DNA from: Nitrospirota bacterium
GTDB lineage: Bacteria; Nitrospirota; Nitrospiria; 2-01-FULL-66-17
Reading direction: 5' to 3'
DNA: 64,000 bases
Assembly (NCBI GenBank): GCA_049325335.1
Contig: JBMOMC010000002.1
Span: 32,001-96,000, forward strand
Below, one piece after another: positions 1 through 64,000 of this stretch. How positions within the stretch are numbered: the stretch's first letter is position 1; every line of letters begins with the position of its first letter. Below the pieces are notes generated by a model that was not told the origin of the DNA, ran no database searches, and saw only the letters and a program-made list of their open reading frames with translations. The translations under genes were made by a program, and so were the position numbers.

Positions 1-757
1 TCGCGAACAACGCCGGTTGCCACGCGCCGTCGCCAATGGGTTGTTCCCGGAATTTGTCCGAGAGCAGCCATGTGCGCCACGCGAGGTACGCCGCAACCAG
101 CACCCACCACGACGCCGAGGCGCGAATCGATTCCGCCCACGCGCGAGCCGGCTGCGAGGTGAGGCGGTCCCAGGCCACGATCAACAGGGGCAGGATCACC
201 GCGGCTTCTTTGGCGCCGAGTGCCAGCGCGCCGAGCACCCAGCTCATGATCATCCAGGAGCCTCGGGTGGCGGTACGATTCGCCCGATCCCACGCCGTGA
301 TAGCGGCCAACACGAGCAGCGTGGAGAGCAGGGTCGACCGGGCCGAGACATAGACGACGGCCTCGGCATTGAGCGGGTGCCACGCAACCACGGCGGCCGC
401 CGCCAGCGCGCTGCGGGCATCCCGCCAGATCCGAAACGCCAGGCCAGCGACCAGCGCAATGACCGCGAGGTGGAGACCGATGTTGACGGCGTGAAACCAG
501 AATGGGTTGCGACCGAACAGGGCCACGTCAAGCCCGAAGCTGGCGGTGATGACCGGCCGATAGCTGACCTCGCTGCGGGAACTCCAGGATTCGGGATTGA
601 GGAACCACGCCGCGGCCGAGCCCAACGAGTCGATCGCGCGGTTGTGAACGATGGTGTAGGTGTCGTCCCACACGAATCCGTTGTGGAGCGCGCCGCGGTA
701 TGTCAGCGCCGTGAGGATGAGAACGGCCGCGAGGGCGATGCGGAGCCGGGTGGTCAC
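1..757 (-). CDS. GT-C fold membrane glycosyltransferase (TMTC-like protein O-mannosyltransferase family), partial, runs off window edge
   Basis: Manual translation of the minus strand (not in the ORF track): VTTRLRIALAAVLILTALTYRGALHNGFVWDDTYTIVHN...SYRPVITASFGLD...FHAVNIGLHL. The F-x-W-DD, YRP and H-x-x-N motifs are typical of TMTC-like enzymes. Confidence 0.7.
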   Translation of the reverse strand, partial: MTTRLRIALAAVLILTALTYRGALHNGFVWDDTYTIVHNRAIDSLGSAAAWFLNPESWSSRSEVSYRPVITASFGLDVALFGRNPFWFHAVNIGLHLAVIALVAGLAFRIWRDARSALAAAAVVAWHPLNAEAVVYVSARSTLLSTLLVLAAITAWDRANRTATRGSWMIMSWVLGALALGAKEAAVILPLLIVAWDRLTSQPARAWAESIRASASWWVLVAAYLAWRTWLLSDKFREQPIGDGAWQPALFA

Positions 758-797
758 CGCGGAGGGCTCGGGGATGAGGCCGCCTCGCGTCCGCGGA

Positions 798-1622
798 TCA
801 TTGCGCGTGCGCCCGGGCCTCGTTAAAGAGCCGCGCGTCCAACTCCGTGGTCCGAGTCACGATGAACGGCGGGAGTCGCTCGTTGATCGACGGCGTGGCG
901 TGGACTTGCCCGTCGAGGAAGCGGGGAGCGATCCCTGCCGCGCGTAATAACCCGAACCCTCCCACCACGTCCCACGGATTTTTTCCGGTGACGCTGACAA
1001 TGGCGTCGGCCTCGCCGTACGCGACCAACGCGAGCTTGTACGCGATGCTGCCCACCGCGGTCAGGGGAAGGTCCTCCCTCCACCCCCTGAATCGGTCGCG
1101 GGCCAGGTCGGATCGGCTGACCAAGATGCGCAGCGCGGCGCTTCGGCCGCGCGCGCCGGGGAGGGAGGCGGTGTCGGTCGGGCGCAGCCCGGTCGTGATC
1201 GCGCCGGCCATGACCGTTCCGCTCGGGGGGTGCGCGATCGCGCCGGCCACCGCGCGCCCCTGCCAGACCAAGCCGATCGACACCGCGTATTCGGGCAGTC
1301 CCTCGACGAACTCGCGCGTGCCGTCGATGGGGTCCACCACCCAGGTAAACGCGCCGGAGGCGGAGTCCACCAGGCTTTCCTCCGACAACCACCCGTCTTC
1401 GGGAAACCGTTTGTCCTTCACGCTCCGGATCAGCTGATCGGCGGCGCGATCCGCGTCGGTGACCCAATCGTTAGGTCGCTTTTCTAGTGCCGTGAACCGA
1501 TCGCGCATGGTCCAGACCGCGGCGGAGGCCTCGCGCGCCGCGTCGATGACCGCGGTCAGACGACCGTCAACCGCGTCCCGCCATTCGGGTGAGGCGGCGG
1601 GGTCGACTACGGTTGACCCCAT
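798..1622 (-). CDS. Inositol monophosphatase family / CysQ-like 3'(2'),5'-bisphosphate nucleotidase
   Basis: VTDAD, LSEE, WVVDPIDGTREF, SRS, GSIAYK and WD motifs; start codon uncertain. Confidence 0.85.
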   Translation of the reverse strand: MGSTVVDPAASPEWRDAVDGRLTAVIDAAREASAAVWTMRDRFTALEKRPNDWVTDADRAADQLIRSVKDKRFPEDGWLSEESLVDSASGAFTWVVDPIDGTREFVEGLPEYAVSIGLVWQGRAVAGAIAHPPSGTVMAGAITTGLRPTDTASLPGARGRSAALRILVSRSDLARDRFRGWREDLPLTAVGSIAYKLALVAYGEADAIVSVTGKNPWDVVGGFGLLRAAGIAPRFLDGQVHATPSINERLPPFIVTRTTELDARLFNEARAHAQ

Positions 1623-2296
1623 GTCCTCATCCCCATGTCGTCGAGCAATTCGATCGTCGGTTCTCCTTGATCCAAGGCCAACCGGGCCCGGTCCACGCCG
1701 TCTTGGTCGCCCAAGAGCAGTTGCGGATCATGGTCTTCGTTCAGCGACAGCTCCGCCCGCGGCATGCCCTCGGCGTCGGCCAACACGAGGCCCGGCAACT
1801 CGTTGGTTCCCGCGATCACTTCACTGCGCGAGATGCCGTTGGCGTCCGACAAGGTCAATCGCATTCGATCGCGCTCGGTGACCAAGGCCACCGCGTTGCC
1901 GCTCTCGTCGCCGAACGCCAGGCCGGTGGTCACGTCGGGCCAGGCGATCAGCCAGGCCGCGGTGCGTCCGTCGGGTCCGAAGAACGTGAGCGACGGCACC
2001 GCGCCCGGCAACACCTCCAAGCTGATCAACTCCTGTTGTTGGTCGTCGTAGAGCCGAAGTCCCGCGACCCCGTGGCGGGTGAGCCCCAGGGTCGCGCGCG
2101 GGGCGTCGTGATCGTCCACGACGACCAGTCGGCGGGTCCTGATTTCGTCGGGGGGAGCCGATGGTCGAGCCGCGCCGAGCGCCATCACGCCGACCACGCC
2201 GCTGAGCGCGATCACGGACAGGATTTTAAATCGTCGGGCATCGCGTTCCAGCCGTTCCAGGCGTTCCGTCATCCTGCGCGAGGGGCCTTCCTCCAT
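1607..2296 (-). CDS. Hypothetical membrane-anchored protein with repeated beta-rich L-x-L-x-D-x-x-G units
   Basis: RBS GAAGGAG before ATG 2296; short coiled coil, one TM helix, then repetitive motifs. Confidence 0.65.
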   Translation of the reverse strand: MEEGPSRRMTERLERLERDARRFKILSVIALSGVVGVMALGAARPSAPPDEIRTRRLVVVDDHDAPRATLGLTRHGVAGLRLYDDQQQELISLEVLPGAVPSLTFFGPDGRTAAWLIAWPDVTTGLAFGDESGNAVALVTERDRMRLTLSDANGISRSEVIAGTNELPGLVLADAEGMPRAELSLNEDHDPQLLLGDQDGVDRARLALDQGEPTIELLDDMGMRTWGQP

Positions 2297-2648
2297 AGCG
2301 ATCTCCTTCAGTGTGGTGGCGCCGAGTACGTGGCTCGGGGCGAACTCTACGCAATTGTCGAGCGCGCCGCAAGAGGGATTGTTCGGAACGGACATGAAGC
2401 AACGTGGCAGCGGCCGCGCGGACGGTCGAGAGCGCGTCGCGTCCCGGTGATGGGGAGCCGCCGCACATTCGACGTCTGCAGTCGGTTGGGCAAGCCGTTA
2501 CGATTGACTTCATCCGCGGGGTGGTGGCAGACTGCCGACACGACAACAGCCCAGGGCGGTCCCGTCGCATGCCGTTGTCCTGAGGTGTCGTCCGGTCCAT
2601 CTGCGAACGCACGGTCGGTGAGAGAGCCGGGATGCGCGTTGAACACGG

Positions 2649-3809
2649 GTGGTCAATACGCGGGTCCTCGACATGATCGGGCGACCCGAGGCGCCCGCCA
2701 CGACGGGGCGCGTCGGCGCTTCCGCGGGTTCGCGGCCGCGGATCGTCCTGGCCAGCGACGACGCGGAGACGCGAGAGGCTCTCCGTCGCGTCTTGGCCGC
2801 GGCCCATGACGTGTCGGCGGTTTCCGACGAGGGAGCCGCGTTGGCTGCGGCGCGCGCGGAGCAACCGGATCTCGTGGTGAGCGACCTGATGCCGACGGGA
2901 GTGGACGGCCTCGGGCTGTTGCGCGCACTGAGAGCCGAGCCGATCACGCGCGCCATCCCCGTGATCCTGCTGTGCGCTCAGGGGGATGAGGACGCCGCGG
3001 CCGAGGGGCTGGAGGCGGGCGCGGACGACGCGCTCGTGAAACCGGTTGCCGCGCGCGAGCTGTCGGCCCGGGTTCGAGCCCGGATCGCGTTCGGCGCGCT
3101 CCGTCGGCAATGGGCGCTCGACCTTGACCGTGTGACCCAGGAACTCGACGCCTTCAGCTACGCGGTGTCCCACGACCTGCGCGCGCCGTTGCGGGCGATC
3201 GAGGGGTTCAGCGACGCCGTGCTCACCGAGTATGCCGCCGCGGTCGACGAGCAAGGGCGCCGGTATCTGGACCGGATTCGGGCCGGTACTCAGCGGATGA
3301 GCGCGCTCATCGAGGCCCTGGCCGCGCTGTCGCGGGTGTCCCGCGTGGACCTGCATCGAGAACCGATCGATCTGGCGTCCATGGCGCGTCGCGTCCTCGG
3401 AACCCTGCAACGGCGAGAGCCGTCACGGGCGGTGCGCGCGGACATCCCCCTGCAACTGCCCGCCACCGGCGACCAACGACTGCTTGCCGTGGCCCTCGAA
3501 CACCTTATCGGGAATGCCTGGAAGTTTACTGCCCGCCGCGCGGACGCCGCCATTTTCGTGGGGCGGGAGCCGGGAGGCACCGAGACCGTGTTTTTTGTCC
3601 GAGACAACGGCGTCGGGTTCGACATGGCGTACGCGGACAAACTCTTTGTCCCGTTCCAGCGGTTACACAAAGCCGACGAGTTCGAAGGCGTGGGCATCGG
3701 CCTCGCGGTTGTGCAGCGGATCATGTCTCGCCACGGCGGCCGTGTGTGGGCGACGGGCGCCGTGAATGAAGGGACCACGGTCTATTTCACGCTGGGAGGT
3801 GATCGATGA
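2649..3809 (+). CDS. Hybrid receiver-histidine kinase (REC-HisKA-HATPase, Cph1-like kinase core)
   Basis: N-terminal REC (PDLVVSD, LVKP); FSYAVSHDLRAPLR H-box, NAWKFT, DNGVGF, GVGIGL. Confidence 0.9.
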   Translation: MVNTRVLDMIGRPEAPATTGRVGASAGSRPRIVLASDDAETREALRRVLAAAHDVSAVSDEGAALAAARAEQPDLVVSDLMPTGVDGLGLLRALRAEPITRAIPVILLCAQGDEDAAAEGLEAGADDALVKPVAARELSARVRARIAFGALRRQWALDLDRVTQELDAFSYAVSHDLRAPLRAIEGFSDAVLTEYAAAVDEQGRRYLDRIRAGTQRMSALIEALAALSRVSRVDLHREPIDLASMARRVLGTLQRREPSRAVRADIPLQLPATGDQRLLAVALEHLIGNAWKFTARRADAAIFVGREPGGTETVFFVRDNGVGFDMAYADKLFVPFQRLHKADEFEGVGIGLAVVQRIMSRHGGRVWATGAVNEGTTVYFTLGGDR

Positions 3810-4657
3810 GGAGCCGTCGCGCGGCCGCGGCAATCGGGGCGTGGACGATCGTCATGCTGACCACCGTCTCGGCGGGGGCCGAGCTGCTCTTGGGCGTGCA
3901 CCCATTTAAACCGGCCACCAAACTGATCGAGGCGTTCACGCCGTTGGCCGCGTGTCTGGGCGACAAGCTCGGGGAGCACGTGACGCTGCGCATCGCGAAG
4001 GACTATCAAGCGCATACGGACGCGATCGGGCGGGATGAGTTGGACATCGCCTACATGGGGCCCGCGTCCTACGTCGCGTTGGTGGAACGGTACGGGCCCA
4101 AGCCGCTGTTGGGGCGGCAAGTCATCACGGGCAAGTCCTTGTTTCACGGGAAAATTTTCGTGCGGAGCGACAGTCCGATCCGCACATTGGCCGATCTCAC
4201 CGGCAAGCGCTTCGCCTTCGGTGAGCCGCACTCCACCATGAGTCACCTGCTCCCGCGGTACATGTTGTGGGAGGCGGGTGTCGGAATCGACCGGTTCGCC
4301 GGCCACGCGTTCGTGGGCGACCACGTGAATGTCGCGCTCGGCGTGTTGGCCGGGGATTACGACGCCGGCGCGGTGAAGGAGGACGTGTATTTCCGGTACG
4401 AGGGTCAGGGGCTGCGCGCCATCGCCACCTCGCCGCCCATTGCGGACCACGTGTTCGTGGCCGGTCGGAAATTATCCGAGGAGATGGTGCGGCGGTTACG
4501 CGCGATTATGTTGGGGTTGCACGAGGATACGCGTTGTGCCGCCGCGCTGCAGGCCATGACACCGGGCGTGACCGCGCTGATCGAAGCGCGGGACGCGGAC
4601 TACGACTCGTTGCGCACGGTGCTGGCCAAGTTGCGTGAACTCGGGGTACCGTACTGA
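3806..4657 (+). CDS. PhnD/PtxB-like phosphate/phosphite/phosphonate-type substrate-binding protein
   Basis: Signal peptide; DIAYMGPASY, LADLTGKRFAFGEPHSTMSHLLP and H-x-N-VAL motifs. Confidence 0.85.
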   Translation: MRSRRAAAAIGAWTIVMLTTVSAGAELLLGVHPFKPATKLIEAFTPLAACLGDKLGEHVTLRIAKDYQAHTDAIGRDELDIAYMGPASYVALVERYGPKPLLGRQVITGKSLFHGKIFVRSDSPIRTLADLTGKRFAFGEPHSTMSHLLPRYMLWEAGVGIDRFAGHAFVGDHVNVALGVLAGDYDAGAVKEDVYFRYEGQGLRAIATSPPIADHVFVAGRKLSEEMVRRLRAIMLGLHEDTRCAAALQAMTPGVTALIEARDADYDSLRTVLAKLRELGVPY

Positions 4658-5928
4658 TGGACGATGTCGCGCTCACCCGGGCCAGGAACCGGCGCGCGCT
4701 CACGGCGTTTCTGGTGGTGGTGTCGCTCGGGGTCGGGGCGATTAGCGGGGGCGTGGTCTGGCTGCAGCGGCAGTACCTCCACGAGAAGATCCGCGGGGAT
4801 ATGCGGACCGAGTTGGCGCTGATCGGCGAGGCGATCCTGGAATCGCTGCTGCGCTCCGACTACGCCGCCGTGGAACGGCTGGCGCGAACGTGGGTGGAGA
4901 ACCACGACGATCGGATCGAGATCGCGGTGGTGATGCCGAACGGGTTCGTGCTCGCCGAATACCGCAAGGCTGTTTCTCCGCGAGACTCCCTGACCGTGGA
5001 GCAGCCCGTGGAGTTCGACGGCCGGGTGGTCACGACGTTGCGGGCGGTGAGCGACGTGTCGCTGCGCGCGAGCGGCCTGCAAGCCATTGTGTTCTATGCC
5101 TGGCTCGCGTGTGTGGCCGTGATCGCGCTGCTCGGGTGGGCCTTGTGGGCGACGTTGGAGCGCACCGCGATCCGCCCGTTGACCGAGCAGGTTCTCCGAC
5201 GCGAGCTCAAGGAGCGACAGTTGGAGCAGCGCGGCGCCGAATTAGAGGCGGCGGTCCGGGAGCTGGAGACGTTTAGTTATTCGGTATCCCACGATCTGCG
5301 CGCGCCGTTACGCGCGATCGACGGATTCAGTCATGCGCTGCTCAGCGACTATGCGGCGACCCTCGACGACAAGGGGCGCCACTACCTCAGCCGGATCCGG
5401 TCCGGGGCCCAGCGGATGGCCGAGCTCATCGACGACCTGTTGAACCTCGCGCAGATTACCCGGGGCGAGCTGCGCACCGAACCGATCGATCTCTCGGACC
5501 TTACGCGAGGCATCATCGAGGAATTGCGAAAACGCGATCGCGCTCGCGCGGTGACCGTGAACCTGCCGGACCGGCTGCTCGTGCGCGGCGACCGGCGGCT
5601 GGTTACGGTGGCGATGGTCAACTTGTTGGGGAACGCCTGGAAGTTTACGGGCAAACGGGCGGACGCCGTGATCACGGTCGGACGGGAGCAGGACGGACCC
5701 GAGACCGTGTGGTTCGTTCGAGACAACGGCGCGGGGTTCGACATGGCGTACGTGAATAAACTCTTCACGCCGTTTCAACGCCTGCACAAAGCCTCCGAGT
5801 TCGAGGGCACCGGCATCGGCCTCGCGATCGTGCAGCGGATCGTCGCGCGCCACGGCGGCCGGGTGTGGGCCACGGCGGCCGTCGACGAAGGCGCCACGTT
5901 CTATCTCACGCTGGGAGACCGCCAATGA
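4657..5928 (+). CDS. Membrane sensor histidine kinase (Cph1-like kinase core)
   Basis: Two TM helices around a periplasmic domain; FSYSVSHDLRAPLR, NAWKFT, DNGAGF, GTGIGL. Confidence 0.92.
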   Translation: MDDVALTRARNRRALTAFLVVVSLGVGAISGGVVWLQRQYLHEKIRGDMRTELALIGEAILESLLRSDYAAVERLARTWVENHDDRIEIAVVMPNGFVLAEYRKAVSPRDSLTVEQPVEFDGRVVTTLRAVSDVSLRASGLQAIVFYAWLACVAVIALLGWALWATLERTAIRPLTEQVLRRELKERQLEQRGAELEAAVRELETFSYSVSHDLRAPLRAIDGFSHALLSDYAATLDDKGRHYLSRIRSGAQRMAELIDDLLNLAQITRGELRTEPIDLSDLTRGIIEELRKRDRARAVTVNLPDRLLVRGDRRLVTVAMVNLLGNAWKFTGKRADAVITVGREQDGPETVWFVRDNGAGFDMAYVNKLFTPFQRLHKASEFEGTGIGLAIVQRIVARHGGRVWATAAVDEGATFYLTLGDRQ

Positions 5929-6374
5929 GCAACCACCCGACCATCCTGCTCGTGGAGGACAATGACGACGACGCCGAACTGACCACGCGGGCGTTTCGGG
6001 AAGCACGCATCACCAATACGCTGATCAGGGCCGGCGACGGCGTCGAAGCCCTGGACTATCTATTTGCGCGGGGAGGACAGGCCGGTCGCGATCCCGCGGA
6101 GTTGCCCGAAGTGGTGCTCCTGGACCTGAACCTTCCGCGGGTCAGCGGCATCGAGGTGCTGCAGGCCATTCGCGCGGATGCGCGCACCAAGCACCTGCCG
6201 GTCGTCATCCTGACGTCGTCCAACGCGGACCGGGACCGATTGGCCGCCTACGACAACCACGCCAACAGCTACGTGCAAAAACCGGTGGATTACGATCAAT
6301 TCGTGGACGCGGCGCGCCAGCTCGGTCTGTATTGGATGGTGTTGAACCTGCCCGCGCCGCCCCCTGAGGCGTGA
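5925..6374 (+). CDS. Single-domain response regulator, Rcp1-like
   Basis: ATGA overlap with the kinase; ILLVEDN, LLDLNLP, ILTSS, NSYVQKP. Confidence 0.92.
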   Translation: MSNHPTILLVEDNDDDAELTTRAFREARITNTLIRAGDGVEALDYLFARGGQAGRDPAELPEVVLLDLNLPRVSGIEVLQAIRADARTKHLPVVILTSSNADRDRLAAYDNHANSYVQKPVDYDQFVDAARQLGLYWMVLNLPAPPPEA

Positions 6375-6432
6375 CCCTGGCGGCGCGCCGTCCCGTAGAC
6401 GTGTCACGCCCGCTGTGTTAGATTGTGACTCG

Positions 6433-7557
6433 ATGTCCGACCGGCCGCTGCTCATCATCGCCGCCAGCGAAAGCGACTCCAACCTGTATTACGCCACGCG
6501 GTTTCTCGCGCCCGACGCGTTCGTGTACCTGCGCGACCGGGGCGAGTCGATCCTGCTGATGAGTGATCTGGAAATGGATCGGGCCAAGTCGCAGGCCACG
6601 GTGGACACGGTGTTGTCGTACACCGCGTACGAGGAACAGGCCAAGGCCAAGACGACGGACCGGCCGCGCGTCGTACACGTGGTTCGCGAGGTGCTGGCTG
6701 AGCGCGGGATCACCGCGTTTGACGTGCCGAGCAATTTCCCGATCGAATACGGCGACCTATTCCGCGGCATGGGGCTGACCGTGACCGTGCGGCCGGATCC
6801 CTTGTTCCCGGAGCGGGTGCGCAAACAGCCGCGCGAAGTGGAGGCGATCGCCGCCGCGCAGCGCGCGGTCGAGGAGGCCGTGGCGGCGGCGATGCAACTG
6901 TTGCGGGATGCGGACGCGCGTCACGGCGTGTTATACGCGAACGGCGAGGTCTTGACCTCCGAGCGCATCAAACAACTCATCAACGTCACACTCATGGAGC
7001 GCGACTGCGTGGCCCAGCACACCATCGTGGCATGCGGCGTGGACGCGTGTGACCCGCACAACGAGGGATCGGGCCCCTTGTTGGCGAACCAGCCGATCAT
7101 CTTCGACGTGTTTCCGCGATCCAGCCGCAGCCGGTATTTCGCGGACATGAGTCGCACCGTGGTCAAGGGCCGGGCCAGCGACGGCATGAAGCGGTTGTAC
7201 GACACCGTCCTGGAGGCGCAGGAGTGGGGCGTGGCGCAGGTGAAAGCCGGGGTGGACGGGCAGTCGATCCACCAGGGCATTTGCGACCGGTTCGCGAGCA
7301 AGGGGTACGAAACCGGCCTGAAAGACGGCCGGATGCAGGGGTTCTTCCACGGCACCGGGCACGGCGTGGGCATCGACATCCACGAAGCCCCGCGCGTGAG
7401 CAAGGTCACCCACGTGTTGCAGCCGGGTGAGGTCGTGACCATCGAGCCCGGCCTGTATTATCCCGCCATCGGCGCGGCCCGCATCGAGGACATGGTGCTG
7501 GTGACCGCGGACGGGGGCGTTAATCTCACCCGGTTCCCCAAGACCCTCGAACTGTAG
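6433..7557 (+). CDS. Xaa-Pro aminopeptidase family (M24B)
   Basis: Metal-ligand motifs IFDVFP, YFADMSRT, HGTGHGVGIDIHE, TIEPGLY, RIED. Confidence 0.92.
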   Translation: MSDRPLLIIAASESDSNLYYATRFLAPDAFVYLRDRGESILLMSDLEMDRAKSQATVDTVLSYTAYEEQAKAKTTDRPRVVHVVREVLAERGITAFDVPSNFPIEYGDLFRGMGLTVTVRPDPLFPERVRKQPREVEAIAAAQRAVEEAVAAAMQLLRDADARHGVLYANGEVLTSERIKQLINVTLMERDCVAQHTIVACGVDACDPHNEGSGPLLANQPIIFDVFPRSSRSRYFADMSRTVVKGRASDGMKRLYDTVLEAQEWGVAQVKAGVDGQSIHQGICDRFASKGYETGLKDGRMQGFFHGTGHGVGIDIHEAPRVSKVTHVLQPGEVVTIEPGLYYPAIGAARIEDMVLVTADGGVNLTRFPKTLEL

Positions 7558-7558
7558 A

Positions 7559-7725
7559 AGCCTGTCCATGAGCGGCCATCTGCGGCGTTGTCGCTGCGCT
7601 TCCGGTGCTCACGTACGGATTCAGTACGCTCCGCTCCGGTTCTCGCTCCACCTTGCGACCTACCAACAGAAATCCAAATCGCGGAAGTCCCCGAAGGGGG
7701 CATCTGGCGCACTCCTGAACAGGCT
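7559..7725. mobile_element. MITE/REP-like non-autonomous repeat, copy 1 (with ~45 bp internal insert)
   Basis: Terminal inverted repeats AGCCTGTCCA...TGAACAGGCT; near-identical to 27459-27579; internal hairpin CGTAC-N6/7-GTACG. Confidence 0.75.
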
Positions 7726-7742
7726 CTTGTCGGCGGTTCGCC

Positions 7743-8225
7743 ATGACGAGTCGTAGCGAAGTGTCACGGCTCCGAAAGACGGTCGCGGAATCCGCGTCGG
7801 AGATGGTGCAGGTCGTGTTGCCCAACGACACCAATCCCTTGGGCAACGTGTTGGGCGGGCGCGTTATGCACTGGATCGACCTGGTGGGCGCGATCGTCGC
7901 GTATCGGCACTGCCACGGCCCGATCGTGACCGCGTCGGTGGACCGGCTCGATTTTCGCCATCCCATCAAGCTCGGGGAAATTGCGCTGCTCAAGGCCCGG
8001 TTGGTCTACGTGGGGCGCACCTCGATGGAGGTGCTGGTCGACGTGTTTGTGGACGACCCGCCGAAGGGCACGCGCAACCAGACCAGCGCCGCGCGGGTCA
8101 CGTACGTGGCCATCGACAAACGCGGCCGCCCAGTACCGGTTCCGGGCTTGGAGTTGGTCACGGACGACGAGCGCCGCGTATTTGATGAGGCGCTCGCCCG
8201 TCGCCGCTCCGAGGGTCGAGCATAA
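7743..8225 (+). CDS. Acyl-CoA thioesterase (hotdog fold, YciA-like)
   Basis: PNDTNPLGNVLGG, IVTASVD, GRTSMEV, YVAID. Confidence 0.92.
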   Translation: MTSRSEVSRLRKTVAESASEMVQVVLPNDTNPLGNVLGGRVMHWIDLVGAIVAYRHCHGPIVTASVDRLDFRHPIKLGEIALLKARLVYVGRTSMEVLVDVFVDDPPKGTRNQTSAARVTYVAIDKRGRPVPVPGLELVTDDERRVFDEALARRRSEGRA

Positions 8226-8282
8226 CGCCCGTGGTGATGCCCCCTTTTTCGCGTTCTCGGCTATCCTGTACCGGGTAACGCG

Positions 8283-9233
8283 ATGCGCACCACTTTCCAC
8301 ATACAGAAGTTTAACCCTGAGACGGACCAGGGGCCTTCCATGCGCGAGTACCACCTCGATGTGGCGTGGAAGGGCAACACCGTGCTCGACGGCTTGTTCC
8401 AGATCAAGAACGAACTGGACGGGGCGCTGACGTTTCGCGCCTCGTGCCGCAGCGCGATTTGTGGGTCGTGCCCGATGGTGATCAACGGCCGTGAGCGCCT
8501 CGCCTGCCAGACGCTGATCGCGGGCGAGATCGAACAACACGGACGGATCGAGGTGCGGCCGCTGCGGCAAATGCGCGTCATCAAGGATTTGGCGGTGGAT
8601 CTGACCCCGCACTGGGAAAAGGTCCGCGCGATCACGCCGTTTCTGACGACTGAGGCACATCGGCCGCACACGTGGAACGCCCATCAGGACCCGCACGGCG
8701 GGTTTCAAAACGTAGACGCGTGCATTTTGTGCGGCGCGTGCGTATCGGCCTGCTCCAGCCTGGAGGTGTCTCCGGGATTTCTCGGCCCTGCCGCGTTGGC
8801 CAAGGCCTACCGGTTCGTGGCGGATCCACGCGAAGGCCATGCAAAGGAACGGCTGGAGGAACTCACCCATGACAACGGAATCTGGGATTGCGTGCGCTGC
8901 AACTGGTGCGTGGAAGTGTGCCCCAAGGACGTCAAACCGATGGAAGCGATCATTCGCTTGCGGCGCGAGGCGATTCGCGCGGGACTGACGAATCATCCCG
9001 GCGCCACGCACATCACCGCGTTCATGGACTTGGTCAAACACGAGGGGCGATTGAACGAGGCGCGCATGCCGGTGGCCATGGTGTGGCCCAACGTGGCTCG
9101 GTTGTTGAGCATCGTGCCGATCGGGATCAGGATGTTCCTCAAGGGCAAGGTGCCGGCTTGGTTCCAACGGCCGATTCCCGGGATCGCCCAGGTCCGACGG
9201 TTGTTTGAGGCCAGGGAGGCCTCCACCAAATGA
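8283..9233 (+). CDS. sdhB: Succinate dehydrogenase/fumarate reductase Fe-S subunit (type E)
   Basis: SCRSAICGSC...LAC (2Fe-2S), CILCGACVSAC, CVRCNWCVEVCP (second 4Fe-4S) and a C-terminal extension. Confidence 0.9.
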   Translation: MRTTFHIQKFNPETDQGPSMREYHLDVAWKGNTVLDGLFQIKNELDGALTFRASCRSAICGSCPMVINGRERLACQTLIAGEIEQHGRIEVRPLRQMRVIKDLAVDLTPHWEKVRAITPFLTTEAHRPHTWNAHQDPHGGFQNVDACILCGACVSACSSLEVSPGFLGPAALAKAYRFVADPREGHAKERLEELTHDNGIWDCVRCNWCVEVCPKDVKPMEAIIRLRREAIRAGLTNHPGATHITAFMDLVKHEGRLNEARMPVAMVWPNVARLLSIVPIGIRMFLKGKVPAWFQRPIPGIAQVRRLFEAREASTK

Positions 9234-10114
9234 AATATGCCTTCTTTACGGGTTGCGCGGCCAAGGGCGCCTGCCCCGAGTTGTATCAATCGGCGGTGAA
9301 GGTGGCCAAGTTGCTGGGCATCGAACTCGAAGAGATGAAGAGCGCGGCGTGCTGCGGCGCGGGTGTGGTGCGCGAGGGCGACGCGGAGTTGAGCCTGGCC
9401 GTCAACGCGCGCACGTTCGCGCAGGCCGAAGCCAAAGGCTTGCCCGTGCTCACGATCTGCGGCACGTGCCAGGGCGTGTTGGCCGGCGCGAACAAGACGC
9501 TCAAGGAAGACGCCGCCGCGTTGGAGCGGATCAACACCTTGTTGGCGCCGGACGGCCTGACCTACCGCGGGACCACCGAGGTCAAACACCTGCTGTGGGT
9601 GCTAATCCGCGACGTGGGATTGGCCAAGCTACGCCGGGCCGTGAAGCGGTCGTTGGCCGGCCTTCGCGTGGCGCCGTTCTACGGCTGCTACATCCTGCGT
9701 CCATCGACCGACTTGGGGTTCGACGACCCCAGCAACCCGAGTTCGATGGAGGACTTGATCATCGCGCTCGGTGGACAACGGGTCGATTACGCGGGCCGGA
9801 CCAAGTGTTGCGGGTTCCCGTTGGTGTTGGAGAACGAACCTATGGCCTTGGCCATGAGCGGCAACGCGACCGCGGAGGCCAAACACCAAGGCGCGGATTG
9901 TATGGTCACGCCCTGTCCGCTCTGTCACATGAGTCTTGATATCTACCAGGAACGCGCCGGCGAGCAACGCGGCGAACGGCTCGACATGCTGGTGTTTCAC
10001 TTGCCGCAACTTGTGGGCTTGGCGCTCGGCCTGTCCGAACAAGACCTCGGCTTGTCTCGACATCTGGTCCCGGTGGCGCACGCCCTCGACAAACTCGCCG
10101 CGCCGCGGCCGTAA
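9230..10114 (+). CDS. CCG-domain HdrB-like subunit (SdhE/SdhC of type E succinate:quinone oxidoreductase)
   Basis: Two CCG domains (TGC..CCGAG..CGTC; YGC..CCGF..CPLC); overlaps the sdhB stop codon. Confidence 0.9.
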
Positions 10115-10159
10115 CGAGTTCCCACCCCGCGAACATCCTCCGGCGGACTCGCCGCTCGC

Positions 10160-10189
10160 TTGCAGAAGGTTACGCAAGTGGGCTAATAT
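10160..10189 (+). promoter_or_regulatory. Putative sigma70 promoter of mdh
   Basis: TTGCAG-18 bp-TAATAT. Confidence 0.45.
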
Positions 10190-10236
10190 GGCCCACTTGT
10201 AGGCTTCTGGATCGCAACGTCCGGAGGGAGTCGGCG

Positions 10237-11175
10237 ATGGGGCGTCGGAAAATCAGCGTCATCGGAGCGGGGAACGTCGGCGGGACCACGGCGCAACGTC
10301 TGGCCGAGCGCAACCTCGGCGACATCGTGCTCCTCGACATCAACGAGGGCATGGCCAAGGGCAAGGCGCTAGACATTATGGAGTCGGCGCCGATCGAGGG
10401 GTTTGATTCGCGCGTGATCGGCACGGCGTCCTACGAGGACACTGCCGGGTCGTCGCTGGTCGTGATTTCCTCGGGCGTGCCCCGTAAACCCGGGATGAGC
10501 CGTGACGACCTGCTGCGGATCAACGCGGAGATCGTGCAATCGGTCGTGCGCGAGGTGGCGAAGCGCTCGCCGAACGCGATTTTGATCATCGTGTCCAATC
10601 CGCTCGATGCGATGACGTACGTGGCGTTTCGGGAGAGCGGGTTCCCCAAGGAACGAGTGATGGGCATGGCGGGCGCGCTGGATTCGGCGCGGTTTCGCGC
10701 GTTCATCGCGATGGAGGTGGGCGTGGCGGTCTCCAACGTGCACGCGGTGGTGCTCGGCGGGCACGGTGATACGATGGTTCCGTTGATGCGGTACACCACG
10801 GTCAACGGTCTGCCGGTCGCGCAGTTGATCCCGTCGGATCGGCTGGAGACCTTGGTCAAACGGACCCGCGAAGGCGGGGCGGAAATCGTGAATTTGTTGA
10901 AGACCGGGAGCGCGTTTTACGCGCCGTCGGCCGCGGCGGTGGAGATGGCGGAGGCGGTGTTGGCCGACCGGCATAAAGTGATTCCCAGTGCGGTCTACTG
11001 CGACGGCGAATACGGCATCCGCGGCCTGTTCGTGGGCGTGCCGGCGCGGCTCGGCGCGCGCGGTGTGGAGTCGATCGTTCAAGTGGAACTGAGCGCCTCG
11101 GAGCGCGCGTTGCTCGATCAATCCGCGGCCGCGGTTCGTGAACTCTGCGAGAAGGTGGACGCCGGCCTCAAATAG
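10237..11175 (+). CDS. mdh: Malate dehydrogenase (LDH-like tetrameric type)
   Basis: [37 protein letters not shown]. Confidence 0.97.
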
Positions 11176-11225
11176 GGACGGACGCCGTTGATGGGCGTCC
11201 GCATCATCGTCAGGTTCTGCTGAAC

Positions 11226-12503
11226 ATGTCCGTCACCACAATCCTCTTGGAAGGCGTGCCGCCCGGCGGCTCCCTCGATCTGGCCGCGTACGAGCGGATC
11301 GGTGGGTACGACGCGCTGCGTAAGGCCGTGGCCGGTCTGGCGTCGGAGGACATCGTCGAGGAAATCAAACGCTCGGGCCTGCGCGGACGCGGCGGCGCCG
11401 GGTTTTCCACGGGCAAGAAGTGGGAGATGGCGCTGGGCAAACGCGGCCGCCTCAAGTACGTCTGCTGCAACGGGTCGGAAGGCGAACCCGGCACGCTGAA
11501 GGACCGCCACCTCATTCGAGCCAATCCGCACCTGCTGATCGAGGGCGTGGTGCTCGCGGCGTACACCGTGGGCGCGGATGAGGCGTACATCTTTCTCAAG
11601 GACAAATACCGCGAGGAACACCGAATCCTCGGTGCGGCGCTGGACGCGGCGCGTCAAAAGGGCTACTGGGGTCCGTCGGTGCTGGGCTCGTCGTTCGGCG
11701 TGACCGTGCATCTCTTTCGCGGGCCTGACGCCTATATCGCGGGGGAAGAGACCGCGATGTTGGAGGCCATCGAGGGCAAGCCGCCCCGTCCCCGCCAGAA
11801 GCCGCCGTATTATCCCATCCAACACGGATTGTTCGGGTTGCCCACGTTGGTCAACAACGTGGAGACGCTGGCCAATATCCCCAAAATCATCCTGCACGGC
11901 GGGGCGTGGTTTGCCGCGGTGGGATTGCCAGCCAGCCCCGGCACCATGCTGTTTAGTCTGACCGGCGCGGTCGAGCGGCCCGGCGTGTACGAGTTGCCGC
12001 TCGGGACTCCGTTGCGCGCGTTGATCTACGACGTGGGCGGGGGAATCGCGCGAGGGCGAACGTTAAAGGCGGTGTTTCCCGGCGGACCGTCGCAGACCGT
12101 GTTGACGGACAAAGATCTTGACGTACCACTTGAATTCGACGCGCTCAAGAAGATCGGCTCGGGGCTCGGGACCGCGGGCGTGATGGTGTACGACGATCAG
12201 ACGTGTATGCTGCGTCTAGCCATCGAATTCGCGCGGTTTTACCAGGAAGGCTCGTGTCGGCAGTGTCCGCCGTGCGAGTTGGGCACGCAGAACATCGCCA
12301 AATTGGTGGCGAAGATTGAGGACGGCCAGGCCGAACCGAGGGACTTAGACTTTCTCACCCAGGTCTTCGGGCTGGTGCGGGGGCGCGGGTATTGCGATCT
12401 GATCAGCAGCGCGGTGCGCTCGGTCGAGAGCACGGTGAAGGTCTTCCGGGACGAATACGAGGCGCACGTCGCGCGTCGCGGGTGTCCGTACCCTAAACTC
12501 TGA
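11226..12503 (+). CDS. NuoF-like NADH-binding flavo/Fe-S subunit (stand-alone)
   Basis: GLRGRGGAGF, EGEPGTLKDR, YIAGEETA, NNVETL, SCRQCPPC...C. Confidence 0.92.
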   Translation: MSVTTILLEGVPPGGSLDLAAYERIGGYDALRKAVAGLASEDIVEEIKRSGLRGRGGAGFSTGKKWEMALGKRGRLKYVCCNGSEGEPGTLKDRHLIRANPHLLIEGVVLAAYTVGADEAYIFLKDKYREEHRILGAALDAARQKGYWGPSVLGSSFGVTVHLFRGPDAYIAGEETAMLEAIEGKPPRPRQKPPYYPIQHGLFGLPTLVNNVETLANIPKIILHGGAWFAAVGLPASPGTMLFSLTGAVERPGVYELPLGTPLRALIYDVGGGIARGRTLKAVFPGGPSQTVLTDKDLDVPLEFDALKKIGSGLGTAGVMVYDDQTCMLRLAIEFARFYQEGSCRQCPPCELGTQNIAKLVAKIEDGQAEPRDLDFLTQVFGLVRGRGYCDLISSAVRSVESTVKVFRDEYEAHVARRGCPYPKL

Positions 12504-12563
12504 CGCCCAAAGGCCCTATGGCGCGTGGGTATCCGGCCCACTCGACCTAGGGCTCCGCGCTCA

Positions 12564-12593
12564 TTGACAAGGTTTCCGAGCCGATGTTACGAT
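12564..12593 (+). promoter_or_regulatory. Putative sigma70 promoter upstream of the erpA-like gene
   Basis: TTGACA-18 bp-TACGAT with extended -10 TG. Confidence 0.65.
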
Positions 12594-12668
12594 ACGCTCA
12601 CCTTCTAAATAGGTCGGCGATTTCTTCTGACGTTTCAATTAGTTCTATGACCAATGAGAGGCCACGCG

Positions 12669-12992
12669 ATGTTGCTTATCACGGAAAAAGCAGGCGCAAA
12701 GATTAAAGACCTTCTGGCCGCCGAGCCCAAACCAGCCTCGGGGCTTCGGGTATACGTCTCGGGGGGCGGGTGCCAGGGATTCCAATACGGGATGACGTTC
12801 GAGGAACAGGCCAATCCTGATGATACCGTGATCGAAGCGCACGGGGTTCGGGTATTCGTGGACGGGCAGAGCGCCCCGTTGTTGAGCGGCGCCGAGGTGG
12901 ACTATATCGACGGCCTGGAAGGATCGGGGTTTTCGATCAAGAACCCCCAGGCCAAATCCTCGTGTGGCTGCGGCCAGTCGTTCGGCGCGTAA
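12669..12992 (+). CDS. erpA: A-type Fe-S carrier protein (ErpA/IscA/HesB)
   Basis: GGGCQGFQY and SSCGCGQSF. Confidence 0.92.
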   Translation: MLLITEKAGAKIKDLLAAEPKPASGLRVYVSGGGCQGFQYGMTFEEQANPDDTVIEAHGVRVFVDGQSAPLLSGAEVDYIDGLEGSGFSIKNPQAKSSCGCGQSFGA

Positions 12993-13006
12993 CCGGTCCG
13001 CTCACG

Positions 13007-13177
13007 ATGGCAACCGCTCGATATCAACAACCGATGTGGATCAATGCGGAGTCGGCCTTGGCCGACCGGCTGCGCGGAGACGGGGACGAATTTTGCACCG
13101 TGGCTTGGCGGGAATGGCTCACGGCGATGGTGGTGGTCGAGATGGCGCGCTCCGATACGCGCGTCTCCTGGCACTAG
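13007..13177 (+). CDS. Small hypothetical protein (56 aa)
   Basis: ATG 14 nt after the erpA stop; fills the gap before the ferredoxin; no recognisable motif. Confidence 0.35.
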   Translation: MATARYQQPMWINAESALADRLRGDGDEFCTVAWREWLTAMVVVEMARSDTRVSWH

Positions 13178-13285
13178 CGGAACGATGGGCGGCGCCGATC
13201 CTGCGTGACCGGCGTCGGCGAGTAAGGCCCTCGACGGCAGGCGACGCCGCGAGGCGGCGTGACGACAACAGAAGGAGGAGAGCGT

Positions 13286-13633
13286 ATGTCGCTCAGGATC
13301 ACTGAAGAATGTATTTCATGCGGAGCGTGCCTGCCGGAGTGTCCGAACGAGGCGATTTTTGACAGCCGGGCGTCGGCTGAATCCGCGGGGTGGCATATCT
13401 CGGAAGGCGACGGGATGGCCGACGGACTGTACGTGATCACCTATGATCGGTGCACCGAGTGCGTCGGCCACTACGACGCGCCGCAGTGCGCGGCGGTTTG
13501 CCCCGTGCCGGATTGCTGTGTGTCCGATCCGCAGTACCCGGAGGCGAAAGACGTGCTGCTCGACAAGGCGCGGAAACTGAATCCGGGCAAAGAAATCGAC
13601 GCGAATAAAGTCTGGTCCGGCGTGCGCGCATAA
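13286..13633 (+). CDS. YfhL-family 2[4Fe-4S] ferredoxin
   Basis: RBS AGGAGG; CISCGACLPECPN and CTECVGHYDAPQCAAVCP. Confidence 0.92.
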   Translation: MSLRITEECISCGACLPECPNEAIFDSRASAESAGWHISEGDGMADGLYVITYDRCTECVGHYDAPQCAAVCPVPDCCVSDPQYPEAKDVLLDKARKLNPGKEIDANKVWSGVRA

Positions 13634-13713
13634 CCGGATCACGAGGAATCACGAGGGGCCTGGCGGATACGTTCCGCCCGGCCCCTCGTTGTTTGGGGGC
13701 GGACGGAGCGGCC

Positions 13714-14331
13714 ATGGACACCTTTTCCCACGAGGAAATCGACTTTCTCAAGCACGCGGGATTCTTCGCGTGGAAGGAGAAACTGACGCGCCGTCTTCAG
13801 GGCCGATTCACGGCGCTCCACGAGGCGCTCACCCAGCGGATTGTCCCCGGCGACTTCCTGGCGCCGGACGAGATGGATTGGACGCGGTGGCAGTCGGTGC
13901 GCGGCGAGCGGTTTCACGATCGGCCGTACGCATATCTCGATTACCCGCAGTGTTTCTCCCGCGAGACGAAATTTACCTATCGGTCGATGTTCTGGTGGGG
14001 AGAAGGGCTGTTTTTCGCGCTAATCCTGGAAGGCGCGTTGTGTGATCGGTACATCGAGAATATCGATCAACGGTATGCGGCGATCGTGGGTCGCGATCTG
14101 TCGCTGTCCGTCGCGGACACGCCGTGGGAGTGGGCGCGGTCCGGTCGCTCGCTGCTGCCGATTCGATCCGACACGAAGGACGCGGTGTTGAGCGCGGTCA
14201 AGAACCGGCCCGTCATCAAATTGCAACGGGCGATTCCGCTCGACCGGTTGGGCGACGACAACGTGATTGTCCGCGAAGGGGTGGCGACGTTCGAGGCCGT
14301 GCGGCCCGTTGTCGCTAGAATTGGTTCTTGA
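13714..14331 (+). CDS. Conserved-looking hypothetical protein
   Basis: RBS GGAG; aromatic-rich globular sequence (YLDYP, YRSMFWWG). Confidence 0.7.
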   Translation: MDTFSHEEIDFLKHAGFFAWKEKLTRRLQGRFTALHEALTQRIVPGDFLAPDEMDWTRWQSVRGERFHDRPYAYLDYPQCFSRETKFTYRSMFWWGEGLFFALILEGALCDRYIENIDQRYAAIVGRDLSLSVADTPWEWARSGRSLLPIRSDTKDAVLSAVKNRPVIKLQRAIPLDRLGDDNVIVREGVATFEAVRPVVARIGS

Positions 14332-14695
14332 AATAGACCAGCAGATCGCGCACCGACAACACGCCCACGATTTTGCCTTCCTCGGTGATCACGAGGTGGC
14401 GGATCGCGCGCTCGCTCATCAGCGCGTTGGCCTCAACCGCGCTCTTTTTAATGTCGAGCGTGATCAGCGGGCTGCTCATGACCCGTTGAACCGGCTCATG
14501 GTCGATATCCAGTCCTTCGGCCACTCCGCGCCGGACGACGTCGGTTTCGCTGATAATGCCCACGAAGTCGCCTTCCGCTTGGACGAGCAGCGAACCGACT
14601 CGTTTTTCCCGCATCAACCGCGCGGCGTCGCGAACCGAGGCGTTACGGTCGATGGTTTTGAGTTCACGAGCCATTAAGACGGCGAGTGGCAACAT
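14315..14695 (-). CDS. CBS-domain pair protein
   Basis: Two CBS repeats (VGSLLV...GIISETD; IRHLVI...GVLSVRD). Confidence 0.9.
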   Translation of the reverse strand: MLPLAVLMARELKTIDRNASVRDAARLMREKRVGSLLVQAEGDFVGIISETDVVRRGVAEGLDIDHEPVQRVMSSPLITLDIKKSAVEANALMSERAIRHLVITEEGKIVGVLSVRDLLVYFKNQF

Positions 14696-14739
14696 ACGGG
14701 TCGGGTTCGGTATTCCGCGCCGAATAAAAGAGTGGGCGG

Positions 14740-14769
14740 ATTATACCGGGGTCCGAAGAAGGGGGTCAA
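14740..14769 (-). promoter_or_regulatory. Putative sigma70 promoter of the CBS gene
   Basis: TTGACC-18 bp-TATAAT on the minus strand. Confidence 0.65.
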
Positions 14770-14781
14770 GCCGAGGAGTCG

Positions 14782-14811
14782 TTGACAGGCGAACGGCCGA
14801 GTCGCTATGCT
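14782..14811 (+). promoter_or_regulatory. Putative sigma70 promoter, divergent, pointing antisense into the HNH gene
   Basis: TTGACA-18 bp-TATGCT. Confidence 0.55.
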
Positions 14812-14824
14812 CGCGCAAGTTGAA

Positions 14825-15361
14825 TCACTCGTCGTGATCCAACTCCACGTTCCAATACAGGTAGTCTTTCCATACTGATGGAGTATGAGACAGGCCGATG
14901 GTCATCGCCAGGGCGGGGTTCCAGGAGGGTTTCACGGGCGCTTTGATCAGCTTCATGCGGGCTTCACCCGGCGTACGACCGCTCTTGTGGTTGTTGCACC
15001 GCCAGCACGCGGTGACGATGTTCTCCCAGCTCTTCTTCCCCCCGCGGGCGATGGGCAAGACGTGATCGAACGTCAGGTCTTCGGTGCGAAACCGTTTCCC
15101 GCAGTACTGGCACGAGTAGTGGTCGCGGATAAAAATATTGGCGCGCGAGAATTTCACGCCCCGGCGCGCGGGCTCGATCCGAATCAGTTTCAGCAGGCGC
15201 AGGACCGCGGGCAAGGGGACCGTGGTGCTGACCCCTCGAATGCGGCGGTCGTACACCTCCAACACTTCGACCTTTTCCTGCCACAACAAGGTCACGGCTT
15301 TTTGCCAGTGAATGATCCGGAGCGGTTCGTAGGACGCGTTCAGGAGAAGCGATTGTTCCAT
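14825..15361 (-). CDS. HNH endonuclease (McrA-like, zinc-binding)
   Basis: LLLNASYEP N-terminus; RDHYSCQYCG, TFDHVLP, WENIVTACWRCNNHK. Confidence 0.92.
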   Translation of the reverse strand: MEQSLLLNASYEPLRIIHWQKAVTLLWQEKVEVLEVYDRRIRGVSTTVPLPAVLRLLKLIRIEPARRGVKFSRANIFIRDHYSCQYCGKRFRTEDLTFDHVLPIARGGKKSWENIVTACWRCNNHKSGRTPGEARMKLIKAPVKPSWNPALAMTIGLSHTPSVWKDYLYWNVELDHDE

Positions 15362-15450
15362 CGACGGAATACCCCAGCCGACTTGCCTCGCGGAAAGTGT
15401 ATCAACTTTAACGACCCCGCGCAAACCATTGATCGGGGAGGATCGGGCCC

Positions 15451-15978
15451 ATGATCCGGTCTTATCAGGGGAAAACGCCGGTGATCGACCCGACCGTGTA
15501 CCTCGCCGCCGGGGCGCGGGTGATCGGCGACGTGGTGATCGGGCCCGAATCGAGTCTGTGGTTCAACGTGGTGGTCCGCGGTGACGTGAACTCGATCCGC
15601 ATCGGCTCGCGCACCAACGTGCAAGACCTGTCCATGCTGCACGTCACGCGTCGGACCGCGCCGTTGCGCGTGGGGGATGAGGTGACGGTCGGTCACGCGG
15701 CGATCCTGCACGGCTGTACGGTTGAGAACCGATGTCTGATCGGCATGGGGTCGGTGGTGATGGACGGCGCCGTGGTCGGCGAGGAATCCATCGTCGGGGC
15801 CGGCGCGGTGGTGCCGGAGCGCATGATCATCCCGCCGCGAAGCCTCGTGGTGGGCGTGCCCGCGACGGTCCGACGCGCGTTGCGGCCCGAGGAGATCGCG
15901 TTTCTGGCCCGGAGCGCGGCCAACTACGTCCAGGACGCGGCGAACTACCGCGCGGACGAGGCGCTGAACAGCCCCTGA
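15451..15978 (+). CDS. Gamma carbonic anhydrase family (left-handed beta-helix)
   Basis: RGDVN, TNVQD..LH, VGH..ILHGC hexapeptide repeats. Confidence 0.92.
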   Translation: MIRSYQGKTPVIDPTVYLAAGARVIGDVVIGPESSLWFNVVVRGDVNSIRIGSRTNVQDLSMLHVTRRTAPLRVGDEVTVGHAAILHGCTVENRCLIGMGSVVMDGAVVGEESIVGAGAVVPERMIIPPRSLVVGVPATVRRALRPEEIAFLARSAANYVQDAANYRADEALNSP

Positions 15979-17063
15979 TAAATCGCGTCGTGGATCGCGG
16001 GACGGAAGGCCGCGATACCCTGATTCTCCCGCGTCGGGTGGACCCGATTGGTCAACAGGATCACGGTCAGTTCGCGGTCAGGATCCACCCAGATCGAGGT
16101 GCCGGTGAACCCGAGGTGTCCATACGAGCGAGGGGAGAAGAACCGCCCCGATGTTGACGGCGGCGTCGGGGTCGTCCACCCCAGGGTCCAACTTCCATTG
16201 CCCACGTCGTTTTGTCGGGTGAGAAATCGCATGGCCAAGTCCGCGGGCCAGCGGGGTGAGCGCCCGAGCGACGCCTCGCGCCAGCCCCGAACGAGTCGGA
16301 GCACGCTCATCGCATCGCCGAACAGCCCGGCGTGACCGGACACCCCGCCCATGGCGTAGGCGTTCTCGTCGTGCACCTCGCCGCGCAACACGCGGCCCCG
16401 CCACGGACACTGTTCTGTGGCCGCCACGGTTCGATGGTCCGCCCAAGACGGTGAGTCCGTCCGGCGCGCCGGGAGAAAGCCGATGGAGTGCAGTCCCAGC
16501 GGGGCAAAGAGCCGTTCACGCGCCGATTCGTCCAACGGTTGATCCGCGACGCGTTCCAGAATCGACCCGAGCAGGATGAACCCCAGATCGCTGTACCGGC
16601 TCTCGGCCCCTGGAGGGCTGATCAACGGTTCTCGTTCAGCCGCGTCGATGAGCCGGTGTTTGCCCGCCGGCGTCGCGATCAGCTCCGGGGGCACGTCTCG
16701 GTAGAACGGGCGCCAGTCGGGTAATCCCGAGGTGTGCGTCAATAGATGGCGGATCGTCGCCCGCGCGCCCGCCCCGTCCCGCCAGCTCGGCAGGTAGCGG
16801 CCGACGGGATCATCGACCGCGAGGCGGCGTTCGGCGACCAACGACAGCGCCAGGGCGGCGGTCACAAGGGGTTTGGTCAACGAGGCCAGGTCGAATACGG
16901 TGTCGGTGGTCATGTCCTCTGCAACGGGGATTTCCGCCGCGCGGCCGAACGCCTCGAAAAACACGACGCGGCCGCCGACATCCGCTACGAGGACCCCGCC
17001 GGGAAAGGCGCGGGCGGCGAGGGTATCCGCCATGAGCCGTCGGATTCGTCGGTCGTGCAGCAC
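15945..17063 (-). CDS. Serine hydrolase, beta-lactamase class C-like
   Basis: FDLASLTK (SxxK), LLTHTSGL, YSDLGF, GEVHDENA, GHLGFTGT. Confidence 0.9.
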   Translation of the reverse strand: MLHDRRIRRLMADTLAARAFPGGVLVADVGGRVVFFEAFGRAAEIPVAEDMTTDTVFDLASLTKPLVTAALALSLVAERRLAVDDPVGRYLPSWRDGAGARATIRHLLTHTSGLPDWRPFYRDVPPELIATPAGKHRLIDAAEREPLISPPGAESRYSDLGFILLGSILERVADQPLDESARERLFAPLGLHSIGFLPARRTDSPSWADHRTVAATEQCPWRGRVLRGEVHDENAYAMGGVSGHAGLFGDAMSVLRLVRGWREASLGRSPRWPADLAMRFLTRQNDVGNGSWTLGWTTPTPPSTSGRFFSPRSYGHLGFTGTSIWVDPDRELTVILLTNRVHPTRENQGIAAFRPAIHDAIYQGLFSASSAR

Positions 17064-17154
17064 GCGCCATTATACCGTGATCGCCCCGCTGCGGAGGCCG
17101 AGGCTGGCGGCGCGTTCGTGGTTCTCAGTTAAGGCCTTATGTTATGATAGCGAC

Positions 17155-18117
17155 GTGTCGGGCTTGATGACATCACTGCGATCCGGCCACGCGGGCGCCG
17201 GTGACGGACGTGACCCAGCGTCGCTGACCGGCGCGGCCATCGCCGCGCTGGTCACATTGCTGGATCGCGAATCCAAGGCGGAAAATCTGGCGATGATCCG
17301 TGCGCGGCTCGACGAGGTCGGCGAGGGCGCGCTCCCGTGGCTTGATGCGGCCGCGTCGATGGGCGGCCGATCCGAGCGTGCCGCGGAGATGGCGACTCGT
17401 ATTCGCCGCCGGCGTCTCGATGCCGAATGGGAACCGTGGATTGCCGATCCGTGCGCTGATCTCGAGTGCGGGGTGCTGCTCATCGATCGATTCGGTGATC
17501 CGTGCCGGGAGGCCCAAGCGGTCCGGCGCGCGTTGGATGAACTGGCTGAGGCCTTGGGCCGTCGGTTACATGGGGTATCGGACACGACCGCTGTCATCGA
17601 GCGTCTGAATGGGTTGCTGTTTGCCGAACTCGGGTTCCGCGGGAACGTGGAGTCGTATGACGATCCGGAGAACAGTTACCTTTCCCGAGTGTTGGATCGA
17701 CGGGTCGGGATTCCGGTGTCGCTTTCGGTCGTGGTGCTGCTCTTGGCGGAGCGCCTCAAGTTGCCGTTCGTGGGGATCGGGATGCCGGGACATTTTCTGC
17801 TTCGGTACGGCGCCGACCCCTCCGGGCCGTATCTTGACCCGTTCGGGAACGGCCGCGTCCTGAGTCGAGAGGACTGTTTGGCTTGGTTACGGGCGTCGGG
17901 ATTGCCGGTGACGCCCGGGCTGTTCCACCCGGTGGGCCCTCGATACATCGTGGCTCGCATGTTGCGGAACCTGATCGGCGTCTTCACAAAAGCCGGTTTG
18001 TCCGGTGAATCGGTCATATTGACGCGGTATCTCAAACGCGTGACTGCCGCGCCGAAATCATCCACCGGAACCGACTCGGGGCGGCGGAATGTCTCGAGTA
18101 GGGGCACGCTGCCGTGA
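17155..18117 (+). CDS. SirB1/transglutaminase-like (Transglut_core2) protein
   Basis: GFRGNVESYDDPENSYL, GIPVSL, GMPGHFL, DPF, RMLRNL; start uncertain (GTG 17155 or ATG 17167). Confidence 0.85.
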   Translation: MSGLMTSLRSGHAGAGDGRDPASLTGAAIAALVTLLDRESKAENLAMIRARLDEVGEGALPWLDAAASMGGRSERAAEMATRIRRRRLDAEWEPWIADPCADLECGVLLIDRFGDPCREAQAVRRALDELAEALGRRLHGVSDTTAVIERLNGLLFAELGFRGNVESYDDPENSYLSRVLDRRVGIPVSLSVVVLLLAERLKLPFVGIGMPGHFLLRYGADPSGPYLDPFGNGRVLSREDCLAWLRASGLPVTPGLFHPVGPRYIVARMLRNLIGVFTKAGLSGESVILTRYLKRVTAAPKSSTGTDSGRRNVSSRGTLP

Positions 18118-18151
18118 GAGCCGATATGCGCCCCATCCGTCAATAACCGTC

Positions 18152-18454
18152 ATGAGCGCCCCCCTGATGAGCACGTCTCCGCCTCATCCGTTGGTTGAGA
18201 TCACGATTCTGGGACGATGTTATCGAGTGCGTCCCGATGTGTCTCTGGTGTGGGCGCTGTACGATGAGGGATTCATCACCGCGGCCAACCGATTTTGTTG
18301 GAACGGAACGTGTTTGTACTGCATGGTGACGGTGGTCTGGCCGAATACTACGGTCGCGGTGCGGAAAAAAGCGTGTGAGATCTTCCCTACCGCCGGGTTG
18401 AACGTGATTCGGCTCGGCGGGGAGTTTTCCGTGCCGGTCCGTCTCGCGTCGTGA
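18152..18454 (+). CDS. Small 2Fe-2S ferredoxin-like protein
   Basis: FCWNGTCLYC...KKAC cysteine pattern; GTGA overlap with the next gene. Confidence 0.6.
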   Translation: MSAPLMSTSPPHPLVEITILGRCYRVRPDVSLVWALYDEGFITAANRFCWNGTCLYCMVTVVWPNTTVAVRKKACEIFPTAGLNVIRLGGEFSVPVRLAS

Positions 18455-20184
18455 AGCTCGATCTCGGTCCGTTTGCCGCGTTGGTGCGTCCCCACCGCGG
18501 CGCCATGGCGCAAGCCTCGCTGCTGGTCATGGGCGTGGCCGCGCTCAACCTCGCGTTGCTATGGCTCTTTCGGTATTTCTTCGACCATGTGTTGGTCCGC
18601 CACGACACCGCCGCGCTCGGTCGGATCATCTGGGCCTCGCTCGGCCTGTTTGCACTGCACAGCGCCTTGTCCTTGCGCCAACACGTGGTGTTGGCGCGCG
18701 TGGGACAGCGGATCGTCACCGCGCTGCGGTTGCGGTTGGTGGAGCACCTAACCACGTTGTCATTGGATTTTTTCGTCAAACGACGGACCGGCGAGCTGAT
18801 GTCGCGGGTGACCAGCGACGTGGGCACGGTGCAACAGGTCGCGACCAACGTGCCCGTGGACTTGGCGAAACAGTCCGTGACGTTCGTGGGCGCGTTGGGG
18901 CTGCTCTTGTACATGAATTGGCGGCTGTGTCTGGCCGTTCTCGCGGTGATCCCGTTGGTGGTGGTGGTCGCCCGTCTGTTCGGACGGCGGCTCAAGGCGC
19001 TCTCGACCGAGAGCCAGGACCGAGCTGCGGAGTCCGCGACGATCCTGGAGGAAATGTTGTCCGGCATCACGCTGGTGAAGTCGTTCGTGATGGAGCGACA
19101 CGAGGTGGATCGACTCGGCGCGCAACTTGAGCGCGCGGACGCGGTGGCCGCCCGCCGCGCCGCGTTGGTGGGGGTGTTCGTGCCCGTGGTCACGGTCCTG
19201 ACGCTGCTCGGCGCACTCGGCGTGTTGTGGTACGGCGGGGTGCAGGTGATCGCCGGCGCGATGAGTCCCGGCGATCTGGTCGCGTTTTTGTTGTACGGCG
19301 GCATTCTGATGGGACCGTTTTCCGCGGCGGCTCGCGTGTTTTCGCAGATCAAAGAGGCGCAGGGCGCAATGCAGCGGGTGACGGAGATCCTCAACGAACA
19401 GCCGATGGTTCGCGACGCCCCGGGCGCCGCCCGTCTGGGCGCGGTGAACGGTCGCGTGGAGGTCTGCGACGTCTCGTTCGCCTACGAGCCGGGACGATCG
19501 GTGTTGCGCGGCGTCTCGCTCACCGCGGAACCCGGGCAGATCGTGGCATTGGTCGGACCCAGCGGCGGCGGCAAATCCACGCTCGTTCATTTGTTACATC
19601 GGTTCTACGATCCCTTGGAGGGGGCCATCTTGCTCGATGGCCGCGACCTACGGGCGATCCGGATGGCGGACCTGTACGCGCGGATCGCCTTCGTGCCGCA
19701 AGAGACGATGTTGTTCGGGGGGACGGTTGAAGAGAACATCCGGTTCGGTCGTCCGTCCGCGCGTCAGGACGAGGTGGCGGCGGCTGCGGAGGCCGCGCAC
19801 GCGCACGGATTCATTCAGGCGCTGCCGAACGGGTACGGGACCGTGGTGGGGGAGAAGGGCGTGCGACTGTCCGGCGGGCAGCGACAACGGATCGCGATCG
19901 CGCGGGCGGTGCTCAAGGACCCGAGAATTTTGCTGTTGGATGAAGCCACGTCGGCGTTGGATAATGAATCCGAAGTGTTGGTGCAAGACGCGTTGGACCG
20001 CCTGATGAAGGGCCGCACCACGATCGTGGTCGCCCATCGGTTGTCCACCATCCAGCGCGCGGATCATATCCTGGTGTTGGATCAGGGGCGGATCGTGGAA
20101 CGCGGCACGCACGGCGAATTGTTGGCGAGCCGCGGGGTGTACCATCGTTTGTCGGTCGCGGTGTCGACGAGCGCGGGCGCATGA
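18451..20184 (+). CDS. ABC exporter, fused permease/ATPase (MsbA-like)
   Basis: N-terminal TM domain; GPSGGGKST, LSGGQRQR, LLLDEATSALD. Confidence 0.93.
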   Translation: MKLDLGPFAALVRPHRGAMAQASLLVMGVAALNLALLWLFRYFFDHVLVRHDTAALGRIIWASLGLFALHSALSLRQHVVLARVGQRIVTALRLRLVEHLTTLSLDFFVKRRTGELMSRVTSDVGTVQQVATNVPVDLAKQSVTFVGALGLLLYMNWRLCLAVLAVIPLVVVVARLFGRRLKALSTESQDRAAESATILEEMLSGITLVKSFVMERHEVDRLGAQLERADAVAARRAALVGVFVPVVTVLTLLGALGVLWYGGVQVIAGAMSPGDLVAFLLYGGILMGPFSAAARVFSQIKEAQGAMQRVTEILNEQPMVRDAPGAARLGAVNGRVEVCDVSFAYEPGRSVLRGVSLTAEPGQIVALVGPSGGGKSTLVHLLHRFYDPLEGAILLDGRDLRAIRMADLYARIAFVPQETMLFGGTVEENIRFGRPSARQDEVAAAAEAAHAHGFIQALPNGYGTVVGEKGVRLSGGQRQRIAIARAVLKDPRILLLDEATSALDNESEVLVQDALDRLMKGRTTIVVAHRLSTIQRADHILVLDQGRIVERGTHGELLASRGVYHRLSVAVSTSAGA

Positions 20185-20208
20185 TGCGACGTACGGCGGG
20201 AGGATGCG

Positions 20209-20607
20209 GTGCAAGAGAACTTTGAAGCAATCAAGCAGGCCATTGCCGAACAACGCGTGCGGTTGGCGATCGTCAAACCGAAAGCGCGTCAATTATTGAT
20301 CTGGCCCACGGCGGACCAGAAACAGTGGGCCCCGTCGGGGCTGCAGTGGTTCTCGCGCGGGTTGGGCGCGCTGTTTATCGGGTCGTCGTTGACCGCCGCG
20401 TATGCGTGGGTGACCTGGGAGTTGATGCAGATGATTTTTTCCTGCACGATCAGCCTGGTGTCGTTGCGGTACCTGGATCGGATCGCGGCCCACCATACCC
20501 AGGACAAGGCCTTGTCGGACGAAGCGTTTTTTCACGCAGGTCGCGAATCGGGGTTGATCGAACTCGAACCCGTGACCGGCCGAGCGGAATCCCGCGGCTA
20601 CTCCTGA
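20209..20607 (+). CDS. Hypothetical membrane protein (2 TM)
   Basis: RBS GGAGG; two hydrophobic segments. Confidence 0.65.
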   Translation: MQENFEAIKQAIAEQRVRLAIVKPKARQLLIWPTADQKQWAPSGLQWFSRGLGALFIGSSLTAAYAWVTWELMQMIFSCTISLVSLRYLDRIAAHHTQDKALSDEAFFHAGRESGLIELEPVTGRAESRGYS

Positions 20608-21285
20608 TCACCCGCCGCAGAGGCGGTCGATCGGTTCCACGCGCGGGCCCTTGAGGTTGTCGCGCGCGGCGTCCGCGCAATCAAGACTCACCAAATACCG
20701 AACCAACTTGTCCAGCCCGGCGACGGTGAACGTCGCCTTGAAATGGGCGGGCATGGTGGATTCATCGGGCCGTTCGCGCTGCTCGAACCCCGGGACGATG
20801 AACGCGCTGGGGCGGAGGACGGACTCGCGGATGTATTCCTCGGGCGACCGAGCCGAAGCGCGGCCGGATCGGACCGCGGCTTGATACGCGGGGGAGGCCA
20901 TCCGGCGCTCCGCGGTGACCTTGGGGAGTAAGAGAGGTCCTTCGACCCCGGATTGCGCGGTGAGGATTCCCGGGATCTGGTGGCACACGCCGCAACCCAG
21001 TTTGGTGATCATTCGTTCTGGCGTGTCCTCGTCTTGCGCCACCACCGGTATCGATGCGGGCAACGTGTCAGAACCTGGAGTCGTCACGGGCCGCCCGGCT
21101 GGGATCGATATCGGCGCGGGCGGGGCGAACCACGCATGCCATGCCGCATACCCTCCGACCACCAGCGCGGCGGACCCGACTCCGAGCGTGAGCCAACGGT
21201 ACTCGGGGGTGCGAGCCGCGGTCGAGAGCAAGATGAGCGCCATCAGCAGAAACGGGACGGCGATCAGGACGGAGGTCATCAACAC
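20608..21285 (-). CDS. Membrane-anchored monoheme c-type cytochrome
   Basis: Two N-terminal TM helices, CGVCH, YIRESVLRPSAFIVPG, distal Met candidate in STMP. Confidence 0.8.
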   Translation of the reverse strand: MLMTSVLIAVPFLLMALILLSTAARTPEYRWLTLGVGSAALVVGGYAAWHAWFAPPAPISIPAGRPVTTPGSDTLPASIPVVAQDEDTPERMITKLGCGVCHQIPGILTAQSGVEGPLLLPKVTAERRMASPAYQAAVRSGRASARSPEEYIRESVLRPSAFIVPGFEQRERPDESTMPAHFKATFTVAGLDKLVRYLVSLDCADAARDNLKGPRVEPIDRLCGG

Positions 21286-21393
21286 ATCGCGTCGGTGGAC
21301 ATCGCGGGCGGGAACGATACCAGCGAGAGGGTGGTCGGGTCAATCGAGGCCGAACCGTCGCGTAAATGAGACGGTTCGGCCTCGGACCTAAGG

Positions 21394-22557
21394 TCAGGCC
21401 GGCGCGCGCATCGCGTCGATGAGGATCTGCGCGACCTCGGCGCGGGAGAACTCCGGGGGCGGCATTTGGCCCGTACTCAACATTTCCCGGACTTTGGTCC
21501 CGGAGAGCGCGACGTGGTTGGTCGGGTCGTGCGGGCAGGTCTTGGACGAGGCCATGCTCCCGCACGTTTTGCAGAAAAACGTGTTGTCGAAGAATAATGG
21601 CGTGATCCCCAGTTCGCCGTCCTTGAATTCCCCGAAAATGTGGTGAGCGTCGAACGACCCGTAGAAGTTGCCGACCCCCGCGTGATCGCGCCCTACGATA
21701 AAGTGGGTACACCCGTAGTTCTTACGCACCAGGGCGTGAAAGATCGCCTCGCGCGGTCCGGCGTAGCGCATGGCCGCCGGCAGCACCCCGAGCAGGGTCC
21801 GGTTCTTGGGGTAGTAGTTCGCCAGCAATGCCTGATAACAGCGCATCCGCACGTTCGCCGGAATGTCGTCGGATTTGGTTTCGCCCACCAATGGGTGGAT
21901 GAAGAGCCCGTCCACGATTTCGAGCGCGCATTTCTGGATGTACTCGTGCGCCCGATGAATGGGGTTTCGGGTCTGAAAACCCACCACGGTTTTCCAGCCC
22001 CGTTCCGCGAACGCCTTGCGGGTGTCCGCGGGGTCCAGGCGGTTCTCGTGAAAATCCGCGTGGGTTTGCCGTCGCAACACGTCGACTTTGCCGCCCAACA
22101 AGACCTCACCGCGTTTGAACAAGTAGTCGACGCCGGGATGCTTGCGATCTTCGGTGCGGTAGATCGAGCGCGCGGCTTGGGCCTTGTCGCGTTGGTAACG
22201 CTCTTCCAAGTGCAGGATCGCCACGATCGTCCCGCTCTCGTCGGTCAGGGCCGCGTCACGGCCGTCCTTCAGGGCTGCGGCCTGGCCGTGATCCACCGCC
22301 AGGATGATCGGCAGGCTCCACGGCAAACCGTTGGCCAGATGCATGGCGTCGCGCACGCTCTCGTAGTCCTTGCGTCCCATGAACCCTTCGATGGGGCTGT
22401 AGGCGCCGGTGGCGATCAAGTCGAGATCGGACCGTTCCCGCGCGTTCAGCGCGATCTTCGGCATGTCGGCGGCTCGGCGTTCTAGGTCGGCTTGTTGTTC
22501 GGGCGGGACCATTCGATTGATCAGGACGCCGCCGTGGGGGATGGATTGAATAGACAT
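21394..22557 (-). CDS. sat: Sulfate adenylyltransferase (homo-oligomeric Sat type)
   Basis: PHGG, FQTRNPIHRAHEY, MRYAGPREA, GRDHAGVG, LSGTKVR. Confidence 0.97.
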   Translation of the reverse strand: MSIQSIPHGGVLINRMVPPEQQADLERRAADMPKIALNARERSDLDLIATGAYSPIEGFMGRKDYESVRDAMHLANGLPWSLPIILAVDHGQAAALKDGRDAALTDESGTIVAILHLEERYQRDKAQAARSIYRTEDRKHPGVDYLFKRGEVLLGGKVDVLRRQTHADFHENRLDPADTRKAFAERGWKTVVGFQTRNPIHRAHEYIQKCALEIVDGLFIHPLVGETKSDDIPANVRMRCYQALLANYYPKNRTLLGVLPAAMRYAGPREAIFHALVRKNYGCTHFIVGRDHAGVGNFYGSFDAHHIFGEFKDGELGITPLFFDNTFFCKTCGSMASSKTCPHDPTNHVALSGTKVREMLSTGQMPPPEFSRAEVAQILIDAMRAPA

Positions 22558-22674
22558 CTGGTTGTGCTCCTTTCCGCGAACGCTTCTAATAAGAAGCCGA
22601 CACCCCGCGCGGGACGAGGTGTCGGTCAGTCGTCGGCTCTTGGATCGAGGCGCAGGGAGGTACGCCTCGACGAA

Positions 22675-25110
22675 TCAGGACGCCTTGTTCTCGATCACCA
22701 GCTTGTAGTGATCCCCTTCCTGCTCCATGGACACGACGCGGTAGCCGTCGGCCTTCACGCTGCGCGGCACGTTCTCGGCGGGCTCGCCCGCGTCCAACAA
22801 GACTTCGAGGATTTGCAGGGGATCCATTTCTTCCAATTGGAGCTTGGTTTTGACGTAGTTCATGGGACAGGCCACGCCCAACAGGTCCATTTTGATGGTC
22901 GGCGCGGTCGCGGGCTGAGCCGGAGTAGTCGAGGCGGATGGCGCCGGAGTCGTCTCCGCCTGCGAGCCCTGCGCGACCTTGAGCGAGGCGTCGATCTTGG
23001 CGAACGCGGTCCGGCACGCGTCCGCGAGCGCCTTGGCATCGGCCACGAACCGGCGGGCTTCGTCGAGGGTGATGTGCGATTTGACCGCCGCGCTCCGCTG
23101 GATCACGGCCTCGTACCGATCGCGCGGTACCACGCCCTTGTCCACCATGCGTTGCGAGAATTCCTTGAGCACCAATTCATGGCTGGTTGGCTCGATCGCT
23201 TGGGTCACCAACAATCCCTTGGCCGCGGCCACGATGCCCAGTTCAGCCCGCATCACCGCGTCAACGGGCTTGTGTTTCTCGATGAGCACGCTGGCGTGCG
23301 CCAATTCGTACTTGGAGTCTTCCAAGTGTTGTTCCACCATGTTAATGACGCCGCCTGCGCACTCGCCCGCGCCCGCATCCTCCAAGGAGAACGGGGTGTA
23401 GGCCCCGTAGTCCAGGTACTGCGACGGCGCGTCCGCGTGGGACGGCAAGGTGGTGTACGGTTCGAGCGCGGCCGTGATCGGGGCTTTGCCCACGCGGTCC
23501 ACGAACGCGGTGAACGATTCGCCGGCTTGACGGTGATCGCGGTAGTACTCCAAGAGCGCGTCCACGACTTCCGGGAGTCGTTTGGCCGGGTACTTACCGC
23601 CCGGCAGACCGAACGCCACGCCGTGATCCGTGGATCGGCCGCCCAGGTGCAACTGGTACGCAGGGATCAACTGCCCGTCGATGCGGTGCCCGAGGCCGTG
23701 GAACCCGATTGACGCGATGTGATGTTGGGCGCAGGAGTTGGGGCACCCGCTGACTTTGATGTCGATGCCCTTGAGGTCCTCGGCAAAAGCCTTGCCGTTG
23801 TGCGCCAATTGTTCACTGAGCGCGAGCCCGACCCCCTTGGACGAGGTGATGCCCAGACCGCAGGTGTCGGCGCCGGGGCACGTGACCACGTCGCCGACGC
23901 GGTCGGCGCCCGGCGTGCCCAACCCGATCGCGGTGAGCGCCTCGTGCAGCACGAGCAAATCCGCGTCCGCCACCCAGCGCAGGAGAAAGTTCTGAGTCAC
24001 GGTGACCCGAATGCTGCCGTGCGCGAACCGCTCCGTGATGTCGGCCAAACCGCGCAATTGCGCCGTGGTCAAGTCCCCGATCGGCAACGTGACCAATGCC
24101 GCGGAGTAGCCGGCCTGTTTTTGCGGTTTCACGTTGGTGGCCTGCCACGCCTCGAACGCGTGCGAGCGCGACCCGTTGGACGGCGGGCGCTTGGACCCGT
24201 TGGTGGGCACCGGCTCCGACATCGGTGCGAACGCGGCCAGCGTCGCGGCGTCGCGGCCTTCGCATACGAACGCGTACTCCTCAGCGTACATGGCGTAGAA
24301 CTTCTCGAATCCGCCTTTTTCAATCAGGAACTTGAGTCGGGCCAGGCTGCGGTTCTTACGGTTGCCGTGGCGGTTGAACACCCGGAGCACGGCTTCACAA
24401 CGCGGGCGCAACTCCGACGCGGGCACCCACTCTTCCAGCAGATAGGGTCGTTTGGGGCTGGGCCCCAAGCCGCCGCCGACCGTGAGCCGGAATCCGATCT
24501 CTTCGCGGCCGTTCACCGTGCGTTTCACGGCCAACACGCCGAAGTCATGGATGCCGGTGAGCGCGCAATCGCTCGCGCAGCCCGAAAACGCGATCTTGAA
24601 CTTGCGGGGCAGATTCTCGCACACGGGGTTGCGCAGAAAATGCATGGCCACGCCGTGGGCGTAGGGCGTCACGTCCACCACTTCGTCGCGGCAAATGCCC
24701 GCGTAGGGACAGGCGGTGACGTTGCGGACCGTGTTGCCGCACGCCTCGCGGGTGGTCAGGCCCACCTCCGCGAGTTGCCGCATGATCGCGGCGGTGTATT
24801 CGAGTTTGATGTAGTGGAGCTGAATGTCTTGGCGCGTAGTCAGGTGGGCCACGCCTCGTGAGTAGCGATCGCCGATGTCCGCGACGCGACGAAGTTGAGG
24901 CGCGGTCATCCCGCCGAACGGGATCTTGATGCGCACCATCTGCACGCCGTCTTGCCGTTGGCCGTAGATGCCGTGTTGCAACCGGAACCGTCGAAAGACC
25001 TCGGGATGGATCTCGCCGCGCAGGAAACGCTGCGTTTCCTGTTCGTAGTTGGCGATCTCCTCCTCGATGTCAGGAGGAATGGTGTGCGTCGCGATTGTTG
25101 CCTGTGCCAT
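22675..25110 (-). CDS. Siroheme sulfite reductase fused to a HEPN-like helical domain and a C-terminal TusA/SirA sulfur carrier
   Basis: GIYGQRQ, TTRQDIQ, EACGNTVRN, LPRKFK, CPGADTC, SGCPNSC; C-terminal MDLLGVACPMNYVK. Confidence 0.92.
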   Translation of the reverse strand: MAQATIATHTIPPDIEEEIANYEQETQRFLRGEIHPEVFRRFRLQHGIYGQRQDGVQMVRIKIPFGGMTAPQLRRVADIGDRYSRGVAHLTTRQDIQLHYIKLEYTAAIMRQLAEVGLTTREACGNTVRNVTACPYAGICRDEVVDVTPYAHGVAMHFLRNPVCENLPRKFKIAFSGCASDCALTGIHDFGVLAVKRTVNGREEIGFRLTVGGGLGPSPKRPYLLEEWVPASELRPRCEAVLRVFNRHGNRKNRSLARLKFLIEKGGFEKFYAMYAEEYAFVCEGRDAATLAAFAPMSEPVPTNGSKRPPSNGSRSHAFEAWQATNVKPQKQAGYSAALVTLPIGDLTTAQLRGLADITERFAHGSIRVTVTQNFLLRWVADADLLVLHEALTAIGLGTPGADRVGDVVTCPGADTCGLGITSSKGVGLALSEQLAHNGKAFAEDLKGIDIKVSGCPNSCAQHHIASIGFHGLGHRIDGQLIPAYQLHLGGRSTDHGVAFGLPGGKYPAKRLPEVVDALLEYYRDHRQAGESFTAFVDRVGKAPITAALEPYTTLPSHADAPSQYLDYGAYTPFSLEDAGAGECAGGVINMVEQHLEDSKYELAHASVLIEKHKPVDAVMRAELGIVAAAKGLLVTQAIEPTSHELVLKEFSQRMVDKGVVPRDRYEAVIQRSAAVKSHITLDEARRFVADAKALADACRTAFAKIDASLKVAQGSQAETTPAPSASTTPAQPATAPTIKMDLLGVACPMNYVKTKLQLEEMDPLQILEVLLDAGEPAENVPRSVKADGYRVVSMEQEGDHYKLVIENKAS

Positions 25111-25133
25111 GCGTGGTTCCTCCCGCGAACGGG

Positions 25134-25880
25134 TCAGCGGCTGGCCGTCGCCTTGGACCCGCTGTGCAACCCGCACTCTTTATGTTCCGGTGACTCCCAC
25201 CACCACCGGCCCGCCCGGACATCCTCGCCGGGTTTGATCGCGCGCGTGCACGGCGCGCAGCCGATGCTGGGGAATCCCTGATCGTGCAGCTTATTATAGG
25301 GCACTTTATTGGTTTTGATGTACTCCCACACCTGGGACTCGGACCAGTGGATCAAGGGGTTGAGCTTGGCGATGCCGTTGTGCCCGGCGTCGTGCTCGAT
25401 CATCGGCATGTCCGCGCGCGTGACGGCTTGGGCGCTTCGCAGTCCCGTGATCCACGCTCGCAACCCGGAGAGGGCCCGACCCAGGGGCTCGACCTTGCGC
25501 ACACCGCAGCACTCCTTGCGGTTCTCGATGCTTTGATAGAACAGGTTCACGCCCTTGGCTCGCACCATGGACTCGACCGCCGGGGCCTGCGGGAAGTAGG
25601 TCTCGATCGACACGCCGTAGCGATCCCGGACCGCGTCCATGACCTCGTAGGTCTCCGAGTGCAGGCGTCCGGTGTCCAAACAGAAGATCCTGGGCGTTCG
25701 GTGGAGTTTACACAACATGTCGACCAGCACCACGTCTTCCGCGCCGAAGCTGCACGCGAGCGAGACCTGCGAACCGAACTCGTTGAGCGCCCACTTGAGC
25801 ACGACTTCGGCCGGTTGCACGGTGTATTGTTGGTTCAAGGTTTTGAGTTGTTCTTGCGTGTACAACGTAGCGGTGCTCAT
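25134..25880 (-). CDS. cysH: Assimilatory APS reductase (CysH, Fe-S type)
   Basis: SFGAED, DTGRL, ECCGVRKVEPL, SIGCAPCT, GRWWWE, KECGLH. Confidence 0.95.
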   Translation of the reverse strand: MSTATLYTQEQLKTLNQQYTVQPAEVVLKWALNEFGSQVSLACSFGAEDVVLVDMLCKLHRTPRIFCLDTGRLHSETYEVMDAVRDRYGVSIETYFPQAPAVESMVRAKGVNLFYQSIENRKECCGVRKVEPLGRALSGLRAWITGLRSAQAVTRADMPMIEHDAGHNGIAKLNPLIHWSESQVWEYIKTNKVPYNKLHDQGFPSIGCAPCTRAIKPGEDVRAGRWWWESPEHKECGLHSGSKATASR

Positions 25881-25970
25881 CGGGACGTCAGCTCCTCAAT
25901 CGTCATGGTTCTGGTGAGTAGAATATGACCGGGTCGGGGTCATCGCCTATCTTGCTTCAGTTGTGAGACT

Positions 25971-25993
25971 ATTCCAACTAGTTTACTCAGAAT
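25971..25993. promoter_or_regulatory. Putative Rrf2 (CymR/IscR-like) operator
   Basis: Imperfect AT-rich palindrome ATTCCAACTAGTTTACTCAGAAT at the predicted transcription start of the cys operon. Confidence 0.5.
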
Positions 25994-25999
25994 CTGTTC

Positions 26000-26029
26000 A
26001 CTATAAATGGCCCCTGAACGGCCTGTCAA
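26000..26029 (-). promoter_or_regulatory. Putative sigma70 promoter of the cysH-sir-sat operon
   Basis: TTGACA-18 bp-TATAGT on the minus strand. Confidence 0.65.
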
Positions 26030-26142
26030 GGCCACTTATAGCCCGCGGCGCGATCTGCATCGGAACGGTTCCTTGTCAACAAACCGACTCGTTTGTTATT
26101 GTTATTCTCCGTGCGGAACTTGTGAGGTAATCCGTCAACAAC

Positions 26143-27453
26143 ATGCCTTGGTATTCCATACTCGTCATTTTGGCGTTGGTTTTGGCGAACGGGTTTTTTG
26201 CGGCCGCTGAGATTGCGATCCTGACGGTTCGCAAAAGCCGCATCCTGCACCTGGTCGAAGCCGGGAAGCATCGCGCCAAAGACGTACAACGGCTTCAGGC
26301 GGATCCGGAACGGTTTCTGGCCACGATCCAGATCGGTATCACCGTGATCAGCGCATTGGCCGGCGCGGTGGGCGGCGTGACCGCGATTGAGAACATCAAA
26401 CCCTACCTGGAACAGATTTCGAACCCGTTGCTGCGGAGCGCAAGCGAAGGCATCGCGTTGACCATTGTGGTGGCGTCGATTTCGTATTTGTCGCTGGTCT
26501 TCGGGGAGTTGGTGCCCAAGTCCCTGGCCTTGCGGTATCCGGAGCAGATCGCGTTGTGGGTGGCGTGGCCGATCGACGCGCTGTCTCGATTCTCGTCGGT
26601 GGTGGTCAAGGTCCTGACGTGGTCCAGCCGGCTGATTCTGCGGCCGCTCGGCGCGCACTCAAAGCCCGCGTTCTTCCCCGAGGAAGAGATCAAAAGCCTC
26701 TTGATCGAAGGGCGAGAGACCGGGGCGATCGATCGGACCGAACAGGAGTTGATCCATTCGGTATTCGAGTTCGCCGACATCTCGGTCAAGGAAGTCATGG
26801 TCCCTCCGCCCAAGATCCACGCGATCAAACTCGATACCCCGCAGGAAGCGGTGCTGGCTGATATTACGGAGAACAAGTTTTCCCGGTATCCGGTGTACCG
26901 CGAAGAGCTCAACGACATTTGCGGCGTGGTGTATACCAAGGACATTCTCGACGCCATGGTGCGGCGGCGACCGATCGACATCAAGACCCTGATGCACCCC
27001 GCGTATTTTGTCCCCGAGAGTATGAAGGTGAGCCACCTGTTGCAGGAGATGCAGCGCCGGCACACCCAGATGGCGATTGTGGTCAACGAGTATGGGACGG
27101 TCGAGGGCTTGGCGACCATGGAAGATCTGATTGAAGAGATCGTGGGCGAGATTCGGGACGAATACGACTTGGAAGAGCGTCCGGTGGAGCGGCTCAAAGA
27201 CGGATCATTCGTGGTGGACGCATCCCTCTCGGTCCGGGATTTGAACGAAGAGTATGGCTTGCCGATTCCGGAGTCCCCGCTGTACGAGACGTTGGGAGGC
27301 TTTGTCATGGCGCAGTTGCAGAACATCCCCCGCAGCGGAGCCATCACCCACCACAATCAGCTCAAGTACACGATCGTGGATATGGAAGGCCGGCGGATCA
27401 TGAAAGTGAAGATCGAAAAGGTGCCGGGCTACGAGAAGACGGCGGTGTCGTAG
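26143..27453 (+). CDS. CNNM/CorB-like (DUF21-CBS-CorC_HlyC) membrane protein
   Basis: NGFFAAAE, QIGIT, FGELVPKS, SRYPVY, EDLIEEIVGEIRDEYD. Confidence 0.93.
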   Translation: MPWYSILVILALVLANGFFAAAEIAILTVRKSRILHLVEAGKHRAKDVQRLQADPERFLATIQIGITVISALAGAVGGVTAIENIKPYLEQISNPLLRSASEGIALTIVVASISYLSLVFGELVPKSLALRYPEQIALWVAWPIDALSRFSSVVVKVLTWSSRLILRPLGAHSKPAFFPEEEIKSLLIEGRETGAIDRTEQELIHSVFEFADISVKEVMVPPPKIHAIKLDTPQEAVLADITENKFSRYPVYREELNDICGVVYTKDILDAMVRRRPIDIKTLMHPAYFVPESMKVSHLLQEMQRRHTQMAIVVNEYGTVEGLATMEDLIEEIVGEIRDEYDLEERPVERLKDGSFVVDASLSVRDLNEEYGLPIPESPLYETLGGFVMAQLQNIPRSGAITHHNQLKYTIVDMEGRRIMKVKIEKVPGYEKTAVS

Positions 27454-27458
27454 CTATG

Positions 27459-27579
27459 AGCCTGTCCATGAGCGGCCATCTGCGGCGTTGCTGCTGCGCT
27501 TCCGGTCCTCACGTACGACTCAGTACGCTCCGGTCCGGTTCTCGCAGCGCCTTGCATCTGGCGCGCTCCTGAACAGGCT
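27459..27579. mobile_element. MITE/REP-like non-autonomous repeat, copy 2 (121 bp)
   Basis: Terminal inverted repeats AGCCTGTCCA...TGAACAGGCT; matches 7559-7725; lies between convergent genes. Confidence 0.75.
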
Positions 27580-27600
27580 CCGCCCTGCTTTGCAGGGCGG

Positions 27601-28470
27601 TTAAGGCTTGAACCCCTCCAACATTGCGCCGACGAACTCTTGGTATCGGCGTCGCAGGGCGAGTGTAGCCTGTCCCGGTTGTCCCGATCCGACGTGACGC
27701 CCGTCTACTCGGGTGACCGGTAGTACCTCCATCCCCGTGCTGGTCAGCAAAACCTCGTCGGCTTCCCGGAGCTGATCCGGAGTCAGCCGATCTTCGGCTG
27801 ACTTGATCCCATCGCGGCGCGCTAGATCCAACACCACCTCGCGGGTGATGCCTTGGAGGATGCCGTCGGAGAGCGGCGGGGTGTGAAGTGTGCCGTTCTT
27901 GACGCAGAAGACATTGCTCACCGTGCCTTCCGCGACGTGCCCCGACTCGGTGCACAACACGGCTTCATCCGCGCCCTGTCCGGAGGCCTCGCGTTTGGCT
28001 TGGACGTGCGCCAGCAGGCTCAGTGATTTGACCGACGGGGTCAGCGCGGCGGGACGGAGGCGGGTGTTGGCGAGGATGACGATCGAGGCTCCGGATCGGT
28101 ACAACTGATCCGGGTACCCCGCGAACGGCTGCTCCACGATGACCACCGTGGGAGTGCCGTCGTGCCGAACGTCCCAGCCCGTGGTGACGCCCCTGGTGAC
28201 GGTGGTGCGAACCAGAGCCTCCGGGAGCTCATTCCGCTCGATGAGATCGCGGATCGTCCCGGCGAGCGCCGAAGCCGTCGGCAATGGGGCGATCCCCAGC
28301 GCGGTTGCGCCCTCGATCAGGCGCGCAAGGTGCCGGTCGATCAGAAACGGTTGCCCCCGATACACGCGGAGCGTGTCGAAGACCCCGTCGCCGTATCGAA
28401 ACCCGCGGTCGTGGACCGAGACCACCGCCTCGCGGTCAGGGACGAACGTTCCGTTGACCACGGCCCACAC
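27601..28470 (-). CDS. Class IV PLP aminotransferase, probable 4-amino-4-deoxychorismate lyase (PabC-like)
   Basis: DRGFRYGDGVFDTLR, VKS, EGTVSNVF, LQGITR; directly downstream of the pabB-like gene. Confidence 0.85.
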   Translation of the reverse strand: MWAVVNGTFVPDREAVVSVHDRGFRYGDGVFDTLRVYRGQPFLIDRHLARLIEGATALGIAPLPTASALAGTIRDLIERNELPEALVRTTVTRGVTTGWDVRHDGTPTVVIVEQPFAGYPDQLYRSGASIVILANTRLRPAALTPSVKSLSLLAHVQAKREASGQGADEAVLCTESGHVAEGTVSNVFCVKNGTLHTPPLSDGILQGITREVVLDLARRDGIKSAEDRLTPDQLREADEVLLTSTGMEVLPVTRVDGRHVGSGQPGQATLALRRRYQEFVGAMLEGFKP

Positions 28471-28474
28471 CGGA

Positions 28475-29932
28475 TCAACCCACCGCGTCGATCAAGGCCT
28501 GGGCTTTATACAAGGTCTCGCGGTACTCCTTCTCCGGGTCTGAGTCCGCCACGATCCCCGCGCCGGTGTAGAACGACAGCTCGCCGCGTGTTCGCGTCAA
28601 CGTGCGGATCACAATGTTCCAATCCATGTGGCCCGACCACGACACGTAGCCGATGGACCCGGTGTACAACCCGCGCGACACGGGCTCCAGTTCGTCGATG
28701 ATTTCCATGCAGCGGATCTTGGGCACGCCGGTCACGGTCCCGCCGGGGAACACCGCATCCAACACGTCGAAGCCCGTCGCGCCCTCCCGGAGCAGGCCGC
28801 GGATATTGGACACGATGTGGATGACGTGCGAGTACCGCTCCGTGACCATCAGCTCATCCACCTTGACCGATCCGTACGCGCACACTCGGCCCAGATCGTT
28901 GCGCTCCAGATCCACCAACATCAGGTGTTCGGCGCGTTCCTTGGGGTTGAGCAACAAATCGGCCGTGAGATCGTCGTCATCGGTCGGGGTCGCGCCGCGG
29001 GGCCTGGTGCCCGCGATGGGACGGGTTTCCACCTCGCGGCCGGACACCTTGACCAGGCGTTCGGGCGATGAGCAGATGATTTCGGTCTCGCCAAGGTCCA
29101 CAAACGCCGCGAACGGGGCGGGGTTAATGGTACGCAGGCGCCGATACACGTCCAACCCGTCGCCGTGATGCGTGGCCGTGAATCGCTGCGCCAGATTCGC
29201 CTGGAAGATATCGCCCGCCGCGATATAGTCCTTGGCGCGGTCCACCATTGCGCAATACGCCTCGCGCGACATGCCGGCAACGATCGAGGCTGCGGGCGCG
29301 GTCGGGCTCACGTGTTCCGCGCTGAGGCCACGCGTCACCGCGCCGAGAAAGTCCCTCAGCCTGGTGCGGCCCTCTTCCAGCAGCCGCGCGCGCGGCTCAG
29401 CCGCAAATCGCTCGGGAGACGGACAAAACGACGCGGTAAACGTACGCTCAACGTGATCGAACGCGCCCACGAGATCGAACAACATCCAATGCAGGTCCGG
29501 AAAGAAGTCGGTCCGATCGTGTGGTGCGCCGCGTCGGTGCCGTTGCGAGAGCCTGTACCCCAAGCATCCGATCGCGCCCCCGATAAACGGCGGTGCCCCG
29601 GGCGGCGCGGCCACGGCGCCCGGCAGCATCTGGTCAAACACGGCGGCCAGGGGATCAACCGTCGGCGTGGTCGTGGTTTCGCCGGACGTTGACGTCCAGC
29701 GGGTCAACGCGCCGTGTTGGGCCGTGACAGTCTGATACGGCGCGCCGCCGATGAACGAGTACCGTCCCAGCGCTCCGCGACCGGCTCGGCTCCCACTCTC
29801 CAGGAGAAACGACGGCGCTGCCGCGCGGATAGCGGAGTACGCATCCACCGGCGCGAGATCCCCAAGTGGAATCGTCGCCAACAGCGGAACCGGCACGCGC
29901 GCGTCCAGAAACCGGGCTTCATTGGTCAACAC
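28475..29932 (-). CDS. Chorismate-binding enzyme, ADC synthase (PabB)/anthranilate synthase component I family
   Basis: LLES, GDIFQANL, SSPERL, RPIAGTRPRG, KERAEHLMLVDLERNDLG, TGVPKIR; start may be GTG 29932 or ATG 30007. Confidence 0.9.
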   Translation of the reverse strand: MLTNEARFLDARVPVPLLATIPLGDLAPVDAYSAIRAAAPSFLLESGSRAGRGALGRYSFIGGAPYQTVTAQHGALTRWTSTSGETTTTPTVDPLAAVFDQMLPGAVAAPPGAPPFIGGAIGCLGYRLSQRHRRGAPHDRTDFFPDLHWMLFDLVGAFDHVERTFTASFCPSPERFAAEPRARLLEEGRTRLRDFLGAVTRGLSAEHVSPTAPAASIVAGMSREAYCAMVDRAKDYIAAGDIFQANLAQRFTATHHGDGLDVYRRLRTINPAPFAAFVDLGETEIICSSPERLVKVSGREVETRPIAGTRPRGATPTDDDDLTADLLLNPKERAEHLMLVDLERNDLGRVCAYGSVKVDELMVTERYSHVIHIVSNIRGLLREGATGFDVLDAVFPGGTVTGVPKIRCMEIIDELEPVSRGLYTGSIGYVSWSGHMDWNIVIRTLTRTRGELSFYTGAGIVADSDPEKEYRETLYKAQALIDAVG

Positions 29933-30238
29933 GCGCCCATCTTCCCGCGCGACTCCGCGCGCTGTCAAGCAGTCGAGTCGTGGTGAGACGCTCCGTGGCG
30001 CGTCCATGAACGTTCGGTTGATGCGCGGTTGACGGGCGTAATTGGCAGCTGCTATGGTACGCCTATGTTTTATGAGGATGGGGATGTTGTTTAAAGATTA
30101 AAAGCTCACTGCAATACCTGCGGCGCAAACCTCCGATCATAAAATCTTTAAACAACGTCCCCAATCAGTCCCAATTGGCTAGCACGCGTCCATCTTCCCG
30201 CGCGGCTCTGCGCGCTGTCAAGCGATCAAATGGTGGGG
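29930..30238. repeat. Imperfect ~40-55 bp direct repeat (29930-29985 and 30184-30238)
   Basis: CACGCG(C/T)CCATCTTCCCGCGCG(A/G)CTC(C/T)GCGCGCTGTCAAGC present twice. Confidence 0.8.
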
Positions 30239-30444
30239 CATTGACGGCTGCGTGATGTCAGAGGCCCTTGACGAGCGCGCGCTGAAGCGTGTTAGGCTGG
30301 GTACGCCTTATTGGGATTTGACAGTGGAAGTGAAGTGGCTTTGAGACCGTCGTGATAATAAATCTGTCCCGTTAGTTGTAGAGAGGGCCGAAGAAAATGG
30401 TTCCTGTCACCCTCCGGGTCCCTGGCCCCAATCGTGGGCCGCAA

Positions 30445-31620
30445 TCAGTTCAAGGGAACGAATGAATTCCGGAACGACATCCACGCCTCCGCAAACTGTT
30501 CAGTCCGACCCACATTCGACACCTGGTATTCCTCGTGCAGGCCACTACTGCTCTTGAAGACCAGCGCGCCGTATACGGTGACGGGAATCTGATAGTTGTC
30601 CTTGAAACGGCGATCAGGGCTGCCATCTTTGTTTGTCTTCGCCCAAGTATGCTCGATCACCCGGCTATCAGATGGCACATGCTCGTGCTCAATGAACTGA
30701 ACTGGTGTGTAAGTCAGAACGACGTCGCGCGTGTCGATAAGGGCAAAGGCCTCTTTGGACACGCGATAGAGAATAAACCCCGGATAGATCCATAGGTCAC
30801 CACCATTCCTATTCGCGAGGTGAGGCACCTGCTGATCCCAGCTAATTAATTCACTCCGTCCCAGTCTAAACGTGACAGGTTCTCTGGTGATGGCCTCTTT
30901 GGCGAGGGATCGTTCGACAATGGCATTTGTTGGCCGTTTGGTCAGCGTGTCCCAGATCTGTTGGGACTCCGCGAGTGTGGCAAATGTGTCGCGCATGCGG
31001 TAATAGGGCTCAGCTTGCTCGCTAGGAATATCGAACTCGGTTGCTAGTGTTGTGAGGCGGAGCTGCTCTTGCAGCTCCGCTTGCTTGGCGGTCGCAGTGT
31101 CAGCGTCATTTTTGAGTTGGGCAAACCGGGTCTTCCACAGATTTTTAAGTAGAAACCCTCGGTCCCATCGTTGATAGCGGTCCGCAGCGTGCTCTTGCTC
31201 GCGGTCTGCAAGCGCAAGTTCCCTCTCAATTTCGTCGTGCTCATCCCGTGTAGTCTTAAGCAATTTCCGAAACTCCTCGAGGCCCTCACTTGTGAGCATT
31301 TGAGTGCTCGCGCTGCGGACCTCCTGAGTCGGTGCCGCCGGTGGTGAGGTTGGTTTTGGGACGGAAACTGTGTCAGGGGGATCTAGAAACGGAGTGATGC
31401 TAGGGACATTCGCCGGATCAGTTGCGTGGAGCCCCCTCCCAGCGATCCGGGTACGAAAGGACACGCCGGTGCCAGGAGCTGAGACGTTTCCATAAACCCC
31501 ACGTGGTCCGATGTTGAGTGAAAACGGGGCGGTTCCAATGGTTGTACTAATACCACTACGCGAAAGATTGAGGCGGACGCCTGGCAGTAGTTTGAATGTC
31601 TTCCTGAACCGCCAACCCAT
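30445..31620 (-). CDS. DUF4236-domain protein, probably horizontally acquired
   Basis: MGWRFRKTFKLLPGVRLNLSRSGISTTIG...PGTGVSFR N-terminus, coiled coil, WAKTNKDGSPDRRFKDN motif; visibly lower GC than neighbours. Confidence 0.85.
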   Translation of the reverse strand: MGWRFRKTFKLLPGVRLNLSRSGISTTIGTAPFSLNIGPRGVYGNVSAPGTGVSFRTRIAGRGLHATDPANVPSITPFLDPPDTVSVPKPTSPPAAPTQEVRSASTQMLTSEGLEEFRKLLKTTRDEHDEIERELALADREQEHAADRYQRWDRGFLLKNLWKTRFAQLKNDADTATAKQAELQEQLRLTTLATEFDIPSEQAEPYYRMRDTFATLAESQQIWDTLTKRPTNAIVERSLAKEAITREPVTFRLGRSELISWDQQVPHLANRNGGDLWIYPGFILYRVSKEAFALIDTRDVVLTYTPVQFIEHEHVPSDSRVIEHTWAKTNKDGSPDRRFKDNYQIPVTVYGALVFKSSSGLHEEYQVSNVGRTEQFAEAWMSFRNSFVPLN

Positions 31621-31903
31621 GTGTCACTCGCTACTATAACAAGGCAGGAGAACCTCAAATACCCCTCCTATTTACTCGGATTCCCTGTCGGAGTCAATCG
31701 ACTAACAAGCAATCCCTCAGGCTCGCTTCAAAATATCGCAGACAAAGGAACTTATCAGCGCAACGCCCACCGAGTGACGCAAAGTAAGGGCCTCTCTCCT
31801 AACCCGCGTTGGTTTTGACACGAGGTCGGCTGTGGCTATACTTGGCCGCGTCGCGAGGGGAGCCGTTTGGTCGGTCTTCCTCGCGCTCTTACTTATCGCA
31901 GAC

Positions 31904-33619
31904 ATGGTGCACGAACCCCTCAAGCCGGCATCTGTTGGAGCCCAGCTGGCACCCGAAAATCCTTTGGTCGAGTCCGCCCGCGAGGTGATGCGCGGGTTGG
32001 TCAAGGCCGTCAAAGCGTCGAAGATGTATCTGCCGGAGCACGAGATTTGCCGGAAGTTCCGAGACGATTTTGCAGGGCGGCTGTTGCGGCATCTGGACGA
32101 ACAGGGCGACCTGGCGCTGACGGTCAAGGGGTGCGAGTTCTATGTCGGAGACACGCCGGTGTATGAGGAGCCCAACCGGTTCGAGAATCTGGCGTTTCGG
32201 TGTTCGTCGGACGGCCTTTGTGAATTGGTCCTCCACCAGGGGCTGACGCGCGCAGACCTCGACCGGTTGTTGGATGTGCTCACGTCCGACGCGCGGCCGC
32301 TGGACAACGACATTGTCACTAGGTTGTGGGAGCAGCCGATTCCGCACGTCACGTATGAAGTGGCCGAGGTCGATGAAGCCTCGGATCGCGAGGTGGCGCT
32401 GTCATCCCGACCGCCGGGCGCGAGATCGTTGTCCGAAGCCGCTGATGACGCTCCAGGGGCCGGGGCGCCCGCTCCTGAGCCGGAGGTCATTCCCGACTCG
32501 CTGCGTCATGACAGTCCGGTGTTCACGCTGACGGATCAGGACATCGAGTTGCTGCAACGGCAAGTGGTGGAAGACAGCACGCAGGATTACGTGGGGCAGT
32601 TGATCGATATTCTGACGTCGATTCTGATGTTGGACGACGATGAGCAGTCGTTTCTGGAAGTGTTGCAGGTGTTGGACGACATTGTGGCCGCCAGCGTCAC
32701 GCAGGATCGGTTCGAGCGCGCCAACGATATCGTGAGCCGGTTGTCGGCGTTGCGGGACGACGAGGTCAAGGTCTCGGCGCGCAGTCGCGAGTTGATTCGC
32801 GTAGTCTGGACCCAGATGGGGAGTTGGGAGCGCGTGGCGCCCTTGGGGAATTCCCTCAGTCGGCAAGGCGCGTGGGAGTCGGACGCCATTGCGCGCTATC
32901 TGATCCAACTGCCGTCTTCCGCCGTGGACTCGCTGATCACTCTGCTCGATCACGTGCAGACCGCCAAAGGGCGACGGATCATTTGCGACGCGTTGACCGC
33001 GTTTGCGGGCGAGGCGCTGGACGCCATGCTCTCGCGGCTTCCGGAGGCGCCTTGGTACGTGGCGCGCAATCTGATCTATGTTCTGGGGCGCGTGAAGGAT
33101 CCTCGTGCTCAGCCGGCATTGGAAACGTTCATGGGGCATGCCGATGTGCGCCTTCGCCGCGAAACGCTCAAGGCGTTGGAAGCGCTCGGCGCCGAGCGGC
33201 TGGCCGAGGCGCTTCCCCAGTGGTTGGGTGATGATGACGACGGGGTGCGACTGCACGTGCTTCGTTTGGCGCGCCGTCATCCATCGCGGGATCTTCTGGC
33301 GGCCTTGATCGCGGCGATCAATGACCGCGGGTTTGCCCACCGCAAGGACGCGGAACAGCGCGAGTGGTTTGATACGCTCGCGGATGTTGGGGGCGACGCG
33401 GCGTTGTCGCTGATCCGGCCGTGGTTGGAGCTGGGACGCGGGTGGCGGCAACTCTGGTCGGCGCGGCACGATGCGCGGGCGCGGCATGCCGTGGCGCTGG
33501 TGCGGCGAGTCGGGTCCTCCGCCGCGGTGGCGCTCTTGCGGGAAACCGTCGCGTCCGCGCGAGGGGACATCCGCGAGGAAGCGCGCCGCGCCCTGCAGGA
33601 CCTGGAGCGTGCGGCGTGA
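31904..33619 (+). CDS. HEAT-repeat protein
   Basis: WYVARNLIYVLG, DVRLRRETLKAL and further HEAT-like units; coupled to the HD-GYP gene. Confidence 0.85.
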   Translation: MVHEPLKPASVGAQLAPENPLVESAREVMRGLVKAVKASKMYLPEHEICRKFRDDFAGRLLRHLDEQGDLALTVKGCEFYVGDTPVYEEPNRFENLAFRCSSDGLCELVLHQGLTRADLDRLLDVLTSDARPLDNDIVTRLWEQPIPHVTYEVAEVDEASDREVALSSRPPGARSLSEAADDAPGAGAPAPEPEVIPDSLRHDSPVFTLTDQDIELLQRQVVEDSTQDYVGQLIDILTSILMLDDDEQSFLEVLQVLDDIVAASVTQDRFERANDIVSRLSALRDDEVKVSARSRELIRVVWTQMGSWERVAPLGNSLSRQGAWESDAIARYLIQLPSSAVDSLITLLDHVQTAKGRRIICDALTAFAGEALDAMLSRLPEAPWYVARNLIYVLGRVKDPRAQPALETFMGHADVRLRRETLKALEALGAERLAEALPQWLGDDDDGVRLHVLRLARRHPSRDLLAALIAAINDRGFAHRKDAEQREWFDTLADVGGDAALSLIRPWLELGRGWRQLWSARHDARARHAVALVRRVGSSAAVALLRETVASARGDIREEARRALQDLERAA

Positions 33620-35085
33620 CGCGCGGCGGGACTCCTCATCACGCGGCGCCCAAACTGTTCGATGCGGTCAAGGGCAGTCACATCCGAGACGAGAACCTGC
33701 ACCGGATCGGCAAACGCCTCGTGTATCAAGTTCACATTCTCCTCAAGACCGCGCACATCCATTTGGCGGGCAACGTGGCGCTGAGTCAATCCGCGGACCG
33801 GCTGGTCAAGACCGTCGTGGAGGTGCACGACTGGCGGGCCGAGCCCGTGTTGCGCCAGGACGGCGATCATGTATACCTCGATGACATTCGGCTCAAGGTT
33901 GATCTGGAAGGGTACATCGGGTTCAGCGAAGTGATCGCCGCTATGCAGGCGCGCGGGGTGGGAAGCGTTCGGTTCGACGCGGGCCTGAGCCCTGGAGACG
34001 TCATCGCGTTCGCGCACGAGTGGGCGACCGCCGCGACCACGACCGCGGAGGAACTGGGCGCGGCCCTGACCCGCGTTGGGGTGTCGCACGTGGAGGTTGC
34101 CCCGCCGCTGTCGGCCCGCGCGAAGCCGTCCCGCGAACACGAGAGCCAGAAAGCGGTGGCCAAACGCACCTACTTCCGCACGATCTCCGCCGTCGCGGAG
34201 GTGATGGAGAGCGTCAAACTCAAACAGGCGGTGGGCGTACGAAAGTCCAAACGCGTGGTGCAGGGCCTCGTGGACAACCTGTTGCAGGATGAGAACACCT
34301 TGCTGGGTCTCACCACGCTGCGAAGCCACGACGAATACACGTACAGCCATTGCGTGAACGTCTGTATCCTCGCGCTCTCGATCGGTCAGCGGCTGGGTTA
34401 TGAACGGACGCACCTGTCCGAACTCGGCGTAGCCGCCCTGTTCCACGACGTGGGGAAGACGGACATTCCACTGGAGATCCTGAACAAGGCGGGGGATTTC
34501 ACGCCGGAGGACTGGCGGGTCATTCGGCGGCATCCCGTGTATGGCGTGAAAAGCCTGTTGCGCCTCAAGGGGCTCGACGACGTGTCCACGAAGATCGTGA
34601 TCGCGGGATTCGAGCATCACCTCAATTATGACTTGTCGGGGTATCCCAAGATCGCAGTGCCGCGCAAACTCACCTTGTTCGGGCGGATCATCTCGCTCGC
34701 GGATTGTTACGACGCCATGACCGCCTCGCGCGTGTACAGCCGGGTGCCGCTGTCGCCCGACAAGGCGTTGAGCCTCATGGCGGCCAAGGCCGGGACGGTG
34801 TACGACCCGTTATTGCTCAAGGTGTTCGCCAACACGATGGGCGTGTACCCGGTGGGGACGATTGTGCGGTTCGACACCGGGGAACTGGCGGTGGTCGTCG
34901 GTGGCCACCAGTCCGCGGATCGCCGCGCGCATCCATTGGTCAAACTTATTCGTGACGCCTCGGGCCGCGAGGTGGACGGGGACACGATCGACCTCGCGGC
35001 CGCGAACGCGCGTCCGACGCGTCGGATCGTGGACACCGCGGACGCCCAGTCGCTCGGCATCGACCTCGCCCGGTACTTTCTGTAG
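33616..35085 (+). CDS. HD-GYP domain protein (putative cyclic-dinucleotide phosphodiesterase)
   Basis: HDEYTYSHCVNV, FHDVGK, HP, HHLNYDLSGYP, ADCYDAMT; GTGA overlap. Confidence 0.9.
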   Translation: MTRGGTPHHAAPKLFDAVKGSHIRDENLHRIGKRLVYQVHILLKTAHIHLAGNVALSQSADRLVKTVVEVHDWRAEPVLRQDGDHVYLDDIRLKVDLEGYIGFSEVIAAMQARGVGSVRFDAGLSPGDVIAFAHEWATAATTTAEELGAALTRVGVSHVEVAPPLSARAKPSREHESQKAVAKRTYFRTISAVAEVMESVKLKQAVGVRKSKRVVQGLVDNLLQDENTLLGLTTLRSHDEYTYSHCVNVCILALSIGQRLGYERTHLSELGVAALFHDVGKTDIPLEILNKAGDFTPEDWRVIRRHPVYGVKSLLRLKGLDDVSTKIVIAGFEHHLNYDLSGYPKIAVPRKLTLFGRIISLADCYDAMTASRVYSRVPLSPDKALSLMAAKAGTVYDPLLLKVFANTMGVYPVGTIVRFDTGELAVVVGGHQSADRRAHPLVKLIRDASGREVDGDTIDLAAANARPTRRIVDTADAQSLGIDLARYFL

Positions 35086-35199
35086 CCGCAGCGCGGTCTC
35101 CCCTTGATTTTCCCTCAGGCTGTGGTGTATCTCTATCCCGGTTTTGGGGACGGGTGTCCCCCTCCGGAATATGCATCCAACTGACATGAGAGAGGGGAG

Positions 35200-35508
35200 G
35201 TGATCGTAGTGATGAAGAAGCTCGTGGTGGTGCCCTTGATTGCCGCGCTGTTGATGCTGCCCTTGACCGGGTGTGAATCCAAAAAGCTCAAAGAGGAGAA
35301 CGCGAGTCTGAAACAACAAGTGGACTCGTTGACCCAAGAGAAGAACGGGTTGGCGGCGAAGACCGACGAATTGAGCAAGTCCAACATGGACCTCCAGGCG
35401 AAGATCGGCGACTTGGAAAAGAAGGTGGAAGAGTTGTCAAAGCCGAAACCGGCTCCGAAGCCCGCGGCGAAGGCGCCCGCCAAGAAAGCTCCGGCGAAGA
35501 AGAAGTAA
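35200..35508 (+). CDS. Coiled-coil lipoprotein with Lys/Pro/Ala-rich tail (paralog A)
   Basis: RBS GGGGAG; lipobox LTGC; heptad repeats; KPAPKPAAKAPAKK tail. Confidence 0.85.
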   Translation: MIVVMKKLVVVPLIAALLMLPLTGCESKKLKEENASLKQQVDSLTQEKNGLAAKTDELSKSNMDLQAKIGDLEKKVEELSKPKPAPKPAAKAPAKKAPAKKK

Positions 35509-35532
35509 GGCGGTTGTCGATGATGTGTCGCG

Positions 35533-35557
35533 AGGGCGGACCGATTCGGTCCGCCCT
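35533..35557 (+). terminator. GC-rich hairpin, putative terminator
   Basis: AGGGCGGACC-GATTC-GGTCCGCCCT followed by a weak T tract. Confidence 0.55.
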
Positions 35558-35654
35558 TCGTGTTGTGGCTCCGCGTCATTCGTGGGGTGGCGTAGGGCTG
35601 CTGGGTTCAGGGCTTTACACGGTTCTGCGGCCGGCAGTAGGATAGCGGGACCCG

Positions 35655-37151
35655 ATGGTTACGCCACGCCTCCGTTCCGCCGCCCCGCGCGGTCCGTTCC
35701 GCGCGTTCCAACGTCTTCATCTCACCACCAAACTCCTCTTGATGATGGGAGTGCTGACCGTGCTATCGCTCGGTTCGGTCTTCCTGTTCTATGCGTATAA
35801 TGAACGACTGCTCATTCGAGAGATTACCGAGAATGTGAACGATCTCTCATCCGCGATCCAGATCAGCGGCGAGGAATTGACCAGCCAGGCGTCCACCAAC
35901 GAGGGCCGGCTTCAAGATTATGTGGGCCGGTTGACTAAAAAGGGCGTGCGGGAAATTTCCATCATCAGTAACTCCGAAAAGGTCATTGCCAGCTCAAACC
36001 CGACTCGCGTGGGCCAGAAAATCAACCCGCATCGCAAGGATTTGTTCATCACGGCGCGACTGGGCGAGGGCAACGCCGAAGGCGTTCAGACCCATAATCT
36101 CTTGGTGCCGATTGTCGTGGACAAGCAACAGGTCGGCTACGCCCACATCATGTTGGTGATGGACGATTACGAGCGGCTGCTCCGGACGAATCTGATCAAA
36201 CGGTTGATGGTGACGGGCGGGATCTTCGGGCTCGGAGCCGGACTGGTGCTGTTTTTGTCGTGGCGGTACACGCGTCCCATCTATCAGGTCGTTGCGGTCG
36301 CCAAGCAAGTGGCCGCGGGCAACCTGTCGGCCACGCTTCCTCAAGACCGCGGCGACGAAATCGGCGAGCTGATTGCCAGCGTGAACGAGATGGTCGATCG
36401 GCTCAGAGAGCAGCGCGCCTTGGAAGACCGGCTGCGCGAGGCCGAGCGGTTTTCGGCGTTGGGGCAGCTCGCGGCTGGGATTGCCCACGAGATCCGCAAT
36501 CCACTGAATTTCATCAGCCTGTCCCTCGACCGCGTTCGAGATCTCGTCAAGCGGGAGGATGGCGGCCGATCCGATGAGATCCCGGCGCTCCTCGGGAGTA
36601 TCAAGGGCGAGGTGTTCCGGCTCAATCGCCTGATCGATAGTTTTTTGAAGTACGGGCGTCCGGTGAAGCTGGCGCGGCAGTGGGTGTCGGTGCGCGCGCT
36701 GCTGGACGACGTGATCGCGCTGGTCCGCCCGAAAGCGGATGAAGCCCGCGTGGCGCTGTCGGTGGACGGGGAGTCCCTTCCGCCGTGTTTCGTGGATCCC
36801 GAGCAGATCACCCGGTGCGTCATGAACGTGATGCTCAATGCCTTTCAGTCGATGCCGGACGGCGGGAGACTGCGCGTGGTCTTGGCCTTGGAGCCCGGGG
36901 GCGACGAGTCCGTCGGGCGGTTCGTGCGGCTGGCAATCGGGGACACCGGGGCCGGTATCGGAGAAGAGGACTTGTCCCGGGTGTTCGAACCGTATTTTAC
37001 GACCAAGAAGCTGGGCATCGGTCTGGGACTAGCCCTGACCAAGCAGATTATCGAAGAACACGGCGGGACGATCGCGATTGCCAGCCGGATCGGCGAGGGA
37101 ACCACGGTCTCGATGCGGGTGCCGGTCGGACGCGACGAGGCGCGCGGATGA
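35655..37151 (+). CDS. Membrane sensor histidine kinase with HAMP domain (NtrB/AtoS-like)
   Basis: 2 TM, HAMP (DEIGEL), AHEIRNPLN, NAFQSM, DTGAGI, FEPYFTTK, GLGL. Confidence 0.93.
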   Translation: MVTPRLRSAAPRGPFRAFQRLHLTTKLLLMMGVLTVLSLGSVFLFYAYNERLLIREITENVNDLSSAIQISGEELTSQASTNEGRLQDYVGRLTKKGVREISIISNSEKVIASSNPTRVGQKINPHRKDLFITARLGEGNAEGVQTHNLLVPIVVDKQQVGYAHIMLVMDDYERLLRTNLIKRLMVTGGIFGLGAGLVLFLSWRYTRPIYQVVAVAKQVAAGNLSATLPQDRGDEIGELIASVNEMVDRLREQRALEDRLREAERFSALGQLAAGIAHEIRNPLNFISLSLDRVRDLVKREDGGRSDEIPALLGSIKGEVFRLNRLIDSFLKYGRPVKLARQWVSVRALLDDVIALVRPKADEARVALSVDGESLPPCFVDPEQITRCVMNVMLNAFQSMPDGGRLRVVLALEPGGDESVGRFVRLAIGDTGAGIGEEDLSRVFEPYFTTKKLGIGLGLALTKQIIEEHGGTIAIASRIGEGTTVSMRVPVGRDEARG

Positions 37152-38512
37152 CGCGATCGCTGCTGGTGGTGGACGACGAGCGCTCGCAACGCGAGATTCT
37201 GGAGCGTATTCTTCGCGACGAGGGGTACGAGGTGCGCACCGCGGGGACGGCGCGGGAGGCGGCCTCGATTCAGCGCCGTGGTCCGTGTGACGTCGTCCTG
37301 AGCGACGTGAAGATGCCGGACACCGAGGGGGTGTCCGTGCTGAACGATCTGCTCGGCGCGGCGCCAAACTCGACCGTGATCCTGATGACCGCGCACGGAA
37401 CGATCGACTCCGCGGTGGACGCGATGAAAAAGGGCGCGTTCGACTACCTGACGAAGCCGCTGGATAAGGATGAGTTGCTGATCACCATCGCGCGGGCGTT
37501 CGAGCGCGTGAGCCTCTTGCGGGAGAACCGGCGGCTGCGCCAAGAACTAGATGACCGCGTTCGGGTCGGAAGCCTCATCGGACACCACCCGTCGATGCAG
37601 GACATCATCAAGGTCATCAAGAAGGTGGCGCCCAGCGCGTCGACCGTCTTGATCGTGGGTGAGAGCGGCACCGGCAAAGAGCTCATTGCGCGCGCGATTC
37701 ATGATGAGAGCCCCCGACGGGAGCTGCCGTTTCAGGCGATCAACTGCGCGGCCATTCCCGATCCGCTGATGGAAAGCGAACTGTTCGGCTATGAGAAGGG
37801 GGCGTTCTCCGGCGCGCAGACTCGCAGCATCGGCCTCTTCGAGGCGGCTCACCGCGGGACGATCTTCCTGGATGAGATCGGCGACCTCGGGCTCGGTCTG
37901 CAGGCGAAAATCTTGCGCACGTTGCAGGAGCGGACGATTCGCCGGGTCGGGGGACAAGAAGAAGTCCCGATCGACGTTCGCGTGGTGGCGGCGACCAACA
38001 AAGACCTCGAAGCGGAGATCACCGCGGGTCGGTTCCGTCTGGATCTGTTCTATCGCCTCAACGTGGTGACGCTCCGGGTGCCGCCGCTTCGCGAGCGTAC
38101 GGCGGACATCCCGTACCTGGTCGACGCGTTTCTTCACAAACACGAGGGTATGGACCGTGGCGCCAAGACCATCTCGAAAGACGCACTGCGCGTGCTGATG
38201 GACTATCCGTGGCCGGGCAACGTCCGTCAGTTGGCCGCGACCATCGAGCGCGCGGTACTGCTCTGCGAGAAAGATGAAATTCAGGTGGATGATCTCCCGC
38301 CGGAAATCCGTCGGCCGCCGTCTCCGCTTCCCACCCCGTTTCAACTCCCGGTCGGCGGCGTGTCGCTCGATCAGCTCGAACGATCCTTGATCGAACAGGC
38401 GATGGCTCAGAGTCATGGAGTGATCGCCAAGGCCGCCCGTCTCCTCGGGCTCTCATACAAGACGCTCCAATATCGGCTCGAGAAGTTGCGGGCCGCCGAC
38501 CCGCCGACCTGA
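37148..38512 (+). CDS. Sigma54-dependent response regulator (NtrC family)
   Basis: REC, GESGTGKE, ESELFGYEKGAFSGA, FLDEIG, WPGNVRQL, Fis-type HTH. Confidence 0.95.
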   Translation: MTRSLLVVDDERSQREILERILRDEGYEVRTAGTAREAASIQRRGPCDVVLSDVKMPDTEGVSVLNDLLGAAPNSTVILMTAHGTIDSAVDAMKKGAFDYLTKPLDKDELLITIARAFERVSLLRENRRLRQELDDRVRVGSLIGHHPSMQDIIKVIKKVAPSASTVLIVGESGTGKELIARAIHDESPRRELPFQAINCAAIPDPLMESELFGYEKGAFSGAQTRSIGLFEAAHRGTIFLDEIGDLGLGLQAKILRTLQERTIRRVGGQEEVPIDVRVVAATNKDLEAEITAGRFRLDLFYRLNVVTLRVPPLRERTADIPYLVDAFLHKHEGMDRGAKTISKDALRVLMDYPWPGNVRQLAATIERAVLLCEKDEIQVDDLPPEIRRPPSPLPTPFQLPVGGVSLDQLERSLIEQAMAQSHGVIAKAARLLGLSYKTLQYRLEKLRAADPPT

Positions 38513-38514
38513 AC

Positions 38515-38528
38515 ACCCCAAATGGGGT
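38515..38528. promoter_or_regulatory. Putative enhancer (UAS) palindrome
   Basis: ACCCCA-AA-TGGGGT about 100 bp upstream of a sigma54 site. Confidence 0.45.
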
Positions 38529-38625
38529 AGGCGGTCGCCGCATTTCGGGTATCGCGGCGGCCACGCGTTCGGGCCACGGTTTGCAACTCTCTCGATTGCC
38601 GAGTGTTTTAACCCCGTCATGCTCC

Positions 38626-38641
38626 TGGCACGCCCTATGCT
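38626..38641 (+). promoter_or_regulatory. Sigma54 (-24/-12) promoter
   Basis: TGGCACGCCCTATGCT versus consensus TGGCACGNNNNTTGCW, 35 bp before a gene with a strong RBS. Confidence 0.75.
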
Positions 38642-38676
38642 GTAGCGAGCTGTTTCAAGAAAGGAGGTGATGTCAG

Positions 38677-38940
38677 ATGAAGCAGTGGCTCAAGAGTGTG
38701 TGCGCGATGGCGGCGGTGTTGGTGTTCGCGGCGGCGGCGTATGCCGGGATGACCTCGGTCAGCGGCGAGGTCGCCAAGTACGAAGCCGGGAAGACCCTCT
38801 CGGTCAAAGACGCCAAGGGCGCGGTGGCGATGTTCGAGATCTCCAAGGACACGAAGGTCGAAGGCGAGGTGAAAGTTGGCGCCAAGGTGTCCGTGGAGGC
38901 TGATGGAAACAAGGCCCATTCGGTCAAAGCGGCCAAATAA
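38677..38940 (+). CDS. Small secreted beta-barrel (OB-fold-like) protein
   Basis: RBS AAGGAGGT; signal peptide ending AYA; short Lys-rich beta-strand pattern. Confidence 0.85.
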   Translation: MKQWLKSVCAMAAVLVFAAAAYAGMTSVSGEVAKYEAGKTLSVKDAKGAVAMFEISKDTKVEGEVKVGAKVSVEADGNKAHSVKAAK

Positions 38941-39081
38941 CGGTCGGGTCTGATTCCGGCACGGTACGGTAGGGGCGCCGATCCTCTCGGGAGGGGGATC
39001 GGCGGCGCGCGCCGCACGGGCTTGCTTCCTTCTACCGTACCTGCCGGACGGCCTTGGCGTGAACACGACGGGAGACGCAAG

Positions 39082-39417
39082 ATGATGATGCGACGGGTGA
39101 TGCCGTGGGTGGCGATCGGGCTGGTGGCCGTGTTGCCGATCCTCGGAGGTTGTGAAAGCAAACAACAACGGGAGGACAACGCAAAACTCAAGGCGCAGGT
39201 CCAAGCGTTGACGCAGGAGAAGGGCGAGTTGCAACGCAAGGTGGACGGCGCGCAACAAGAGCAGGCTCAGCTCAAGACGAAAGTCGATGAGTTGACGAAA
39301 AAAATCAGCGACGCGGAGGCCAAGCTGGCCGCGGCGGCCAAGCCCGCTCCCAAGGCGGCGAAAGTAACGGTCAAGCCGGCGGCCAAACCCGCCCCCAAAC
39401 CGGCGGTCAAAAAGTAA
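39082..39417 (+). CDS. Coiled-coil lipoprotein with Lys/Pro/Ala-rich tail (paralog B)
   Basis: Lipobox LGGC; GCESK..NA.LK.QV..LTQEK shared with 35200-35508. Confidence 0.85.
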   Translation: MMMRRVMPWVAIGLVAVLPILGGCESKQQREDNAKLKAQVQALTQEKGELQRKVDGAQQEQAQLKTKVDELTKKISDAEAKLAAAAKPAPKAAKVTVKPAAKPAPKPAVKK

Positions 39418-39442
39418 CCGTATCGAGCATCGGTTCTACCGA

Positions 39443-39470
39443 AGGGGCTTGCCTGGTCCGGCAGGCCCCT
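39443..39470 (+). terminator. GC-rich hairpin, putative terminator
   Basis: AGGGGCTTGCC-N6-GGCAGGCCCCT. Confidence 0.5.
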
Positions 39471-39556
39471 CGTGTATCAAGACCGAACAACGATTGACAG
39501 CAGCCGATTCGCCTCTATATTTGTGATGGCTGGATCTGCCGCCCGAGGAAACGATC

Positions 39557-39934
39557 GTGTTAGACCCCGAACAAACCATTCGTCCGGACCTTTCCCACCC
39601 GTATTTGCCGGGGCGAGAACCCGCGTATCCGTTGTTGCGCGTGTTGAGCGGGCCGCTGGAGGGGCGCGAGTTTACCCTGACGGCCGATCGGTACGCGGTG
39701 GGCCGTGACGTGCAATCGGATATCGTCATCGCGCAGCCGGAGGTCTCTCGCCGGCACGCCGAGATCATTCGGATGGCCAGCGAATACGTGGTGATGGACC
39801 TCAAAAGCGCCAACGGGATTTACATCAATAATTTGAAACTCGATCGAGCCGTGTTGCACCACGGCGACGTGTTCCAGATCGGCTCCTGTGTGTTTCAGTT
39901 CATCTGGAGCCGACACCAGTCGTCACCGCCGTAA
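39557..39934 (+). CDS. Stand-alone FHA domain protein
   Basis: VGR, VSRRHA, DLKSANGIYIN, HGDVFQIG. Confidence 0.9.
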   Translation: MLDPEQTIRPDLSHPYLPGREPAYPLLRVLSGPLEGREFTLTADRYAVGRDVQSDIVIAQPEVSRRHAEIIRMASEYVVMDLKSANGIYINNLKLDRAVLHHGDVFQIGSCVFQFIWSRHQSSPP

Positions 39935-39937
39935 CGC

Positions 39938-41563
39938 ATGGGCCGGCGCACACCCGCCAAGGGACGGTCGCGACGCCCGAGGGCGTCTCCACGGACGGCC
40001 GCGACGCCGTCGAAGCTCTCCACGCTCCTGGAACACCTCCCCGGCATGATGTATCGGTCGCGGGCCGACGGGCGTCACACGATCGAGTTCGCGAGCGAGG
40101 GGTGTTTCGACTTGACCGGGTATCGCCCCGAGGCGTTGACGGCCGGGATGACGAGGCCGGATCTGGTCCATCCCGACGACCAATGGTCCGTGGAGCGCGC
40201 CATTGGAGACGCGGTGGGCGCCAAACGCGCGTTTCGGGTGGAGTACCGATTGCGGACCGCGTCCGGGGAGACGCGGTGGGTCTCCGAGCAGGGGCGGGGA
40301 GTGTACACCCGTCGCGGCGCGCTCACCGCGGTGGAAGGCTACGTCAGCGACATCACGGAGCAGAAATCGGCCGAGCGGTTGCTGGCCGAGCAGGCGATCC
40401 GCGATGCGCTGACCGGTTTGTACAACCGCCGATTTTTCGACGAACGCATCGACATTGAGTTGGCCCGCGCCAGACGCAACGGCCACGCCGTCGCGTTTTT
40501 GATGTGCGATCTTGATCATTTTAAATCCATCAACGACAGCCGGGGGCATCAGATCGGCGACGAGGTGCTCAAGGCCGTGGCCAACGTGATCATGGCGGCC
40601 ACGCGCGGCAGCGACATGGTCGTGCGGTGGGGGGGCGATGAAGTCGTCATCGTATTGTCCGAAACGAACGAAGCCGGCGGCCGTATCGTGGCCGACCGCA
40701 TTCGGCGGGCGGTGTGTCGGCTGAGCGAGGCCCGGGACATCCGGTTCGACATCAGCATCGGGATCGCGGTGTTCCCGAGCCACGGCGAATCCGTGAGCCA
40801 GATCATTCGGCTCGCCGACCGCGCGCTGTATATCGCCAAAAAAAGCGGGGAGCGCATCCATGTCGGGGACGAACACTACCGGTTGGACGAACAGGCCATC
40901 AAAGTGGTGTTTCAGCCGATTGTGGACGTCTGGTCCGACCAGGTGTTGGGATACGAAGCCCTGAGCCGAGACCCCGAGGGCCGGTTGAGCGTGGCCGAGT
41001 TGTTTCGCAAGTACCACGTGGTGGGTCAACTCGACGAACTCAAAACGATCTGTTTCAAGGAGCAGTTGCGGGTCGCGGAGGAACTCCGATTGAACCGGAT
41101 TTTCCTGAACGTGGATTTCCACGTCTTGGAACATCTGGAACCGCCGCCCAAGCCGGACGGCACCGACGTCATCGTCGAAATCTCCGAGCGCGACGCGCTC
41201 CACGACGTGGAGCGGCATTTGGAGATCGCGGTGAAGTGGCGCGCGTGCGGCTACAAGTTCGCCATCGACGATTTCGGCGCGGGCTTCGTGTCGCTGCCGT
41301 TCGTGGCGCGGCTGATGCCCGAGTACATCAAGATCGACCGATCGCTGGTGCTCCAAGCCGTGGCGTCGGACACATTTAAGGGGTTTTCCAAACATCTCCT
41401 AATCGCCTTGAGGACCTATGCCACCGAGGGGATCATCGCCGAGGGGATCGAAACGGAACGAGAACTGGCGGCGATGAAGGGGATCGGGATTTTTATCATC
41501 CAAGGGTTTCTTTTGGGGCGTCCCCGGGCATTGGGGCCGGACCAGTCCGCCGACGCCGCGTAG
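39938..41563 (+). CDS. PAS/PAC-GGDEF-EAL c-di-GMP enzyme
   Basis: PAS/PAC; DALTGLYNRR, RGSD I-site, GGDEV; YEALSR, DDFGAG, IKIDRS, AEGIET. Confidence 0.93.
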   Translation: MGRRTPAKGRSRRPRASPRTAATPSKLSTLLEHLPGMMYRSRADGRHTIEFASEGCFDLTGYRPEALTAGMTRPDLVHPDDQWSVERAIGDAVGAKRAFRVEYRLRTASGETRWVSEQGRGVYTRRGALTAVEGYVSDITEQKSAERLLAEQAIRDALTGLYNRRFFDERIDIELARARRNGHAVAFLMCDLDHFKSINDSRGHQIGDEVLKAVANVIMAATRGSDMVVRWGGDEVVIVLSETNEAGGRIVADRIRRAVCRLSEARDIRFDISIGIAVFPSHGESVSQIIRLADRALYIAKKSGERIHVGDEHYRLDEQAIKVVFQPIVDVWSDQVLGYEALSRDPEGRLSVAELFRKYHVVGQLDELKTICFKEQLRVAEELRLNRIFLNVDFHVLEHLEPPPKPDGTDVIVEISERDALHDVERHLEIAVKWRACGYKFAIDDFGAGFVSLPFVARLMPEYIKIDRSLVLQAVASDTFKGFSKHLLIALRTYATEGIIAEGIETERELAAMKGIGIFIIQGFLLGRPRALGPDQSADAA

Positions 41564-41667
41564 GCTCGGCCCCTCGTAGGATTCCTCCGTACGGCGCCGG
41601 CCGTCACGAGTCCGGCGTCAGCCGCCTCGGGGTGCGTGATCGTGCCGGAACCGTCCGGCGCACGCTG

Positions 41668-42756
41668 TTACGCGTCGTGGTGCGACGGGCTGTGTTTCGG
41701 CAGGACGGAGGGATCGAACAGCACGGTGTGTGTGGCGTTGATTTTGATGTCTACGCGGCTCCCGAGCTCGTAGACCACGTCCGAGGGTTGCGTGGAGTGG
41801 AGCGGGCGTCCGGACGCCAGGTGCACGGTGTAGAGGTTCTCCGAGCCGCGGAATTGGCGGTTGACCACGACCGCGGGCGCGTGGTCCGACGGCACGAGCA
41901 GCACGTCGTCGGGTCGGATCATCACGGACACGGCCATGCCGGTCGGGAATCCCGAGGTGTTGGGGAACGGGCCGAGTTCGGTGCGGACCTGCAGGCCGTC
42001 CACCGCGCCCGGTACGAAGTCGGCTTGGCCCACGAACTCGGCCACGAACGGCGTGGTCGGGAGGTGGTAGACGATTTCGGGGGTGCCGAGTTGTTCGAGA
42101 CGGCCGCGGTTCAAGACCGCGACGCGGTCGGCCATGGCAAAGGCTTCTTCGTGATCGTGCGTGACCAACACCGTGGTGGCGCCCGATTGCCGCAAGATCG
42201 CGTCGACTTCCTGCCGCATCCGCGAGCGCATATCCGGGTCGAGGTTGGAGAAGGGCTCATCGAGCAGGACCACGATCGGCTTGGGGGCCAAGGCCCGGGC
42301 CAGGGCCACGCGTTGCTGTTGGCCGCCGGAGAGTTGGTGCGGGTGCCGCGCTTGCAGCCCCGCGAGCCCCACGAGTTCCAAGACCTCCGACACGCGGCGT
42401 GTGCGCTCGGCCCGTCCCAACTGATGGAGACCGAACGAGACGTTGCGCGACACGGTTAAGTGGGGAAACAGGGCGTAGTCCTGGAACACCATGCCCACGC
42501 CGCGGCGTTCCGGCGGAACCCAGGCGCCGTTGCCCGCCACGCAATGGCCTCCGACATGGACCGTGCCGGTCGTGGGGTCCTCGAATCCGGCGATGAGACG
42601 CAGCAGCGTGGTTTTTCCGCACCCGCTGGGCCCTAGGACGGCGAGGGTGTGGCCGCGCGCCACGGTGAGCGAGAGCGCGTCGATCGCGGGCGCGTGGTCG
42701 GGTTGATACCGCTTGGTCACGCCCGCCAGTTCAATGACGGGGCCGGGCGCGTTCAT
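41668..42756 (-). CDS. ABC transporter ATP-binding protein, FbpC/PotA-like with TOBE domain
   Basis: GPSGCGKTT, VFQDYALFPHL, LSGGQQQR, LLDEPFSNLD. Confidence 0.92.
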   Translation of the reverse strand: MNAPGPVIELAGVTKRYQPDHAPAIDALSLTVARGHTLAVLGPSGCGKTTLLRLIAGFEDPTTGTVHVGGHCVAGNGAWVPPERRGVGMVFQDYALFPHLTVSRNVSFGLHQLGRAERTRRVSEVLELVGLAGLQARHPHQLSGGQQQRVALARALAPKPIVVLLDEPFSNLDPDMRSRMRQEVDAILRQSGATTVLVTHDHEEAFAMADRVAVLNRGRLEQLGTPEIVYHLPTTPFVAEFVGQADFVPGAVDGLQVRTELGPFPNTSGFPTGMAVSVMIRPDDVLLVPSDHAPAVVVNRQFRGSENLYTVHLASGRPLHSTQPSDVVYELGSRVDIKINATHTVLFDPSVLPKHSPSHHDA

Positions 42757-42904
42757 CGCGGTCCCGTCCGGCGCTGCTCCGCGAGCGGGATGCGGCGGAT
42801 TATGAGGCAGGCTCGGCATCGGCTTTGATTATACGTCGGAAACCGCATGAAACGAAGGGTATCCACGCGTCCTGTCCAGACCGGCTCACGTCGGGCGCGG
42901 TCGA

Positions 42905-43951
42905 TCAGCGGTTGGCGAGCAGATACACGTCCATGAAGAGATACACGAACCACCCCGCCAGCAGCAAAAACCAGCCCGCAATCAAAATAAAATCCAGTGT
43001 AGTGTGGAACGACACCGAGAAATTTTCCGCGACCATGGTGGAGACGTCTTCGATCGTGTCCAGTTTATGTTGGACGGACGTTTGCCACGCCTCGATGTGG
43101 AATTTTTTGGCCAGGAGCGCGTACACGCGGGCCGCGTACCAGTCGCCGATGAGTTTGATGCGGTGCTCCGTGGCCTGCGACTCCAGGAGGGTCTCCGCAC
43201 GGATTCGCATGATCTCTCGGAGCAAGGCGCGGACTTCGCGACGGCGAAACATCGATTGTTTGGGCGTGGTGCGGAGCATCCGCGCGATATGGGCAATCCG
43301 CGCGTCGAGCGCCTGATCGGACATCCGCATGCGCAGCAGTTGGAAATTGGCGATTTCGATCAACTCGATGTTGGCGTCGAAATCCGCGTGCGGGTCAAAG
43401 AGCACCGCGCCGTCCCAGTCCACGATCGTCAGATCGTCCTTGCCGTATTTGATGTTGGCTCGGAGGGTGGCGTGAACCTCTTCTTCGTCGAGCGGGAGGC
43501 GCTCGTCCTTGATCAGTCCCACCAGCCGTTCTCCGTGCAGGGTCAGGAACACCTCGGGGTCGCCCTGATAATCGGCGATGCAATACACCCGGTACTCTTC
43601 CTGAAATTGCGGATCGCCGTCCAGACGACGAAGGATCGCGCGGCACGCCTCAATGAGCTCGGTGTGGATGTCGAACAACGGGGCGGTGAGCAGGTCGTCG
43701 ACCTCGACCGTGATCTCCGCGATCGCGAATCCGGGATCATAGGTCTTGACGATTTCCACTGCCGGGCGGCCGCTCAGCGTGACGGCGGTGCGTTCGATGA
43801 TTTGCTGGCGCGGCGTCAGATCCGGGTAATAGTTGGGCGCGGCTTTGGAGGACTTAGAGGCGACCGTCCCGGTCGGCGCCACCCGCGCGGCAACCGGGCT
43901 GATCACGAAACCGATCAGTCGGGCGGGGATCGCCAAGCGTTCCCGTTCCAT
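42905..43951 (-). CDS. Hypothetical protein with C-terminal TM helix (RMD1/DUF155-like architecture)
   Basis: Long helical region, IVDWDGA and IGDWYAARVY motifs, single C-terminal TM. Confidence 0.7.
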   Translation of the reverse strand: MERERLAIPARLIGFVISPVAARVAPTGTVASKSSKAAPNYYPDLTPRQQIIERTAVTLSGRPAVEIVKTYDPGFAIAEITVEVDDLLTAPLFDIHTELIEACRAILRRLDGDPQFQEEYRVYCIADYQGDPEVFLTLHGERLVGLIKDERLPLDEEEVHATLRANIKYGKDDLTIVDWDGAVLFDPHADFDANIELIEIANFQLLRMRMSDQALDARIAHIARMLRTTPKQSMFRRREVRALLREIMRIRAETLLESQATEHRIKLIGDWYAARVYALLAKKFHIEAWQTSVQHKLDTIEDVSTMVAENFSVSFHTTLDFILIAGWFLLLAGWFVYLFMDVYLLANR

Positions 43952-44050
43952 TCCGAGATCATACGGACGGCTCGGGGGGAGAGTCAATTTGCGCCGCGCC
44001 GCGCATGCGCGGGGGTGGTATCCGGAAGGTTGACACGCCGGATTCTCTTC

Positions 44051-44080
44051 TTGACTTCGGTCGTGAGCCTCCCCTACACT
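44051..44080 (+). promoter_or_regulatory. Putative sigma70 promoter (possibly leaderless) of the polyprenyl synthase gene
   Basis: TTGACT-18 bp-TACACT, 7 nt before ATG 44088. Confidence 0.6.
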
Positions 44081-44087
44081 GGCGCCC

Positions 44088-45098
44088 ATGCAAACCGGAA
44101 GGCCGGGAGTCGAGTTATCGACCATGCAGGACGTCTGGGACTTCTATCGGACCGACCTGCGGGAGGTGGATCTCTCGATCGAAAAATACGTGGACTCCGG
44201 CGTTCCGCTCATCAACCAAGTCGCACTCTATATCTTGACCAGCGGAGGCAAACGCATTCGCCCGCTGTTGCTGATGATTTCCGCCCGGGTCTCCGGGTTC
44301 GAGGGACCCTCGGACCAAACGGTCACACTGGCCAGCGCGGTCGAATACATCCACGCGGCCACCCTGTTGCACGACGACGTGTTGGACGACGCGACCCTGC
44401 GCCGCGGTAAAGACCCCGCGCACGCGGTGTGGGGGAATCGCGCGACGATTCTGGTCGGCGATTATCTCTATACCAAGGCCGTATGCCTGGCCGTGCAGAT
44501 CGGCCTGTTGGAGGTGGATTCGATCCTGGCCAACGCGTGCCGGGTCATGGCCGAGGGCGAGGCGTTGCAATTACTGCACTGCGGGGACCTGTCGTTGACC
44601 GATGCGGCCTATCTAAAGATCGTCGAGTGTAAAACCGCGGCGTTGCTGTCGGCCGCGTGCCGATTGGGCGGGGTCATCAGCGGCGCGCCGTGGCGGACCA
44701 AAGACGCGCTCGGCCAGTTCGGCATGCACCTGGGTATCGCGTATCAAGTGGCCGACGATACGCTCGATTACGTGGCGGATCAGGGGCGCTTGGGCAAGGC
44801 GCTCGGCAAGGATCTCTCCGAAGGCAAAATCACCCTTCCGTTGCTGCACCTGTTGCGGTCGGTCAACGGCACCGAGCGCCGCCTGGTTGAAACCGTGGTG
44901 CGCGACGGGCAAGCCTCGGCCGAGCAGCTTCGGGACATCCTCGATCTGATGCAGACCTACGGTTCCACCACGTACGCCATGGACGTGGCGCGCCGGCACA
45001 TCACCCTCGCCCAGCAACAGTTGGAAGCCTTCGACAATGGTCCGCATCGACAAGCCTTGATGGCGGTCGCGGATTACGTGGTCGCGCGGGATCACTGA
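44088..45098 (+). CDS. Long-chain polyprenyl diphosphate synthase (IspB/HepT-like)
   Basis: GGKRIRP, LLHDDVLD (FARM), RRG, KTA, QVADDTLD (SARM). Confidence 0.93.
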   Translation: MQTGRPGVELSTMQDVWDFYRTDLREVDLSIEKYVDSGVPLINQVALYILTSGGKRIRPLLLMISARVSGFEGPSDQTVTLASAVEYIHAATLLHDDVLDDATLRRGKDPAHAVWGNRATILVGDYLYTKAVCLAVQIGLLEVDSILANACRVMAEGEALQLLHCGDLSLTDAAYLKIVECKTAALLSAACRLGGVISGAPWRTKDALGQFGMHLGIAYQVADDTLDYVADQGRLGKALGKDLSEGKITLPLLHLLRSVNGTERRLVETVVRDGQASAEQLRDILDLMQTYGSTTYAMDVARRHITLAQQQLEAFDNGPHRQALMAVADYVVARDH

Positions 45099-45180
45099 TC
45101 GGTTGCCCGTTGTTGTCGGTGGTCCCTTCCTACCAGCCCTCCTATCTGAACGCGAACCAGTGCCTCGACGAGGCCTGCTC

Positions 45181-45411
45181 ATGATCGGTCCAATCGTGCT
45201 GGGCCTCGTGCTGGCGCTTTCGCCAGCCGCATGTACGTCTTCCGAACGCGCCGCGCAAGAAGCTTACGAGCTCGCGCAGTTCGAAGAGAAACAGGGAAAC
45301 GCGGCCCACGCCCGGCAACTCTATCAACAGATCGTCACGAAGCACCCCGACACGCCCTGGGCCGAAAAAGCCCAAGCGCGGCTAGGCGAGCTTCCTCCGG
45401 CCCAGCCCTAG
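45181..45411 (+). CDS. Small TPR-like lipoprotein
   Basis: Hydrophobic signal ending AAC; A..LYQQIVTKHPDTPWA TPR-like helix pair. Confidence 0.75.
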   Translation: MIGPIVLGLVLALSPAACTSSERAAQEAYELAQFEEKQGNAAHARQLYQQIVTKHPDTPWAEKAQARLGELPPAQP

Positions 45412-45457
45412 TTCCTGCTAGAAACACGCTCCTGCGGCGAGTAGGGTGACTGGGAAT

Positions 45458-46027
45458 CTAATACGCGTCCGCGTCACATCGCACTAATCTCACGTCGACT
45501 TCCCGCTCCACATATGTCCATTCCACCGTGCTACGGAGCGCTGCGACCAGCTTGTCGAACGCCGCACCGTCCTCGGCCGCATACTCGAACCAGGTCAGAA
45601 AATCGAACGGCTCGTTGTCGCCCAGATCCCGGCAATGGTGCAGCTTGCGCGCAATCGCGGGCAGGAAACCCATGCCGATCCGGATGTGCTGGGACTGCGC
45701 TTCAAAGATCGCTCGTCGTTCGTCCTGCGGTAGGTTCCACCACGCGGCGGATTTTTTGATCGGGATCAGCGCGGCGTGCGTGGCCTCGAATCGGCCCAGC
45801 GGAGGCTGATTCGAGGCCAAGAGGCGTTTCTCCACCCGCTCCACGTAACGCTCGTTGCTGGTGATCCCGCGAAGCGCCCACGAACCGCTCCGCAACGGTT
45901 GCTGCGACAGGCTGTCGACCACGGTGACGTACCCCACCGGGTCCAAGCCATGCCCCTTCACCGCGTCCATTGTAAGGACGCGCCATTGACCCGTCGTACC
46001 TCCGATAAATGTTGACCGTCGAGACAT
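45458..46027 (-). CDS. cld: Chlorite dismutase, short clade II (dimeric, cytoplasmic) type
   Basis: LRGITSNERY, LIPIKKSAAWW, proximal His (SQHI), distal Arg (IARKLHHCRD), FDFLTWFE, EWTYVERE; 189 aa, no signal peptide. Confidence 0.88.
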   Translation of the reverse strand: MSRRSTFIGGTTGQWRVLTMDAVKGHGLDPVGYVTVVDSLSQQPLRSGSWALRGITSNERYVERVEKRLLASNQPPLGRFEATHAALIPIKKSAAWWNLPQDERRAIFEAQSQHIRIGMGFLPAIARKLHHCRDLGDNEPFDFLTWFEYAAEDGAAFDKLVAALRSTVEWTYVEREVDVRLVRCDADAY

Positions 46028-46199
46028 CGCCACTCCGTCGAAATGTTCGATCGAAATACCCAATTTGCAACTTCCGGACCGAGTCGGGATGACTCGGGAT
46101 TGGCCGAGCGGTGAAATGTTACCGAGGGAATGACGCGTTGAAGCTTGAACCAACCATCAAGGGTAGACAACTTTGTCGCCCGTCCGTCATTTCTGTCGG

Positions 46200-46221
46200 T
46201 CTCACGGCGATCGCCGTGAGA
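46200..46221. terminator. Perfect 22-bp palindrome just after the large operon
   Basis: TCTCACGGCGATCGCCGTGAGA, 13 bp downstream of the last stop codon. Confidence 0.55.
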
Positions 46222-46234
46222 AGGGTGAGGCCGT

Positions 46235-47197
46235 TTACACCGGGAAGAACACGAACGGGTAGGTGACGATGATGACGCCGTCATACAGGTGGGGGAACTT
46301 CCACATCTTGATCCGGCTGGCGAGGGCTTGTTCCAGCGGGGCGTGATCCATGGTGGTGGAAATGATGCGCGTTTCAATGACCTTGCCGGTGGCGTCGATG
46401 GAAAACTCCACGGAAATGGTGCCCTTGAGCGTGGGGTTGGCACGGAGTTCTTTGTTGTAGAGGTAGATCAGGCCGTTCTTGTACTGCTCCACCACGCGCG
46501 CGATGGCGTCGTAATCAATCGACGCGCCTGTCCCCGACCCACCGCCTCTCAGCCGGACGCCCACGCCGTCGCCGAGACGGTGCCCGCCGCTGCCCGCTCC
46601 GCCGGCGCCGGTCTCGGTTGGAATCCGGGCCAAGGCGACTTGTTCGCCGTGGGCGAGTCTGGTGCGGTCGCCGCTGCCCAGGGATTTGGATTTGGCCACG
46701 GTCTTGTCCACCAATGCGGTATCGTGCGACAGGGGTTTAGTAGCAATGGCGCGGGTGCTCTTGGCGGTCGGGGCCGTGATCAGATCCGACGATGACAAGG
46801 CCTGGGTCAGGCGATCGCTCTCGATGATGTCGCTGAGTCCGCCTTTTTCTTCTTCTTCGATCAACGAGGCGAGCAGGCCGCTCTGCCGCACGATCTCCCG
46901 TGTTTGCTGGGCCGAGGGTTTTGGCGGGGCCGCCGGCTTCTTGTCGGCTTTGGGTTTGTCGGCGTCCTTCTTTTCCGGGGCGACGTCCGCCACGTTAGGT
47001 TTCTCCGGTGTGGCTACGATGGGCGGAGGTTCCAAGATCAGCTTCGCCACACGTTCGGGCAGATCCTGAATGTCGGGGTGCTCGGGAACAGGCATGCGGA
47101 TGATGGTCACGAGCGCCGCGGCCAACAAATAGAAGCCCAGCGAGACACGCAGGGTCTTCTTAAACAGCTCATCGTCTGAATGCGGTACGATGATCAT
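46235..47197 (-). CDS. TonB/TolA-like energy transducer with AgmX/PglI (GltG-like) C-terminal domain
   Basis: Single N-terminal TM, Pro/Lys linker, SGLL motif, Gly-rich linker, LYNKELRANPTLKGTISVEFSI...WKFP...VTYPFVF. Confidence 0.85.
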   Translation of the reverse strand: MIIVPHSDDELFKKTLRVSLGFYLLAAALVTIIRMPVPEHPDIQDLPERVAKLILEPPPIVATPEKPNVADVAPEKKDADKPKADKKPAAPPKPSAQQTREIVRQSGLLASLIEEEEKGGLSDIIESDRLTQALSSSDLITAPTAKSTRAIATKPLSHDTALVDKTVAKSKSLGSGDRTRLAHGEQVALARIPTETGAGGAGSGGHRLGDGVGVRLRGGGSGTGASIDYDAIARVVEQYKNGLIYLYNKELRANPTLKGTISVEFSIDATGKVIETRIISTTMDHAPLEQALASRIKMWKFPHLYDGVIIVTYPFVFFPV

Positions 47198-47209
47198 CTA
47201 CGGTCTCCG

Positions 47210-47707
47210 TTAACCGATCTGCTCTTTTTGCACCACCGCGAGCGCGATGTGCGGAAACTCCGCCTGCGCGCAGGTGGCCATGAGTTTTTTGAGCAACTGA
47301 AACGGAATCTTGCGATCCCCCATAATCGTGATGTTCCCGGTGAACGTGACCGACGCGGTCTTTTGCGCCATGGCGCGGGTGCGGTCTCCCAACCGAGTCA
47401 GCTCCTGCGTGAGCGGTCCCAGGATAGTGTCCGGTTGCGCGATGGCTTCCGCCACGCCCATGACGCGTTTCCCGTCCACGAAGATCTCCCTGTCCGTCAC
47501 CAACAAGGTGACGGTCGGACGCGGGGCCTTTTCCGCGGTGGAGGCTGGCAGCTTGAGGCCTTCGGAGTCTGGTAACGCTTCTTCACCCGCAAGATGAACC
47601 AGGAGAAACAATAGCAGGATGGTGAAAATGTCCATCAAGCTGATGAGGCTCAACGACACGACGGCGTCGCGGCCTCGTCGATTATGGAGCCGGTCGCGAA
47701 ACTTCAT
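47210..47707 (-). CDS. ExbD/TolR family protein (AglS-like)
   Basis: LISLMDIFTILLLFLL (conserved TM Asp), LKLPAS, IMGDRKIPF. Confidence 0.9.
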   Translation of the reverse strand: MKFRDRLHNRRGRDAVVSLSLISLMDIFTILLLFLLVHLAGEEALPDSEGLKLPASTAEKAPRPTVTLLVTDREIFVDGKRVMGVAEAIAQPDTILGPLTQELTRLGDRTRAMAQKTASVTFTGNITIMGDRKIPFQLLKKLMATCAQAEFPHIALAVVQKEQIG

Positions 47708-48192
47708 ACGCGTTTAACCTCGCCGATTGAAATGTCCGGAAACAACTCCTGGGACGGGCCGGCCTTCCGGCACACGTCCATGACTTCGACCAAGGACTCG
47801 TACGCCACGTCGGGCTCGCTCAATAGGATGACCGACTTTTCCTGCGGGTAGGAGGTTTTTACCCGTTGCAACAGCGCAGTCAGCCCAGCGAGGTCGTACG
47901 CGCCGTTTTGCAGCGCGAGCCGATTCGGAGCCAACCCGCTGCCTTGTACGCTGATTCCGTCCCGGTGCAAGGCCACGATCAAGCTGAACGGTTCTTGCGC
48001 GGGCGGCGCGGCGGCGTGCGCGCTCGATGCCGTGGGCAGGTTGAGCTCCAACACCGCGAGCCGGGAAAACACCACGCCCGTCAGCAAGAACGGGATCAAC
48101 ACCACCATGAGATTCATGAATGGCGTGATGTTCAGCGAGTTGTCGCCTTGCCCGAACCGGCGAGCCCGACGTAGCCGCACGCTATTTCGCAT
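47704..48192 (-). CDS. ExbD/TolR family protein (AglQ-like)
   Basis: LNITPFMNLMVVLIPFLL (Asn in place of Asp), YESLVEVMD, LFPDISIG. Confidence 0.9.
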   Translation of the reverse strand: MRNSVRLRRARRFGQGDNSLNITPFMNLMVVLIPFLLTGVVFSRLAVLELNLPTASSAHAAAPPAQEPFSLIVALHRDGISVQGSGLAPNRLALQNGAYDLAGLTALLQRVKTSYPQEKSVILLSEPDVAYESLVEVMDVCRKAGPSQELFPDISIGEVKRV

Positions 48193-48904
48193 GCACGGTC
48201 CCTTTCATCCCCACCGCTCGGCGCGGCTGGAGCATTTCCGAGCCGTTGGAGTACGCGTCCGCCGCGTCACTCTTCGCCATCTGGCCGGCCAGATTCACCA
48301 GCCTCAGCGCGTACCCTTCCACGGTGTCGATAACCCGGTTGGTGCGGCTCTGGAGAAATCCGTGCACCAACATGAGCGGCACCGCCACGATCAATCCGAA
48401 CGCGGTGGTGTTCATGGCTACTGAAATCCCCTTAGCCAACAACGTGGCCTTCTGGGCGGGGTCGGCCATCGACACCGCGGTAAAGGCCTGGATCAACCCT
48501 ACGATGGTGCCGAGGAGTCCGAGCAGGGTGGCGACGTTGGCCAGATTCGGCAGGTAGTTGAGCCGTGCCTCCAGCCGCGGAATGACCTGCATCATGGCCT
48601 CGTCCACGCCGCCTTGGGCGTCTTCCCGGGTGAACGAGCCTTTCATGCCGCGAATTCCCCCCGCGAGGACCTGGTGGAGCGGGCGGTTGGACTGCGTGCA
48701 GTGACGCGCTGCTTCGTCCATGCGCCGGCCGTGGATGCTCGGCGCAATTTGCCCCCACAGCCGTTCGCCGTTGGTCCCGGCCCGCGCGATCACCACGATG
48801 CGTTCCACCACGATCGCGGTTGACACAGCCAGCACCAGGAGGATCGGATACATGAAGAATCCTCCGGCCTGGAAAAAGTTGATATATGTTGCCACGCTGG
48901 TCAT
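48182..48904 (-). CDS. MotA/TolQ/ExbB proton channel (AglR-like)
   Basis: GGFFMYPI, ATLLGLLGTIVGLIQAF, LAKGISVAMNTTAFGL. Confidence 0.93.
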   Translation of the reverse strand: MTSVATYINFFQAGGFFMYPILLVLAVSTAIVVERIVVIARAGTNGERLWGQIAPSIHGRRMDEAARHCTQSNRPLHQVLAGGIRGMKGSFTREDAQGGVDEAMMQVIPRLEARLNYLPNLANVATLLGLLGTIVGLIQAFTAVSMADPAQKATLLAKGISVAMNTTAFGLIVAVPLMLVHGFLQSRTNRVIDTVEGYALRLVNLAGQMAKSDAADAYSNGSEMLQPRRAVGMKGTVHAK

Positions 48905-49236
48905 TGGTTCCCTCCTCCTGTTCCGGATATCGGTGTGCGCAAAAGCTGGCGTTGAAAACGCGCTCGATCTACGGGTTCGAGTAGTTCTTGTTCAAAACTC
49001 CGGCGAAGCGGCATGTCGTTGTCCACCGCCGACAGCGTATTCTTCCACGGGACCACGTACACCACGTGCGGTTGCTCCAAGGTGCCCTGGATCTCGGTGC
49101 CTTCCATCAGAAAGCGTTCGACGTTCGCGTCCGTCCCGACGGACTCGGCTCCGGCGGGCGCGGTGTCCGCCGCTGAGGCCAGTCCGACAGCGAGCAGCAC
49201 GGTTGCGGGTATGAGCGACCCGATCAACCGCCTCAT
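48901..49236 (-). CDS. Small secreted protein, GltF/CglF-like
   Basis: Signal peptide; IQGTLEQPHVVYVVPW...RRSF motif; position between TPR and TolQ genes. Confidence 0.7.
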   Translation of the reverse strand: MRRLIGSLIPATVLLAVGLASAADTAPAGAESVGTDANVERFLMEGTEIQGTLEQPHVVYVVPWKNTLSAVDNDMPLRRSFEQELLEPVDRARFQRQLLRTPISGTGGGNQ

Positions 49237-49874
49237 GGCGTCTCCTTGACGCGGTCCACCCGCTTCTGGAGCGCGGCGATCCAGATCGCCACCTCCTCTT
49301 GCCCCTCTCCGCCCGCAGCCAGATAGGTCTGATAGTGCTCGATCGCCTTGTCGGGTTCATTGAGATACAGATCGTAGAGCACTGCCAGGTTGTAGTCGGC
49401 GTCTCGGAAATCCGGCGCGGCATTGAGCGCGCGGCGGTATGCGTCTTCGGCCTGGCGAAACTTGCCTTGCTCGCGCAATGCGAGCCCCATGTTGTAGTAG
49501 GCTTCGGGGTATTGGGGTTGGATCTTGATCGCCTGTTGGTACGCGGCTACGGCTTCCGGCAGCAGTCCCATGCGCTTGTAGACCACGCCGAGATTGTTGT
49601 GGAACACGCTCACGTGCGGGTAGCTGGTCCGCAAGTTTTCGAACGCGGCCCTGGCTTCCTTGAGCTTTCCGTTCTCAATCAGGCTCGTACCTTTTTGGAA
49701 GCGTAGGAGAACCTGGTCAAGTTTTTGTGCCTCAGCGGCACGCGATTCGTCGCTTCGCGCGGTGGTCTGAGTCGGGATCGGCGCGGGCGGCGGCAACATC
49801 GCGCGGGTGCAAGCCGTCAGCGCCGCGACAAGGACGAGCAACAGACGCATGAATTTCTGGGGACGGGTACTCAT
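49233..49874 (-). CDS. TPR lipoprotein (GltE/AglT-like)
   Basis: Lipobox LTAC; TPRs HNNLGVVY, YYNMGLAL, YNLAVLYDLYL. Confidence 0.85.
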   Translation of the reverse strand: MSTRPQKFMRLLLVLVAALTACTRAMLPPPAPIPTQTTARSDESRAAEAQKLDQVLLRFQKGTSLIENGKLKEARAAFENLRTSYPHVSVFHNNLGVVYKRMGLLPEAVAAYQQAIKIQPQYPEAYYNMGLALREQGKFRQAEDAYRRALNAAPDFRDADYNLAVLYDLYLNEPDKAIEHYQTYLAAGGEGQEEVAIWIAALQKRVDRVKETP

Positions 49875-52696
49875 CGTTCAGCCGCCAAGAGCCTGTCAAT
49901 GATTGACGAGAGCGGTTTAGCCGTCAACGTCTCGACATCGATATTCGAAGTGAGTCGCTCGGTTCGCTCTGGACGTTTGTAGAGCGCGGGCCGCAATTCC
50001 GCCAGCCGGTCGTAACTCTTCTTGACCCACTCGTTGTAGGCTCCCGGTTGGCTCGACGCCCGCTGCACGTTGCTGGCATACGCCTGAATCGCCTTTTCTT
50101 CAAACGGGAACGCTTTCTCTTCCAGTTGGAACTTGTACTCGTCCACCTGTTCCGGGGTGAGTTTCTTCGGGAGTTCGGCTTCGAGCAGCGCGGTCTTGAA
50201 GTGTTCGAACACCTCGCCCAGGCGGTACGCGGACGTGGCAACCACCTCCTGGTATCGCGTCTCCGCGGCCCGTGTGTAGAGCGTGATCGTCTTGTCCAAC
50301 GCCTGAGTCTTATTTTTGAGGTTCTTTTTGAACGGCTCCCTCAGGGCGATTTTTTTAAGCGACCGGAACGACTCCTCGGCCTGGTGGAACACGGCTTGCG
50401 CCGCGAACTGGGTGCCGGGTGCCTGTTGTTCCACCTCCGTGAACAGCTTGAGGGCCTCCATGGTCTTCCCCTGGCGCTGCCGGATCATGGCCATCTTCCA
50501 CCAACCTTCAGGCGCATCCGGGTGTTTGGGGAACCGCTCGGTGAATTGCGCGAAGACCGCGTAGCTCTTGTCCCATTGGGAGGCCTTTTCGTAATCGACA
50601 CCGGCGGTCCAGAGAATCTGTGGCGCCTGCGCGTGGTGTTGGGGTAACGTGGCCGCGGCTTCGAAAGCCTCGGCGGCTTCGCCCCACTGTTCACCTTGTT
50701 CGTAAATCAAGGCGGTTTGGAGCGCGGCTTTTGCGCCGAGGTCGGACGTGGGGTCGCGCTGGACCAGTTGCTGGTAGGCGGCGATCGCCTCGCGCGGCTG
50801 CTTGAGCGTTTCGTACAGACTCGCCGCCTCGAACAACGCGTCGGCCGCCAAGGGGCTCTCCGGGGCTTCGCGCGAGATGGCGGCAAACGTCTTGGCCGCG
50901 TCGCTGAGCCGATTGGCCTTCTTGTGCTGCTCTCCCTGCTTGTACATGGCCGCGGCCAACAGATCGTTCATCTCGCGCTGCTGGGCCTTGTCCGCTGTCG
51001 GGAGGAGCGACAGGGTCAGCGCGTACGCCGCGCGAGCCTCGTCGAAACGGCCTTGCCGCATATAGGAGTGGGCGATCAACTTCTGCGCGGTGGCGGTGCC
51101 CGTGAAATTGGGATACCGGGACAAGACCTGCCCCAACATCTCGCGCGCCTCGGCATCGCGTTGCTGGTCGAACAGGATCTCGCCGGACTTGAGCAAGACC
51201 GTGGGCGTCCGGGCATCCTTCGGGAACTGATCCGCGAACCGTTTCGTCAACGCGACGAATCGCTCGTGGCCCTTCTTGTCCTGAAGTTTTTCCGCGGCCA
51301 CGATGGCGGAGTACGCGGGTTCTTTGTCCGCCGCGACTCCGGGATAGCTGTAGGCCACGGCTTCGTACGCCGCGGCCGCCTGCGCATACTCCTGCAACGC
51401 CATCAGGGATTCGGCGTACAGCAGATGGACTTCCCGCGTGTCCTTTTCCTCAGGGAACTCCGCGAGGAACTGGCGATACCATCCGACTGCTTCCCGATAC
51501 TGCTCGGCCTGTTTGCTCTCCCGCGCAGCGGCATGCGCGGACACCCCGAGCCGGTACAGACTGTCTTTGACCAAGGGGCGCGAGCGGGCTCGACCGGCCT
51601 CGTCGGTGGCCTTGTACCAGACGCTGGTGCTCAGGTACCCGTTCACGAGTGCGATTCTGGCGTCACGCGCGGCTTCGGGATCCCTCTCCTTCTCGTACGC
51701 CTCGATGACATACGACGCGAAGATGGGCGCCATGTCGTGCATGGGATGCTGTTGTACGAACGTCCGGTAGGTCGCAATCGCCTGCTGCCGGTTCCCCTCA
51801 CCCAGATATTGGTTCCCCATCATGAGGTAGAGATCTTTCTCGTAGAGCGCGATCCCGTGTTGTTTGAAATAGTCGGCCATGGGTTGCGGCCCGCCCAACC
51901 CCCGGAATGAAATAGCCACGTACGTCAGCGCTTCCCACACGAGGGACCCGGAGTCGGCGGCCGTGGCCGGTTGTCCGGCGGTCTTCTTGTCCACGAGGTA
52001 CAAGAACTGATCGACCGCGTGCGGGTATGCGCGGAGATTGAAGTAGGTCCACCCGAGTTTGTACCGGGCCCGGTCTTGAAGGACCGGATCGTCGAGCCCA
52101 ATCGTCTGCTCATAGGCGTCAGCCGCCTGCTCGAATCGACGGCCGTCAAAGTCGGATTCGCCGATACGGAAATATGCTTCCTGGAGGTGGGGACTGGTCG
52201 GGTATTCCGCGACCAACTTACTGAGCAACGGCTGGGCCAGGTCCCGACGCCCGGTCTCCGAGTAGGCACGGGCCAGACCGTACAGCACGTCGTCCTGCGC
52301 ATGAAATGTCGGATCGGTTTCGAGCAACGTCCGGTAGGTCGTGATCGCGTCGTCGTAATTGACCAGCGGCGGGGGGCCTTGTGGGTCCTTCTCATACGCC
52401 TCCATCGCCGAGAGAAATTGCTGGTGCGCGCGTTCAAGATACAGATCCCCGAGCCGTTTGAGTGCCTCGGATCGCAGGACGGGGTCCACGGTTCCGTAAT
52501 CCTTGAGAAAGCCTTCATACCCTGTGATCACGTCGGCTTTGCGAACCACGGGCAACGGCGCGCTCGAAGCCGCGTTTACGGCCTCCGAGTCCACGCGCAA
52601 CACGCCGTGATCCTTCGCGCTTGCGCAGGCCGTCAGCAGGCATGTGAGGCCGGCGAGAGACCACGTGGTCGCGGTGTGAAAAACACGGTGTTTCAT
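49871..52696 (-). CDS. Large TPR lipoprotein (GltD/AgmU-like)
   Basis: Lipobox LTAC; many TPRs; C-terminal P..L..EQ.DEY.FQLEEKAFPFEEKAI...NEWVKKS motif. Confidence 0.85.
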   Translation of the reverse strand: MKHRVFHTATTWSLAGLTCLLTACASAKDHGVLRVDSEAVNAASSAPLPVVRKADVITGYEGFLKDYGTVDPVLRSEALKRLGDLYLERAHQQFLSAMEAYEKDPQGPPPLVNYDDAITTYRTLLETDPTFHAQDDVLYGLARAYSETGRRDLAQPLLSKLVAEYPTSPHLQEAYFRIGESDFDGRRFEQAADAYEQTIGLDDPVLQDRARYKLGWTYFNLRAYPHAVDQFLYLVDKKTAGQPATAADSGSLVWEALTYVAISFRGLGGPQPMADYFKQHGIALYEKDLYLMMGNQYLGEGNRQQAIATYRTFVQQHPMHDMAPIFASYVIEAYEKERDPEAARDARIALVNGYLSTSVWYKATDEAGRARSRPLVKDSLYRLGVSAHAAARESKQAEQYREAVGWYRQFLAEFPEEKDTREVHLLYAESLMALQEYAQAAAAYEAVAYSYPGVAADKEPAYSAIVAAEKLQDKKGHERFVALTKRFADQFPKDARTPTVLLKSGEILFDQQRDAEAREMLGQVLSRYPNFTGTATAQKLIAHSYMRQGRFDEARAAYALTLSLLPTADKAQQREMNDLLAAAMYKQGEQHKKANRLSDAAKTFAAISREAPESPLAADALFEAASLYETLKQPREAIAAYQQLVQRDPTSDLGAKAALQTALIYEQGEQWGEAAEAFEAAATLPQHHAQAPQILWTAGVDYEKASQWDKSYAVFAQFTERFPKHPDAPEGWWKMAMIRQRQGKTMEALKLFTEVEQQAPGTQFAAQAVFHQAEESFRSLKKIALREPFKKNLKNKTQALDKTITLYTRAAETRYQEVVATSAYRLGEVFEHFKTALLEAELPKKLTPEQVDEYKFQLEEKAFPFEEKAIQAYASNVQRASSQPGAYNEWVKKSYDRLAELRPALYKRPERTERLTSNIDVETLTAKPLSSIIDRLLAAER

Positions 52697-54621
52697 TGGC
52701 TCGCCATATCCCACAGACGAATTTGGTTGAGCCGCGCCGCGGCGGCCATGGTTTCGATCCGCCCGTGGCGTTGGTCCACGGCTTTGACCAACAGGGCTTG
52801 CAGCGGCGGGAGGAGTTCGGCCCGCGCCGCGGTTAATCGGCGTTGGTGCGCAACCAAATCGCGTCTGATGTCACGGATGTCGCTGCGGAACGTGCCGAGT
52901 CGGTTTTCAATGCCCGCAATGGATTCCACCAACTTCCGTTGATCGCGATCCGCCTGCTCAAGGTCCTCGTGCAATCGGTTTAACGCACGTTGAAGGTCGT
53001 CGCGTCGTCCCGGGACGTCGGTGGCAATGGTCCATACACGCTCGCCATAGAGCACATCGAGCCAGCGATCGGTCGTTTGCCACTGCGCCCGAAGGTCGTG
53101 GAGCCGGTCACGCACGGCAGGTGTTCCGTCGTCCATCCGTCGGATGGATTCTCCGACCGCACGGCTCTTCCGCCGAGCGTCTTCCAGCTCGTCGAGCGCG
53201 GGGCGCTCAGCGCCCGATGCCCAGTTCCGCGCGGTCTCGTGCCGGACAGCCTGCTCGATCGCGGTTTGCAACACAGCCTCTCGCTGCGTGAGCGGGGCCA
53301 CGGGGCTTTCATCGAGAAAGCCTTGCACAATGGGCACGCGCTCGCGAAAAATCGCTTGTCGATGCTCGAGCATCACGTCGAAGACGGCCGTGTCCTCGAG
53401 TTTTCGGGCCAGGTAGTGCTCAAGGGCCGCGAGTTCGCCGTATTGTTTGACCCAGTATCGGAGTCCGTCGTCTTCCAGGATCGGAGCGAGGGGACTCCGC
53501 ATCACTGCGTGGAAGTCCGTAAACAGCGCGTCCAATTGATCGCGATCTCGGATCAGGGATTTGATCGCAAGAAGGTTCTGCTGTGTCCGCTGGTAGGTGT
53601 CCAGGGCCGTGACATACGATTCGAGCGCCTTGGCGTGTTGTCCCAGGCGGTCGTAGCAATGGCCGATCGTGGTGAGGGCTTCCAGCGCATAAGGATGGTC
53701 GGGGGCCGCGCGTACGAGCGCTAAAAACGCGGCAAGCGACTCGTTGTACCGCTTGCGATACAAATGAGCCCAACCTAAGCCGAACGTCGCGTCGGGGTAG
53801 AACCGGCTGCTCGAAGGCACGGAGGCCAAGGTCGGGACCGCGTTGTCGTACCACCCGGTCTCGGTGAACAACAATCCCAATGTCACTCGGCTCTTCTCGG
53901 CAAGGGCTTGGCGTTCCGCGTCGTCCTCGGGGGTGAACGCGCCCGCGCCTTCGAGCAGGCGGATCGCGGCCGACACGTCGGCCAGTTGCATCCGGGATTT
54001 GGCCGACGCCAGCGCGGCGAACGGGCGGTACGCGCTGGAAGTCGGAACCGTCGCGAACGCGCGCAGCGATTCGTCGAATTGCCCCAGCGCGTAATGGCTC
54101 ATTCCGGCGAAGTAGGCGGCTTGGTCAAGCGATGCGAATGTCGGATCGCGATCAAGTCGCTTGTACGTGGACACCGCAGCCTCGTACAAGGATCGCGAGT
54201 ATTGGAGCCGTTCGATCAGCAGCAACACCTGGTTACGGTCGTTTCCCGGTGGGAATGTGGCAACGAGCTGATCAAAGATGGTTCTGGCGGACCGGTGAAG
54301 GCCCCATGCCAGATAGAGGCTGCCCCGAAGCAGGCGGGTCTCGTTGAGCAGGCTGGGCTCGTTCTGAACCCCCTTTTCCATCAGCTTCAGTCGAGTCGCG
54401 GACGTCAGGTAGTCCTCCAGAAAGAAGTGGTAGTAGGCTTCTTTCTTAAGCGAGGCCACGGTGGCGGGGGATACGGGGGAGACCGGCCATGCCTCGGCCG
54501 TGGTCGCTCCGACCTGGAGGGTGTCGGAAGCCGCAGCAAGGGGCGTGGTGCCATCCCCGGCAAAGGCCGGGAACGCCCACGCGCCGAGACTCAGGACAAG
54601 GATGTTAATGCCACGCTTCAT
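52693..54621 (-). CDS. Secreted TPR/coiled-coil protein (GltC-like)
   Basis: Signal peptide AFA; TPRs (DATFGLGWA); long C-terminal coiled coil. Confidence 0.8.
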   Translation of the reverse strand: MKRGINILVLSLGAWAFPAFAGDGTTPLAAASDTLQVGATTAEAWPVSPVSPATVASLKKEAYYHFFLEDYLTSATRLKLMEKGVQNEPSLLNETRLLRGSLYLAWGLHRSARTIFDQLVATFPPGNDRNQVLLLIERLQYSRSLYEAAVSTYKRLDRDPTFASLDQAAYFAGMSHYALGQFDESLRAFATVPTSSAYRPFAALASAKSRMQLADVSAAIRLLEGAGAFTPEDDAERQALAEKSRVTLGLLFTETGWYDNAVPTLASVPSSSRFYPDATFGLGWAHLYRKRYNESLAAFLALVRAAPDHPYALEALTTIGHCYDRLGQHAKALESYVTALDTYQRTQQNLLAIKSLIRDRDQLDALFTDFHAVMRSPLAPILEDDGLRYWVKQYGELAALEHYLARKLEDTAVFDVMLEHRQAIFRERVPIVQGFLDESPVAPLTQREAVLQTAIEQAVRHETARNWASGAERPALDELEDARRKSRAVGESIRRMDDGTPAVRDRLHDLRAQWQTTDRWLDVLYGERVWTIATDVPGRRDDLQRALNRLHEDLEQADRDQRKLVESIAGIENRLGTFRSDIRDIRRDLVAHQRRLTAARAELLPPLQALLVKAVDQRHGRIETMAAAARLNQIRLWDMASQ

Positions 54622-55153
54622 ACCCGAACTCGGGTTGTTTCTTGGCGTCGTCGTCGCGAATGACCAACTTTAAGAAAGCCGCGCCTTTCTCCTTGGCGAG
54701 GGGGATGTTCTCCGCTCGTTTGTAGTCCTGTCCTTGCGGACCTTTGCCCGTAAACACCGCGGCGATTTGATGGTCGCCTGACTTCACGTTACCCATATAC
54801 AGCCGCTGAATCCCGCCCTTTTTGAGCGCGGTGACTTCGCGCTCGGTATACAGGTGCGTGGTCACCATGGTGTCGTCGAGCACCAATTTCACGGAGTCTA
54901 AGACGAAGTAATTCCCGCCCTCGACGCTCAGGAAAATCACCAACGAGGAGTCCTCCGGATACAACAGATCTTCCTGGAGTCGAAAGAGCCGCGTGTTGAG
55001 ATCGAGCACGTCGTCTTTTAATCGCTGGATCTTCACGTCCAATGCCTCGATGTCGCGTTCAGGATTGGGAGGTTCCTCCGCCCGCGTGGGGAACCCCGTC
55101 GTGAAGACGAACGAAAGACACCAGAATCCGACGAGTGCGTGAAATGGTTTCAT
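54605..55153 (-). CDS. Conserved-looking secreted hypothetical protein (coiled coil + beta-sandwich)
   Basis: ATG 55153 overlaps the apbE stop; signal peptide; LNTRLFRLQEDLLYP, HLYTEREVTALKKGGIQRLYMGN. Confidence 0.8.
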   Translation of the reverse strand: MKPFHALVGFWCLSFVFTTGFPTRAEEPPNPERDIEALDVKIQRLKDDVLDLNTRLFRLQEDLLYPEDSSLVIFLSVEGGNYFVLDSVKLVLDDTMVTTHLYTEREVTALKKGGIQRLYMGNVKSGDHQIAAVFTGKGPQGQDYKRAENIPLAKEKGAAFLKLVIRDDDAKKQPEFGYEAWH

Positions 55154-56196
55154 CAGGGTTCCTTCCCGTGTTCCATAAGTTTTGCCCCGAGGCCGAGTCC
55201 CGCCAGCCCCGAGGACAGGTGCATGTCGCCGTTTCGGTCGATGATGATCGCCTCCACGTCGTCCAGTTGTTCGACCAGCGCCAGGCCTTGTTCCGGGCCC
55301 AGCACGAATACGGTTGTCGACAACGCGTCGCTGGTCATCGCGTCCGTCGCCAAAATGGTGGCGCTGCGAGATTTCTTCGCGGGATATCCGGTGGTCGTGT
55401 CGAGAATATGGTGGTAACGCACGCCGTCTTTGACGAAGAATCGTTCGTAGTCTCCGGACGTGGAAACAGCCTGGTCTTCGAGCGGCAACACCGCGAGAAT
55501 GCCGTCGGCCTTGTCCGGATCCCGAAGCCCGATTCGCCACAAATCGTCGCCGTTTGTGCCCCGGATCAGCGTGTCACCGCCCGCCATGACCATGGCGTTG
55601 TGGACTCCGTGTGCGTTGAGCACGGCCATGGCCCGGTCCATGGCGTACCCTTTGCCGATCCCGCCGAGGCCGATCTCCATCTCACGCGCAGGGAGAAACA
55701 CCGTGGAGTGGTCGTCGTCGACGCGGACCTTCCGATAATCCACAAAGGGGAGCTGGGCCTTCACGGCGGCGGGGTCGGGGATCACGCCCGCGCGAAAGTT
55801 CCAAAGTTTTCCGACCGACGCGAAGGAAATGTCGAACGCGCCGTCGGAGAGTCGGGAGAAAAACAGCGAGCGTTGAATCACCTGCAACAATTCGCGACTC
55901 ACCGCAACCGGCGCCACCCCGGCCTGTTGATTGATCCGGGACAGTTCGGTCTCCGGCAGAAAATTGCTCATGAGCCGTTCCAGACGGGAAACCTCGTCGA
56001 ACGCGGCGTTGACCGCGCGCCGCAGTTGTTCGCGATCGTTACCCACGGCTTTCACGATCACCTGGGTTCCCATCAACGCGCGCTCTTCGGACACGAGTAC
56101 GGGTCGGGAAGGCGGCGTGACGGCCTGAACCGGCGCCACCGCTGCGCCGGCCAGCAGTACGTTAGTAAGTAAAGCCAACGCTCGTGTGTAGGACAT
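55153..56196 (-). CDS. apbE: FAD:protein FMN transferase
   Basis: LMGT, GAFDIS, LGGIGKGYAMD, AGGD, STSGDYERF, RYHHILD, SDALST. Confidence 0.95.
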   Translation of the reverse strand: MSYTRALALLTNVLLAGAAVAPVQAVTPPSRPVLVSEERALMGTQVIVKAVGNDREQLRRAVNAAFDEVSRLERLMSNFLPETELSRINQQAGVAPVAVSRELLQVIQRSLFFSRLSDGAFDISFASVGKLWNFRAGVIPDPAAVKAQLPFVDYRKVRVDDDHSTVFLPAREMEIGLGGIGKGYAMDRAMAVLNAHGVHNAMVMAGGDTLIRGTNGDDLWRIGLRDPDKADGILAVLPLEDQAVSTSGDYERFFVKDGVRYHHILDTTTGYPAKKSRSATILATDAMTSDALSTTVFVLGPEQGLALVEQLDDVEAIIIDRNGDMHLSSGLAGLGLGAKLMEHGKEP

Positions 56197-57298
56197 GGGC
56201 TCTCTGCGAGTACAGTGCGCCGGTGCGCGGGTCCGTAAAGTTGTCGTAGTCGTACATCAACAATGCGTAGCTGAACAGGACCGACATGTTTTCCAGCCCG
56301 TGCCACTTGAACCCTTGGGGTTTGTATTGAAGCGATCCGCCGATCCAGTGGTCGGAGAAGCGTGATAACTCCTTGTCCCGGGCCTTGTAGATCTGGGTGG
56401 CCGGGACCCGGTCCCCGTAAAAACTGGCCTCGCCCTGACGGTAATATCGATAAAACACGCCGCCGAGCCAATCGGCGCGTATGTACCGCTGATATTCCAC
56501 CTTGCCGGTATGGGACCTGACCTCAAAGGTGTCCTGGTAGTACCGATAATCGATCTGGATGGCGCTGCGCCGCCCGATCGACACGTTGTCCGCTGATCCG
56601 GGATCAAACCCATAACTGGTTCGCAGCGCCCACGCGTGCCCGGTCCGTGATTCAGGATACCGTTCAGGAGCAAACGCCTCGCTGTCGAGGATCGCGCTGC
56701 GGTACGGATTGTTGAGAAAACCGGAGTCAGCCGTGTTTTCATAGTTGATCTGCCCCAACCAACGAGGGGTCAATGACTGACTCAGCCCGACCGCATAAAT
56801 CGTTCGGTTGGCGTGTTCCTGCCCGAACGCGGGATCGCCGTTTTTGCCGATCTCATCCCAGGAGCGAGCAAGCCGGAAAGTGAGCGTGGCGTTCTTCTCG
56901 AAGAGGTCGTGCGCCATGGCCACGGCGAACGTGTTTGAGGTGTAGTCGGACTCGTGGCTCCGCGTGTAGTTGATTCCGGTGAGGATGTCCTCGTGCAGGA
57001 CGTCGGCGCCCAATGAATATTCGGTCCGCTGTTCGCGGTACGGGCTGGCCTGGGTCACCACGTCGATCGATGCCGAGCTGACCAGATCCACCCTGGCGCC
57101 GGCCTTGACCGACAGGCGGTTGAGCAATTCCTTCTTGACGATCATGGCCGGTCCTTGAACCGTAATACCGCCGCCGCTGTAGAGGTTGTAGCCGATCGCC
57201 ATATCGTCTTGGGGAGGCTCCACGGCCTCCGCGGTACCGAGCAGCCCGGCCAGCAGCGCCGCACAACCGCCGGCTTGCATGCACGCGCGCGCGTTCAC
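56162..57298 (-). CDS. DUF3570-family outer-membrane beta-barrel protein
   Basis: Signal peptide; DLVSSASIDVVTQAS, HESDY, GFLNNPYR, YRYYQD, RDKELS; ends in aromatic GFTY. Confidence 0.85.
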   Translation of the reverse strand: MNARACMQAGGCAALLAGLLGTAEAVEPPQDDMAIGYNLYSGGGITVQGPAMIVKKELLNRLSVKAGARVDLVSSASIDVVTQASPYREQRTEYSLGADVLHEDILTGINYTRSHESDYTSNTFAVAMAHDLFEKNATLTFRLARSWDEIGKNGDPAFGQEHANRTIYAVGLSQSLTPRWLGQINYENTADSGFLNNPYRSAILDSEAFAPERYPESRTGHAWALRTSYGFDPGSADNVSIGRRSAIQIDYRYYQDTFEVRSHTGKVEYQRYIRADWLGGVFYRYYRQGEASFYGDRVPATQIYKARDKELSRFSDHWIGGSLQYKPQGFKWHGLENMSVLFSYALLMYDYDNFTDPRTGALYSQRAHVLHTSVGFTY

Positions 57299-57522
57299 CG
57301 GCAGCCGCAGCCCCCGCCGCTTCCGCTAAACCCGCCGCGCGATCCCTCCAACACTTCTTCGATGTGCACGTGCCATTCCGCCTGGAGGACGTTGGCGTCG
57401 AACTGCATGATTTCGTCCGCGAGGTACTCTCGCTGCCACGGCTTCACCGCGGAGCAACCCGCGAGCAGGGCGCTGATCATCACGGTCGCAAGCACGAGGG
57501 CCTTCGCGGTCACCGGCGTCAC
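57295..57522 (-). CDS. DUF4266-family small lipoprotein
   Basis: Lipobox LAGC, VKPWQREYLA, C-terminal GGGCGC. Confidence 0.9.
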   Translation of the reverse strand: MTPVTAKALVLATVMISALLAGCSAVKPWQREYLADEIMQFDANVLQAEWHVHIEEVLEGSRGGFSGSGGGCGCR

Positions 57523-58043
57523 TCCTTGAGCAATGCGCGGATTTCGGATTCGTACCGATCCGGGTCGGCGGGCCCAAACCCCCAGTGCACGTGACGAAGG
57601 GTCCCGTCCTTGGCCACGACGAACGTGGTCGGCATGGAGCGAATCTGGTACAGGTCCGATGTGCTCCCGGCCGGATCGAGCAACACGGGGAACGACAGGC
57701 CGAGCGCGGCGCTCAGGTGCGAGGCCTGGGAGGACACCTTGTCGATATTGACGCCGAGGACTTCCAACCCGAGGTTCTGATACCGACGATACAGGACGTT
57801 GAAATACGGGAGTTCCTCTTTACACGGCGTGCACCACGTGGCCCAAAAATTCACGAGCACCACCCGTCCGCGCAGTTCGCTCAACTTCACGTTGCCGCCG
57901 GTCGAGCGCTTCAGCGTGAAGTCGGGCGCCTTCTTTCCCGCGCGGGGGATCTCGCTTGAAACGGGTGGCGCCAACAGCAGCACACTCAACAACGAGGCGG
58001 CCAACAACGAGACAATGCGAATCGTACGCATCGGGTTCCTCAA
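57519..58043 (-). CDS. TlpA/ResA-like thioredoxin (disulfide reductase)
   Basis: APDFTL, VNFWATWCTPCKEE, MPTT. Confidence 0.93.
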   Translation of the reverse strand: MRNPMRTIRIVSLLAASLLSVLLLAPPVSSEIPRAGKKAPDFTLKRSTGGNVKLSELRGRVVLVNFWATWCTPCKEELPYFNVLYRRYQNLGLEVLGVNIDKVSSQASHLSAALGLSFPVLLDPAGSTSDLYQIRSMPTTFVVAKDGTLRHVHWGFGPADPDRYESEIRALLKE

Positions 58044-58690
58044 AAGAATAGGACGAGGGCGAGGGTGCCCTCGATGTTGTACGTGAGTTTGTTCACGCCC
58101 GTGACATCGGTTTCGAACATATGAAACCGCAGGTCGGGCCTCACGTTGAACCAGTCCGTGACAAAGATTTTGAACCCGGTCCCCGCATTGGCGCTGAAGT
58201 GGCTGCGGTCATCCATGGTGACCTGGCCTAAGCCGCCCGCCAGATAGATGGCGGAGTTGATGGTGCGTTTGCGCGTGAGAAAGAGTTGGCCCGGGAAGAG
58301 ATCGTAAGAGACGCCGACGTTCCAGTATGAGAGATCGTCATTGACCAATAACGAGCGGCCCGTCAGCCGGCGAAACGCGGATTGATCGACTTGCGAGATC
58401 GCGTAACTCGCCTCGAACGCGACATCTTCGTTGACGTGATAGGTGAGTCGCAGTCCGAACACGGAGGATGCGCCGAAGCCGTCGGGCGCGTAGATGCCGG
58501 CGTACGGACCCAACTCAAACCGTTCGGTGTCCAGGCGCGCTTCTTTGAGCCGCCGATCGTCGCTCGGCGGCTTGATGACGGGTTCCTCCTCGATCGGCAG
58601 GCCCTGACCGAATGCCGATGATCCGAGATCCACGCCCGCGCCGATTACCAGACCCATCCCCACCGCCATCCATGTCCGCCACGTCATCAT
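58040..58690 (-). CDS. Outer-membrane beta-barrel protein (OmpA-like TM, GltA/B/H-like)
   Basis: Signal peptide; LDTERFELG, alternating strands, C-terminal Phe. Confidence 0.8.
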   Translation of the reverse strand: MMTWRTWMAVGMGLVIGAGVDLGSSAFGQGLPIEEEPVIKPPSDDRRLKEARLDTERFELGPYAGIYAPDGFGASSVFGLRLTYHVNEDVAFEASYAISQVDQSAFRRLTGRSLLVNDDLSYWNVGVSYDLFPGQLFLTRKRTINSAIYLAGGLGQVTMDDRSHFSANAGTGFKIFVTDWFNVRPDLRFHMFETDVTGVNKLTYNIEGTLALVLFF

Positions 58691-58695
58691 GGTCG

Positions 58696-59463
58696 CTAGA
58701 AGTGGAACACCAATCCCGCGCTGTACTCTTGGAACTCCCTGGTGCGTTCGGTGGTCATGAACAGGGTGAAATGTCGGACGTCCACGCGCCCCTCCAGGTT
58801 CCGGAACAGCGGAACGATGACTCCGACGCCGGCATGCATGGTGGGAAACGTGCCGGAGTCGGCGTTGACCAACAGGGTGGTGGGCGTGACGTGCGCGACG
58901 CCCCCGCCCATGGCGGCGTTGACCGCCAGCCACGACGCGCGCCACGGGGTTACCACGATCCCTCCGTGGTAGAGTTGCGTGCTGCCCAAGTCCCCGGCCC
59001 CAAAGCCTCCGGTCGCTTCGAACGCGAGATGGTCGGTGAGCGTGTGCGTGAACCGCACGCAGAGGACCGGATCACCCGCGAACGTGCCGGCGCTCCACCC
59101 CAATGCGGTACGGCCCGCGATGAAGTCGTCATAGATTCGCTCGGTCCAACGCTTGCGGTATCCGGATGCCATCAAGGTTTTTTCGATCTCGCGTCGATGG
59201 GCCCATCCCACGGTTCCGTTGCGGAGACGGATTTCGTACCAGTCCACGCGTTGTTTGAGCAGCCGGATGGTTTCGCCTTTCTCCGCGATATAAAAGACCG
59301 GGTAGCTGCTTCCCGGTCCGGTATGGATTTCCAGAAACGGTTCGACCACCGCGGCTTCCCGGAAGACGGGCTCCTTTCCGAACGCGACGGCGGGGCCGAC
59401 CATCAGCCCCACCGCCATGATGCAGATCCCGAGTCCCCATCCCGCAATCACCCGCGCCCTCAA
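58696..59463 (-). CDS. SH3-domain + outer-membrane beta-barrel protein
   Basis: PFLEIHTGPGSSYPVFY...DWYEI...GW (SH3b), then barrel strands with C-terminal Phe; start TTG 59463 or GTG 59451. Confidence 0.8.
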   Translation of the reverse strand: MRARVIAGWGLGICIMAVGLMVGPAVAFGKEPVFREAAVVEPFLEIHTGPGSSYPVFYIAEKGETIRLLKQRVDWYEIRLRNGTVGWAHRREIEKTLMASGYRKRWTERIYDDFIAGRTALGWSAGTFAGDPVLCVRFTHTLTDHLAFEATGGFGAGDLGSTQLYHGGIVVTPWRASWLAVNAAMGGGVAHVTPTTLLVNADSGTFPTMHAGVGVIVPLFRNLEGRVDVRHFTLFMTTERTREFQEYSAGLVFHF

Positions 59464-59927
59464 AGCGGGTTCTGGATCCAGCCCAAGATCGCGACATAAT
59501 CCGCGTCCGTCGCGCTCATGAAGATGTCTCCCCCCAGGTGCTGAATCCCGCCCGCCGCGAGCGCCAATGGTTTGGTGAGCAGTTTGCTGGTCGTCGGGTT
59601 GGCGAGGTTGGCCATGCCCGCGGCCGAGTCGCTGTTGGCGAGCAACTGATCCGCGGTGCAGGAGTTTCCCGAACAGTCGAACACCCGAAAACTCCCGCCG
59701 GGTCCTCCCGAATTCGGGTTGTCCTTGTCCCGGTAGTGGCACCCGCCCTGCGAGCAACTGCGCGCGTCGAGGATCGATTGAATCGCCGTGGCAAATACCG
59801 ACTGATCCAATTGACCGAGCGCCTCCTGCTCGCCGGGTTCCACGTGCCCGCAACCCGTTCCGAACCACGCCGTCATCATCGCGCACGCAAGTATACCCCT
59901 CGTGTGTGATCGGCCCGCCATCCTCAC
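59460..59927 (-). CDS. Putative monoheme c lipoprotein with atypical CX4CH motif
   Basis: Lipobox-like GTGC; CSQGGCH; homologous to the C-terminal heme domain of the upstream gene. Confidence 0.75.
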   Translation of the reverse strand: MRMAGRSHTRGILACAMMTAWFGTGCGHVEPGEQEALGQLDQSVFATAIQSILDARSCSQGGCHYRDKDNPNSGGPGGSFRVFDCSGNSCTADQLLANSDSAAGMANLANPTTSKLLTKPLALAAGGIQHLGGDIFMSATDADYVAILGWIQNPL

Positions 59928-62356
59928 TGCGCCGCGATGATCCAGTTGAGGATGGTGGCGTAATCCGCGTCCGTGGCGGCCAACGGCGCGGGATTCACCG
60001 GCTGGCCGTTGCGGACCATCGGCACCACGCCGGTGCCTTTGACGAACAGCAGGCTATTGGCCGGGTTGGTCACGTTCACGCGGGCCGCGGTCGCCCCAAA
60101 GTCGCCTTCGGGGTCTCCGGTCAGCACGAAATTGCTGTCGCCGCCCGCCACGTGACAACTCGCGCACCGTCGTTGCAAGATGGGCTGAATCGTGGTTTCG
60201 AACACGGTCTCGTCCAGATTCGCCCGGCCCGGATTGGTGATGACGTCGTAGTTGCTGAACTGCGCGCCCAGATCGATCCACTCCACGATGGTGCGTTTAT
60301 CTTGGGCCGACAACATCCCGGCGTGGTTATTGGCGTCGGTGGCCGGCAAGGCCACGGACGAACGGAGTTCCTCGCCGAAGATGCGCTCGACCAGATGGCT
60401 TTGGCGTGATTCCCCGGGCTGCACGAGGTCGGATCCGTCCGACTCCATTTCGCCGCCGAGCAGGGTGGTGTACGAGATCGGGAACCCGAGGCCCGACACA
60501 TCGCCGCTCAAATCAAGATTCCCGCTCGGGGTGGTTGACGAGTGGCACGACACGCATTCCGCGTCGAAGATCGTCTGCACGTGGTCCGTATAGTCAATGA
60601 CCGCGATGGTGGGCGGCGTGTACACGGACGGCGCGCGGTTGAGCGCGATCGAATCCGCGGCTGCGCGTTGCGGCTGACCGCGACGCGGCGAATGGCAGCC
60701 GTTGCAGGTCCGGCTTTCGCCGGGCCGCACCTGCAGCCAGTTTTCCTTCACCTTAAACGACCGTCCCTCATTATCGACCACGTGCAAGGTCAGGGACGTG
60801 TCGGCCGGGACCGTGACCCGGAACGAGCCGTCCGCTTCGACCGGGGCATATCCCAGGATTTTTTGGCGCTCGAAGTCGGTGAGCCCCATGTCTTCGACCC
60901 CCACCCCGGGCTGGCTCGGCACCGCCTGGACCACTCGAACCTGTCTGACCACTTGCAGCGACGCGTCGCCGACCAGCGCCGCGAAGTCGATGTTGCCGCT
61001 GCCGTCGCGCGGAATGGTCACCCCCAAGACGCTGTTCGACAACGCGCGGTTGGCTTCGGAGTCGTACACGCTTGTTGCCGCGAGCACGCCGGTTGTCCCG
61101 GTCCGGTTCGCAGGTGTACTGGGCTTGGTCGAGGGGATATCGCTGGCGGCCACGGCCATCAACGGCACCGGCTCCACGTAGACCTGCTGGGTTCCGGCGT
61201 TCGGCACTTTGATGGGTTTGAGCGTTCCGTCCGCGTTGTTGAGCATCCAGATGCCATACCGAGCCTCTTCCCCCTCGGTCACCACCCCGGTATCCTCGTC
61301 TTCCATATCTTCGACCACCTCACCGGTCGAGTAGGAGACCAGGTAGCGGTTGGTCCCGTCCGGCACCGGGTACACGTTGTGATACCGGCCGACCTCGGAG
61401 GCTTCCCGGCCGGTGGGAATCACTTGGCTTCCGGTCAACTGGAGCGACGAGGTGTTGGGGTTGTCGGCTTCCGCCGCCACGTCGACCACGCCGATGGCGC
61501 CGCCTTCAAACGTGCCGGTCAATGGCATCATGGTGCCGACCATTTGCCCATCCGGGAGCTCCCGGATGTCCAAGAACGAGTTCACCCCGGAATGGGATCC
61601 GTATTTGACGAACATGTCGGTTCCGTCCGGTCCCATCACGAACATGGGGAACTTGTTTTCTCTGCCCAAGTGTTCCCAACGACTGAACGCAATGTTCCCG
61701 TCGCGCAGGACAATCGGGTTGCGGTCGTGGCTTTGATTAAACGAAATCTGGACCACCTCGCCGCCGTCGCACGACGGTTGGGACGACGACACCGGTTGCG
61801 TGCGATCCAGCATGTGCAGCACGGTGGATCGCCGGCGTTCGTATTCGTCGAGGTGCCCGGGTCGATCCGAGGAGAACACGATTCGGCCGTCGGGCAGGTA
61901 CTGCGGATCCACTTCGTTTGACGAACCGCACGTGAGCTGGACCGGATCGCTCACCCGCGTCCCGTCCGCGTTCACGTCCACTTCGTACAGATGCCACCGG
62001 TCCGCGCTGCTGGTGCGCATCGCGAACACCACCCGAAACTGCTCGTCGGTGGTCTGGGCGAACACCTCCGGATCGCTCACATCGCCGACCCCGTTCGTGA
62101 CATCACCCGTGAGGTTTCGTAGGGTGCCGGATGGGGTGGCGGGCACCAGAGTCATCAGATCGCCGCCTGGTTCGAAGCGAATGGGATCCAATGGGTCACC
62201 AATCGCGTCGAGGCTCCGCGCCGCAAAGACGATCCCAGGGATGTCTTCCTGCGCGACCGGGCTCTCTCCGGTTCCGCAGGACCACGCGGCAACCCCGCCG
62301 ACCAGGGACAACGCGCCCCAACGGATCCACTTCATCGTTTGTGCGTGCAGTCGCAT
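59924..62356 (-). CDS. Hydrazine synthase alpha-like beta-propeller lipoprotein with three c-type heme motifs
   Basis: RBS GAGG; lipobox AWSC; TolB-like repeats (DPQYLPDGRIVFSSDR, DGNIAFSRWEH); HZS-alpha middle-domain pattern LGYAPVEADGSFRVTVPA...WLQVRPGESRTCNGCH; further CVSCH and CASCH. Confidence 0.85.
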   Translation of the reverse strand: MRLHAQTMKWIRWGALSLVGGVAAWSCGTGESPVAQEDIPGIVFAARSLDAIGDPLDPIRFEPGGDLMTLVPATPSGTLRNLTGDVTNGVGDVSDPEVFAQTTDEQFRVVFAMRTSSADRWHLYEVDVNADGTRVSDPVQLTCGSSNEVDPQYLPDGRIVFSSDRPGHLDEYERRRSTVLHMLDRTQPVSSSQPSCDGGEVVQISFNQSHDRNPIVLRDGNIAFSRWEHLGRENKFPMFVMGPDGTDMFVKYGSHSGVNSFLDIRELPDGQMVGTMMPLTGTFEGGAIGVVDVAAEADNPNTSSLQLTGSQVIPTGREASEVGRYHNVYPVPDGTNRYLVSYSTGEVVEDMEDEDTGVVTEGEEARYGIWMLNNADGTLKPIKVPNAGTQQVYVEPVPLMAVAASDIPSTKPSTPANRTGTTGVLAATSVYDSEANRALSNSVLGVTIPRDGSGNIDFAALVGDASLQVVRQVRVVQAVPSQPGVGVEDMGLTDFERQKILGYAPVEADGSFRVTVPADTSLTLHVVDNEGRSFKVKENWLQVRPGESRTCNGCHSPRRGQPQRAAADSIALNRAPSVYTPPTIAVIDYTDHVQTIFDAECVSCHSSTTPSGNLDLSGDVSGLGFPISYTTLLGGEMESDGSDLVQPGESRQSHLVERIFGEELRSSVALPATDANNHAGMLSAQDKRTIVEWIDLGAQFSNYDVITNPGRANLDETVFETTIQPILQRRCASCHVAGGDSNFVLTGDPEGDFGATAARVNVTNPANSLLFVKGTGVVPMVRNGQPVNPAPLAATDADYATILNWIIAAQ

Positions 62357-62553
62357 AGCGTCCTCGTTTCTCGGGGTGAAGAGTGGGTACATGGCTCGTC
62401 GCATAGGTGCAAATCGCATGCGAGGCTCGGTGTGGAGCTCGATCGCGGCCGCGGGGGCGAAACGCTCGATTGCCGGCTTGTCGTTGTTCGAACATGGACA
62501 TCGGATTCAAAAATGGTGATGACCCTTCCATGGGTAATTACCATCCGGTGATG

Positions 62554-63921
62554 TCAGGCGATACGCGCCGGGGCGAGCGAGCCGTCGGCGGGGGGCGTAT
62601 GCTCCTGGAGCAACACGCGGCGGTGCCAGTGTCCGGCGCGGACGCGGTGCAGCAGCAGCGCCATGCGCACGAGCCAATCCGCGGCCATCAAGCTCCACAC
62701 GGTCGTCACGTCCGCGTGCCAGACCGCCGCGCACAACCACGCCGCCGGAACCCGCACGCCCCAACTCCCGATGACCGTGCTCAGGAAGAGAAACCCCGTG
62801 TCGCCGGCTCCGCGCAGCGAACCCGACAGCGTCAACGCGAGGGCCATAGGGATCTGGAGGATCGCGGCGATCAGGAGAAACGACGCGCCGAGCGCGATGA
62901 CTTCCGGATCGTGGGTGAACAGTCGGAGCAAGGGCCCCGGCGCGAGCACGAACAGCAACGCACATCCGGCCATCATCATGACGGCCAGGCGTGCGGCTTC
63001 ACGAGTGGCGATGACCGCCTGCGTGATCTGCCGAGCGCCCAACCGTTGCCCCACCACGGTGGTCGCGGCGATGCCGATTCCCAGACCGGGGAGAAAGGAG
63101 ATCGCTTCGATCGCCATGCCGATTTGGTGCGCCGCGTACGCCACGGTGCCGTACACGATCACGGCTTTGACGAAGAGCAGTTGCGCGAGTTGTTGCAGGA
63201 TTCGATCTGCGAAGACCGGCAGTCCGACCCGCAGCACGGGCGCCATGACGGTTTGCGGGGCGCGCCCCGCGAGGAGGTACCGTTTCTTGAGGCCGACGTA
63301 GAGGAGGTACGCGGCGCCCGAGGACTCCGAGACCGCGCCGGCGACCGCCGCGCCGGTGACCCCGAGCGCGGGGAGCCCCCAGAGGCCGTGGATCAAGGGA
63401 TAGGCCGCGGCCACGTGGATGACGTTCATGCCGATCGCGGCGCACAGGGGCGAACGCGTGTTGCCCGCGCCGTGCATCACGGCGGAGATCAGGTTCACGA
63501 GCAGGGAGCAGGTAAAGAACAAAAACACGATGCGAAGATAGGGCGCGACCACGTCCACCACGTCATCGGGCGCGCCCAGAAAGATCGCGCCGTAGCGGCT
63601 GCACAATATGCCGGCCGCGCTGATGCCGATTCCCATGACCGCGCCGACCATGACGGACCGCATTCCCACGCGGCCGGCGTCGTCGCGTCGCTGCGCGCCC
63701 CAGAGTTGAGCGACCAAGACGCTGGCGCCGGCCGCCAGCCCCCACGCCGCGGTCATCCCCGTCAGCATGAGGAGTTGTCCGATGCCGACCGTGGCGATGG
63801 CGACTGTTCCCAGGCCGCCGACCAACGCCAGATCAACGATCATGGTGGCGCGTTGGAGCAGGCTGCTGAGCACCACCGGCCCCGCCAAGGAGCAGATTTC
63901 TCGGCGAATCGCGTCCATCAT
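62554..63921 (-). CDS. MATE family efflux transporter
   Basis: About 12 TM; LAGP, VDLALVGGLG, GAGNTRSP, GVTGAA, VGQRLGA, LRGAGDT. Confidence 0.93.
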   Translation of the reverse strand: MMDAIRREICSLAGPVVLSSLLQRATMIVDLALVGGLGTVAIATVGIGQLLMLTGMTAAWGLAAGASVLVAQLWGAQRRDDAGRVGMRSVMVGAVMGIGISAAGILCSRYGAIFLGAPDDVVDVVAPYLRIVFLFFTCSLLVNLISAVMHGAGNTRSPLCAAIGMNVIHVAAAYPLIHGLWGLPALGVTGAAVAGAVSESSGAAYLLYVGLKKRYLLAGRAPQTVMAPVLRVGLPVFADRILQQLAQLLFVKAVIVYGTVAYAAHQIGMAIEAISFLPGLGIGIAATTVVGQRLGARQITQAVIATREAARLAVMMMAGCALLFVLAPGPLLRLFTHDPEVIALGASFLLIAAILQIPMALALTLSGSLRGAGDTGFLFLSTVIGSWGVRVPAAWLCAAVWHADVTTVWSLMAADWLVRMALLLHRVRAGHWHRRVLLQEHTPPADGSLAPARIA

Positions 63922-64000
63922 GAATGTGTGAGAGGCGGTAGCAAGATAACACAGCCCTGTGGCGTGTCTATCCAATGACGGGGTGAGCGGCGGACGTGCG

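Follow-up and report, generated by a model that had tools for sequence, protein, structure and literature searches.

The Agl/Glt core complex of non-gliding bacteria comprises gltC, gltD, gltE, gltG, aglR, aglQ, aglS and one extra gene (Luciano et al. 2011, PMC3169522). As described in the available part of that source, one TolQ-like protein, two TolR-like proteins and a TonB-like protein with an AgmX/PglI tail are encoded in a single cluster together with three TPR proteins (positions C, D and E), and the cluster has extra small genes as well; no function is assigned to it, and Nitrospirota are not among the taxa that this part names. In Myxococcus xanthus, according to the accessible part of PMC11761067, GltA/B/K hold the lipoprotein CglB, which contains a β-propeller; the barrels are connected with the periplasmic complex through GltC, and GltF forms a bridge between GltC and GltG. 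A different kind of cluster, the so-called DsbD systems, combines ApbE, DUF3570, a thioredoxin-like protein and DUF4266; ApbE flavinylates DUF3570, and a CXC motif is present in DUF4266 (Meheust et al. 2021, PMC8238504, as far as its available text goes). Finally, no homologue of the hydrazine synthase subunit HzsA has a confirmed function outside anammox, as stated in the available part of PMC12758564 (Andersson-group 2025).

In the window (the whole analysed stretch of DNA, 64,000 nucleotides, from a Nitrospirota bacterium) 17 co-directional minus-strand ORFs occupy positions 46235-62356. Their tight packing and both borders, a 197-bp upstream gap and a 22-bp palindrome, had been described in a first-pass annotation of this DNA, with which the coordinates and junctions agree. 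With the start codons chosen here, neighbouring genes are 2-12 nt apart at six junctions and overlap by 1-35 nt at the other ten. The features are as follows.

62357..62553, minus strand: upstream intergenic region of 197 bp behind the MatE gene, presumed promoter region
59924..62356, minus strand: g1, HzsA-like lipoprotein (PF18582 at 7.7e-20)
59460..59921, minus strand: g2, small lipoprotein, probable haem protein (C-x4-CH; LLTKPL...GG.QH motifs)
58696..59451, minus strand: g3, SH3_3 domain (8.7e-10) plus small outer-membrane β-barrel
58040..58690, minus strand: g4, OMP_myx_plus outer-membrane β-barrel (TIGR04565, 133.2 bits, cut-off 60)
57519..58031, minus strand: g5, periplasmic TlpA/ResA-type thiol:disulfide oxidoreductase, WxxWCxPC (AhpC-TSA 1.2e-32; Redoxin 3.1e-27)
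57295..57522, minus strand: g6, DUF4266 lipoprotein (PF14086 at 1.2e-16)
56162..57298, minus strand: g7, divergent DUF3570 outer-membrane barrel (PF12094 at 8e-29)
55153..56196, minus strand: g8, periplasmic ApbE flavin transferase (PF02424 at 7e-86)
54605..55153, minus strand: g9, secreted protein, long helix plus β-sandwich, first motor-core gene (model pLDDT 78.5)
52693..54621, minus strand: g10, 642-aa TPR protein at the GltC position (TPR families)
49871..52696, minus strand: g11, 941-aa TPR lipoprotein at the GltD position (TPR_6 at 6.1e-42; lipobox LTAC)
49233..49874, minus strand: g12, 213-aa TPR lipoprotein at the GltE position (lipobox LTAC)
48901..49236, minus strand: g13, small secreted protein at the GltF position (strand motif VVYVVPWK; C-terminal helix)
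48182..48904, minus strand: g14, TolQ/AglR-like proton channel (PF01618 at 1.8e-26; three TM-like windows)
47704..48192, minus strand: g15, TolR/ExbD-like protein (PF02472 at 7.7e-17)
47210..47707, minus strand: g16, TolR/ExbD-like protein (PF02472 at 1.3e-12)
46235..47197, minus strand: g17, GltG-like TonB-like transducer (N-terminal TM helix, Pro/Lys-rich linker, AgmX/PglI C-terminal domain)
46200..46221, no strand: perfect palindrome of 22 bp without a T-run, lying 13 nt past the stop codon of g17

The earlier family calls are borne out by Pfam and NCBIfam (HZS_alpha, SH3_3, OMP_myx_plus, TlpA/ResA, DUF4266, DUF3570, ApbE, TPR, MotA_ExbB, ExbD/TolR and AgmX/PglI); g2, g9 and g13 matched no family of either collection. 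The products had also been said to possess a signal peptide, a lipobox or a TM anchor throughout, and an N-terminal hydrophobic stretch is indeed present in 17/17, with a lipobox-like motif before Cys in five (g1, g2, g6, g11 and g12); these export and anchor calls are based on hydropathy and patterns only, not on a dedicated signal-peptide predictor.

As judged from sequence, the operon consists of two modules. Module A (g1-g8) contains the HzsA-like lipoprotein, the C-x4-CH lipoprotein, two small outer-membrane barrels, TlpA, DUF4266, DUF3570 and ApbE. Module B (g9-g17) contains TolQ/TolR/TolR, the GltG-like TonB-like protein, three TPR proteins and two small unnamed proteins, and the junction between the modules (g8/g9) is a 1-nt overlap. 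The division into three modules proposed in the first-pass annotation had to be given up: the cytochromes and both barrels travel with the flavin/thiol cassette and are to be counted as one unit with it, a unit that also occurs without any motor. When metagenomes were scanned with distant g2-like proteins as seeds, module A was found alone, in a gene order different from that of the window, in 80 loci on contigs of ~70% GC. Where the flank was long enough, an HzsA-like gene follows in 19/19 loci, TlpA in 12/12, DUF3570 in 10/10 and SH3/OMP barrels in 6/6, and ApbE precedes in 22 of 29; homologues of g9-g17 were found in 0/80, within a flank of at most 10 kb. Module B likewise occurs as a plain core, both in this genome (C43) and in genomes G001, G007, G014 and G016, and ten loci of another Nitrospirota family (f21) run from the g9-like through the GltG-like gene without g1-g8.

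The first gene of module A encodes a TolB-like β-propeller, an HZS_alpha middle domain and a haem domain; its lipobox is AWSC. It had been annotated as tri-haem, in agreement with the three CXXCH motifs at residues 551, 601 and 731. HzsA of Kuenenia stuttgartiensis (PDB 5C2V chain A) is colinear with g1 over propeller, middle domain and haem domain (5c2v_A, E 4.4e-19), and the first two CXXCH motifs of g1 align with those of HzsA. Identity, however, is ~19%, and g1 differs in that it is a lipoprotein and has a third domain with a haem motif at its C-terminus. Foldseek with a low-confidence model of g1 (pLDDT 57) gave 5c2v_A as the top match (E 8.2e-26, TM 0.50/0.52), followed by TolB. A hydrazine synthase was considered and rejected: g1 reaches 104.7 bits in NF052339, whose cut-off is 800, and no HzsB/C-like partner family is found among the operon products. 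Residues 686-806 of g1 are cross-matched by g2 in tblastn and in alignments, by which g2 is a paralogue of the g1 C-terminal domain. Of the earlier description of g2 as a mono-haem lipoprotein the second half stands; CXXCH is replaced by C-x4-CH in 16/16 orthologues. Haem binding by g2 is plausible from this motif, and we regard it as a probable haem protein. A search with its family gave 197 matches, 81 of them close, followed after a gap by distant small lipoproteins.

A weak match to TIGR04565 (20 bits, cut-off 60) is given by g3, and SH3+barrel homologues of g3 are present in stand-alone module A loci. All 99 homologues of g4 bear just the name "outer membrane beta-barrel domain-containing protein". 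The combination of ApbE, DUF3570, thioredoxin and DUF4266 had been recognized in the first pass, and rightly, as the published flavinylation cassette: as in the clusters described in the available part of PMC8238504, the four families are adjacent here and all extracytosolic, and the C-terminal CXC of DUF4266 is kept within an invariant GGGCGC[RK] (18/18 g6 orthologues). The CxxC of g5 is retained in 18/18 orthologues as well. Unlike in the DsbD systems, the cassette is combined here with barrels, a motor and a cytochrome of HzsA-like type, and no DsbD is nearby; DsbD/CcdA is absent from the operon and two are encoded elsewhere in the genome. Moreover, g7 is shorter at the N-terminus than canonical DUF3570, and in the alignment with canonical copies the tandem sites D-L-V-S-S-A-S and D-V-V-T-Q-A-S (SSAS/TQAS) replace [S/T]GA[S/T]; stand-alone relatives have TTAS in 11/11. 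From its family and neighbours, g7 is expected to be the ApbE substrate, though it lacks the literal flavinylation motif.

Module B has the full set of features listed above for the Agl/Glt core, and the likeness noted in the first pass is confirmed by TolQ/TolR/TolR, by the TPR proteins at the C-D-E positions and by g17, whose AgmX/PglI domain scores 84.2 bits in NF033768 (cut-off 40) and whose best NCBIfam match is GltG (NF033760, model positions 375-645). It differs from the core in the eight redox/outer-membrane genes preceding it in the same operon. The GltC, GltE and GltG equivalog models are also matched far below their cut-offs: 16.4 bits against 450 for g10 (NF033756), 45 against 225 for g12 (NF033758) and 93.6 against 650 for g17. 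The g17 product has no cytoplasmic domain (no FHA region), its TM helix beginning near residue 15. Homologues of g10 are found in plain cores, and those of g11 in all of them (28-33% identity). The "secreted hypothetical" g9 is indeed predicted to be secreted and belongs to the motor core, with homologues in the plain cores of f21 and a fusion to a GltC-like protein in G014; its structure matches are generic sandwiches only, and its homologues form 1,389 representative clusters at E<=1e-3. For g13, called GltF-like before, position and size fit and a family model match is lacking; by alignment it is common to plain cores too. Its family is unnamed and large: of 8,000 scored sequences at least 6,380 are homologues at E<=1e-3, with no Pfam domain in any of 120 homologues among the matches listed. 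Of the 13 composite copies (modules A and B together) in the alignment, 11 have Asn and two have Asp at the acidic site of the g15 TM helix; the TM helix of g16 has an invariant Asp.

Co-occurrence across genomes, suggested as a check in the first pass, was found: 17 other genomes of Nitrospiria share the same 17-gene order, with protein identities of 35-90%; they are kin of one class and not independent. In two of them, G007 and G016, TolQRR has been lost from the composite while g17 is retained, and each of the two has a plain core with TolQRR elsewhere, in favour of a shared motor. Since this order recurs, the arrangement is not due to chance. Of the 14 loci inspected, eight are complete for the 17 genes, and six are truncated by contig ends only. 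The flanking genes are matched among the 17 composite loci searched in the closest relatives only (MatE in 4, Cld in 2). Composite cores form one clade in the TolQ tree (support 99/99, 14 rows) and one group in a quick GltD-like tree (SH-aLRT 100, 16 rows). By gene order and trees, the A+B fusion is co-inherited.

In our estimate the chances are about even that two older gene sets, each conserved on its own, were fused into this operon and now work as one envelope system. The action of the motor on the redox module is what we infer, and so are the route of the electrons, the physical coupling between the modules and the substrate. ApbE (g8) would attach FMN to the DUF3570 barrel (g7), to which reducing equivalents would be delivered by the periplasmic TlpA-type thioredoxin (g5) and the CXC lipoprotein (g6), with CcdA/DsbD encoded elsewhere as the likely ultimate source. 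Electrons would pass onward to the small haem-motif lipoprotein (g2) and the three-haem HzsA-like lipoprotein (g1), both presumably located at the outer membrane beside the two small barrels. In module B a TolQ/TolR/TolR proton motor would be combined with g17 as a TonB-like arm and with g10-g12 as a TPR scaffold in the periplasm, and g9 and g13 may complete it as two small adaptors. Its output here would be module A, so that the proton-motive force would serve for positioning, gating or exposing the barrels and the haem lipoprotein. An analogy is offered by the Myxococcus machine, which handles the propeller lipoprotein CglB on its GltA/B/K platform. With the GltA/B/H/K + CglB platform, as covered by the available literature, g1 may be likened to CglB as a β-propeller lipoprotein, g2 to GltK as a small lipoprotein just before two small barrels, and g10 to GltC as a TPR connector beneath barrels. 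The putative effector here is a cytochrome, whereas CglB is a VWA adhesin, and the g3/g4 barrels belong to module A, which is also found motor-free; their likeness to GltA/GltB is by analogy only. The fusion hints at a possible role of two systems that have no function assigned, the redox module and the gliding-motor core. The statement of the first-pass annotation that no characterised example of the whole combination is known agrees with the literature searched.

It is rather unlikely that the modules are mere neighbours in one transcript, the redox module and the Glt-type core working independently. Each occurs alone and evidently works alone elsewhere, so that they need not act jointly; another plain core and another DUF3570 cassette are encoded in this genome; and the composites of G007 and G016 tolerate the loss of TolQRR. 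Against this, adjacency, order and the 1-nt overlap of g8 and g9 are kept from family to family, with changing flanks, and the separate clade of composite cores is long-stemmed, which suggests specialisation. Plain cores too sit directly behind other outer-membrane or surface proteins: three of the four f21 cores examined follow adhesin-like DUF11/SdrD_B/OmpA giants.

Unlikely, too, is a TonB-like energised uptake, in which the motor and g17 would open the small barrels or DUF3570 for import of a metal or another substrate, the haem/flavin/thiol chain reducing or oxidising it during entry. This would suit the TonB-type C-terminal domain of g17 (TIGR01352 at 1.2e-4, besides NF033768 above cut-off), the predicted export or anchoring of all products, and the VIT1 iron transporter that accompanies DUF3570 in 25 clusters according to the available part of PMC8238504. 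The operon, however, contains no TonB-dependent receptor (22-strand plug barrel), inner-membrane transporter or periplasmic binding protein, and its barrels are small (216-378 aa).

Very improbable is a Tol-Pal-like role in envelope maintenance with a ResA-type thioredoxin solely maturing the two cytochromes. Among the NCBIfam models g5 matches ResA best (124.6 bits, cut-off 170), g11 exceeds the YbgF/CpoB cut-off (156.6 against 90.1 bits) via repeated TPR stretches, the propeller of g1 is TolB-like, and the unusual C-x4-CH of g2 might require special maturation. But TolQ (66 against 221 bits) and TolR (30 against 127) are far below the Tol equivalog cut-offs, Pal is absent, GltG rather than TolA is the best match of g17, and g5 always accompanies DUF4266, DUF3570 and ApbE. 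A gliding or adhesion machine like Agl-Glt is hardly credible: the motor and scaffold families are common to both and g17 has the AgmX/PglI tail, but the GltH, GltI, GltJ, GltK and CglB models are unmatched, g17 lacks the FHA region, and the core alone does not drive motility according to the available part of PMC3169522.

Consensus scans across the operon gave no excess of internal promoters (2 against 3.2 expected) or internal terminators (21 against 15.6 +/- 4.2). The 197-bp upstream region has no Rfam match and no match to a sigma-70-like or sigma-54-like consensus. It contains an AGCAT-N-CGA-N-TTGCA element ~50 nt before the start codon, which is common to four of five close relatives.

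The 17 minus-strand genes at 46235–62356 of the window, numbered g1 to g17 in order, form an operon that is real and strongly conserved and that joins two known, unexplained systems. With the most plausible starts, six of its junctions are gaps of 2–12 nt and ten are overlaps of 1–35 nt. The features of the locus and the family assignments of the products are as follows.

Upstream of g1: gap of 197 bp, with a MatE gene beyond it
g1, minus strand: HZS_alpha (PF18582, 71.7 bits, cut-off 26.6), PD40/TolB-like repeats, three CXXCH
g2, minus strand: no family match
g3, minus strand: SH3_3 and a weak OMP_myx_plus match
g4, minus strand: OMP_myx_plus (TIGR04565, 133 bits, cut-off 60)
g5, minus strand: TlpA/ResA-type redoxin
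g6, minus strand: DUF4266
g7, minus strand: DUF3570 (101 bits)
g8, minus strand: ApbE (288 bits)
g9, minus strand: no family match
g10–g12, minus strand: TPR proteins, with a weak GltE match of g12 and a very weak GltC match of g10
g13, minus strand: no family match
g14, minus strand: TolQ/AglR-like (MotA_ExbB PF01618, 1.8e-26)
47704–48192, minus strand: g15, TolR/AglQ,S-like (ExbD/TolR PF02472, 7.7e-17)
47210–47707, minus strand: g16, TolR/AglQ,S-like (PF02472, 1.3e-12)
g17, minus strand: AgmX/PglI C-terminal domain (NF033768, 84.2 bits, cut-off 40)
46200–46221: perfect 22-bp palindrome, no T-run, 13 nt past the last stop, with a chlorite dismutase gene next

By simple hydropathy only, a hydrophobic N-terminal segment is present in 17 of 17 products, a lipobox-like Cys in five, and TolQ shows three TM-like windows.

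The window belongs to a Nitrospirota MAG of the class Nitrospiria. Relatives of the operon were sought with two anchors, namely DUF3570 in 40 relatives (12 of 41 genomes matched) and an alignment of g9 against 185,579 species genomes, which gave 14 loci, followed by tblastn with all 17 proteins. Identical gene order was found in 17 further genomes at 35–90% protein identity. All 17 genes are whole in eight of the 14 loci of the g9 search; in the remaining six, contig ends are the only cause of truncation. The genomes carrying this composite are kin, and their counts do not represent independent events; the carriers found are all uncultured MAGs, one of them labelled Candidatus Manganitrophaceae. 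When the flanking genes were searched for at the 17 composite loci, MatE was matched at only 4 and chlorite dismutase at only 2, all of them from close relatives. The neighbourhood thus turns over around a block that persists.

The first-pass annotation had divided the operon into three modules whose co-occurrence in other genomes was to be checked. The number has to be corrected to two: module A (g1–g8, the haem, flavin and thiol proteins with the barrels) and module B (g9–g17, the core with the Agl/Glt-type motor). Co-occurrence holds for the g1–g17 order in the further genomes, but A and B are each also found alone.

The core without g1–g8 is present in the genome of the window itself, outside the window (contig C43, locus L035:8323–18007), in the order 358-aa unknown protein, GltC-like (762 aa), GltD-like (980 aa), GltE-like, g13-like, TolQ, TolR, TolR, GltG-like. 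No cytochrome or ApbE gene accompanies it at this locus; an NlpC/P60 hydrolase gene lies ~2 kb downstream. Further plain cores of this kind occur in the genomes G001, G007, G014 and G016. The g9 profile matches 40 of 401 Nitrospirota genomes: 28 of 64 in f21, a family of another class, versus 0 of 75 in f3 and 0 of 40 in f12, two families of the window's class. Ten f21 loci hold g9-like, GltC-like, GltD-like, GltE-like, g13-like, TolQ, TolR, TolR and GltG-like genes, and none of g1–g8. Giant DUF11/SdrD_B/OmpA/OMP-barrel proteins stand immediately upstream of the core in three of the four f21 loci examined:

L039:16–8409: plain f21 core behind giant proteins (1,000–2,800 aa)
L042:10026–18442: the same arrangement
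L038:19–8402: the same arrangement

Module A on its own was reached through g2. The g2 profile collects 81 close orthologues and then, after a gap, more remote small lipoproteins that share the C-x4/5-CH and LLTKPL...GG.H signature. A metagenome scan seeded with one distant g2-like clade yielded 80 loci of ~70% GC, which contain ApbE, a g2-like protein, a small OMP barrel, an HzsA-like protein (671 aa, two CXXCH), TlpA, DUF4266, DUF3570, an NHL/T9SS-tail protein and an SH3+OMP barrel. Among the loci with enough flank, the g2-like anchor has an HzsA-like gene nearby in 19 of 19, TlpA in 12 of 12, DUF3570 in 10 of 10, SH3/OMP barrels in 6 of 6, and ApbE upstream in 22 of 29. Homologues of g9–g17 were met near the anchor in 0 of 80 loci (flank ≤10 kb). 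The gene set is identical to g1–g8 while its order differs, and this is independent evidence that the eight genes of module A function together. The ESM Atlas suggested Myxococcota for the nearest HzsA-like clusters, which we take as a lead only.

Trees were calculated for TolQ (29 rows, careful search) and for the GltD-like protein (31 rows, quick search, with three f21 or plain rows being partial proteins). The composite cores form one group in both (TolQ support 99/99, GltD-like SH-aLRT 100), separate from f21 and from the plain cores that occur in the same class. Such a grouping fits one fusion event that was then inherited vertically within Nitrospiria. TolQ/TolR/TolR are absent between g13 and g17 in G007 and G016 (one genus); a composite deprived of its motor genes next to a plain core in the same genome fits sharing of the motor.

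The two modules may be independent neighbours, as the existence of each alone would permit. Three systems published or reported as function-less come together in the operon: the DUF3570 barrel cassette with its flavinylation, the HzsA homologues outside anammox, and the Agl/Glt core as found in non-gliders. Their strict co-inheritance gives each of them a candidate partner. An energised uptake system is the next alternative; it would use the same motor genes and barrels.

The core described by Luciano 2011 (PMC3169522, in the available text) comprises TolQ/TolR/TolR-like, GltG-type and GltC/D/E-like genes in one cluster, also without gliding genes. Correspondingly, g9–g17 are contiguous and include one TolQ/AglR-like and two TolR/AglQ,S-like genes, and the nine-gene set stands alone at C43 and in the ten f21 loci. 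The GltG-type TonB-like protein with the AgmX/PglI tail is g17, whose best full-length NCBIfam match is GltG (1.1e-26, 93.6 bits, under the equivalog cut-off of 650). The three TPR proteins are of fitting size and order (GltE 45 vs 225 bits, GltC 16 vs 450, no GltD model matched), and homologues of g10–g12 are present in plain cores. The acidic site of the TM helix is an invariant Asp in g16; in g15, two of the 13 composite copies (L020, L021) have Asp and the remaining 11 have Asn.

The locus-tag lists of Luciano 2011, as far as available, skip one tag just before the motor genes. The position of g13 fits the "additional" core gene of that work, g9 being the other candidate. g13 is common to composite and plain cores (alignment A8 of its homologues), and its family has at least 6,380 unnamed members. 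It agrees with GltF, as described in the accessible part of PMC11761067, in position, size and strand-plus-helix layout, a comparison made by description with no model matched. For g9, with 1,389 representative clusters in its family at E≤1e-3, Foldseek gave no PDB match at E≤0.001, and a wide VIA-align search returned nothing more specific than Ig/transthyretin-like sandwiches, whose best Z of 8.5 falls in the background range stated for the tool. A g9-like domain is fused to a GltC-like TPR protein in G014 (L045:2297–4174, 626 aa), which suggests that g9 and g10 may interact; the domain is also carried by plain GltC-like proteins of the window's genus. g9 thus belongs to the core: plain cores have the g9-like gene or domain, in some cases as part of the GltC-like protein.

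A Tol-Pal-like maintenance system that has its own dedicated ResA is an unlikely alternative: TolQ (66 vs 221 bits), TolR (30 vs 127) and TolB (18 vs 343) are far under the equivalog cut-offs and Pal is absent from the operon. A gliding machine, for all the likeness of the core, is the poorest reading, as the GltH, GltI, GltJ, GltK and CglB models find no match among the 17 proteins at E≤0.01, except GltJ via the shared tail only, and g17, with its TM helix starting near residue 15, therefore has no cytoplasmic domain, in contrast to Myxococcus GltG with its cytoplasmic FHA domain.

The redox module is headed by g1, which is colinear with HzsA (5c2v_A, E 4.4e-19). The HzsA middle domain is recognized by HZS_alpha, and the predicted model of g1 has 5c2v_A as its top Foldseek match (E 8.2e-26, TM 0.50), followed by TolB; the confidence of the model is low (pLDDT 57.1), and this top-hit check is therefore its sole use. 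Compared with HzsA proper, g1 stays below equivalog level (NF052339, 104.7 bits against a cut-off of 800), and a search for HzsB/C partners found no match to a hydrazine synthase subunit family in the remaining 16 proteins of the operon. The extra C-terminal haem-motif domain of g1 is a paralogue of g2. Since C-x4-CH is kept in 16 of 16 g2 orthologues, it is plausible to regard g2 as a cytochrome with putative haem binding. One CXXCH is replaced by C-x3-CH in the g1 orthologues L025 and L031 (CGGACH, CTTACH), hence the motif spacing varies within the g1 family. HZS_alpha proteins also occur at six other loci in five Nitrospirota genomes; one of the loci, L049, lies on a contig of just 3.2 kb and gives no context. 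These proteins are solitary and of different context, because no other operon gene lies within ~9 kb. For homologues of HzsA outside anammox, the available text of PMC12758564 reports no confirmed function.

The genes for ApbE, DUF3570, DUF4266 and the thioredoxin-like protein are adjacent, and all products are predicted to be exported. The C-terminal CXC of DUF4266 is present (GGGCGC[RK] end in 18 of 18 orthologues), as is WxxWCxPC of g5 (18 of 18). The flavinylation motif of DUF3570 was described as two [S/T]GA[S/T] (Meheust 2021, PMC8238504, available part). Aligned to canonical DUF3570, g7 has D-L-V-S-S-A-S and D-V-V-T-Q-A-S instead; its sites thus read SSAS and TQAS (TQGS in 1 of 18) and the published motif is not literally matched, but the D-x-[VIL]-[ST]-x-[AG]-S frame with the final acceptor Ser, and ApbE, are retained. 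The g7 relatives of stand-alone module A have D-A-I-T-T-A-S in 11 of 11. DsbD is typical, not universal, near DUF3570 clusters in the available text of the same work; DsbD_TM is lacking in the operon and was found in the genome only at C2:205150 and C1:280738. A second, stand-alone cassette ApbE-TlpA-DUF4266-DUF3570 with the canonical TGAT motif lies outside the window (C2:205150–214522, locus L008), followed by genes for an FG-GAP repeat protein, a ResB-like protein and, ~5.5 kb from the cassette, a CcdA-type DsbD_TM protein. Homologues of the barrel g4 carry only a generic name; one of them comes from a Marinimicrobium strain. Complex prediction of g3 and g4 with g2 as partner (chains as alignments, runs without controls) gave ipSAE 0.00 in both runs.

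The job of the Agl/Glt core in non-gliding bacteria has reportedly been open since 2011. The protein families, the two-module structure and the co-inheritance of the fusion being established, a concrete hypothesis can be put forward, namely that a proton-driven motor works on the redox module at the outer membrane. In the available text of PMC8238504, ApbE flavinylates DUF3570 and thiol electrons from DsbD are probably relayed by DUF4266/thioredoxin; electrons might then pass from thiol to flavin to haem at the outer membrane. The Glt core, in the accessible parts of PMC3169522 and PMC11761067, is a TolQR-type motor coupled via GltG and TPR proteins to outer-membrane proteins, and in Myxococcus GltA/B/K hold the cargo CglB, a lipoprotein with a beta-propeller (PMC11761067). 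By analogy, the motor may position, gate or expose the HzsA-like lipoprotein and its barrels. It is a tentative and rather unlikely proposal that the Agl/Glt core is a general proton-driven handler of outer-membrane and surface proteins, which in these Nitrospiria would drive or gate a haem-flavin enzyme facing the surface, made up of the HzsA-like lipoprotein together with the flavinylated and the small barrels. If true, the operon would encode an energised redox machine of the outer membrane whose chemistry takes place outside the cell or in the periplasm, e.g. on metals or nitrogen oxides. The comparison suggests a general rule of a conserved nine-gene core with a variable outer-membrane "output": redox proteins here, giant adhesin-like proteins in another Nitrospirota family, CglB or spore coat in Myxococcus. 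The Candidatus Manganitrophaceae-labelled MAG among the carriers makes a possible link to metal lithotrophy worth testing.

Modules A and B were both published as function-less systems (Meheust 2021, PMC8238504; Luciano 2011, PMC3169522; available texts). A link of DUF3570 plus DUF4266 to a motor or to HzsA is not described in the available parts of PMC8238504 or 10.1101/2023.06.07.544157, and the literature searched held no paper joining "hydrazine synthase" with "ApbE", nor one that describes the whole combination. Motor and redox module may be coupled in this joining of two known systems. The PCC clusters of Manganitrophaceae were considered as counterparts of the operon and rejected, these being porin and dodecahaem complexes; the comparative paper on this family has 0 mentions of ApbE, TolQ, hydrazine and gliding.

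Consensus scans showed no excess of internal promoters or terminators in the operon. Rfam gave 0 matches in the upstream gap at E≤1 and 0 over 45000–64000 at gathering scores, a sigma-70 scan of the gap had no hit, and the sigma-54 pattern is absent upstream of g1 in 13 loci. Among the relatives, L019, the closest, alone has kept the short downstream chlorite dismutase gene (45458–46153 in the window) beside the operon; L020 shows a remnant match. An element AGCAT-N-CGA-N-TTGCA, which corresponds to neither the sigma-54 nor the sigma-70 consensus, lies ~50 nt before the g1 start (~62400–62420, minus strand) and is also present in three of the four close relatives aligned.
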